Of a stretch of 37,267 bases of DNA, positions 1 through 37,267 are shown one piece after another. A program made the position numbers and the translations under genes. A model generated the notes under the pieces. It had not been told where the DNA came from and ran no database searches. It was given only the letters and a program-made list of their open reading frames with translations. Numbering within the stretch: the first letter of the stretch is position 1; every line of letters begins with the position of its first letter. Origin of the DNA: an uncultured Actinomycetes bacterium (GTDB lineage: Bacteria > Actinomycetota > Acidimicrobiia > Spongiisociales > DATADW01); the NCBI GenBank assembly GCA_963824995.1, contig CAWGRK010000001.1, forward strand, positions 263,094-300,360, read 5' to 3'.

Positions 1-406
1 CCCGCAACGGGAGTTGCTGCTGAGCGGTATCGGCGCCCAAGCGGATCGCCGTCGAGTTGCCCTCGTGCCAGTTGACGATGACCACCCGCTCAACGCCGGC
101 AAGCGCCAGTCCCTCGCACACGTCGACGATCAGGGCGGCGAGGGTCTCGGGCCTGACACTGAGCGTTCCCGGCCAGGAGAGGTGATACGGAGCCACCCCG
201 ACCGGCGTGAGCGGTAGGACGGGTGCCGCCAGGCGCTCACCGACCCGCAGGGCGATGGTGAGGGCGGCGAAAGCATCGGTCCCAAGTGGCAGGTGACCGC
301 CGTGCTGCTCGATGCTCCCCGTCACCAGAACCGCCGTCCCCCGCGCCAGCGCCTCCTCGGCCTCGGGTTGCGTCATGTTCCCGAGAAGCACTGCGTCGTG
401 ACTCAA
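1..406 (-). CDS. Creatininase-family protein (3' end runs off the window)
   Basis: Not in the ORF track. Manual minus-strand translation gives (M)SHDAVLLGNMTQPEAEEALARGTAVLVTGSIEQHGGHLPLGTDAFAA...PYHLSWPGTLSVRPETL...VIVNWHEGN. TTG start at 406 follows a GAGGGAG RBS; alternative ATG at 376. Confidence 0.88.
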   Translation of the reverse strand, partial: MSHDAVLLGNMTQPEAEEALARGTAVLVTGSIEQHGGHLPLGTDAFAALTIALRVGERLAAPVLPLTPVGVAPYHLSWPGTLSVRPETLAALIVDVCEGLALAGVERVVIVNWHEGNSTAIRLGADTAQQQLPLR

Positions 407-437
407 GTCCGATCTCCCTCCGCTCCCATCGCCTTGC

Positions 438-449
438 ACAAACGGTTGT
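438..449. promoter_or_regulatory. Putative LacI-family operator ACAAACGGTTGT
   Basis: Near-perfect palindrome with central CG, between a minus-strand TAGTGT -10-like box (456-461) and the creatininase start; recurs across the window. Confidence 0.7.
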
Positions 450-466
450 TCAGAGACACTAACCCG

Positions 467-1500
467 TCAGGTTCGGGGCGGAGCCGTCGACCCCCTGACC
501 ACCAACTCGGGTTCGACGAGTTGGGTCTCGGGCGGCATGGCCGGATCGGAGATCGTCGCCAGCAGACTCCTCGCCGCCATCGAGCCGAGCTCGTACTGCG
601 AGATGCGCACCGTGGTCAGCGGTGGTGAGAACCGGTCGCTGTAGGGCATGTCGTTGAAGCCCACCACCGAGACGTCCCCTGGGCAGGTCTTGCCTCGTTG
701 CCTGATGGCATCGATAGCACCCAGGGCGAGGCGATCGTTGGCTGCGACCACGGCGGTGGTCTCAGGCATTTCATCGAGCAGTTCACCCGTCACCCGGTAG
801 CCCTCCTCCTCGGTGTGACGGTGAGCGAAGCCGCGACCCCCGGCCAGACCGGCTTCTCGGAGTATCTCCTCGAAGGCGCCGAGGCGGTTGACGGTGGAGG
901 ACACGTCCTTCGGTCCCCCCACGTGCACGATGTTGCGATGCCCCAGCGAGAGGAGGTGTTCGACGGCCATCCTCGTCCCGGCATGATCGTCGGGTAGCAC
1001 GGCGCTGATGGAGGAGATGGCGGTGGCACGGTTGAACAGGATCACCGGTATCCCCTCATCGACCAGTCCGGCGAGCACCCGATCCTCGTCCCTTGCCACG
1101 CCGTACAGCAGTCCTTCGGCCTGGACGCCGAGCATGGCCGATACCTGCACCTCGGCATGGCCGGGGTCGTCGTCTGTACTGGCGAGTAACAGCGAGTAAC
1201 CGTCGGCGGAGAGGACATCACCTGCACCCGCGTGATCCCCGCCTGGTACAGGTTGGCCACATCCGGGACGACCATCCCGACGACGAGCGTCCGTCCGGTG
1301 CGCAGGGCGCGGGCGATGGTGTTCGGCCGGTAGCCCAACCTCCGGGCGACGTCCCGGATGCGATGCTCGGTGTCCTGGGTGATCCGACCGGCGGCCGCTC
1401 GGTCGTTGAGAACACGGGAGACGGTGGAGACGTGCACTCCCGCCTCGCGAGCGACATCACGCAGCGTCGGCTTGGTACCCCTGGTCTCGTTTTCAGACAC
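467..1500 (-). CDS. LacI-family transcriptional regulator (one frameshift near 1228, probably a sequencing indel)
   Basis: N-terminal [25 protein letters not shown]...[17 protein letters not shown] lies in ORF 1042..1611; the ligand-binding domain ([32 protein letters not shown]) lies in ORF 467..1150. Adding one G to the CGGG run near 1228 joins them. Confidence 0.93.
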
Positions 1501-1594
1501 GGAGGCGAGCGTACCGAAGCGTGGTTCACCACCCATACGGAACGGACCGTCCCGTGGTTTCCTAGCTTGGGCAGCTCTAGGAAGGCCAGGAAAG

Positions 1595-2761
1595 ATGCAT
1601 CCCGAGGACACGTCCGGATTCCGACTCGTCGGCCACTCCGACCTTGGGGGCTATGGCGACGGAATGCAGGTCATGCCCCACGGAGATGTTCTCTTCGTCG
1701 GCCACTTCGGCCCCAGCGGCAAGGGAACCTCGATCCTCGACATCTCGGACCCCACGGCGCCGCAGATGATCCGGCAGTGGGATGCCCCCCCGGGGTCGCA
1801 CACCCACAAGGTGCAGGTGGCGGATGGCCTCTTGCTGGTCAACCACGAGCTGTTCCGGAGCGAGGGACCGGCGCCGGTGGGTATGGCGGTGTACGACCTC
1901 GATGACCCGGAGAGCCCGGCGCAGGTCGGCTTCTTCGACACCGGCGGGCGGGGCGTTCACCGGATCGTCTACGAGGGCGGCGACCTCGCCTACATCTCGG
2001 CGACACCTGACGGCTACCGCGGCCGGATATGGCAGATCGTGAACGTATCCGATCCGACCAATCCGACCGAGACGGGACGCTGGTGGTGGCCGGGTATGTG
2101 GGAAGGCGGCGGCGAGATCCCGGAGGCGCCGACCGGCGAGGAGTGGCAAGCCCACCACGCCCTGGTCCATGGCGAGCGCGCCTATCTGGGCTTCTGGGAC
2201 GGCGGGATGGTCATCATCGACATATCCGATCTCGCCAGGCCGAGGACGATCTCACGCCTCGGATGGGAGGAGGGAGGGCACACCCACACGGCGCTTCCGC
2301 TGCCCGATCGCAATCTGGTGGTGGTCACAGACGAGGCGGTCACCGAGGGCTGCGACGGGGACAGACACATGGTGAGGATCGTGGATGTCACCGACGAGAC
2401 CGCCCCCTTCGTCCGATCGATCTGCCCCGTCCCCGAGGGGGACTTCTGCGAACGGGGCCTCCGGTTCGGGGCGCACTGCCTCCACGAGAACCGCCCCAAC
2501 AGCTATCGAAGCCAGGAGCTGTTGTTCGTCACCTACTTCAACGCCGGTCTCAGGGTGTACGACACCGCCGACCCCGACCACCCCGTCGAGGTTGCCCACT
2601 GGATTCCCGACTGCCCCCCCAACCAGGCAGCGGCCCAGATCAACGACGTCTTTGTCGCCGAAGATCACACCGTGTACGTGACCGACAGGGTCAACGGTGG
2701 CGTCTACATCCTCGAGCCCGACGCGGCACTCTCCGCACACATGACGCGTTCGGCAACATGA
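1595..2761 (+). CDS. LVIVD-repeat (beta-propeller) protein, His-rich, putative metallo-hydrolase
   Basis: Repeated ILDISDP / VYDLDDP / IVNVSDP / IIDISD / IVDVTD / VYDTADP units; His motifs HTHKVQV, GVHRI, AHHAL, HTHTALP, FGAHCLHENRP. ATG at 1595 follows AGGAAAG. Confidence 0.85.
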   Translation: MHPEDTSGFRLVGHSDLGGYGDGMQVMPHGDVLFVGHFGPSGKGTSILDISDPTAPQMIRQWDAPPGSHTHKVQVADGLLLVNHELFRSEGPAPVGMAVYDLDDPESPAQVGFFDTGGRGVHRIVYEGGDLAYISATPDGYRGRIWQIVNVSDPTNPTETGRWWWPGMWEGGGEIPEAPTGEEWQAHHALVHGERAYLGFWDGGMVIIDISDLARPRTISRLGWEEGGHTHTALPLPDRNLVVVTDEAVTEGCDGDRHMVRIVDVTDETAPFVRSICPVPEGDFCERGLRFGAHCLHENRPNSYRSQELLFVTYFNAGLRVYDTADPDHPVEVAHWIPDCPPNQAAAQINDVFVAEDHTVYVTDRVNGGVYILEPDAALSAHMTRSAT

Positions 2762-2824
2762 TCGACGTGGACGACAAGCCTCGACCATGACGTCGTGATC
2801 CATGTATGTCGTCTGGGGGCAGGG

Positions 2825-2855
2825 CCGTCCGCCGTCCGCCGTCCTCCGTCCTCCG
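2825..2855 (+). repeat. Heptamer tandem repeat (CCGTCCG)2(CCGTCCT)2CCG
   Basis: Read directly in the gap between convergent genes. Confidence 0.85.
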
Positions 2856-2884
2856 AGGCGGTGGGTTCGGGACCGCCGAGGTGG

Positions 2885-2928
2885 TCAGTGCAGCTCGATC
2901 AGCGCAATTCGGTTCAGCGCAACTCGGT
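2885..2928 (-). repeat. Three imperfect 14-15 bp direct repeats of the permease 3' end, each including the stop codon
   Basis: Plus strand: tcagtgcagctcga / tcagcgcaattcggt / tcagcgcaactcggt; the last copy is the real gene end (TELR*). Confidence 0.75.
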
Positions 2929-3852
2929 TCTGGGGTCGAGGACGTCGCGCAGACCGTCACCGACCAGGTTGAACGAGAGCGCCCAGAGGAACACCATGAG
3001 ACCGGGGATGGTCGAGGTCCACCACCGCCCGGCGACGATGTCAGCCTGGCCCTCGCTGACCAAGGTCCCCCACTCCGCCTGACCGGCGACCGAGAGCCCG
3101 ATGAACGCCAGCGTGGCGCCAAGCAGCAGGGCGTGGCCCATGTCGAGCGTCGCCTGCACCGCCACCGGTGTGAACGAGTTGGGCAGGATGTCGCGCCTGA
3201 TGATCCCGAACCTGGAGTCGCCGATTGCACGCGCCGCGTCGACATCGTCCTCTTCGCGAACCTGGAGGATCTGGCTTCGGATGATCCGGGCATAGCGCGC
3301 CCACATGATGAATGCCAGCGCCACGACGATGTTGATGAAAGAGGGGCCGAGGATGGCGGCGATGGCTAGCGGGAAGATCAGCGCCGGGATGGAGAGGAAG
3401 ACATCCACGACGCGCATAAGGAAGGCATCGACCTTGCCACCGACGATCCCCGCGGTGCACCCCACGATCAGCCCGATGAAAACGGCTCCGGCGACGACGT
3501 AGAGCGACAGCAGGAGGGACAGTCGGGCACCCCAGACGACCCCGTACAGGACGTCACCCCCGAGGCGGGTGGTGCCCAGTGGATGGCCCTCGGTACCGGG
3601 GGGGACCGCCACCGAACTCAGATCTCTCGGCATCTGATAGGCGCCGCGGGGGTTCTCGGGGACGAGGAGCGGGGCGAATATCGCCATGCCGATGAGAACG
3701 AAGATGATGATGGCCCCGACCCTGGTGCTCCCTCTGCTGAACACGTCCTTCGTCGTGGACCACAAACGCTTTGTTCTGACCTTGAAAGGCGTTTCGTGGA
3801 CGACCTCAGGCGGGGGTGCGGCCTCGACCTGGGGGACCGTCTCGATCGACAT
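2914..3852 (-). CDS. ABC transporter permease, DppC/OppC family
   Basis: HPLGTTRLGGDVL, GARLSL, DAFLMRVVDVFLSIP, EAA-like loop DAARAIGDS, AEWGTLV; several TM segments. Confidence 0.93.
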   Translation of the reverse strand: MSIETVPQVEAAPPPEVVHETPFKVRTKRLWSTTKDVFSRGSTRVGAIIIFVLIGMAIFAPLLVPENPRGAYQMPRDLSSVAVPPGTEGHPLGTTRLGGDVLYGVVWGARLSLLLSLYVVAGAVFIGLIVGCTAGIVGGKVDAFLMRVVDVFLSIPALIFPLAIAAILGPSFINIVVALAFIMWARYARIIRSQILQVREEDDVDAARAIGDSRFGIIRRDILPNSFTPVAVQATLDMGHALLLGATLAFIGLSVAGQAEWGTLVSEGQADIVAGRWWTSTIPGLMVFLWALSFNLVGDGLRDVLDPRTELR

Positions 3853-3854
3853 GG

Positions 3855-4865
3855 CTATGCCTTCCTCAAGACGACGCGGCGATCGAGGTACCCGTAGAGG
3901 ACGTCGACGATCATGTTGATCGTCAAGAAGAGGATGCTGGTGAAGATGACAAACGCCAGCGTCGTCGCCTGGTCACCGCTCAGGACGGAACTGGCCATCC
4001 AGCTGCCAAGCCCCGGCCACCCAAAGATGGTCTCGACCACCACGGTGCCCTCGAACATGATCCCGACCGAGATCCCGATGACGGTGATCGTCGGGATGAA
4101 GGCGTTCCGCCGGGCGTGCCGCCGGACCACGAGGCGCTCGGGGAGACCACGGGCGCGGGCGGCATCGACGTAGTCCTTGCCCATCTCCTCGAGCAGCGAG
4201 GAGCGCATCATCCTGGCCACGATGCCGACCGCGGCATATCCGAGGGTGATCGCCGGTAGGACCAGATGCCAGATGGCGTCCCGTAGTGCCTCGAAGCTCC
4301 CGGCGATGATCGAGTCGATCACGTAGAAGTTGGTGGGATGGGCGATGCTGTTCCAAATCTCCGGATCCGACCGTCCGTGGGGAAACCACCCCAGGTTGGC
4401 CCAGAAGACGATGAGGAGGACGATCCCCAGCCAGAAGGTGGGCATGCTCGCCCCTCCCACTGCGAAGATGCTGGAGACCTGATCGGGCCATCGGTTCCGG
4501 CGCCGTGCGGCGAAGGTCCCGATTCCGACGCCGAGGGTGACTGCCCAGAGTGCCGCGGCGGCGCCCAGCTCGAAGGAGGCGCCGATCTTGTCGGGGAAGA
4601 CGTCGATCACCGGCGCGGCGGCAACCGCCGACCAGCCGAACTCGCCTTGAAACACCCCGCCGAGCCATGCCAGGTATTGCATGGGTACCGGTTCGTCGAG
4701 GTTGAACCGCTCCTCGAGGGCTGCGACCTCTTCGTCGGTCATGCCCGGTTCGAGGTAGGGGCCGATGGTGGTCCCACCGAGCCGGGTCAGGCTGAACACG
4801 AGGACGCTGACCGCCAGGATGACAAGAGGCAGTGCCAGCAGCCTTCGACCGATGTACCTATGCAA
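3855..4865 (-). CDS. ABC transporter permease, DppB/OppB family
   Basis: YIGRRLL, LDEPVPMQYLAWL, HLVLPAITL, DYVDAARARGL, ETIFGWPGLG, DVLYGYLD. Confidence 0.94.
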   Translation of the reverse strand: MHRYIGRRLLALPLVILAVSVLVFSLTRLGGTTIGPYLEPGMTDEEVAALEERFNLDEPVPMQYLAWLGGVFQGEFGWSAVAAAPVIDVFPDKIGASFELGAAAALWAVTLGVGIGTFAARRRNRWPDQVSSIFAVGGASMPTFWLGIVLLIVFWANLGWFPHGRSDPEIWNSIAHPTNFYVIDSIIAGSFEALRDAIWHLVLPAITLGYAAVGIVARMMRSSLLEEMGKDYVDAARARGLPERLVVRRHARRNAFIPTITVIGISVGIMFEGTVVVETIFGWPGLGSWMASSVLSGDQATTLAFVIFTSILFLTINMIVDVLYGYLDRRVVLRKA

Positions 4866-4926
4866 CCTTCAAGCTCCTGAGAGCCAGCCTAGGCAACCCT
4901 CCCCGATACCGAACTCGACCGATGCC

Positions 4927-6624
4927 TCACTTGTCGTACAGCGCCCAGTACTGGGAGGGCCGGGGCCACATCGGGTTCTCCACGTGACCCTGGACCCAAT
5001 CGCCGCGGGCCGATGGTGCACCCTCGTTGGCCGGCATGATCCACGCTGCCTCTTCGTAGAGCACCGTCTGGATCTCGGAGAGGATCTCGAGCCGCTCTTC
5101 TTCGTCGAGTGTCGTTCGAGCGGCTGCGACCAGGTCGTCCACCCGCTGAGCGTCGGTGTATCCGTCGGCGAAGCTGTTCACAGCCCCGTACCGGCCATCT
5201 GATTGCGCGGCGTCGAACAGGTAGGCGTCGGGGGTGCTGTACTGCGAGCTCGTGTAGGACCACATCCCCACCGGCAGCGGGTCGGTCGCCAACTGCTCGT
5301 CGAATTGCGCCTCAGGCAGCTGCACCACGTTTATGTGGAAGTTGGGGTTGAGCGCCTCGATGCTGTCCTTGAGAGTCAGCGCCGCTCCGGTGAAACCCTC
5401 GTGGGTCTGGTCGGTGATGATCGAAACGGTGAATCCCTCCTCCCAATAGCCGGCCTCGGTGAAGAGCTGCTCGGCCATGGCGGGATCAGTGGGATAGACC
5501 GGTGCGTCAGGGTCGTGTCCGTACATGTCGACCGGGAGGACGAAGCTGGCGCGGCCACCCAGACCACCGAGGATCCCGTCTATGTAGCCCTGATAGTCGA
5601 ATGCGTAGTTGAAGGCCTGCCGCACCCGCACGTCCTGGAAGAAGTCGGGCGGGATGGTGTCACCATCGGGAAGCTCGGCGATGTTCATGTTCATCCCGAT
5701 GAGGAGCACCTGGAGGTCCAGGGTGGTGGTGTCGACCTCTGCATGCTCGATCGGCTCGATCGAAGGCACATCGGTGGGGCTGATGTCGACGATGTCGTAC
5801 TCCTGAGCCTGCAGACCCGTGGCCGGCGAGTCGACGATCAACTCCCAGCGCACCGGCAGGTGGGCCGGCTCGCCCCAGTAGTCGGGGTTGATGTCAAAAC
5901 TCATCCGGTCGGCACGCTCCCAGGAGGTGAGGGTGTAGGGACCGCTTCCGACCATGTTCTGTGCCATGTACTCGTTGGGTGTATCAGCCTCGACGCCACC
6001 GTTGGCCTCGACTGCGTCCATGCTGACGACGCTGGCCACGGGGTGGGCAGCCAGAAAGGCAAGGAAAGAGGCGTCGACCGCTTTCAGCGTCACCTCGAAG
6101 GTGAGGTCGTCGACCGCCTGGAACGATGCCACGTTCTCGAACAGTGGGGCTTGACCCTCGGGAAGGTTCATCTCGATGACCCGGTTCCACGAGTACTCGA
6201 CGTCTTCGGCGGTGAGGTCGGTCCCATCAGAGAAGACGACACCCTCGCGGAGAGGGAAGGTGTAGGTGAGTCCGTCTTCCGAGATCAACTCGTTCTCGAT
6301 GGTGGGAACCTCAGTGGACAGCGAGGGAACGGGAGAACCGCCATCCGGGGGAATGGCCACCAACCGGTCGTAGACATTGAGGATCACGTTCATGCCGACG
6401 TCATTCCCGTTCACCGCAGCCGGGTCGAGGTCGAAGACGTCGTCATTCACCGTCACGACGAGCACATCCGGGTTTGGAACGTCACCGCTCGGCTCCCCGC
6501 CTGCAGCGGTCGAACCCGAAGCGGCGGTCGTGTCCGCAGTGGTGCCTTGCCCGCACGCTGCCACGACCAGCGGAAGAACGGCGCACAGGGCCAAGATCCT
6601 CCGCGCAATCGAAGCTCGTCCCAT
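4927..6624 (-). CDS. ABC transporter substrate-binding lipoprotein, family 5 (DppA/OppA-like)
   Basis: ATG at 6624 after GAGGAGG; lipobox LVVAAC; LDPA, SEDGLTYTFPLREGVVFSDG, GSGPY, DVRVRQAFNYAFD. Confidence 0.93.
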   Translation of the reverse strand: MGRASIARRILALCAVLPLVVAACGQGTTADTTAASGSTAAGGEPSGDVPNPDVLVVTVNDDVFDLDPAAVNGNDVGMNVILNVYDRLVAIPPDGGSPVPSLSTEVPTIENELISEDGLTYTFPLREGVVFSDGTDLTAEDVEYSWNRVIEMNLPEGQAPLFENVASFQAVDDLTFEVTLKAVDASFLAFLAAHPVASVVSMDAVEANGGVEADTPNEYMAQNMVGSGPYTLTSWERADRMSFDINPDYWGEPAHLPVRWELIVDSPATGLQAQEYDIVDISPTDVPSIEPIEHAEVDTTTLDLQVLLIGMNMNIAELPDGDTIPPDFFQDVRVRQAFNYAFDYQGYIDGILGGLGGRASFVLPVDMYGHDPDAPVYPTDPAMAEQLFTEAGYWEEGFTVSIITDQTHEGFTGAALTLKDSIEALNPNFHINVVQLPEAQFDEQLATDPLPVGMWSYTSSQYSTPDAYLFDAAQSDGRYGAVNSFADGYTDAQRVDDLVAAARTTLDEEERLEILSEIQTVLYEEAAWIMPANEGAPSARGDWVQGHVENPMWPRPSQYWALYDK

Positions 6625-6649
6625 GGGTGTCCTCCTCAGTTCCATCCTT

Positions 6650-6685
6650 GCGAACGGTTTCTCGATCGGTTGCCCAATCGTTTGC
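6650..6685. promoter_or_regulatory. Three abutting LacI-type operator-like 12-mers
   Basis: GCGAACGGTTTC / TCGATCGGTTGC / CCAATCGTTTGC at exact 12-bp spacing, directly downstream of a minus-strand TAGGTT -10-like box (6686-6691). Confidence 0.62.
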
Positions 6686-6821
6686 AACCTAACCAGCAAC
6701 GTAACTAGCTGAGCGTCCCAGTGTCAACCGATTCGGGGGTTCGATTCTCGGGCGCCCTCTTAGACGCATGGCGCCAACTCGCCACTATGGTCGCCCGCCC
6801 CCCTGCCACAGGAGCGACACC

Positions 6822-7988
6822 GTGGAGCCGACCGGCCGGTACCCCCAATTCAGCGAGGCGGAGAACGCCCGCCGCCAAGACCTGGTTCGGTCGTTCCTCG
6901 CCGAGTCCGGTCTCGACGGACTGGTGATATTTGGTTGGTCGGCTCAGAACCGCACCGCCCAGGCCGACGTCTACTACCTCTCCGGCTACCTGGGCATGAG
7001 GGACAACTACGTGGTATTCCCTCGTGACGGAGAGCCCACCCTCTTCGCCCAGAGCTACAACCACGTGCCCAACGCGGCGCAGGTCTCGTTCCTCGACGAC
7101 GTCAGGTGGGGTGGGGCCGACAATGGGGTGACCGTGGGGGAAGACCTCCTGGCTCGGGGTCTCGGTGAGCTGGGGGTGGTCGGCTGGATGCCATATCAGC
7201 AGTACGAGTCCATGCGGAGGACGACCGGCGACCGCTGTTCCTTCAGGGACGTGACCCGTGAGTTCCGCACGATCCGGCTCAAGAAGAGCGACGAAGAGTT
7301 GGAGTGGCTGAAGCGGGGGGCTGGCTTCACCGACGCCGCCCTCGCCGGGCTGCGCGATGCACTTTCCCCCGGCATCAAGGAGTACGAGTTGGCGGAGGCA
7401 ATCGAGCACTCCTACCTCGGTGCCGGCGGGTTGACCACCTTCTATTACATCGCATCGACACCGATGAGCAGTCCGGACCGATGCGTTCCGGCACAGGTCC
7501 TGAGCAATCGGGAGATCGAGGCGGGTGACGTGGTGACCTGCGAGCTCAGTGCCTCTTATGCCGGCTATGCCGGTCAGGGTCTTCGCACCTACACCGTGTC
7601 ACAGGAACCCACGCCCCAGATCGCCGAGCTTCATGCCCTTGCCGAGGCCGTGTACCACGAGGTCGCCGCCGCCATCCGGCCCGGCGCCGGGGCCGAGGAG
7701 GTGTGGGGGGCGTCTGAGGGGATATCCGAAAGCGGATTCAGCATCAGGGACGACCTGTTGCACGGATACGGCATCGGGTTGTTGCCGCCCTGGATCCGCA
7801 CCAGGCAGACCACCCACGGGCGGGACGACGACTGGATCTTCGAGGCCGGCCAGACGATCGTGATACAGCCCAACGTCATCACCCAGGACGAAACCGCAGG
7901 GGTCCAGGTGGGCGAACTGTGCGTGGTCACCGACGATGGAGCGGTCTCGCTGCACTCCTTCCCGCTCGAGCTGATCAGGGCGGGTTGA
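6822..7988 (+). CDS. M24 (pita-bread fold) protein with creatinase-type N-terminal domain and non-canonical active site
   Basis: YPQFSEAENARR N-terminus, IRLKKSDEELEWLKRG, PGIKEYEL, GDVVTCELSASYAGY, HGYGIG. GTG at 6822 follows AGGAG. Confidence 0.85.
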   Translation: MEPTGRYPQFSEAENARRQDLVRSFLAESGLDGLVIFGWSAQNRTAQADVYYLSGYLGMRDNYVVFPRDGEPTLFAQSYNHVPNAAQVSFLDDVRWGGADNGVTVGEDLLARGLGELGVVGWMPYQQYESMRRTTGDRCSFRDVTREFRTIRLKKSDEELEWLKRGAGFTDAALAGLRDALSPGIKEYELAEAIEHSYLGAGGLTTFYYIASTPMSSPDRCVPAQVLSNREIEAGDVVTCELSASYAGYAGQGLRTYTVSQEPTPQIAELHALAEAVYHEVAAAIRPGAGAEEVWGASEGISESGFSIRDDLLHGYGIGLLPPWIRTRQTTHGRDDDWIFEAGQTIVIQPNVITQDETAGVQVGELCVVTDDGAVSLHSFPLELIRAG

Positions 7989-8030
7989 CCGGGTCACCGC
8001 GGGTGAGCGGGAAGAGTGATGGAGGTCCGC

Positions 8031-8042
8031 ACAAACGTATGC
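8031..8042. promoter_or_regulatory. Putative LacI-family operator ACAAACGTATGC
   Basis: Sits in the GCACAAACGTATGCGC palindrome, just upstream of a TAGCGT -10-like box (8048-8053) ahead of the aldolase gene. Confidence 0.68.
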
Positions 8043-8133
8043 GCTGCTAGCGTCCCGACCAGGCCCGCAGGCCTTTCCGCAGCGGGGCGCGCCGCGAGCA
8101 ATGTATGCCGGCGCTGGAGAGGAGACACCGATC

Positions 8134-9117
8134 ATGACTGCGCTGGGCCCGTCCAAGGAGGCGGCATTCGAGAAGGTGAAGGGACTGTGGATCGCCATTC
8201 CCACGCCCTTCACGTCATCGGGAGCGGTGGACGAGGGCGCCCTCCGCAAGGCGGTGGACCATTACATCGAGGGCCTCGGCGTGGATGGCATCTTCTGCGG
8301 CGGGGTGATGGGCGAGTTCTGGGCGATGACGGTGGAAGAACGTGCCCGCGTCCACGAGGTAGTGCTCAGTGCCGCCGCACGGCGGGTCCCGGTGATGGTC
8401 CATATCGGTCATCACGTCTACTCCGAGGCGGCGCAACTCAGCCGTCACGCCGAGCAGGTCGGCGCCGACTTCGTCATCGCCATCAACCCCTACTACCCGA
8501 TCAAGCCGAGCGAGGACATGGTGCGCCACTGGTATCGGCGCCTCACCTCCGAGTCCTCGGTGCCCTTCTTCCTCTTCAACACCTCCTACTCGGGCTATGC
8601 CTTGAGCCCTTCACTGATCGGAGAGCTCAGCGAACTCGAGACGGTGTGCGGGATCAAGAACCCCAAGCCTATGGACCACCTGATGGCGGTCCACGACCTG
8701 GTGGGTGATCGCATCGTCGTCTGTGATGCCGACGAGGGCGATTGGCTCTCGCTGCACCTCGATCACGGGTTCCCGGCACTCATGTCCACCCCGGCGCTGG
8801 CCATGTACCAGACAGCCGCCCACCGCCCCGTCCTCGATTACACCCGGCTGGCAGATGCAGGCGACACCGAAGGTGCCTGGGAACTGCAGAGGTCACTGGC
8901 AGGTCAGCGCGATGCCTTCCAGCGCTGGATGCGCGACCAGTGGCTGGCCCGCGGCGAGGGGGCGATACCGATAGCAGAACTCAAGGCGTGGCTCGGACTG
9001 ATGGGCCTGCCGCAGGGGCCGGTCCGGACGCCGCTGATCCCTCTGAGCGAGGAGCGGTTGAGTGCGCTGGCAGCCGACCTCGATGGTCTCGGGCTGCTCG
9101 ATTCGATCTCGACTTGA
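8134..9117 (+). CDS. DHDPS/NAL-family (class I aldolase fold) lyase, not a true DapA
   Basis: AIPTPFTSSGAVDE, GGVMGEF (canonical GSTGE), INPYY, FLFN, Schiff-base Lys in CGIKN, GPVRTPL. ATG at 8134 follows GAGAGGAG. Confidence 0.88.
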   Translation: MTALGPSKEAAFEKVKGLWIAIPTPFTSSGAVDEGALRKAVDHYIEGLGVDGIFCGGVMGEFWAMTVEERARVHEVVLSAAARRVPVMVHIGHHVYSEAAQLSRHAEQVGADFVIAINPYYPIKPSEDMVRHWYRRLTSESSVPFFLFNTSYSGYALSPSLIGELSELETVCGIKNPKPMDHLMAVHDLVGDRIVVCDADEGDWLSLHLDHGFPALMSTPALAMYQTAAHRPVLDYTRLADAGDTEGAWELQRSLAGQRDAFQRWMRDQWLARGEGAIPIAELKAWLGLMGLPQGPVRTPLIPLSEERLSALAADLDGLGLLDSIST

Positions 9118-9147
9118 TTGGCCGTAGTTGCGCCAGAAGGAGAACCG

Positions 9148-10422
9148 ATGACACCTGGTGACGTCGATTTCAAGGAAGCCGCCGGGAAGCTGCACACCGA
9201 GGTCTTCGGCCGGGTTGCCAACACACCCTGGTACGCCGACGCGGTGTACCCGCGGTTCTCCGACAAGGAATACCAGCGCCGCTTCGCCGCCACGCGGGAG
9301 AAGATGAAGCGCCTCGGGCTCGACGTTCTCATCGCCTCCGGTGGTCCCAACCACTGGAGTTGGGGTGGCGGGATGCGATGGCTCAGCAACCACTGGGAGT
9401 GGCATGGCATGTCGGCGTACGTCGTGGTGCCTCCCGACGGCGAGCCGGTACTCATCTGCGGCCCCGGCGGCGCCCATCGGGAGGCGGTCCGTCGGGCGAC
9501 TCCCCTAGAGGACGTGCGCCACTCGCGGTGGGGGCGGTCGGGCGAGGTGATCGTGGATCTGGTCAAGGAGTGGGGCCTGGCCGACGCCACCATCGGTATC
9601 TCCTGCGTCGACCCCGTCTTCGGCCACCACCTTCCGGTGGACGAGTGGGAGCGGATTCGCCAGGGACTCCCCGATGCCACGCTGGAGAGGGTCGGCGATT
9701 TCTTCCACGAACTCGTCCACGTCAAGAGCGAAGAGGAGATCGAATGTGTCCGCCGCGCCGGTGAGCTGATGGACCAGGCGTTTCACGCCATGCTCGCAAT
9801 GGCCCGCCCCGGTGTGACCGAGTACCAACTGGCCGCCGCCGCCACGCACGCCGTGATGGACGGTGGCGGGCAGATGGACTTCACCATCATCGGCTCGACC
9901 CCCACCAGCAACCCGGGCATGGTGTTCGGAAACCCCTGGCCGTCGGACCGCAAGCTGGAGAAGGGCGACATCATTATCAACGAGCTGGCGTGCGGCTACC
10001 GCGGGTACTCGGTGCAGTTGGGCACGCCGATCTGCATCGGGGAGCCGCCTTCGTGGATCCGCCGGTTCTTCGAGGACATCGTCCTCCCCGGATACGACCT
10101 GATGGCCGAGCAACTGGTGGGAGGCAATACCTGGGACGATGTGATGAAGGCCAGCCGGTTCTTCGCCGAGAAGGGCTACGACTCGAGGCCCCTGTTCCTC
10201 CATTGCATCGACTTCGTCAGCCACCCGCCCCATGTGATGTACGACCACGTGGATGCCGAGCCGAACGAGCTCGAGCTGGCGGCGGGGACGGTGGCGATGC
10301 TCGAGCCGACCATCATCACCCCCGATGGCCTGCTCGGGATCTTCTTCGGTCGGACCTACGTGCTCACCGACGACGGCAACGAGAAGGTCACCCGGTTCCC
10401 CCACGAGCTGATGGTGATCTGA
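9148..10422 (+). CDS. Second M24/creatinase-fold protein with non-canonical active site
   Basis: YPRFSDKEYQRR, VKSEEEIECVRRA, RPGVTEYQL, GDIIINELACGYRGYSVQ, AMLEPT. ATG at 9148 follows AGAAGGAG. Confidence 0.85.
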   Translation: MTPGDVDFKEAAGKLHTEVFGRVANTPWYADAVYPRFSDKEYQRRFAATREKMKRLGLDVLIASGGPNHWSWGGGMRWLSNHWEWHGMSAYVVVPPDGEPVLICGPGGAHREAVRRATPLEDVRHSRWGRSGEVIVDLVKEWGLADATIGISCVDPVFGHHLPVDEWERIRQGLPDATLERVGDFFHELVHVKSEEEIECVRRAGELMDQAFHAMLAMARPGVTEYQLAAAATHAVMDGGGQMDFTIIGSTPTSNPGMVFGNPWPSDRKLEKGDIIINELACGYRGYSVQLGTPICIGEPPSWIRRFFEDIVLPGYDLMAEQLVGGNTWDDVMKASRFFAEKGYDSRPLFLHCIDFVSHPPHVMYDHVDAEPNELELAAGTVAMLEPTIITPDGLLGIFFGRTYVLTDDGNEKVTRFPHELMVI

Positions 10423-10455
10423 GCGGGTACTCGGCGTGACGCCTCGGCGGTTCCC

Positions 10456-11571
10456 TCAGATGACCGTGCCCCCGAGCCGCTCGGCCATCCAGTCGTTGAC
10501 CCAGGGCTCTGACCTGTAACCCAGGTTGCTGATGCCGTGAGTGGCGTCGTCGACGGTGATGAGGGTGGCGTTGGGTGCTTCTTCGGCGATCCGGCGGGCG
10601 TGTTCGACACCGATCAGCGGGTCGAGCATCCCATGGACGACGACGAGAGGCTGGGCGATCTTCTCGGCGACGCCGTGGAGGTCGAGGGCACCGGCCTTCT
10701 CCCTCGCCTCCTCGTCCGACGACGACCACGAGTAATGACGGAAGGCGCCCCTTGTCACCCCGGGAAGCTCGTCCCATATTGCTGCCCAGTCATACGGCCC
10801 GCAGTTGGCCACGGCAGCGGTGATACGCGGCTCGAAGGCGGCCGCCCGGCAGGCGTAGTAGCCACCGAGACTCACCCCGATTACTCCCACCCGCCCGGTG
10901 TCGATGCCGTCTCTCGAGTCCATGGCGTCGATGGCGGCGGCAACGGCGACCTCGTAGTCGTAGCGGATCGGCAGCTTGGTGCTGATCTCGCCCTGACCAG
11001 GCCCGTCGAGGCTGAGCACGGCAAGACCACGACGCAGCAGTTGCGTCCGCGCGCCGTGACGGGTCTCCTTGGTGGAGTCGAGCCCGGGTAGGAGGATGAC
11101 CAGGGGGGCTGGTCCCCTGATGCCGGGGATACTGGCTGGGATGCTGAGCAGCCCCGCCAGGTCGGCATCGGGGAAGGGGATGGTGACCTTTTCGACCGGT
11201 GGCGCCATGAAGGGCAGGACCCGGTCGTGGCACTCCACCATCTTGGCCAGACCGCTGGCGTGGGTTTGGAGGTCGTCCACCGAGAGGAAGTAGGAGAGGT
11301 GATAACAGCGCGACGCCGCCAGGAAGTGCTCAATCGCCGAGATGCGGCGCCCCTCGTCCCATGCCGCCTCGCCCATCGATTCGTGGACCCGGGCCGTCGC
11401 CATCCACTCGGGGGCCCAATCCGACCAGTCGCCGATCCTCCCCAGAGTCGCCGTCAGATCGCCCAGGGCGATATGCCCGGCGAGAAAGCGCGCTGCCCAG
11501 ATGTCGAGAACCTCCTGGATGACCGGATCCGGGTGGTGGAGGGTGCGGGTGGTGGCGGGATCAACCCTCAT
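10456..11571 (-). CDS. Alpha/beta hydrolase resembling 2,6-dihydroxypseudooxynicotine hydrolase / FrsA family
   Basis: Helical N-terminal domain (WAPEWMATARVHE), LPGLDSTKE, DGPGQGE, nucleophile GVSLGGYYA, HGMLDPL, ATHG. Confidence 0.85.
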   Translation of the reverse strand: MRVDPATTRTLHHPDPVIQEVLDIWAARFLAGHIALGDLTATLGRIGDWSDWAPEWMATARVHESMGEAAWDEGRRISAIEHFLAASRCYHLSYFLSVDDLQTHASGLAKMVECHDRVLPFMAPPVEKVTIPFPDADLAGLLSIPASIPGIRGPAPLVILLPGLDSTKETRHGARTQLLRRGLAVLSLDGPGQGEISTKLPIRYDYEVAVAAAIDAMDSRDGIDTGRVGVIGVSLGGYYACRAAAFEPRITAAVANCGPYDWAAIWDELPGVTRGAFRHYSWSSSDEEAREKAGALDLHGVAEKIAQPLVVVHGMLDPLIGVEHARRIAEEAPNATLITVDDATHGISNLGYRSEPWVNDWMAERLGGTVI

Positions 11572-11625
11572 AGACGGTCACCTCACCTCAGCCGGGAAGG
11601 GGCGCATGACATCTACCCTATCTGC

Positions 11626-11637
11626 CCTAACGTTTGC
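11626..11637. promoter_or_regulatory. Putative LacI-family operator CCTAACGTTTGC
   Basis: In the divergent gap between two hydrolase genes; matches the recurring motif. Confidence 0.62.
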
Positions 11638-11664
11638 GCGGAACCTGAGCAGAGAGGCGACCCA

Positions 11665-12569
11665 ATGGACATCGACCCGGAACGGGTCACGATCACCGAA
11701 GAAGTCGATGGCTCCGACATCCCACTGGAACTCATATACCTCGAGACCTGGGACGGGCTGTACGCCCCTATAGGTCTCCGACTTCCCAAAGGACCCGGCC
11801 CACATCCCCTCGTGCTGCTCGCCTCGGGCAACGGGGGTCGTGGCATGCCCTGGATCCGTGATGCCGTGGCCAACCGGGGATACATCATGGATCGCCTTCT
11901 CGAGCGGGGTACGCCTGTGCCTGGATCCGTTACCGCACCGAAGTGGAACTCGGTTACGACAACGGCGGCCGTCTCGTCCGCGATACCCGCCAGGGCAACG
12001 ACATGTTCAACCGATCTCCGCTGGAGTACGAGGACGAGATCGCCATCATCGAGCAGTTGAAGAAGGATCCGCGCCTCGACCCGGACCGGGTCGGTTTGAT
12101 AGGGATGAGCCACGGCGGAGAGATGGTGCTCAAGATCACCTCGGAATACCAGGGTGTGGCCGCCGCCGTCGCCTCCGAGCCTGCATCCCATGAGTTCCTC
12201 GCCCTCTCCCCGGATGACACCGCCTTCGTCGACCCCGAGACCGGGTTGCGCAACATCGAGGAAATGCAGATGGCGGAGACCGACAAGGTCCGGTCCCGCA
12301 TAGATCTGGCCAAGGCGAAGGAGCGGATCGCCACCATCGACACCCCGATCCTCGTCATGGGACGGGAGAGCGACCACCTTCAGGGGATCTTCCGCACCTC
12401 CTACGAGCTACTCGCCGAGCAGGGCAAGCCGGTCGAGTGGGTGAGCTGGGATCACGACCTGCACGGCTACGTCTATCCCCAGCGCGGCCCAGATGGTGAG
12501 TATGAGGTCAACGACGTTCAGACCAAGGCTATCGCCGGAGTCCTCGACTTCCTCGATCGCCATCTCTGA
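11665..12569 (+). CDS. Alpha/beta hydrolase (S9/dienelactone-hydrolase-like), frameshift near 11908
   Basis: N part MDIDPERV...PKGPGPHPLVLLASGNGG is in ORF 11227..12060; C part with RVGLIGMSHGGE, GRESD and HDLHGY is in ORF 11943..12569. One extra G in the run at about 11905-11909 restores ERGYACAWIRYR. Confidence 0.82.
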
Positions 12570-12588
12570 GCCCCGAGCGTCGGCAGTC

Positions 12589-12739
12589 CTTCGCTCCCCC
12601 CGGCGGGGGAGTACCCGTCGGGGGGGCTGGTTCACTCCCAAAGGTGCGAAAGCCGCGGGTCGGGCACGGTTGGGAGTTCGGCAGCCCCCTACCCGCTGCT
12701 GCGCAGCGGGTCCCTTACCCCCTGCGGGGGACCGAAAGC
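12589..12739. repeat. REP/REPIN-like palindromic intergenic element
   Basis: Hairpins CTCCCCC-CGGC-GGGGGAG (12594-12611), ACCCGCTGC-TGC-GCAGCGGGT (12691-12711) and CCCCC-TGC-GGGGG (12718-12730), plus nested stems GGGGGCTG/CAGCCCCC and ACTCCCAA/TTGGGAGT. Confidence 0.6.
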
Positions 12740-12751
12740 GTTTGACAGCTC

Positions 12752-14131
12752 GTGACCACGACTGACTCCCCCCTTGTCGCCCGCAGCACGCTGGCGCTGC
12801 TCACCGATCGGACGTTCGGGCCCTACTTCTTTGGGAATCTCGCCTCGAACATCGGGACCTGGTTCCAGCAAGTGACGGCGGCGGTGGTGGTGTTCGAACT
12901 CACTCGATCGGCTCTGGTTGTGGGCCTGGTTGCCGTTCTCCAGTTCCTACCCTCGCTGCTCCTGGCGCCATGGAGCGGAGCGGCAGCCGACCGCTTCGAT
13001 CGGCGCCGGCTGTTGATCATCGCGCAAACCCCGGCGGCAGTGGCGGCGGCGGTGCTGGCCGCCATCACCCTCACGGTCGGTCTCGACGGGTTTCCCTACG
13101 CCTGGCCGGTGCTCGCCGCCGCCGGCGTGATCGGCATCGCCCAGGCCTTCTCGGTCCCGGCGATGCAGGCACTGGTCCCCGGTCTGGTACCCGAGACCGA
13201 TCTGGCCCAGGCGGTGGCGCTCAACTCGGTCACCTTCAACCTGGCGCGGGCCGTGGGCCCTGCACTCGGTGCCGCCACGCTCGTCGCCCTCGGGCCCGGT
13301 GTCGCCTTTTCGGTCAACGCCGCCAGCTTTCTGGCGTTGATCGTTGCCCTGATCTTCATACGCTCCCGGCCGGTGGCGCGGCCGGAGCGGGCCTCGGCCT
13401 GGGGAGGTTTCCGCCATCTGCGCACCGATCCAGTGATGGCGGCGCTGTTGGTCGGTGTGGCGGCCCTTGGCTTCGGTGCCGATCCGGTGATCACCCTCGC
13501 CCCTGCGCTGGCTGACGGGCTGCTCGGGGCCGCCGAGACCGCCGCCGAGCGGGGGACGCTGGTGGGCGCCCTGGTCAGCATGTTCGGCGTTGGGGCGGTG
13601 CTGGCGATGCTGGCGGTGCCGGCCTCCCGGGATCGTATCGGGCACCGGGGAACTGCCATCGCCGGGCTATGCGTGCTCGCCGCAGGCATGATCTGCGTGG
13701 CGCTGGCACCCTCGCCGCCCTGGGCCATGGGAGCCATGGCGATAGGCGGCTTCGGGTTCCTCCTCGCGGTGACCGCGCTCACCAGCCTCATGCACCTACG
13801 GATCAACGAGCAGATGCGGGGGCGGATGATGGCGTTGTGGGGGATCGCCTTCCTCGGATCGCGGCCGCTGGCCGCCTTTCTCGACGGCCTGGTCGCCGAT
13901 ACCTTCTCTCCGGAGTTGGCCGCCGCCGTGGCGGCAGCCGTGGTGCTTGGCTGCAGTCTGGTGGTTGCGAGATTCGTCCCGAAGACCGCCAGCCGACCAA
14001 CGGGAGGAACAGATGATCACCGACGTCCACGCCCACTGCATCCCCGCCGAACTCATCGAGTGGATCCGCGCCGAGGGGGAGCAGATCGGCATCGAGGTGG
14101 TCGCCCGGTGAGCGCGGGGAGGACGTGCTGA
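12752..14131 (+). CDS. MFS transporter (3' end uncertain; may really stop near 14016)
   Basis: SNIGTWFQQV, GAAADRFDRRRLL (MFS motif A), AVALNSVTFNLARAVGPALG, MRGRMMAL; about 12 TM segments. The tail overlaps the next gene. Confidence 0.9.
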   Translation: MTTTDSPLVARSTLALLTDRTFGPYFFGNLASNIGTWFQQVTAAVVVFELTRSALVVGLVAVLQFLPSLLLAPWSGAAADRFDRRRLLIIAQTPAAVAAAVLAAITLTVGLDGFPYAWPVLAAAGVIGIAQAFSVPAMQALVPGLVPETDLAQAVALNSVTFNLARAVGPALGAATLVALGPGVAFSVNAASFLALIVALIFIRSRPVARPERASAWGGFRHLRTDPVMAALLVGVAALGFGADPVITLAPALADGLLGAAETAAERGTLVGALVSMFGVGAVLAMLAVPASRDRIGHRGTAIAGLCVLAAGMICVALAPSPPWAMGAMAIGGFGFLLAVTALTSLMHLRINEQMRGRMMALWGIAFLGSRPLAAFLDGLVADTFSPELAAAVAAAVVLGCSLVVARFVPKTASRPTGGTDDHRRPRPLHPRRTHRVDPRRGGADRHRGGRPVSAGRTC

Positions 14132-15066
14132 TCGCCGGCCGGGTCCGCAGCGGACCGCTCCGACCCGTGCTCAGCGATGTCGCAGAGCGTTTGGCGCACA
14201 TGGATGCCACCGGTGTCGGGATGCAGCTGCTCAGCGGGTGGGTCGATCTCACCGCCTACGCCCTCGAGGGCGATGCGGGAGCCGCCTATGCCAGGCGGTT
14301 CAACCGGATACTCGCCGACGAGGCGGGCCGTTTCCCCGACAGGTTCCGCGCCTTGGCGACGGTCCCGCTGCAGACACCGGGAGCGGCGGCGGACGAGCTT
14401 GTCCACGCCGTTTCCGAATTGGGGATGGTCGGGGTCGAGATCGCCACCACCGTTGACGGCAGAGATCTCGACCAGGCCGACCTCGAGCCGTTCTGGGCGG
14501 CGGCCGAGGAGCTTCGCTGTCTCGTGCTGCTCCACCCCTATGCCCCGCTCGCCGGGGTTGACCTCAGCAGGAACTTCCTCGACAACATGGTGGGCCGGCC
14601 CGCGGAGACGACGGTTGCGGTCGCCCACCTCATCTTCAGCGGCGTGCTCGATCGCTACCCCGGACTTGTCATGTGTGTCGTCCACGGCGGGGGGTTCCTT
14701 CCCTACCAGTTGGGGAGGATGGAGCGGGGCCACACCGCAGTGCCCCACCTCACCGCCAGGCACATCTCCACCTCGCCCCGCGCGGTCGCCAGACGCCTCT
14801 ACTACGACACCGTGCTCCACTCCCCCGAGGCGATCAGGTTCCTCATCGACACCGTCGGTGCCGACCGGGTCCTCCTCGGGTCCGACTACCCCTTCGAGAT
14901 GGGCGATCCCGACCCGGTGAGCACGGTCGAGGCGGTGCCCGGCCTCGATGACGAGGAGAGGCGGTCGATCCTCGAGGGGAACTTCGCAGCCCTTCTGGCC
15001 GCAGTTCAGGCTGGAGCCGGGTCGGCTGCGGGAGGCGGCGGAGCAGGACCGGGACCAGCGCGGTAA
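14013..15066 (+). CDS. Amidohydrolase-2 family (ACMSD-like decarboxylase/hydratase), frameshift near 14105
   Basis: ATG at 14013 after GGAGG gives MITDVHAHCIP (HxH motif); continues in ORF 14125..15066 with LLHP, VHGGGFLPY, YYDTV, LLGSDYPFEMG. Confidence 0.88.
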
Positions 15067-16309
15067 CGCCAGAGCTCGGGCATGAAACGGGCGATGGCGA
15101 CCGCCCCGATGACGCAGAGCACACCACCGGACACCACCGAGAACTGGACGGAGGTCACCGCAGCAACGGCTCCGGCTTCGAGGTCGCCGAGCCTGGGTCC
15201 GCCGCTCACGACTGCGCCATGGATGGCAGAGAGCCGTCCCCTCAACTCGTCGGGCACGGTCAACTGGAGAATCGTGTTCCTGAAGACGGCCGATATGACG
15301 TCGGCCGCACCGGCAACCGCCAACAACGCGAGCGCCAGCGGCAGCCATGTGGTCAGCCCGAAGGCGGCGATGGCGAAGCCCCAGACGATCACCGATATGA
15401 CCACCACCCGGCCCCGGCGGCTGACCCCACCGACCCAGCCGGCGGTGGCGGCGGCGATCATGGCGCCGACACCAGGGGCGGCGAAGAGCAGACCCACCGT
15501 CGTCGCATCGCCGCCGAGGACCACCGTCCCGATGGCGGGGAAGAGGGCGCGGGGCATCCCGAAGATCATGGCGTTGAGGTCGATCAGGAAGCACGACTGG
15601 ATGAGCCGCTGCCCCTTGAGATAGCGGAGCCCCTCCTTCATCGACGACCACCCTGCCGCGGTGCCACCGCCCTCGGGTCGCGAGCGGCCGGATCCCGAAC
15701 ATTGTCAGCGCCGATAGCACGAACAGCCCCGCCTCCAACCCGTAGGTGGCGGCGAGCGAGAACTGGGCGATGAGCAGACCCGCCAGGGCAGGACCGAGCG
15801 CGCCACCCACCTGCAGCCACCGCCTGGTTGAGGGCGAACCCGGCGGGGAGGAGGTCTCGCTGGAGCAGCGAAGGCAGAACGGCCATCCGGGCGGGGATGT
15901 CTATTGCCGAGAGTCCGGCGTTCACCCCACTGAGCACGTAGATAACCCACACTTCTGGCCGGTCCATCGCCGAGTTGACCGCCAAACCGACCGCGGTCAG
16001 TGCCAGAGCCAACTGGCTGACGAGCAACAGCTTGCGGCGATCGACCGCATCGGCGATCGACCCACCCACCAGCGACATGATGAGCAGCGGCACCACCTGG
16101 ACCAGACCGAGCGCGCCAACGGCGAGCGACGACCCGGTGAGCAGGAAGATCTGATAGGGAACGGCGACCACCGTGACCTGCCGGCCGAGGAAGGCGAGCA
16201 GGTACCCGAGGAACAGCCGGCGGAACTCCGGCGACACCCGCAACGGGGTGATGTCGACGACAAGTTGCCGTCCGAATGCCTGTCTCTTGGCTGGATCCGG
16301 GTCCGTCAC
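15006..16309 (-). CDS. MFS transporter (EntS-like), two frameshifts near 15815 and 15655
   Basis: VDITPLRVSPEFRRLF, GSIADAVDRRKLL, then GGALGPALAGLLI, then FGMPRALFP and PDELRGRLS in successive frames. GTG start overlaps the upstream TGA (GTGA). Confidence 0.85.
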
Positions 16310-17520
16310 CGCACCACTCTGCCTCGCACCACGAACAGAAACACCACACCTGCGATGGCGACGAGCATCGCGTTGATCCCGAAGGCCCAGCCGTAACCGG
16401 AACTGTCGGCGACCAGACCGAGCAGCGGTGGCCCGGCCAGCAGCCCGAGGTCGCCCGCCGTCCGGAACAAACCGAGCGCGGCCCCCCGGCTCTCCTCGCC
16501 GACGACGTCGGCGGCGAAGGCGGCGGGCGCCGGACCCGCCACCGATGTCGCCAGGGCAAGCACACCTGCGCCGGCGACAAAGACGCCGATGTCCCCGGCG
16601 AGGGCGAGCACGGTGAGGCCTGCCGCCGTGCCGAACAGGCTGGGCACGATCACCCTGCTTCGGCCATAGCGGTCGGCGGCCATCGTGGCCGGAGCGAGGA
16701 GGACGATGTTGATCAGGGCCATCCCCGACAGCAACAGCCCGATCTCGGCGAGCGACATCCCAAACTCGTCGGCGCCCGCGAGCGGGAGCAGCGTGTTCCG
16801 GGTCGTTCCCCTGGTGAGGAAGACGACCAGGTTGACCAGCAGCACGGCCACGAACGGTGGCGAAGTGAGCAGCCTCCGCCAGATGTGGGCTCGCCCCAGA
16901 CCGGCTCGGTGCGGGTGGGCGGCTTTCGCCGGACGCGTCTCCTCCAAACGGAACAGGGCGTAGAGCGATGCGGCGGCGGTCGCCGCGGCGACCACGTAGA
17001 AAGGCGCCTCGAACCCGAACCGGTCGGCCAGAAGGCCGCCTATCACAGGACCGATGGCAGTACCGATGAGCAGAGCGCCCTGATTGACCCCGAGGAGCCG
17101 CGCCCGGTTGGCGGGTTCGGAGACGTCGGCCAGATAGACGAGGGCACCGGTCATGTACATCGCCGAACCGACCCCGGCGACAAACCGCCACACCACAAGC
17201 GGGGCAAGGCTGGCAGACATGGCGGAACCAATCATCCCCACCGACACCACCAGAGGACCACCGACGAGGAGCAGCTTTCGTCCCCTGGCGTCCGCCAGGA
17301 TCCCGATCGGGACATTGAAGATCAGACGGGCGAGGCCAAAGGACGCGACCGCGACTCCCACGGCGGCGACGCTGAGGCCCATTCGCTGGGCGAAGAGCGG
17401 TAGCACCGGACCGAGAATCCCCTGGCCGGTCATCACCAAGGCGGTGGAAACCGAGACCGCGAATACGCGCTCATGGGCGCGCAACCGTCCGAGCGCGGCA
17501 AGAGCCCCGCGGATGCTCAA
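16306..17520 (-). CDS. MFS transporter (DHA1-like)
   Basis: GILADARGRK, WRFVAGVG, IGPVIGGLLAD, ADRYGR; 12-TM pattern. Confidence 0.9.
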   Translation of the reverse strand: MSIRGALAALGRLRAHERVFAVSVSTALVMTGQGILGPVLPLFAQRMGLSVAAVGVAVASFGLARLIFNVPIGILADARGRKLLLVGGPLVVSVGMIGSAMSASLAPLVVWRFVAGVGSAMYMTGALVYLADVSEPANRARLLGVNQGALLIGTAIGPVIGGLLADRFGFEAPFYVVAAATAAASLYALFRLEETRPAKAAHPHRAGLGRAHIWRRLLTSPPFVAVLLVNLVVFLTRGTTRNTLLPLAGADEFGMSLAEIGLLLSGMALINIVLLAPATMAADRYGRSRVIVPSLFGTAAGLTVLALAGDIGVFVAGAGVLALATSVAGPAPAAFAADVVGEESRGAALGLFRTAGDLGLLAGPPLLGLVADSSGYGWAFGINAMLVAIAGVVFLFVVRGRVVR

Positions 17521-17569
17521 GAGTCGGGCCGCTCTGTGGCGTACTGCTGAGATCTGGATCTAGCCACGC

Positions 17570-17581
17570 ACAATCGATTGT
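17570..17581. promoter_or_regulatory. Putative LacI-family operator ACAATCGATTGT (perfect palindrome)
   Basis: In the divergent gap between the MFS and hydrolase genes. Confidence 0.72.
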
Positions 17582-17647
17582 TGCAGTCCCCAGATCACCC
17601 GGGATCAAGCATCATCTCAGTAGCCAGATTGCGCATCAGCGCTGGGC

Positions 17648-17659
17648 ACTAACGTTTGC
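17648..17659. promoter_or_regulatory. Putative LacI-family operator ACTAACGTTTGC
   Basis: Just upstream of the AGGAG RBS of the 17681 hydrolase; nearly identical to the 11626 site. Confidence 0.68.
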
Positions 17660-17680
17660 ACACCCTCCCCAGGAGCAGTT

Positions 17681-18829
17681 GTGTCGGTTGAAGAGAGCGA
17701 CCTCCCCTTCGCCCCCAGCGAGGATCCGTTCGTCATCGAGCACGGCGGTTTCTACCGCCGCTGGATGTCGATGATCGAGGACCTCGACGAGTTGCGTACC
17801 GCTGTGGACCGACTCACCGGAACCACCGATGACGTCTGGGTCCCGGTTTGGCGCGAGCTCGGCAGACACCACGAGGATGAGGGGGATCGCCTCGAGGGCG
17901 ATGGCGCCAGGAGGGAATACCTGCTGGCCAAGACCTACTACAGCATCGGACGGTTCCCCGACGCGCTGACCCCCCTGAAGGCCGAGGTCTCGGTCGACTG
18001 CGTGCGCGCCTACCTGAAGGCGGCCGCCTACCTCGATCCGCCGCTCCAGCAGGTGGAGGTGGTGTGCGACGGCAAGGCCATCCCCTGCCACTACCGGGTC
18101 CCGGAGGGGGCGTCAGCGAGCGAGCCCGTGGCCGCGGTGCTCATCATGTGCGGGGCGGACGTGTTCAAGGAGGACCGCGGCTGGGCAGCAGAGCACGCCC
18201 TGGCGAGTGGTCTCGCCTCGCTGGTGATGGATGCCCCTGGTACCAACGAGAATCCCTTCCCATACGAGCCGGAATCGGTCAAGGCGTGGATGGCTGCGGT
18301 GGACTGGCTGGCCGAACGACCCGAGATCGCCGAAGACCGGATCGGTGCGTTCGGCATCAGCCGCGGCGGTTACTCGGTGATGCAGCTGGCAGGCACCTAC
18401 CCCGAACGGGTGATGGCAGCGGTTGCCATCGCCGGCAACCACTTCGGCTACCGGATGTCACCCGAGGAGGAGCAGGAGTTCGTCGATATGCGGAACGTGC
18501 GTTCCACGTACGTCTTCGGGGCGCCGGGGGACGGGCCCACCTTCGAGCCGACGACCGTCGAGAAGGAGGAGGAGCTGTACCGGAAGTGGTCGCTGACCGA
18601 ACTCGGGCTGGCCGATGCCATCGTCTGCCCGGTGTTGATGATCAATGGCAAGCGCGACCACCTGGCCCCTATCGGGAACATCTATTCGATGCTGGAGCAC
18701 GGTCCAGTCACCGGTCGCGAGTCCCGGGTCTACCCGGACGACGGGCACTGCGCCTTCAAGCACCGCCCCGAATGGGGTCCCGAGGCGTTCGACTGGCTGG
18801 CCGCTCGTCTCGGTTCTCAGCTCGCCTGA
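17681..18829 (+). CDS. Alpha/beta hydrolase, FrsA/DHPON-hydrolase-like
   Basis: WVPVWRELG, YYSIGRFP, MCGADVFKED, MDAPGTNE, nucleophile GISRGG, NGKRDHLAP, DDGHC; AGGAG RBS. Confidence 0.85.
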   Translation: MSVEESDLPFAPSEDPFVIEHGGFYRRWMSMIEDLDELRTAVDRLTGTTDDVWVPVWRELGRHHEDEGDRLEGDGARREYLLAKTYYSIGRFPDALTPLKAEVSVDCVRAYLKAAAYLDPPLQQVEVVCDGKAIPCHYRVPEGASASEPVAAVLIMCGADVFKEDRGWAAEHALASGLASLVMDAPGTNENPFPYEPESVKAWMAAVDWLAERPEIAEDRIGAFGISRGGYSVMQLAGTYPERVMAAVAIAGNHFGYRMSPEEEQEFVDMRNVRSTYVFGAPGDGPTFEPTTVEKEEELYRKWSLTELGLADAIVCPVLMINGKRDHLAPIGNIYSMLEHGPVTGRESRVYPDDGHCAFKHRPEWGPEAFDWLAARLGSQLA

Positions 18830-18865
18830 ATCCGGCGGCCCGCTACCCATTTGGTTAACAGAGCG

Positions 18866-19252
18866 TCAGCCCTGACTGGCGATCTGAATCAGATTGCCGC
18901 AGGTGTCGTCGAACACCGCGGTCGTCACCGGCCCCATCTCCGTCGGATCCTGGGTGAAGTGGACGCCACGAGCGGCCAAACGCTCGTGCTCGGCGCGCAC
19001 GTCGTCGACGGCGAACGAGGCGAAGGGGATCCCGTCCTCGACCAGCGCATCTTTGAACGGCCCGACGGCGGGATGGCCGGACGGCTCGAGCAACAACTCG
19101 GTCCCGTCCGGGTTCTCCGGCGAGACGACCGTGAGCCACTTGTCCTCTCCGAGCGGGATCTCGGTCTTCTTGATGAACCCGAGGACGTCGGTGTAGAAGT
19201 CGAGCGCCTTGTCCTGGTCGTCCACGAACACGCTCGTCAGATGAATCCGCAT
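18866..19252 (-). CDS. VOC/glyoxalase family protein
   Basis: MRIHLTSVFVDDQDKALDFYTDVLGF...WLTVVSPE...AVFDDTCGNLIQI. Confidence 0.93.
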   Translation of the reverse strand: MRIHLTSVFVDDQDKALDFYTDVLGFIKKTEIPLGEDKWLTVVSPENPDGTELLLEPSGHPAVGPFKDALVEDGIPFASFAVDDVRAEHERLAARGVHFTQDPTEMGPVTTAVFDDTCGNLIQIASQG

Positions 19253-19527
19253 CAGTCTTTCCTTTCGACGTCGAGCCACCGCTCGACAATCGCCCAAAGC
19301 GGGCCTTTGTCGAGATAGTGGAACTTGTATCTGCCCTCGCGCCTGGTGCTCACCAGCCCGGCTTCCTCGAGCACCTCGAGGTGCTGGCTGATCGCCTGCC
19401 TGGACATGCCGTGCTTCATGGTCACCCGGGCGCAGAGCTCGAACAGCGTCTGCCCATCACGCTCGTGCAACTCGTCGAGAATCGCCCTCCTCGCCGGTGC
19501 CCCCAGCGCCTGGAACAGGTCACTCAC
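19252..19527 (-). CDS. ArsR/SmtB-family HTH regulator
   Basis: LFQALGAPARRAIL, MSRQAISQHLEVLEEAGLVSTRREGRYKFH; translationally coupled to the VOC gene. Confidence 0.92.
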   Translation of the reverse strand: MSDLFQALGAPARRAILDELHERDGQTLFELCARVTMKHGMSRQAISQHLEVLEEAGLVSTRREGRYKFHYLDKGPLWAIVERWLDVERKD

Positions 19528-19536
19528 TGATGAGCG

Positions 19537-19566
19537 ACAATAGGCAAGCTGTTACTTGCCTGTCAA
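19537..19566 (-). promoter_or_regulatory. Sigma-70-type promoter with an ArsR-type inverted-repeat operator in the spacer
   Basis: Minus strand TTGACA-18 nt-TATTGT, 9 nt before the GTG; inverted repeat AGGCAAG-N6-CTTGCCT at 19542-19561. Confidence 0.8.
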
Positions 19567-19579
19567 TACCCAAGAACCG

Positions 19580-19730
19580 AGTACTTAGTACTCAGTACTT
19601 GGTACTCAGACAGAACCACTCGGATCGGTCCCCGGGAGGAGGGAGGCGCTTCGGGGCCGGGAGATGGTCGGCGCACGGCAGACGGCAGACGGCAGAGCGC
19701 TCTGGTCTAAGTACCAAGTACTAAGTACTT
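19580..19730. repeat. Inverted pair of AGTACTY heptamer arrays flanking an (ACGGCAG)3 array
   Basis: 19580-19611 agtactt agtactc agtactt ggtactc agac; 19675-19695 (acggcag)3; 19705-19730 gtct aagtacc aagtact aagtact t, the reverse complement of the first array. Confidence 0.85.
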
Positions 19731-21307
19731 CGAGATCCGATCACACTCCCAAACCCCACGCCGAGGTCATCGAGGATGACCATGGCGGCGTTGCGGCCGG
19801 GGCCGCCGGTTATGGAGCCGCCGGGGTGGGTGGTGGCGCCGGTTTGGTAGAGGCCGGCGATCGGCATCCGGTGCTGGGCCCAGCCCGGGACCGGGCGGAG
19901 CATGCCGCTGTTGGCCAGGCCGCGATCGCCACCGTGGATGGTGCCGTGCCACATGTGAGGGTTGGAGTGCTCGATGTCCACCGGGCTCTTGGCGCGGCGG
20001 GCCAGCACCTTGTCGTCGGTGATGTTGGGGGCGCACCGCTGCAGCACTGCGAAGTGTTGTGCGGCCAGTTCGTCGCGGTAGGTCTCCCAGGTTCCCTCGG
20101 AAAGCTCGTAGGGGGCCATGCTGAGGATCTTCACCGTGTGGTGATCCTCCGGTGCCCGTGACGGGTCGACCAGCGTCGGGGTGGCGAAGAGCAGGAAGGA
20201 ACCCTCGTGGTGAAGACGTCCCTCCTTGATCCCGCGCCCGAACTCGATGGTGTCCTCGGGCCAGGGCACATAGCCGGCGGACACCGCGGTCTGGGTATCG
20301 CCGTCGCCTGCCAGGAAGCGGGGCGGCTCGGTTGTGGCGTAGTAGGAGGCGAACGACGGCATCCCCTCGTCGAAGGTGTCCACCCCGTCGAGGAACTCGT
20401 CACCCCACACGGCGGCGGGTGCCATCTCGACCAGAGACTTGACATGGATCGAGGAGACCACGGCGGTGCGTGCCATGAACGTCTCACCGTCCTCGGTCTC
20501 CACCCCGACGCACCGGTCCCCCTCGAGGACGAGGCCGGTGATCAACCGGTTGGTAAGGACGCGGCCACCGTGGTCCTCGATGGCGCGCACCAGGGCGCGT
20601 GGCAGCGCGGCAGAGCCGCCCAGCGGGATCGACCAGCTGCGGACCTGTCGCCCCCCCACCGATGAGGCTGCCAGCGCCCCGGATCCGGCGGAGTCGATGG
20701 GTTGCGCCGTCTGGAAGGCCATCCAGGTGAGAAAGGCCCGGACATGACGGCTCTCGAAGAGATGGGAGATGACCGCCCACGATGACTGGGCGTTGCGCCG
20801 CAGCCACCGCCCGCCCCCGGGCGTCTCGGCGAGTGTCTCCTCGAGACTGGGGACGTAGCCGACCGGGTTGAATCGCCACCGGCCGAACACGTCCTTTACC
20901 TGGTCCCATTCGGTCAGCATCTGCCGGTATGCGTCGGCATCGGCCTTGGAGAACCGGGCGATCTCGTCGATGGTGCGATCGAGGTCGAGCCACATGGTGA
21001 AGTGTTCGCCGTCGGGGAAGACGACGTGGGCCACCGGGTCCGGATGAACATAGGTCAGCCCGTACTCGGAGATGAGACCCAGTTCGTCCCTGCTCAGTAC
21101 CGGGTTGGTCTGGATCAGCGTGTGCCCGGTGGAACAGCTGTCGAAGTGGTAGCCGGGCAGCATCAGTTCCTCGGTGGCGGCGCCGCCCCCCGCCTCGGGT
21201 CTGGCATCTAGGACCAGGACCTCGAGCCCGGCACGAGCCAGGTAGGCGGCGGTGATCAGACTGTTGTGGCCTCCACCGGCCACTACTACGTCGGCTGTCT
21301 CCGTCAT
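19721..21307 (-). CDS. FAD-dependent oxidoreductase, phytoene-dehydrogenase-like
   Basis: DVVVAGGGHNSLITAAYLARAG, GGGAATEE, PLGGSAALPRAL, GLYQTGATTHPGGSITGGPGRNAA. ATG at 21307 follows GGAGGAG. Confidence 0.9.
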   Translation of the reverse strand: MTETADVVVAGGGHNSLITAAYLARAGLEVLVLDARPEAGGGAATEELMLPGYHFDSCSTGHTLIQTNPVLSRDELGLISEYGLTYVHPDPVAHVVFPDGEHFTMWLDLDRTIDEIARFSKADADAYRQMLTEWDQVKDVFGRWRFNPVGYVPSLEETLAETPGGGRWLRRNAQSSWAVISHLFESRHVRAFLTWMAFQTAQPIDSAGSGALAASSVGGRQVRSWSIPLGGSAALPRALVRAIEDHGGRVLTNRLITGLVLEGDRCVGVETEDGETFMARTAVVSSIHVKSLVEMAPAAVWGDEFLDGVDTFDEGMPSFASYYATTEPPRFLAGDGDTQTAVSAGYVPWPEDTIEFGRGIKEGRLHHEGSFLLFATPTLVDPSRAPEDHHTVKILSMAPYELSEGTWETYRDELAAQHFAVLQRCAPNITDDKVLARRAKSPVDIEHSNPHMWHGTIHGGDRGLANSGMLRPVPGWAQHRMPIAGLYQTGATTHPGGSITGGPGRNAAMVILDDLGVGFGSVIGSRST

Positions 21308-21320
21308 CGGTGCTCCTCCT

Positions 21321-22391
21321 TCAGACGCCCACGCCGACACCGGCCAGCAACGGCGCCACCTCGACCGACCGACCGCCGTCAAGCGACGACTGGAGGGCAG
21401 CCGCCACTACACCAAGGGCGCGAATCCCCTCGATGGCACCCACCTCGACCTCGGCCTCCCCCCGGATCGCCAGGGCGAACTCTTCCAGTTGCTCGCGGAA
21501 CATGTCCGTGGGCGGTAGCGGCACTTCGGGGCGCTCCGGGCTCCGGTATGCCTGGCTCACCAGAGTGCTGGCGCTGTCCACCAGGTGCGACTGGTCCCAT
21601 TGGGTGAAATCGAGGTCGTAGATGAGGTTGGCCTCGGTCCCGAGCAGCCGCATCTGGTAGACGCCGGGTGAGGCCCACCCAGTCCCCAGATAGCCGAGAG
21701 GTCCCGACTCGAACTCGAGGATGCACATCACCGCGTCGGGAACCTCGGCCTCGGTGTACAGCCGGCGAGCGTGGGCGCTCACCGTGGCGACAGGGCCGAG
21801 CAGGTATTGGAGCGTGTCGGCGTGGTGGACACCGAGTTGGATGAGGGCACCCCCCGGGCTCTTGTCGGCGAAGAACCGCCACGTGGACGGGGTCAGCTCG
21901 AGTCCGCGCTCGTTGGAGAAGTTGGCCTCGGCCAGGGAGACCCGACCGATTCGTCCGTCGTCGATCCAGCTCTTCATCGCCCGGTGCCCGGAGAGACGGC
22001 GGGCGCTGTGACCGACGGCGAAGACCATCCCGGTCCGATCGACCGCAGCGGCGATCTCGGCGGCGTCCCCGATGGTGTGGGCGATGGGCTTGTCGGTATA
22101 AACCGCCTTGCCGGCCTCGAGGCAGTCGAGGATGACCGGCTTGTGGACGTCGTTGGGGGTGGTGACGATCACGCCTTCGATCTCGGGGTCGGAGAGCAAT
22201 TCGTCGAGGGACCCCGCCGCTCGGGGGATACCGAACTCCTGCTGGAAGGCGGTGCGCGACTCCTCGCTGCGTGAGAAGCAACTGGCAAGCTCGATCACCG
22301 ATCCCCGCTGGGCTCCGCGGGCGAGGACACGGGCCCAGCGGCCCAGCCCTATGGGAGCAAGCCTGACCGGCTCGCTCGATCCGTCGGTCAT
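21321..22391 (-). CDS. Gfo/Idh/MocA-family oxidoreductase
   Basis: IGLGRWA, TTPNDVH, AGKAVYTDKPI, VGHSARR, GGALIQLGVHHAD. ATG at 22391 follows GGAGGG. Confidence 0.92.
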   Translation of the reverse strand: MTDGSSEPVRLAPIGLGRWARVLARGAQRGSVIELASCFSRSEESRTAFQQEFGIPRAAGSLDELLSDPEIEGVIVTTPNDVHKPVILDCLEAGKAVYTDKPIAHTIGDAAEIAAAVDRTGMVFAVGHSARRLSGHRAMKSWIDDGRIGRVSLAEANFSNERGLELTPSTWRFFADKSPGGALIQLGVHHADTLQYLLGPVATVSAHARRLYTEAEVPDAVMCILEFESGPLGYLGTGWASPGVYQMRLLGTEANLIYDLDFTQWDQSHLVDSASTLVSQAYRSPERPEVPLPPTDMFREQLEEFALAIRGEAEVEVGAIEGIRALGVVAAALQSSLDGGRSVEVAPLLAGVGVGV

Positions 22392-22768
22392 GTTCCCTCC
22401 AATCCGGGTACCGATATGTCGAGTTCGTCGAGGTTGGCTTCCAGGTCGGGGTGGGGGAAGAAGCAGGCGAGCGTGATCCCATCCGGATCGGCGGTCGCCG
22501 TGGCGTGCGGGACGCCACGGGGGATCCGCACCCAGGACCCGGAGGAGAGCGGGTGAAACGTCCCATCGATCCAGACCGCCCCCGAGCCCTCGGCCACGAA
22601 CACGATCTCTTCGCTCTCGGGGTGACGATGGGCGTTGCGGCGGGCGCCCGGGTCGATGTGGACGAATCGGGCGCTCGTCGCTCCGCCGACCGTCGCCGCG
22701 AACGGGTCGGCGCTCTTCCTCCCGGGCCGCTCCTCCGACCCGAAGCTGCCCGCAGGGACGACCGTCAC
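22388..22768 (-). CDS. Cupin-domain protein
   Basis: HRHPESEEIVFVAEGSG and GSWVRIPRGVPHAT cupin motifs; 4-bp overlaps with both neighbours. Confidence 0.9.
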   Translation of the reverse strand: MTVVPAGSFGSEERPGRKSADPFAATVGGATSARFVHIDPGARRNAHRHPESEEIVFVAEGSGAVWIDGTFHPLSSGSWVRIPRGVPHATATADPDGITLACFFPHPDLEANLDELDISVPGLEGT

Positions 22769-23523
22769 CGCGCACCACCCCGGGACACCATTACTTCCCG
22801 CACCGCCTTCTCCAACTCGGCTCCCACTTCGCCGACGAACCCGGCAGCCAGATCGGGTGTCGCCCAAGAGGGATCCCCGTACCAGCCGTCCACCGCAATC
22901 TCGGTGACATCGGTGATGTACCCGTAGACCTCGCGTGAGCGCCGCATCTCGTCCAGGGCTTCGGCACCATCGGGACGGCTCGCCTCGGACACCGAATCCC
23001 AGCGGACGAGCGCAGGGTCGGCTGCCATCACCGCCATCGTCTCGATCGCCCCCCCGTGGGTGAGGCCCCCACCGCGCTCGGCGAATACCCGCTGTGCGGT
23101 GTAACAGGCCTGGGCGGCGATCACCAGAACCTCATGGCGGTCCTGGAGATCGGTGGCGACCGCGTCCAGCGAAGCGATGTTCCCCTCGTGCCAGTTGACC
23201 AGGACGAGAACGGATGCACCCATCGCGGCCAACTCCTCGCAGATGTTGGCCACGTACTCCTCGAACACCCTGCGCCGCAGCGAAATGGTGCCGGGATGAC
23301 CGGCATGGATCGGGGTGACGCCGTACGGGCCGCCCGGCACGAACAGGGCGTCGAGCCGCTCGGCGAGGTCGGCGCCGATGAGGTCGGCGGCCATGGTGTC
23401 GGTGCCGCAGGGGAGGTGCGGCCCATGTTGCTCGATGCTCCCGAACGACAGCACTGCGATCCCCGACCGATCGAGGAGGGCGCGCACCTCGGGGGCGGCG
23501 AGCCGTTCGATGGAGCGGCTCAC
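22765..23523 (-). CDS. Creatininase-family protein
   Basis: GSIEQHGPHLPCGTD, HAGHPGTISL, VNWHEGN, HGGAIET, GWYGDPSWAT. Confidence 0.92.
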   Translation of the reverse strand: MSRSIERLAAPEVRALLDRSGIAVLSFGSIEQHGPHLPCGTDTMAADLIGADLAERLDALFVPGGPYGVTPIHAGHPGTISLRRRVFEEYVANICEELAAMGASVLVLVNWHEGNIASLDAVATDLQDRHEVLVIAAQACYTAQRVFAERGGGLTHGGAIETMAVMAADPALVRWDSVSEASRPDGAEALDEMRRSREVYGYITDVTEIAVDGWYGDPSWATPDLAAGFVGEVGAELEKAVREVMVSRGGAR

Positions 23524-24482
23524 CGCGCCTCCACCCCCATCGGGGTCACCGGGTTGGCCAGAGGCTGGCCCTGGAGCAGTCGGCGGGCCTCGGCTGCAGC
23601 CTGACGACGCATCTCGAACTCGGTCTCCTCGGTGTACCAGGCCATGTGCGGGGTGAGTATCAGTTGCTCGGAGCTGAGCCCCGCCGGTGGCGGGGGTTCC
23701 GTGGGGTAGACGTCGAGGGCGGCAACCGCGGGGCGTCCCTCGGCCAGGGCGCCGGCCAGGGCAGCGAGATCTATCAACGATCCGCGCGCCGTGTTGACCA
23801 GCACCGAACCGGGACGCATCAGATCCAGTTCGGCTGCCCCCAGAAGCGGCTCACCCCCGTCGCCGGGCACATGAAGTGTCACCACATCGGCGCTCGAGAG
23901 CAGCGCTTCCAACGACACGACTCCGGCTTGCATCCTCTCGTCGTCGAGCATCGGGTCGTTGACCAGGACCCGTCCGAACCCCACGGCGGTGAGCAACTGC
24001 CCGACCCTGCGGCCGATGCGGCCAAAGCCCACCACCCCGGCGGTCATCGAGCGGGGCAGTCGGAGCGGTCGGAGCTCGGCGAACCCCCAATTGCCGCTGC
24101 GCAGCCGGCGTTCCGCCATTGGAATCCGCCGGATCCCGGCGAGGACCAGAGCGAGGGTGTGCACGGCCACGGCTTCGGTGCCGTAGTCGGGGGTGTTGGC
24201 CACCGAGATGCCTGCTGCGGCGGCGGCATGGAGGTCGATCGAATCGACCCCTACGCCGTAACGGATGATCCCCCGACAGCTCAGACCGGCGAGGGTCTCC
24301 GAGTCGAATTGCGGGGCGGCGCCGGCGAGGATGATGTCGGCATCGGCAGCGATGGCGAGGATTTCCTCCCGGGTCCGCCCGGCGCCGGACACGATCTCCA
24401 CCCCGAGGTCTCCGAGCGCTTCGCGCTCGACTCCGAAGTCTGGGTACCGGGTCCCGACGATGGCGACCGTTGCCGAGGCCAC
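23520..24482 (-). CDS. D-isomer-specific 2-hydroxyacid dehydrogenase (CtBP-like subgroup)
   Basis: RYGVGVDSID, NTPDYGTEAVA, GFGRIG, VNTARG, LDVYPTEP, TPHMAWY. Start placed at GTG 24482, 6 nt after a TACACT -10 box (leaderless); the ORF track gives 24503. Confidence 0.9.
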   Translation of the reverse strand: MASATVAIVGTRYPDFGVEREALGDLGVEIVSGAGRTREEILAIAADADIILAGAAPQFDSETLAGLSCRGIIRYGVGVDSIDLHAAAAAGISVANTPDYGTEAVAVHTLALVLAGIRRIPMAERRLRSGNWGFAELRPLRLPRSMTAGVVGFGRIGRRVGQLLTAVGFGRVLVNDPMLDDERMQAGVVSLEALLSSADVVTLHVPGDGGEPLLGAAELDLMRPGSVLVNTARGSLIDLAALAGALAEGRPAVAALDVYPTEPPPPAGLSSEQLILTPHMAWYTEETEFEMRRQAAAEARRLLQGQPLANPVTPMGVEAR

Positions 24483-24488
24483 GGGCCG

Positions 24489-24511
24489 AGTGTAGGCCGA
24501 CAAACGTTTGC
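24489..24511 (-). promoter_or_regulatory. Internal promoter: LacI-type operator ACAAACGTTTGC (24500-24511) next to a TACACT -10 box
   Basis: Minus strand GCAAACGTTTGT-CGGCC-TACACT-CGGCCC-GTG. Confidence 0.72.
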
Positions 24512-24524
24512 GGAAACCGACGGG

Positions 24525-25517
24525 TCAGAAGTCGAACAAACGGCGGGCATTGCCGCCGGTGATCGCCTCACGCTCCTCGTCGTCGAGACCGGGCACCTTC
24601 GCAACCAGCCCAACCGGGTCGGTCTCGCCCATGTCGAAGGGGAAGTCGGTGCCAAGGAGCACCCGATCCGCTCCGACGACATCGATGAGATGTCGCAGGT
24701 AGAGGGGATCGAAGACCATCGTGTCGTAGTGGAGGCTCCGCAGGTAGTGACTCGGCGGGTGGTCGGGGATCCTCACCCTCGTCTCGGGGCGGACCTCCCA
24801 GGTGTGGTCGGCGCGCGCCGCGTAGAAGGGGAGATAGCCGCCGCCGTGGAGCAGGACCAACCGCAGCGCCGGGACCTCCTCGAAGAGCCCCGAGAAGATG
24901 AGTCGGGTGGCGCAGACCATGGTCTCCAACGGGTTGCCGATGCAGTTCACCAGGAAGTAGTCATCGAGTCGATGGCTCTCGGGGAAGCCGTTGGGGTGAA
25001 TGATGATGGGAAGCCCGAGTTCCGCCACGGCTTCGAAGAACGGGCGAAACCGGGGTTCGTCGAGGTTGCGGCCGTCCACCGTCCCACCGATCTGCAAGCC
25101 CTTGAACCCGATCCCGGCTACCCGCTGCGCCTCGGTGATGGCGAGGTCCACGTCCTGGAGCGGGACGGTCGCTCCCATGGCGACGAAGCGGTCAGGATGC
25201 TCGGCCACCGCGGCGGCGATCCTGTCGTTCTGCATCCTGCTCAACTCTGCACCGAGTTCACCCGGCACCCAGTAGCAGTACTCCGAGACGAAGGTGGCGA
25301 GACCCTGGATGTCCACCCCCATCCGGTCCATGTGCTCGAGCCGTGCTTCGGGGTCGGTGAGCGAGCCGGCGATGGAAGGGAACATCGTCTTGTTTTGCTC
25401 CCGCGACGCCTCACCCATGAAGTGGTCGTATGGCTCCATTTCAGGACGGAAATAAGGGGAGGCAACCTGGCGCACGCCTGGCGTGGCCAGGTGGCAATGG
25501 GCATCGATGACCGGCAC
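24525..25517 (-). CDS. Amidohydrolase-2 family (ACMSD-like)
   Basis: IDAHCH, MDRMGVD, IIHPNG, IGNPLET, LHGGGYLPF, YDTMV, LLGTDFPFDMG. Confidence 0.92.
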   Translation of the reverse strand: MPVIDAHCHLATPGVRQVASPYFRPEMEPYDHFMGEASREQNKTMFPSIAGSLTDPEARLEHMDRMGVDIQGLATFVSEYCYWVPGELGAELSRMQNDRIAAAVAEHPDRFVAMGATVPLQDVDLAITEAQRVAGIGFKGLQIGGTVDGRNLDEPRFRPFFEAVAELGLPIIIHPNGFPESHRLDDYFLVNCIGNPLETMVCATRLIFSGLFEEVPALRLVLLHGGGYLPFYAARADHTWEVRPETRVRIPDHPPSHYLRSLHYDTMVFDPLYLRHLIDVVGADRVLLGTDFPFDMGETDPVGLVAKVPGLDDEEREAITGGNARRLFDF

Positions 25518-25526
25518 GGCTTGGTT

Positions 25527-26252
25527 TCAGTCCTCGGTCGGAGTTCTCTGTTCGAACGCCCGGAGCGACACATGGAGGTGCTCGAGCACCGCATCGATGG
25601 CGGCCTCGGTGTCGCCGCGCTCCAAGGCATCGAGGATGGCGGCATGGTCCCGGTTGGCTTTCTCCCGCAAACCGGCGACGTGCTTGATCGATGCGCCGAT
25701 GTACATGACCGAAGCATCCTGAAGACCTCGGATGATCGCCGCCAGCCGTGGAGAGGCCGCCTCCTCGTACACCGCCATGTGGAAGGCCCGGTTGTCGTCC
25801 ACCCATTGCGCCGAATGGGGCTCACGTTCCATCTGCTGGTGGAGGTCGCGCAACCTCTCGAGCACGGACTCCGAGAGGTTGGGCACCGCTTGGCGCATGG
25901 CGAGAGGTTCGAGGAGCCGGCGGATCTCGTAGATCTCGTGGAGCTCGTCACCGCTCAGCTCCGAGACCACGGCGCCGCGGTGGGGATCGAACTGGATCAA
26001 TCCCTCCGATGCCAGATCACGCAGCGCTTCGCGCACCGGTGTGGTGCTCACCTCGAGCGTTGTTGCCAGTTCCGCCTGGACCAGCCGGCTGCCCCCGGGG
26101 ATGTCCCCGGAGAGGATGGCCCGCCGCAGCACCTCGCGCACGTATTCGTGGGCGGTCTGCCGGGTGGCTGAGAAGCTCTGCCCGGCCAAACCGGGCAGTC
26201 TCTCGACCGCGGAATCGGTCACTCTGGTCCTCTCCCCGCTGACTTCGTGCAT
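25527..26252 (-). CDS. GntR-family (FCD) transcriptional regulator
   Basis: [67 protein letters not shown]. Start is approximate. Confidence 0.92.
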   Translation of the reverse strand: MHEVSGERTRVTDSAVERLPGLAGQSFSATRQTAHEYVREVLRRAILSGDIPGGSRLVQAELATTLEVSTTPVREALRDLASEGLIQFDPHRGAVVSELSGDELHEIYEIRRLLEPLAMRQAVPNLSESVLERLRDLHQQMEREPHSAQWVDDNRAFHMAVYEEAASPRLAAIIRGLQDASVMYIGASIKHVAGLREKANRDHAAILDALERGDTEAAIDAVLEHLHVSLRAFEQRTPTED

Positions 26253-26283
26253 CCTATAACCTCGCTGTGGAGGGGAGAACAAG

Positions 26284-27285
26284 CTGCGCGCCGCACTGTT
26301 GACAGAGCCGATGCAGGTCACCTTGGCCGAGGTCCCGCCGCCGGAGGCGGATGGCATGGTCACAGTGCGTCCCGAGACGCTTGGGATATGCGGCACCGAC
26401 GTCAAGATCTTCACCGGACGGGTGCCGGCGGAGTACCCGATCGTGATCGGACATGAGATGGTGGGCAGGGTGGTTTCGGCGCCCGACGGCTCCCCGTTCC
26501 AGCCGGGCACCAGGATCCTGATCGATCCCGCGGTGTCCTGCGGCGAGTGCGACCTGTGCCGCCGTCAGCGGCCGCAGTTGTGCCGGTTCGGCGGGTTGAT
26601 GGGCCGCGACTCATCGGGGGTCTTCGCCGACCTGGTGGCGGTGCCGGGGGGTCGGCTGGTGGAGGTCCCGGCCCCGGTGACCGAGACGGCAGCGGGGTTG
26701 CTCCAGGTACTGGGGACCTGCGTCCACGCCCAGCGGTCGATCGATGTCTTCCCCGGTCAGGTGGCGGCCGTGGTGGGCCTTGGCGTGGCGGGACAGCTGA
26801 TGGCGCAGTTGCTCCAGCTGCGGGGAGCGGTCGTCGCCGGGTTCACCCGCTCATCTTCCAAGCGCGAACTGGCCGGCCGGCTCGGCGCCACGGTGACCGC
26901 CCACCCCGACCAGGCACCCGCCGTCCTCGACGAACTCACCGAGGGGCGGGGACCCGATCTGGTTGTCGAGGCGGCCGGGTACGAGTCCACCCTCGCCATG
27001 TCGATCGAGCTGGCGGGGATTGGCGGCGAGGTGCTCGTCTTCGGGACCATCGCCGGTGGAGACAAAGGGCTGCCCTATTACCAGATGTACGCCAAGGAGC
27101 TCACCCTCTACAACCCGCGTGCCGCCCTGCTCGACGACTACGCCACCGCGGTGCGGCTGGCAGCGGCGGGCCGGATCGACCTGGAGCCGATCGTCACCCA
27201 CACGGTCGCCCTCGAAGATGTTGCAGACGCCTTCGCTCTGGTGGCCGAGCCCGACTCGCTCAAGGTCCTGCTCCGACCCCGATGA
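26284..27285 (+). CDS. Zinc-dependent alcohol/polyol dehydrogenase (MDR family)
   Basis: GICGTD, GHEMVG, structural-Zn CGECDLC...C, GLGVAG. The frame extends upstream as LRAALLTEP from CTG 26284; start uncertain. Confidence 0.92.
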   Translation: MRAALLTEPMQVTLAEVPPPEADGMVTVRPETLGICGTDVKIFTGRVPAEYPIVIGHEMVGRVVSAPDGSPFQPGTRILIDPAVSCGECDLCRRQRPQLCRFGGLMGRDSSGVFADLVAVPGGRLVEVPAPVTETAAGLLQVLGTCVHAQRSIDVFPGQVAAVVGLGVAGQLMAQLLQLRGAVVAGFTRSSSKRELAGRLGATVTAHPDQAPAVLDELTEGRGPDLVVEAAGYESTLAMSIELAGIGGEVLVFGTIAGGDKGLPYYQMYAKELTLYNPRAALLDDYATAVRLAAAGRIDLEPIVTHTVALEDVADAFALVAEPDSLKVLLRPR

Positions 27286-28624
27286 AGCTCACCATCAAGG
27301 GAGGCTCTGTGGTGACCGCCCAAGGGGTGACCACCGCCGATGTGGCGTCCTCCGATGGCGTGATCACCGGGGTCGGCCAGGTCGCGGAGCGGGGGAGGGT
27401 GGTGGACGCCGGCGGTCTGATCGTCCTCCCCGGGATGGTGGACACCCACGTCCATCTCATGGACCCGGGCCCGACCGAGCGAGAGGACTTTCCCACCGGC
27501 ACCAGGGCGGCAGCCATCAGGGGGGTGACGACCGTGGTCGAGCACACCCATGCCCACCCGGTCCGCAGCTCGTCGGACCTGGCCGCCAAACGGGCACACC
27601 TGATCGATCGGTCGAACGTCGACTATGGGCTGGCCGCCCATGTCTGGCCCGAGGACATCCGCGGTATCCCTGACCTGTGGCAGGCCGGTGTCGCCTTCTT
27701 CAAGCTCTTCACCTGCACCACCCATGGCGTGCCCGGTCTCTCCGCCGCCGAGGTGCTCGGCGCGCTCACCGCTCTGGCCGCTGTGGATGGCCGGGCGCTG
27801 GTGCATTGCGAGGACGAGAGGACGACAGCGATGGCCGAGAGGGCGCTGCGGGATGCCGGTCGGCATGACCCGGGTCTGCTGGTCGAATGGCGCAGCCGGG
27901 AGGCGGAGCTATCGGCGCTGACCATGGTGGGGGCGCTGGCCGCCGCCACCGGTGCCGCGGTCACCTTCGCCCATGTCAGCAGCGGTGAGGCGGTTGACGC
28001 GGTGGAGACCGCCCGAAGCTGGGGTGCGGACGTAGCGGCAGAGGCCTGCCCGCAGTACCTGGCCCTCGACGAGCAGAGGTGATCCACCACGGTCCACTCC
28101 GCAAGTTCACCCCACCGGCCCGCAGCCGCAGCGATGAGGAACGAGACGATATGTGGCGGTCGCTGCGCAACGGATCGCTCACCCACGTCGCCACCGATCA
28201 TGCCCCCTCCACCCTCGAGCAGAAGCTGGCGGGCGACATCTGGGATGCACCGTTCGGGCTACCGGGCCTCGACACCACCTACCCGTTCATGGTCGATGCG
28301 GCGCTGCGCGGCGTGCTCACACTCGAGGAAGTCGCCCACCGCTGCGCTACCTACCCGGCCGAGCGCTACGGGCTGGCTCCGGCCAAGGGGGCCATCCGTG
28401 TGGGCGCCGATGCCGACCTGGTTCTGGTGGATCCAACCGCAACCTGGACGGTCGAACGAACCGAGATCGTCTCCAGGGCAGGCTGGTCCCCCTTCGAAGG
28501 CCGCACCTTCCGCGGCCGTGCCGTGGCCACATTCCTCCGCGGCGAGGAGATAGCCGCCAACGGAAAGTGCCACGAACGGAGGAGCGGAAAGTTCCTGCCC
28601 GGCATGGGGGCGCCGAAGATCTAG
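27282..28624 (+). CDS. Cyclic amidohydrolase (allantoinase/dihydroorotase/hydantoinase family), frameshift near 28075
   Basis: MKLTIKGGSVV, PGMVDTHVHLMDPG, GVTTVVEH, FKLF, VHCED, AHVSS, EACPQYL; then KFTPPAR, ATDHAP, GADADLVLVD, WSPFEG in the next frame. ATGA overlap with the upstream gene. Confidence 0.9.
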
Positions 28625-28635
28625 CTCATAGGGCT

Positions 28636-28686
28636 TCTGCCGTCTGCCGTCTGCCGTCTCCCGCTGCCGTCTGCCGTCCGCCGTCT
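28636..28686 (+). repeat. Heptamer tandem repeat (TCTGCCG)n, about 7 imperfect units
   Basis: tctgccg x3, tctcccg, ctgccg, tctgccg, tccgccg, tct; a TACGAT -10-like box follows at 28694-28699. Confidence 0.85.
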
Positions 28687-28726
28687 CTCGCTATACGATC
28701 CACGATCCCCCACCGGAGGCGTTCTC

Positions 28727-29668
28727 TTGGCCCGCTTCAAGGTTGTTGTCAGCGACCAGGTGTTCCCCAGCGTCGACACCGAGCGCTCGATGCTTGGCGA
28801 GATCGACGCCGAACTCGAGGTCGCCGAGGGCGACATGAAACAGGTTCTGGCGGTGGCATCCGATGCCGACGCCATCCTCAACACCTACCTGCCGTGGGAT
28901 GAACCGGCGCTGGCGAGGCTGGAGCGCTGCCGGATCATCGCCCGCTATGGGATCGGCGTAGACAACATCGACCTCGAGGCGGCGAAGAAACACGGCATCG
29001 TCGTCACCAATGTCCCCGACTACTCGGTCGAGGAGGTGGCGGTCCACGCCCTGACCTTGATCTTGGCGGCGCTGCGACGTCTGCCCACCGCCCAGGGCAT
29101 GGTGGCCGAGGGTGGGTGGGGGATCGACGGGGTCCGTCCCATCCGGCGGCTGAGCCTGCTCACCGTCGGATTGCTCGGGTACGGGCGGATAGGTCGCCGG
29201 CTGGGCGCCTTCTTCGAGGCGGTGGGCACCGATCTCATCGTCCACGACCCCTACCTGCGCCCCGATCCCGCCGGACCGCCGCTGGTCGGGTTCGATGAGT
29301 TGCTGGAGAGGGCCGACATCATCTCCGTCCACGCCCCGCTCACCCCGGAGACGAAAGGGATGATCGGCGCCGACGCCATCGGACGGATGCGCCCCGGCGC
29401 CATCCTGGTGAACACCTCGCGGGGACCGCTGGTGGATCTCGACGCCGTGACTGCGGCGCTGTCCGACGGACGGCTCGGGGCCGCCGCCCTCGACGTCTTC
29501 GACCGCGAGCCACTTGACCCCGAGCGGATCGTCGGTGTCCCCAACCTGATCGCTACTCCCCACATGGCCTACTACTCGGAGGAAGCGCTCGCCGAGTCGC
29601 AGCGGAAGGCGACCACCCAGGTGGTCAAGGTGCTCACCGGCGAGTCGCCCGACTACCAGGTCAACTGA
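28727..29668 (+). CDS. D-isomer-specific 2-hydroxyacid dehydrogenase (CtBP-like subgroup)
   Basis: RYGIGVDNID, NVPDYSVEEVA, GYGRIG, VNTSRG, LDVFDREP, TPHMAYYS; GGAGG RBS. Confidence 0.92.
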   Translation: MARFKVVVSDQVFPSVDTERSMLGEIDAELEVAEGDMKQVLAVASDADAILNTYLPWDEPALARLERCRIIARYGIGVDNIDLEAAKKHGIVVTNVPDYSVEEVAVHALTLILAALRRLPTAQGMVAEGGWGIDGVRPIRRLSLLTVGLLGYGRIGRRLGAFFEAVGTDLIVHDPYLRPDPAGPPLVGFDELLERADIISVHAPLTPETKGMIGADAIGRMRPGAILVNTSRGPLVDLDAVTAALSDGRLGAAALDVFDREPLDPERIVGVPNLIATPHMAYYSEEALAESQRKATTQVVKVLTGESPDYQVN

Positions 29669-29677
29669 CCCTGCTCT

Positions 29678-29706
29678 GCAATCGATTGTTGGGGATGTGA
29701 TACCGT
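29678..29706 (+). promoter_or_regulatory. LacI-type operator GCAATCGATTGT (29678-29689) with a TACCGT -10-like box (29701-29706)
   Basis: Palindrome matching the recurring motif, immediately upstream of the molybdoenzyme ATG. Confidence 0.7.
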
Positions 29707-29715
29707 CGGCGGTCG

Positions 29716-31995
29716 ATGGCCGCCGACCAGCAACGGCCCCTCTATCAGCCGGTTGCCCCTCGGCGCCGGGAGGATCAACGCCTGATCACCGGCGCCGGCC
29801 GCTTCGTCGCCGACCTGGCGCCGGCGGGAACCCTCCACCTCGCCTTCGTCCGTAGCACCGAGGCCCATGCGCTGATCCTCGAGGTGGACACCACCGAGGC
29901 GGCGCAGGCCCGGGGAGTCGCCCTGGTGGCCACGGCGGCCGATCTCGACCTGCCCGACATCCCCGGTGGCTCGCTCGCGGTGAGCGGTGACGGTTTCGCC
30001 CGTCCCCATCTCGCCAGGGACCGGGTGCGGTACGTCGGCGAGCCGATGGCGGTGGTAGCCGCCGAGACGGCGGCGCTGGCAATGGACGCTGCCGAGGCGA
30101 TCTGGGTCGAGTACGAGCCGTTGCCCGTGGTGGCCGATCCGGCGACCGCCATCACCGACGGAGTCATCCTCCACCCTGCGGCGGGGACCAACGTGGTCGA
30201 GCAGTGGGAACTGGGGTCGACTGCCGGCAGAGACGGCGATCGGCTGGCGATCGAGTTGACCGTCAACAACCAGCGACTGGCGCCGGTGGCTGTCGAGCCA
30301 CTCGCCATCCTGGTCGAGCCTGGAGCGGACGGGACATTGACCGTGTGGTGCGGCCACCAGCGGCCCCACGAGCTTCGTGACCGGCTGGCAAGACTCCTCC
30401 GTATGGATCCGGCGGCGATCAGGGCGATCGTCCCCGACGTCGGCGGCGCCTTTGGGATGAAGGGGATGATGTTCCCCGAGTACACGGTTGCCGCCGCCAT
30501 GGCGATCCGGTTGGAACGACCGGTCATCTGGGCTGAGCGGCGCCGGGAGCATCTCTCAGGAGGGACCCACGGGCGTGGCTCCACTCACACGGTGCGGCTC
30601 GTCGGGTACAGGGATGGCCGGATCGTCCGGGCGGAACTGGCGGAGCTGGCCGACGTCGGCGCCTATCCGCACAACGGCTCCTCGATCCCTGCCTTCTCCC
30701 GCTACGTGGCCACCGGTCTCTACGACTTCCCGGAGGTCCACATCAGCACCACCACCGTCGTGACCAACCGGGCCCCGACGGGCTCCTACCGCGGTGCGGG
30801 AAGACCGGAGGCGGCGTACGCCATCGAGAGAGCGATGGACGCCTACGCCAGGGAGGCCGGCCTCGATCCAGTCGAGGTGAGGCTGGCGAACTTCATCAGG
30901 GATCTCCCCTTCACCACGGCAACCGGCGCCATCTACGACTCGGGCGACTACGCCGCAGCGCTGCGCAAGGCGGTGGACCTGTTGGGCCTCACCGAGGTCC
31001 GGCGGGTCCAAGAGGAGCGCCGCACCGGGGGAGGTCGGCCGATCGGTGTCGGGATCGGAGCATTCGTCGAGCGGGCCGGCGGTCGAGTGGACACCGGCGA
31101 GTACGGCAGGGTGGAGGTCGGTCCCACCGGGGATGTCACGGTGCGGACCGGGTCCACCTCGTCGGGACAGGGACACGAGACCGTGTGGCCCGAGGTGGTC
31201 GCCTCGGCCCTCGGGCTGCCGTCGGACCGGGTGGCCCTCGTTGCCGGCGACACCGCGAAGGTGGCCAGGGGAACAGGCACCGCGGCCAGCAGGTCTGCCC
31301 AGATCGGCGCGTCGGCGGCGTGGCGTACCGCACTGGTGGTCCGCCAACGGGCTGTCGCCCTGGCCGCCGATCTGTTGGAGGCCGCCCCCGTGGACATCGA
31401 GGTCTCCGACGGCCGGTTCACCGTCGCCGGCGTGCCCGGTGCCGGTGTCACCTGGGACGAGGTGGCGGCGAGGGCCGAGGAGCACGGTGTCGAGCTTGCG
31501 GCCGAGGAGTGGTACGTCCCGGGCGCCCAGACCTTCCCATATGGCGTGCACCTCGCGGTGGTCGAGGTGGACATCGACACCGGTGAGGTGAGCCTGTCGA
31601 GGATGGTGACCGTCGACGACTGCGGCACCGTGCTCAACCCGATGGTCGTCCAGGGACAGATCGAGGGATCGTTGCTCCAAGGCATAGGGCAGGCGCTGTA
31701 CGAGCGCGTCGTCTACGACGAAGCGGGGCAACTGCTCACATCGACGCTGGTCGACTACCAGCTCCCCCGGGCAGCCGATGCGCCCCCGCTGACCCATGCC
31801 CGCCTCGTCCATCCCGCCCCCTCCAACCCGCTCGGGGTGAAAGGCGCCGGGGAGGCGGGGTGCATCGGGGCGCCGCCCGCCATCGTCAACGCTGTCCTCG
31901 ACGCACTGGCGCCATACGGCGTGACGCACCTCGACATGCCGCTCCACCCGGCGACGGTGTGGGAGGCGATCCAGGCCGCCCGGTCGGACCGCTAG
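29716..31995 (+). CDS. Xanthine dehydrogenase-family molybdopterin-binding large subunit (form II CoxL-like)
   Basis: RREDQRLITGAGRFVAD, VRYVGEP, DVGGAFGMK, active-site loop GSYRGAGRPEA, GQGHET, SRSAQ, GQIEG, GVKGAGEAG. Confidence 0.93.
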   Translation: MAADQQRPLYQPVAPRRREDQRLITGAGRFVADLAPAGTLHLAFVRSTEAHALILEVDTTEAAQARGVALVATAADLDLPDIPGGSLAVSGDGFARPHLARDRVRYVGEPMAVVAAETAALAMDAAEAIWVEYEPLPVVADPATAITDGVILHPAAGTNVVEQWELGSTAGRDGDRLAIELTVNNQRLAPVAVEPLAILVEPGADGTLTVWCGHQRPHELRDRLARLLRMDPAAIRAIVPDVGGAFGMKGMMFPEYTVAAAMAIRLERPVIWAERRREHLSGGTHGRGSTHTVRLVGYRDGRIVRAELAELADVGAYPHNGSSIPAFSRYVATGLYDFPEVHISTTTVVTNRAPTGSYRGAGRPEAAYAIERAMDAYAREAGLDPVEVRLANFIRDLPFTTATGAIYDSGDYAAALRKAVDLLGLTEVRRVQEERRTGGGRPIGVGIGAFVERAGGRVDTGEYGRVEVGPTGDVTVRTGSTSSGQGHETVWPEVVASALGLPSDRVALVAGDTAKVARGTGTAASRSAQIGASAAWRTALVVRQRAVALAADLLEAAPVDIEVSDGRFTVAGVPGAGVTWDEVAARAEEHGVELAAEEWYVPGAQTFPYGVHLAVVEVDIDTGEVSLSRMVTVDDCGTVLNPMVVQGQIEGSLLQGIGQALYERVVYDEAGQLLTSTLVDYQLPRAADAPPLTHARLVHPAPSNPLGVKGAGEAGCIGAPPAIVNAVLDALAPYGVTHLDMPLHPATVWEAIQAARSDR

Positions 31996-32995
31996 CCGTC
32001 GAGCCCGAGCAGGGCTGCCGCCGTGTTCCCCAGGATGGCGGCAGCATCGCCCTCGTCGAGTCGCTCGACCTTTCCGATCAGACCTACCGGGTCGGGCTCA
32101 CCCATGTCGTAGGGGTAGTCGCTCCCGAGGACGATCCGACCGGCGCCAAAGCGGTCGATCAGATAGCTGAGTTGGTCGGTTCGGAACACGACGGTGTCGA
32201 ACCAGAAGCGCTCCAGGTACTCACCCGGTGGCTTTGGGCAGCCCCTCCCTGACATCGGCCCTGGCGTGATAGGCGTGATCGAGCCGTCCCGCATATGCGG
32301 GGAGGAACCCGCCACCGTGGGCGAGTATCACGTGGAGGTCGGGATGACGCTCCATCACGCCGTCGAAGATCAGGTTGGCGATCGCCATGGTCGCTTCCCA
32401 TGGATGCCCGAGAATGTTGACGAAGTAGTGGTCCGCCAGCCTGGAGCGCTCCACCGGACCGCTCGAGTGGATGAGCACCACTGCACCCAGTTGCTCCACC
32501 CGGGTCCAGAACGGCTCGAGCCGTTGCGACGAAAGCTCTTCACCGTCGACATGGGTGGCCATCTGCACCCCGCGGAACCCGAGCTCGCCGACGCACCGCT
32601 CGAGCTCGGCGATCGCGGCGCCGGTGTCCTTGAGCGGGACGGTCCCCAGCCCGACGATCCGATCTGGGTGCCCGGCGATGGCCTCGGCCAACTCGTCGTT
32701 GACCACCCGGAACACCCGGTCGGCGAGCTCCGGTTCGGCCCAGTCGTAAATCTGATACGGCGCCAGTCGAGACCGCCTGGACGTCTACTCCCATCCGGTC
32801 CATGTCGGCGAGTCGGCGATCGATCGATGTCATCTGGGGCTCCAGTTGGAGGCGGAGCCGGCGATTGACCTCCTTTGTCAGTTCGTTGCCCACTGCCAGC
32901 GGGAGACGGCCGGCGCGCTCCGCCTCCTGACGCATCATCTCCATCGCCGGGGCGCACTCACGGTGGGCGTGAACGTCGACCACCCGAACGGTCAT
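31992..32995 (-). CDS. Amidohydrolase-2 family (ACMSD-like), frameshifts near 32762 and 32232
   Basis: VVDVHAH...[12 protein letters not shown] (ORF 32540..32995), LGHPWE and AHGGGFLP (ORF 32221..32715), FWFDTVVF and [10 protein letters not shown] (ORF 31992..32315). Confidence 0.88.
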
Positions 32996-33020
32996 GGCTC
33001 TCCCATGACGTCTTCGCCCA

Positions 33021-33678
33021 TCACCTCTTCGGTGCCTTTACGGGGAGTGCCACGTGGCGCTGTGTCAGGTCGATGGCGCCGGCGACATCGCGGGCCCGCA
33101 TCGCCTCGAAGAGGGCGACGTGCTGGCGGTTGGCCTCTGCGCGGAACCCTGCATGCCGCTCCAGGGCGGCGCTGACGTACATCATCACGGGATCCTGGAG
33201 CGTGTGGAGGACGGCGATCAGCCGGCGCGACTGGGCTCCCTCGTAGAGGGTGTCGTGGAACCTCCTGTTCCACTCGACCCAACGCTCCGACCCGGGATCG
33301 GCCAGCATCTCCGCCAGCACCGCGCCGGCCCGCTCCAGCATGTCCTCGTCGAGCCCGGCTATCGCCTCCTCGACCGCCACCGGTTCCAGTAGGTGCCTGA
33401 TCCGCACGACCTCGTCGATCTCGGCCCTGTCGAGCGAGCGGACTATCCCGCCCCGGTACGGGTCCATCTCGATGAAGCCCTCGGAGGCGAGAATGCGGAA
33501 TGCCTCGCGCACCGGTGTGGTGCTCACGCCGAGCGCCCCCGCCACCTCGGCCAGCGCAAGCGGTGTCCCGCCGGGGAAGATCTCCGTTGAGGATGGCGCG
33601 GCGCAATCTCGATCGCACAAGTTCGCTCGCAGTGAGCCGCGGCTGCTCGCCGGCGTTGCCTTGAGCAAGCCTCTCCAT
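33021..33678 (-). CDS. GntR-family (FCD) transcriptional regulator, frameshift near 33575; the true stop may be at 32992
   Basis: MERLAQ...[11 protein letters not shown], then [46 protein letters not shown]. Confidence 0.88.
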
Positions 33679-33713
33679 CGCCGCGGAGCGGGCAGAGGGA
33701 GGAGCGGGCGCGG

Positions 33714-34464
33714 TCAGGTCGCGACGAGGTCGAGCGACTCGAACTTGCGCAGCAGCTCGGCCTTGGCGAGCGCGACCTCGTCGGCGGCGGCATCGCGCGG
33801 GAACGGCAGGTCGATCGAGATGTCGTCCTCGAGCCGCCCGCCCTTGGCGAAGAGGAGGATCCGGGTCGAGAGCTCGACCGCCTCGCTCACGTCGTGGGTG
33901 ACGAACAGGACCGTCTTGCCGGTCGCCTGCCACAGCTCGTGCAGCTCGCGCCGCAGCGTGCGGCTCGTGATCGCGTCGAGGTGGCTGAACGGCTCGTCCA
34001 TGAGCAGCACGTCGGGCTCGATCGAGAAGGCGCGGGCGATGCCGACCCGCTGCTGCATGCCGCCGGACAGCTGGCCGGGGTAGGTCTTGGCGCGTGCGGC
34101 GAGCTCGACCATCTCGAGGAACTTCACGCAGCGCGCCCGGGCCGCGTCGTCGCGCACCCTCTGGACGAACAGCAGGTTGTCGATCACGGTGCGCCACGGC
34201 AGCAGCCGGGCGGCCTGGAAGACGTAGCCGAGCCTCGCGCGCGGTCGCCCTCGCGGTGACCTCGACCTCGCCGGAGGTCGGCGTCTCGATGCCGCTGAGG
34301 ATGTTCAGCAGCGTCGACTTGCCGCAGCCCGACGGGCCGACGACGCTCACGAACTCGTGCCCGGACACCTCGAAGACGCGTCCTCGAGCGCCACGACCGT
34401 GAGTCGGTGTCGAGACGATCGTGCCTTGCGGAGGTTCTGGAACTCCTCGCCAGGATTCGCGCAC
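33714..34464 (-). CDS. ABC transporter ATP-binding protein, TauB/SsuB-like (frameshifted)
   Basis: Walker [10 protein letters not shown]; signature [18 protein letters not shown]; Walker B LLMDEPF; FVTHD. Pieces lie in different frames. Confidence 0.88.
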
Positions 34465-34473
34465 GCTACTCGC

Positions 34474-35327
34474 CTATGGCCTTCTCGGTGCGCCGGGTCC
34501 CGCGGCCGCCAGCGGAACACTCGCGCCGACAGCCGGCCGAAGATCAGGCGCTCGACGATCAGCGCGAAGATGACGAAGAACAGGGCGTAGCCGACGATCC
34601 CCTGCGCGCGGTGGGCGTCGTACCAGAACTTGATCGTCCAGCCGGCGCCGTTGGTCGAGGCGAACAGCTCGGCGAGCACGAGGCCCTTCCACGCGTTGGC
34701 CAGCGCGTAGCGCAGCGCCGCGAAGAAGAACGGCATCAGCGACGGGAAGATCACGTGGCGGATCGAGTCGCGCCGCCGCGACGCCGTACGCCCGTGCGCC
34801 ATGTCGAGCAGGTCCTTGGGCACGTTGCGGACGCCCTCGGCGACGTTGATGACCACGAACGTCCACGCGGCGAGCACGACCGTGATCAGCGGCGCGATGG
34901 TCGCCGAAGCCGAACCACATCGCGGCGATCAGCGCCCACACCAGCGACGGCATCGCGAGGCCGACGACGACGAAGTCGTGGCCGAACCAGTCGCCTTCTT
35001 CGACAGCCCCATCAGCAGGCCGATCGGGATCCCGATCGCGAAGGCGATCGCCAGGCCGAGGCTGAGCCGCCGCAGGCTCAGTCCCGAACGCCTCGTAGAC
35101 CGTCTGCGGCGCCAGCGTGTCGCCGCGGATCTCGTCCCACATGAACTCGGCGACCTCGGCCGGGGTCGGGACGAGCAGCGTCGGCAGCAGCGGGATCGAG
35201 AGCTGCCAGACGACCAGGAAGGCGACCCGAGGCGAAGTCGCGCGCGAAGCGGGGGGATCGCAGAACGCGGATGCGGCCGCTCCGTGCGCTCGCGGGCGTG
35301 GGGCGGGCGGAGGGCGACGACGCTCAC
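34474..35327 (-). CDS. ABC transporter permease, TauC/SsuC-like (several frameshifts)
   Basis: VPTPAEVAE, SLRRLSLGLAIAFAIGIPIGLLMG, EGVRNVPKDLLDMA, RHVIFPSLMPFFF, AWKGLVLAELF. Confidence 0.82.
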
Positions 35328-36173
35328 TGGCCACCTCCGGCCGCCAGCGGTAGAAGCGGTTCATCTGGCGCTGCAGCACGCCGCGCTCGAGCAACAGCGC
35401 GAAGGCGAAGAAGAGCAGCACCCAGGCCAGGAAGCCGGCCATGTTGAACGACTGGAACTCGCCGCCGCATCATGAAGCCGATGCCCTCGGTGCCCACGAT
35501 CACCTCGATCAGCGTGGCGATCTTCCAGCTGACCGAAGCCGTAGCGGGCGGCGGTGAAGAAGAACGGCGCCAGGAACGGCAGCAGGACGTGGCGCAGGAC
35601 GCGGTGCTGCGGCACGTTGAACGCGCGCGCCATGTCGTCGAGGTCCTTCGGCGCCGCCTTGACGCCCTCGACGACGTTGACGGCGACGTAGGAGAGGCTC
35701 GTGACGATCACGCAGACGATCGGGCCGAGCGCGCCGAGCCCGAAGATCATCGCGCAGACGAGCGCGAAGACCAGGCCGGGCGTGGTCAGCGTGACCATCA
35801 CCCAGTCGCCGAGGAACGCCTCCCACCAGCGGCTGCGGCCCATCGCGATGCCGATCACGGTGCCGATCACGAACGCGATCGCGAAGCCGATCGCGATGTT
35901 CGTCAGCGTGGCCGCGAAGTGCGTGACCAGCTGGTCGGAGGTGATGATCGCCCACATCTCCTCGGCGATCACCGCGGGCGGCGGCAGGATGAAGTCCTGC
36001 ACCAGGTGAGGTCGAGGTGAACTGCCAGACGGCGAGGAAGGTGACGTAGCCGACGGCGCGCAGCTCAGAGGCGGCGCGTCCGCCGGCGCGCCGTCTTGCG
36101 CGCCTCGGCTGATGGCCGTCGCTCCGCCGCCGTCGGGACGGGCGCGGGCCGGCGCCGTTGCGCTCGCCGACAC
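35324..36173 (-). CDS. ABC transporter permease, TauC/SsuC-like (several frameshifts; ends approximate)
   Basis: ILPPPAVIAE, IAIGFAIAFVIGTVIGIAMG, EGVKAAPKDLDDMARAF, RHVLLPFLAPFFF, LLERGVLQ...YRWRP. Confidence 0.82.
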
Positions 36174-36179
36174 GTCTTG

Positions 36180-37267
36180 GCGGTCGGCGGCTCGACCGCC
36201 TCGAAGGCCGGCACCTCGGTGTCGGACCTCCATGAACTCAGTCGGTCTCCTTCATGAGGTCGTAGAGCTTCGTCTCGTTGTTGATCCACTCGTCGTCGAG
36301 GAAGACGCTGTCGACGAACCAGTCGTGGCTCGGCGATGTAGTCGCTCGTGATCGGCGACGTCCTCGTCCTCCTCGACCGCGAAGTGCTGCGGGTAGGTGA
36401 CGGATGATCTCGGCCTGGTTGTCGCGCCAGCCCTTGATGCCCTCCTCCCAGAGGGCGAGGAAGGCCGCGGCCTCCTTCGGGTGGGCGTCGTACCACTCCG
36501 TGGTGGCGGTGAAGTTGTTGCCCATGATCCCGGCGTGGCTCGCACGGCAGCAGATGTCGCCGTAGACCTCGTACGGCGAGCTTGCCGTCGTACATGACCT
36601 CGAGCTCGCCCTTGCGCAGGTAGCGGGATCGCGGCCTCGGGGATGGCCAGCGCGGCCTCGATGTCGCCGCGGACGACGTGCTCGGGCATCACGAAGTGGT
36701 CCTCGACGACGAGCTCGAAGTCGCCGCCGCCGACGCGGAAGTCGAGGTCGTGCAGTTCTTGCGGCGTACATGCCCCACACGAGCGTCGAGGAGACGGCGC
36801 TCGGGACGCCGATCTTCGAGCCCTTGGGGATGTCGGCGAGCGTCGTGTAGCTGCCCGGGCGCGGCGAGCGGCGTGATCCGGGCAGGTTGTACTTGCCGAA
36901 GGTGACCGTCGCGATGCCGGTCTTCTCCTCCAGCAGCGGGAGCTCGTAGGTCGCGGTGGAGACGATGTCGCCGTGACCGCCGGCGAAGTACGCGAACTCG
37001 TCCCAGGTGGAGGAGGTCACGATCCGGATGTTGTTGCTCCTCCTCGTACTTCACGATGATCCCGTTGTCGTTCATGTAGTCCCACACGGGATCGGGGGCG
37101 AACGCGAAGCGGATGATCTCCGCCCCGCCCGATTCCTCCTCGGCCGCCTCGTAGTCGGCGGTGCCGGTCCCGCCGGCAGCCGTCGTCCCGGTATCGCCCG
37201 AGTCGCCGCCACATGCAACGGCGAGAAGCGCTATCGCCAATAGGAGTACTCCGACACGCCGCGTCGA
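36180..37267 (-). CDS. ABC transporter substrate-binding lipoprotein, NMT1/TauA-like (many frameshifts; ends approximate)
   Basis: Lipobox LLAVAC near 37210, IRFAFAPDPVWDY, TLADIPKGSKIGVPS, WYDAHPKEAAAFLALWEEG; first gene of the Tau/Ssu-type operon. Confidence 0.72.

Follow-up and report, generated by a model that had tools for sequence, protein, structure and literature searches.

The Sphingobium phosphotriesterase propeller (Sb-PTE; PDB 5hrm) is a binuclear-Mn enzyme and, together with Ayg1 (8qd1), DHPON hydrolase (2jbw) and human and bacterial ACMSD, it is among the described systems closest to the locus analysed here. The locus, called the window, is the whole 37,267-nucleotide stretch of an uncultured Acidimicrobiia genome (G000). 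The closest solved relatives of its enzymes in PDB comparisons are distant or of uncharacterised function, and none of the 38 proteins scanned reached a curated NCBIfam cut-off among the matches listed, in agreement with the initial annotation, which recognised no described pathway with this gene set. With somewhat better than even confidence, we read the window not as one pathway but as four or more catabolic and transport modules, each conserved separately and brought side by side specifically in this genus.

Gene content and assembly

The gene inventory, based on Pfam and NCBIfam scans of the window's open reading frames and proteins, comprises 20 enzymes, five transport systems (a Dpp-type ABC importer, three MFS transporters and a NitT/TauT-type ABC importer) and three regulators (LacI and two GntR/FCD). 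The initial annotation had counted four regulators; its figures of about 20 enzymes and five transport systems held, with nearly every listed item confirmed. These items include its hydrolases (two creatininase-fold, two M24, three alpha/beta, three Amidohydro_2, one cyclic amidohydrolase and one LVIVD), the Mo-hydroxylase subunit, flavoprotein, Gfo/Idh/MocA, MDR and DHDPS-fold genes, and the family assignments (all three Amidohydro_2 proteins are ACMSD-type, and the hydrolases DHPON/Ayg1-type). The window ORFs scanned yielded no housekeeping, tRNA or mobility genes, as had been claimed for housekeeping genes. GC content is even (0.63–0.705) and the same as in the rest of the genome (contigs 0.649–0.675). 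Beyond the left edge of the window the cluster runs on for about 4.6 kb, where a SnoaL-like protein, two DppD/F ATPases, a second MDR dehydrogenase and the remainder of creatininase 1 are encoded, and the right end is a contig end that cuts the gene set there.

Genes are disrupted by single-base indels that are private to G000, at least six in number. Left of 32 kb, five genes are frame-broken, all by 1-nt indels private to G000 relative to three congeners: LacI (deletion near 1229), the dienelactone-hydrolase-like (DLH-like) gene (near 11907, where orthologues of 301–375 aa match across two frames), Amidohydro_2 a (insertion near 14103), the EntS-like MFS gene (two insertions, ~15681 and ~15815) and the cyclic amidohydrolase (deletion near 28069). 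The majority of genes right of 32 kb are broken too. Congeners show split genes of their own, at different places; the extra base at 14103/14104 is absent from two short-read contigs of other runs, and that at 15681 from one (a second contig covering this site does not show the absence). Because the indels are private to G000, the congener splits differ and short-read contigs lack the extra base, the breaks are probably assembly errors of the long-read type.

A conserved core around the LVIVD propeller

The LVIVD protein (1595..2761, + strand, start set from orthologues) anchors a conserved core. It is a cytoplasmic protein of 388 aa, and its seven-bladed beta-propeller fold rests on an AF2 model (pLDDT 94.5), whose best Foldseek match is 5hrm (E 7.8e-16, TMq 0.75), and on a profile match to the same structure (E 9e-15, residues 38–383 covered). 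This likeness makes it a probable binuclear-metal enzyme. In another lineage, LVIVD is fused to a GH4 glycosidase in an 850-aa protein whose LVIVD portion shares 63% identity with that of the window, and at one locus (L133) an ACMSD-type gene follows the fusion. The fusion is established in a cluster of 14 members at 90% identity (850 aa in 11; one each of 665 and 394 aa) and, because it forms a single such cluster, represents one evolutionary event; it lends some support to a glycoside substrate.

Divergent from LVIVD lies the LacI-family regulator (467..1533, −), with Peripla_BP_3 (132.9 bits) in one frame and the HTH (57.8 bits) in the other. Creatininase-fold hydrolase 1 enters the window with its N-terminal 146 aa (2..439, −; Pfam Creatininase 131.6 bits) and runs left of it as a complete gene of 270 aa (L001:127-939); at full length its NCBIfam scores (creatininase 92.9, MftE 84.2 and IolN 55.2 bits) all fall under cut-off (245 for IolN). 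The second MDR dehydrogenase (MDR′), left of the window, has IolM as its best NCBIfam label (212 bits, cut-off 450). The Dpp/Opp-type importer (2914..6699, −; Pfam) consists of permeases at 2914-3852 and 3855-4865 and an SBP_bac_5 binding protein at 4927-6699, with DppD/F-like ATPases left of the window (L033:15382-17975). M24a (6768-7988), a DHDPS-fold lyase (8101-9117) and M24b (9118-10422) form a single co-directional unit (6768..10422, +; Pfam Peptidase_M24 + Creatinase_N, DHDPS). The closest solved relatives of M24b score at most 56 bits (prolidases, DoeA), and inspection by eye, against what we take to be the canonical M24 motif, revealed no evident Asp metal ligands. ACMSD-type Amidohydro_2 a (14013..15066, +; human ACMSD 185 bits), whose N-terminus MITDVHAHC is read in another frame, directly follows LVIVD in most other genomes.

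An LVIVD relative is encoded in 148 of 215 candidate stretches. Genes within 10 kb of LVIVD were counted at 40 loci flanked on each side by 8 kb or more, these loci being related MAGs, not independent samples: DppD and Amidohydro_2 a each occur at 30/40, the Dpp permeases and binding protein at 27–28 (27–30 across the importer genes), SnoaL at 25, LacI and MDR′ at 21 each, creatininase 1 at 20, FrsA-like hydrolase 2 (FrsA2) and M24a at 19 each, DHDPS at 17, the Mo-hydroxylase large subunit at 5, GntR1 and 2-hydroxyacid dehydrogenase b at 1 each, and Amidohydro_2 b, MDR g24, the cyclic amidohydrolase and the glyoxalase at 0. When 56 loci were collapsed to 37 groups (85% LVIVD identity), the same core families recurred in 10–25 groups. 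In other families the core comprises the LacI-type regulator, LVIVD, the ACMSD-type amidohydrolase and the Dpp-type importer, as well as the creatininase/MDR/SnoaL operon, M24-DHDPS-M24 and Ayg1/DHPON-type hydrolases. The neighbourhood analysis proposed in the initial annotation thus recovers a core that co-occurs with LVIVD in other genomes. We would define module A as the LacI-type regulator, creatininase-fold hydrolase, IolM-like MDR dehydrogenase and SnoaL-like protein, on the divergent side the putative LVIVD metallo-propeller, followed in most relatives by the ACMSD-type amidohydrolase, and further the Dpp-type importer and M24-DHDPS-M24.

Putative module B and neighbouring transporters

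A putative module B, often 10–20 kb or less from module A, would unite a 2-hydroxyacid dehydrogenase, creatininase 2, a cupin, Gfo, the CrtI-like flavoprotein, and DLH-like and Ayg1/DHPON-type hydrolases. D-2-hydroxyacid dehydrogenase a (23520..24503, −; Pfam 2-Hacid_dh_C 142.6 bits) adjoins creatininase-fold hydrolase 2 (22765..23523, −; Pfam 171.3 bits), which is 37% identical to creatininase 1, matches PDB creatininases at 48–55 bits and IolN at 35 bits (cut-off 245), and carries EQHG..D and NWHEGN, presumably metal motifs. Between creatininase 2 and Gfo lies a small Cupin_2 gene (22388..~22762, −; Pfam 52 bits), overlooked in the earlier inventory; its position is conserved in five other genomes (G022, G017, G016, G027 and G011; 40–53% identity). 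The Gfo/Idh/MocA NAD(P) oxidoreductase (21321..22391, −; Pfam) matches PDB 3db2 (273 bits) and 1,5-anhydrofructose reductase (123 bits), with IolG as its best NCBIfam label (116.7 bits, cut-off 355). The CrtI/CrtO-like FAD oxidoreductase (19721..21382, −; Pfam Amino_oxidase) scores 246 bits against CrtO (cut-off 1000).

FrsA2 (17681..18829, +), of the Ayg1/DHPON-hydrolase type by PDB comparison (108 bits to Ayg1, 60.5 to DHPON hydrolase), carries GISRG and is a candidate retro-Claisen C–C hydrolase. The other alpha/beta hydrolases are FrsA-like hydrolase 1 (10456..11571, −; Pfam FrsA-like 48.1 bits; nucleophile motif GVSLG) and the DLH-like protein (11641..12569, +; Pfam DLH + Abhydrolase_3). 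The MFS transporters comprise MFS 1 (12752..14131, +; Pfam MFS_3 183 bits), the EntS-like protein (15006..16249, −; Pfam and NCBIfam halves) and MFS 3 (16306..17520, −; Pfam MFS_1 209 bits). A glyoxalase/VOC-fold gene (18866..19297, −; Pfam 79.1 bits) stays with the island, by synteny, in congeners only.

Heterocycle-type genes and the right end

The heterocycle-type set comprises ACMSD-type Amidohydro_2 b (24525..25517, −; human ACMSD 194.9 bits, bacterial ACMSD 169 bits at full length), GntR/FCD regulator 1 (25527..26180, −; Pfam FCD 85.8, GntR 54.7 bits), the MDR Zn-dependent dehydrogenase g24 (26299..27285, +; Pfam ADH_N + ADH_zinc_N), a cyclic amidohydrolase of the allantoinase/dihydropyrimidinase/dihydroorotase type (27288..28624, +; NCBIfam), D-2-hydroxyacid dehydrogenase b (28727..29668, +; Pfam 173.1 bits) and a molybdopterin hydroxylase large subunit (29716..31995, +; Pfam MoCoBD_1/2 + Ald_Xan_dh_C). 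These genes would form a GntR-controlled module C, with the large subunit as an orphan. The cyclic amidohydrolase halves match allantoinase at 172 and 125 bits (cut-off 358), and the gene is a single frame in G003 and G004. The annotated Mo-hydroxylase is supported as a large subunit but not as a working enzyme within the window: no Fe-S or FAD partner was found nearby, and none of the genome's four Fer2_2 small subunits lies on this contig.

Module D would comprise a GntR regulator, an ACMSD-type amidohydrolase and an NMT1-type ABC importer. Amidohydro_2 c (32062..32990, −; Pfam 99.5 bits on 32221-32715) is full length by DNA (32062-32987 matches G013 and G027), but not single-frame. It is accompanied by GntR/FCD regulator 2 (33021..33668, −; Pfam FCD 74.7 bits) and the NitT/TauT-type importer (33714..37267, −; Pfam and NCBIfam pieces), with an ATPase (33714-34395), permeases (34497-35268, 35361-36233) and an NMT1-like binding protein (36247-37267) truncated by the contig end, its Pfam NMT1 match having been obtained on the G013 homologue. 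Several importer genes are split over two frames, as mapped against homologues in G013:C41, and the importer region is without synteny to congeners.

One pathway or several modules

The initial annotation proposed one co-regulated island degrading a heterocycle–polyol conjugate. Strand alternation alone divides the window into at least 11 transcription units with three different regulators, and crude searches found no operator-like motif shared among units, which speaks against co-regulation. The single-conjugate reading is likewise not supported, as the heterocycle-type genes are separate conserved units elsewhere: G027:C19 and G016:C130 carry the trio of MDR g24, GntR and 2-hydroxyacid dehydrogenase b, G019:C285 and G010:C107 the MDR–dehydrogenase b pair without a GntR match, and G013:C41, G019:C67 and G010:C113 a cyclic amidohydrolase–Gfo′ pair. 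All of these are on contigs other than that of the LVIVD core or over 40 kb away from it (G010 is an unpublished genome, and the argument holds without it). Juxtaposed modules account better for the presence of sugar-type alongside heterocycle-type genes.

Shared use of the genes in this genus is possible because the entire left 32 kb is held together in congeners (positions 3 to ~31996 are collinear in four of five, at 82–92% DNA identity) and modules B and C are joined in G000 in one co-directional array, from GntR1 through the CrtI-like gene. The ACMSD-type paralogues in modules A, C and D could likewise reflect one shared chemistry, and the crude operator searches leave room for a common regulator encoded elsewhere. 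Against this stand the unit structure and regulators described above and the separation of module C genes from the LVIVD core in other families; synteny stops near 31996, and the last 5 kb are not collinear with congeners.

Proposed chemistry

Under the modular reading, modules C and D most likely use a different substrate from A and B, probably an N-heterocyclic carboxylate. Because no enzyme reaches any equivalog cut-off, each step suggested for A and B, and the substrate class, derives from family-level likeness. As substrate we would guess at a glycoside or polyhydroxylated ring that is first oxidised and then opened by hydrolysis. NAD-dependent dehydrogenases would convert the imported cyclitol-like compound or glycoside into ketones or 1,3-diketones, which the creatininase-fold and Ayg1/DHPON-type hydrolases would open hydrolytically; LVIVD and its ACMSD-type partner may carry out a metal-dependent hydrolysis and, after it, a decarboxylation or hydration, and fragments would pass onward through the 2-hydroxyacid dehydrogenases and DHDPS-fold lyase. 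The cyclic diketones offered as an option in the initial annotation fit these IolG/IolM/IolN-like and Ayg1-like enzymes. Such a route explains neither the M24 pair nor the ACMSD-type partner, and threonine-synthase-type, ornithine-cyclodeaminase-type and S15-peptidase-type neighbours in relatives point to amino-acid-like substrates; the GH4 fusion gives some support to the glycoside. The LVIVD propeller and its ACMSD-type partner constitute an uncharacterised constant core and a lead for enzyme discovery.

Gene content and genomic setting

The window lies at the end of a 300-kb contig, of which it makes up the final 37 kb; the assembly spans 2.9 Mb in 17 contigs and is 85% complete. We chose open reading frames (ORFs) using codon-position GC bias and scanned them against Pfam and NCBIfam. 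The scans bore out the inventory of 20 enzymes and five transport systems given by the initial annotation and found no housekeeping genes among the window ORFs scanned. Three regulators (LacI and two GntR proteins) were recovered where four had been counted, with no fourth among scanned ORFs of at least 100 aa. The first reading had also overlooked a conserved Cupin_2 gene on the minus strand (22388 to ~22762). The LVIVD protein starts at 1595 and is 388 aa long. The gene cluster runs 4.6 kb beyond the left window edge, through a stretch encoding two DppD/F-type ATPases, a SnoaL-like protein, a second MDR dehydrogenase (MDR') and the remainder of creatininase 1.

For 38 proteins, no listed NCBIfam match lay at or above its curated cut-off, which agrees with the earlier view that no described pathway has this gene set; none of the titles and abstracts retrieved in literature searches deals with the gene set or with cytoplasmic LVIVD enzymes. 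We rejected a mobile genomic island as an explanation of the cluster: there is no tRNA gene, the scanned ORFs include no integrase, transposase or other mobility family, and GC content is even (0.63–0.705 in the window versus 0.649–0.675 across the contigs of the genome).

Two 4-base overlaps, at 22388–22391 (cupin/Gfo) and 23520–23523 (2-hydroxyacid dehydrogenase a/creatininase 2), suggest translational coupling within a long minus-strand array. Between the DLH-like gene and MFS1, at 12590–12738, lies a dispersed repeat of ~110–150 nt with GC-rich hairpin-like arms, which has 41 further matches in the genome (75–95% identity) and many more in the five congeners (G001–G005).

Strand organization and regulation

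Strand alternation alone divides the window into 11 units with ten strand switches. Crude searches for palindromes of 14–20 nt in 17 intergenic stretches and for 12-mers in 15 found none common to the promoter regions; co-regulation of the units is therefore unsupported. A single co-regulated island, as first proposed, finds no support in 11 strand-alternating units with three different regulators and no common operator motif. Footprinting of the LacI/LVIVD spacer was dropped because the gene upstream of LVIVD varies between genomes.

The intergenic stretches have in common only heptamer microsatellites, which lie at gene ends. The glyoxalase and CrtI-like genes are 423 bp apart, and in this gap AGTACTT (3.9 copies) and the inverse CTAAGTA (3.3 copies) flank ACGGCAG (3.1 copies) at 19580–19729. 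GCCGTCC (4.6 copies) follows the LVIVD gene at 2824–2855, and TCTGCCG (7.4 copies) follows the cyclic amidohydrolase gene at 28636–28686.

A conserved core and separate modules

Positions 3 to ~31996 of the window are collinear in four of the five congeners at 82–92% DNA identity, the last 5 kb show no synteny with congeners, and other families of the same order retain only portions of the window. Using an alignment of LVIVD orthologues as query, we found a relative encoded in 148 of 215 candidate stretches and retained 80 loci, all from metagenome-assembled genomes (MAGs) and most labelled Acidimicrobiia or Actinomycetota. Forty loci had 8 kb or more of sequence on either side, and in these we counted as neighbours the genes of at least 40% identity within 10 kb of LVIVD; these loci are kin rather than independent samples.

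The genes most often found near LVIVD encode DppD and Amidohydro_2 a (14013–15066; 30 of 40 loci each), followed by the permeases permC (28) and permB, DppF and SBP5 (27 each), SnoaL (25), LacI and MDR' (21 each), creatininase 1 (20), FrsA2 (17681–18829) and M24a (19 each), DHDPS (17) and M24b (13). Counts were lower for CrtI-like and DLH (8 each), Gfo (Gfo/Idh/MocA, 21321–22391) and creatininase 2 (6 each), the Mo-hydroxylase large subunit (5), and 2-hydroxyacid dehydrogenase b and GntR1 (1 each). Amidohydro_2 b (24525–25517), the in-window MDR dehydrogenase (MDR g24, 26299–27285), the cyclic amidohydrolase and the glyoxalase had no counterpart near LVIVD in any of the 40 loci. When 56 loci were collapsed at 85% LVIVD identity into 37 groups, the same core families recurred in 10–25 groups. 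Across families, the order and orientation of the core genes change and their proximity is maintained. The tightest association is that of the ACMSD-type gene (Amidohydro_2 a), which directly follows the LVIVD gene; this pair is retained in no fewer than five of the families sampled within a single order of Acidimicrobiia.

The relatives also have neighbours that are missing from the window, including a luciferase-like monooxygenase, TauE/SafE, an ornithine-cyclodeaminase-type protein, a second DHDPS and an S15-type peptidase. A threonine-synthase-type gene (PRK08197, 394 bits against a cut-off of 303; for example, L102:11773–13224), likewise missing from the window, lies directly after the ACMSD-type gene in 19 loci from 11 groups. 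Several relatives carry a second LVIVD paralogue (32–36% identical) just downstream of the LVIVD/ACMSD pair (L037:12210–13391, L039:12207–13385, L071:12125–13393 and L108:11868–13046).

The heterocycle-type genes form units of their own in other genomes. MDR g24, GntR and 2-hydroxyacid dehydrogenase b recur as a trio on G027:C19 and G016:C130, and on G019:C285 and G010:C107 the matches were confined to neighbouring MDR and dehydrogenase b genes. Amidohydro_2 b is found nearby on G027:C19 and G013:C64. The cyclic amidohydrolase is paired with a Gfo paralogue on G013:C41, G019:C67 and G010:C113, and on G013:C41 the next genes after this pair encode an ABC system homologous to the one at the right end of the window. 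The G010 matches come from an unpublished genome, without which the modular conclusion is unchanged. The expectation that the genes of the window co-occur elsewhere thus held only in part: the core genes recur together in LVIVD-centred loci, whereas the heterocycle-type units lie on different contigs from the LVIVD core (G013, G027 and G016:C130) or more than 40 kb from it (G016:C2). The architecture of the window is very probably modular, a mosaic that includes an LVIVD-centred core shared across one order of Acidimicrobiia.

Enzymes and their nearest characterized relatives

The solved structures nearest to Amidohydro_2 a and b place both proteins in the ACMSD type (human ACMSD, 185 and 195 bits), with Pfam PF04909 scores of 128–146 bits. 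The N-terminal HxH metal motif is present (DVHAHC). Amidohydro_2 c (32062–32990), probably of the same branch, shares ~43% protein identity with b, as estimated on its counterpart on G027:C19. Proteins a and b share the branch and HxH motif of the ACMSD, LigW, gamma-resorcylate and iso-orotate decarboxylases; they have no NCBIfam match, and kynurenine, lignin and resorcylate partner genes are all missing.

The FrsA-like proteins score 48.1 and 44.5 bits against PF06500 (cut-off 22 bits), with the nucleophile motifs GVSLG and GISRG. The best solved relatives of FrsA2 are Ayg1 (8QD1, 108 bits) and 2,6-dihydroxy-pseudo-oxynicotine hydrolase (2JBW, 60.5 bits). Ayg1, a fungal polyketide-shortening enzyme, and DHPON hydrolase are retro-Claisen C–C hydrolases of 1,3-dicarbonyls. 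FrsA2 resembles them in its Ser nucleophile motif and differs in having no polyketide or nicotine context.

The two creatininase-fold proteins match creatininase, MftE and IolN models, all far under cut-off: creatininases 1 and 2 score 92.9 and 77 bits against creatinine amidohydrolase TIGR04448 (cut-off 235) and 55.2 and 35.1 bits against IolN NF041098 (cut-off 245). Each gene belongs to a conserved block with a dehydrogenase, creatininase 1 with MDR' and creatininase 2 with Gfo and the cupin. The best NCBIfam label of MDR' is IolM (NF041097, cut-off 450), at 212.4 bits, with MDR g24 reaching 127.2 bits, and that of Gfo is IolG (TIGR04380, cut-off 355), at 116.7 bits. The myo-inositol route of Thermotoga is said to use IolG, IolM (scyllo-inosose 3-dehydrogenase) and IolN (3-dehydro-scyllo-inosose hydrolase), and the same three folds (Gfo/Idh/MocA, MDR and creatininase-fold) occur in the window cluster. 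Unlike the Thermotoga system, the cluster has no IolO-type epimerase or downstream uronate genes, and nothing in that route corresponds to the LVIVD, ACMSD-type, M24 and Ayg1-type enzymes of the cluster.

Scores against the ectoine hydrolase models DoeA/EutD (TIGR02993/NF038259, cut-offs 613/575) are 57.2/57.9 bits for M24b and 33.6/48 bits for M24a, and M24b is remote from all solved M24 proteins. M24 metallopeptidases such as prolidase and aminopeptidase P have five metal ligands (Asp, Asp, His, Glu, Glu); by eye, the two Asp positions seem to be occupied by Glu and Gln/Val in both M24a and M24b. Creatininase-fold and M24/Creatinase_N proteins are adjacent here as in creatinine and ectoine degradation, and relatives add EutB- and EutC-like folds; unlike those pathways, the cluster fails the equivalog scores widely and has no sarcosine oxidase and no DoeB, DoeC or DoeD.

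The Mo-hydroxylase large subunit (C1:293265) has no [2Fe-2S] or FAD partner nearby and does not constitute a holoenzyme locus of the xanthine-dehydrogenase family. The four Fer2_2 genes of the genome are on C10, C6, C14 and C3, each beside another large subunit. Two more large-subunit genes (C2:310348 and C13:42072–42822, the latter in two pieces) have no Fer2_2 match on their own contigs.

The LVIVD propeller and a glycosidase fusion

The structural model of the LVIVD protein is confident (pLDDT 94.5), and its top Foldseek match is 5HRM, the haloalkylphosphorus hydrolase/phosphotriesterase Sb-PTE from Sphingobium sp. TCM1 (E = 7.8e-16, TMq 0.75), well above generic WD40 propellers. A profile of 31 LVIVD family members matched Sb-PTE with hmmsearch over residues 38–383, near full length (E = 9e-15). 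The protein accordingly combines a seven-bladed fold with full-length profile likeness to Sb-PTE-type propellers. It shares the seven-bladed propeller with Sb-PTE (5HRM/5IOJ); unlike Sb-PTE, it is ~100 residues shorter, cytoplasmic and encoded in a sugar-type operon, with 18% identity between the two. Structural work reportedly describes Sb-PTE as a binuclear-Mn phosphotriesterase propeller. The residues that we take to be its metal ligands (numbered with an assumed offset of 87 between two PDB chains) fall on His or Glu in the alignment, on or within 2–12 residues of the invariant H69, H188, H231, E247 and H297. One of them, presumably a Glu ligand, aligns to His69 of LVIVD, so the metal site seems to differ from that of Sb-PTE.

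An ESM Atlas search with the LVIVD protein returned only LVIVD clusters with no function attached. The family comprises 3,140 clusters at E ≤ 1e-5 among 8,000 scored; among the 120 best-listed clusters most are unnamed, and the sole names are 'hypothetical protein' and 'LVIVD repeat-containing protein'. A search among longer proteins turned up an 850-aa protein that fuses an N-terminal GH4 glycosidase to a C-terminal LVIVD domain that is 63% identical to the window protein; its cluster includes 11 sequences of this length, which come from several sources. The GH4 half is closest to 6-phospho-beta-glucosidases (216–221 bits). On metagenome contig L133 (9758–13557), the fusion gene and a TetR gene are transcribed divergently, an ACMSD-type gene comes after the fusion gene, and no transporter lies nearby. 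The fusion, in which the GH4 half is a redox-glycosidase, belongs to another actinobacterial lineage. Among 401 sampled genomes of the class Acidimicrobiia, 26 encode an LVIVD orthologue, all in one order, and none encodes the fusion; all 27 matches are to the LVIVD half only. The fusion is one evolutionary event, yet it links glycoside chemistry with the LVIVD/ACMSD pair. The pair, with its GH4 fusion, is the distinctive result of this analysis.

Frame breaks

Left of 32 kb, six 1-nt indels (near 1229, 11907, 14103, 15681, 15815 and 28069) break the reading frames of five genes, those for LacI, the DLH-like hydrolase, Amidohydro_2 a, the EntS-like MFS protein and the cyclic amidohydrolase, and the last 3.7 kb, at the contig end and not syntenic with congeners, contain at least three further frame changes. 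These breaks could mean that the region is decaying into true pseudogenes, or that its right end is an assembly artefact, with little that works in this genome. Against decay, every single-base indel that we aligned is private to the studied genome relative to three congeners, which carry their own, different split genes (~8 in G004, six in G002 and three in G003), and codon-position GC bias is maintained in the broken genes. Short-read contigs, from sequencing runs that all have small shares (at most 0.18), also argue against decay at two sites: the extra base at 14103/14104 is missing from contigs of other runs (one DNA run and one RNA-library run), and at 15681 one contig is without the extra base, although another covering contig does not show this. 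The sites near 15815 and 28069 yielded no indel rows, and bins lacking coverage carry no information. The RNA-library contigs fall on 29–30 of 30 bins, which is not proof of transcription.

We consider decay very unlikely. The frame breaks left of 32 kb are most likely assembly errors of long-read MAGs, and those in the last 3.7 kb may reflect contig-end error or decay. As a practical warning, several apparent pseudogenes here are most likely long-read assembly indel errors.

Discussion

Three other readings of the cluster deserve weighing. The one first proposed takes all 37 kb as a single co-regulated pathway for one heterocycle–polyol conjugate, such as a modified nucleoside, a flavin/pterin-like compound or a glycosylated aromatic. 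It draws on the adjoining of sugar-type and heterocycle-type enzymes with no unrelated genes between them, on the collinearity of 32 kb in four congeners, and on the LVIVD/ACMSD-type pair and GH4 fusion, which combine a glycosidase with an aromatic-acid-type decarboxylase. We nevertheless think it quite unlikely: Amidohydro_2 b, MDR g24 and the cyclic amidohydrolase (0 of 40 LVIVD loci) and the Mo-hydroxylase large subunit (5 of 40) separate from the core, the heterocycle-type genes having units of their own elsewhere; the regulators are three different proteins with no operator motif in common; the large subunit is without Fe-S/FAD partners; and the last 5 kb are non-syntenic even among congeners.

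Somewhat less improbable, though still unlikely, is a core whose enzymes process small peptides or derivatives of cyclic amino acids (proline or hydroxyproline peptides, ectoine- or creatinine-like amidines), taken up by the dipeptide-type importer and broken down by M24, S9/S15/S33-like and creatininase-fold amidohydrolases. The importer is indeed of the Dpp/Opp type, with D,D-dipeptide transporter as the best permease label (239 bits, under cut-off); the two M24 proteins have Creatinase_N domains and best labels of prolidase or ectoine hydrolase; the alpha/beta hydrolases also match Peptidase_S9 and S15 models; and in relatives the extra neighbours include a second DHDPS as well as genes of the ornithine-cyclodeaminase, threonine-synthase and S15 peptidase types. 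However, the scores are far under cut-offs (57.9 against 575 for DoeA, 92.9 against 235 for creatininase), the M24 proteins seemingly have no usual Asp metal ligands, the regulator is LacI-type, and the Gfo and MDR dehydrogenases, Ayg1-type hydrolase and GH4 fusion indicate sugar/keto chemistry. We give very little credence to the third reading, which makes LVIVD a phosphoesterase and gives the core, as its substrate, a sugar or cyclitol linked through a phosphoester (a sugar phosphodiester or a glycerophospho-inositol-type head group). The window has no phosphatase, kinase or phosphate-related genes, the reading leaves the ACMSD-type partner without a role, and the metal site seems to differ from that of Sb-PTE at the position presumed to be a Glu ligand. 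What speaks for a phosphoester is that the closest structure to LVIVD is a phosphotriesterase, that the fused GH4 half is closest to 6-phospho-beta-glucosidases, that a threonine-synthase-type gene, from a family that removes phosphate from a phospho-amino acid, follows the LVIVD/ACMSD pair in relatives, and that SBP_bac_5 proteins bind sugar phosphodiesters.

In the mechanism that we tentatively favour for the core, drawn from its gene content, a polyhydroxylated ring compound or glycoside would first be imported and then oxidized, in NAD-dependent steps, to keto or diketo forms. The creatininase-fold and Ayg1-type hydrolases would open these hydrolytically, and LVIVD and the ACMSD-type enzyme would carry out a step of unspecified reaction. 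The modules on the right probably have another substrate, for which an N-heterocyclic carboxylate is the likely candidate. More speculatively, the LVIVD propeller, as a relative of Sb-PTE with a changed metal site, might form with its ACMSD-type partner an undescribed two-enzyme step. Acting alongside IolG/IolM/IolN-like and Ayg1-like enzymes, this step would break down a glycosylated or cyclitol-type ring compound through oxidation, hydrolytic opening and decarboxylation. If true, this would show what Sb-PTE-type propellers do in nature, away from xenobiotics.

The soil and sediment metagenomes that yielded these relatives commonly contain Acidimicrobiia, most of which are uncultured, so their diet is poorly known. 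The analysis recasts a 37-kb island as defined, separately testable modules with one compact target, the LVIVD protein and its ACMSD-type partner. Working out what this pair does would assign a role to a large protein family and also to the fold that a known flame-retardant-degrading enzyme adopts.
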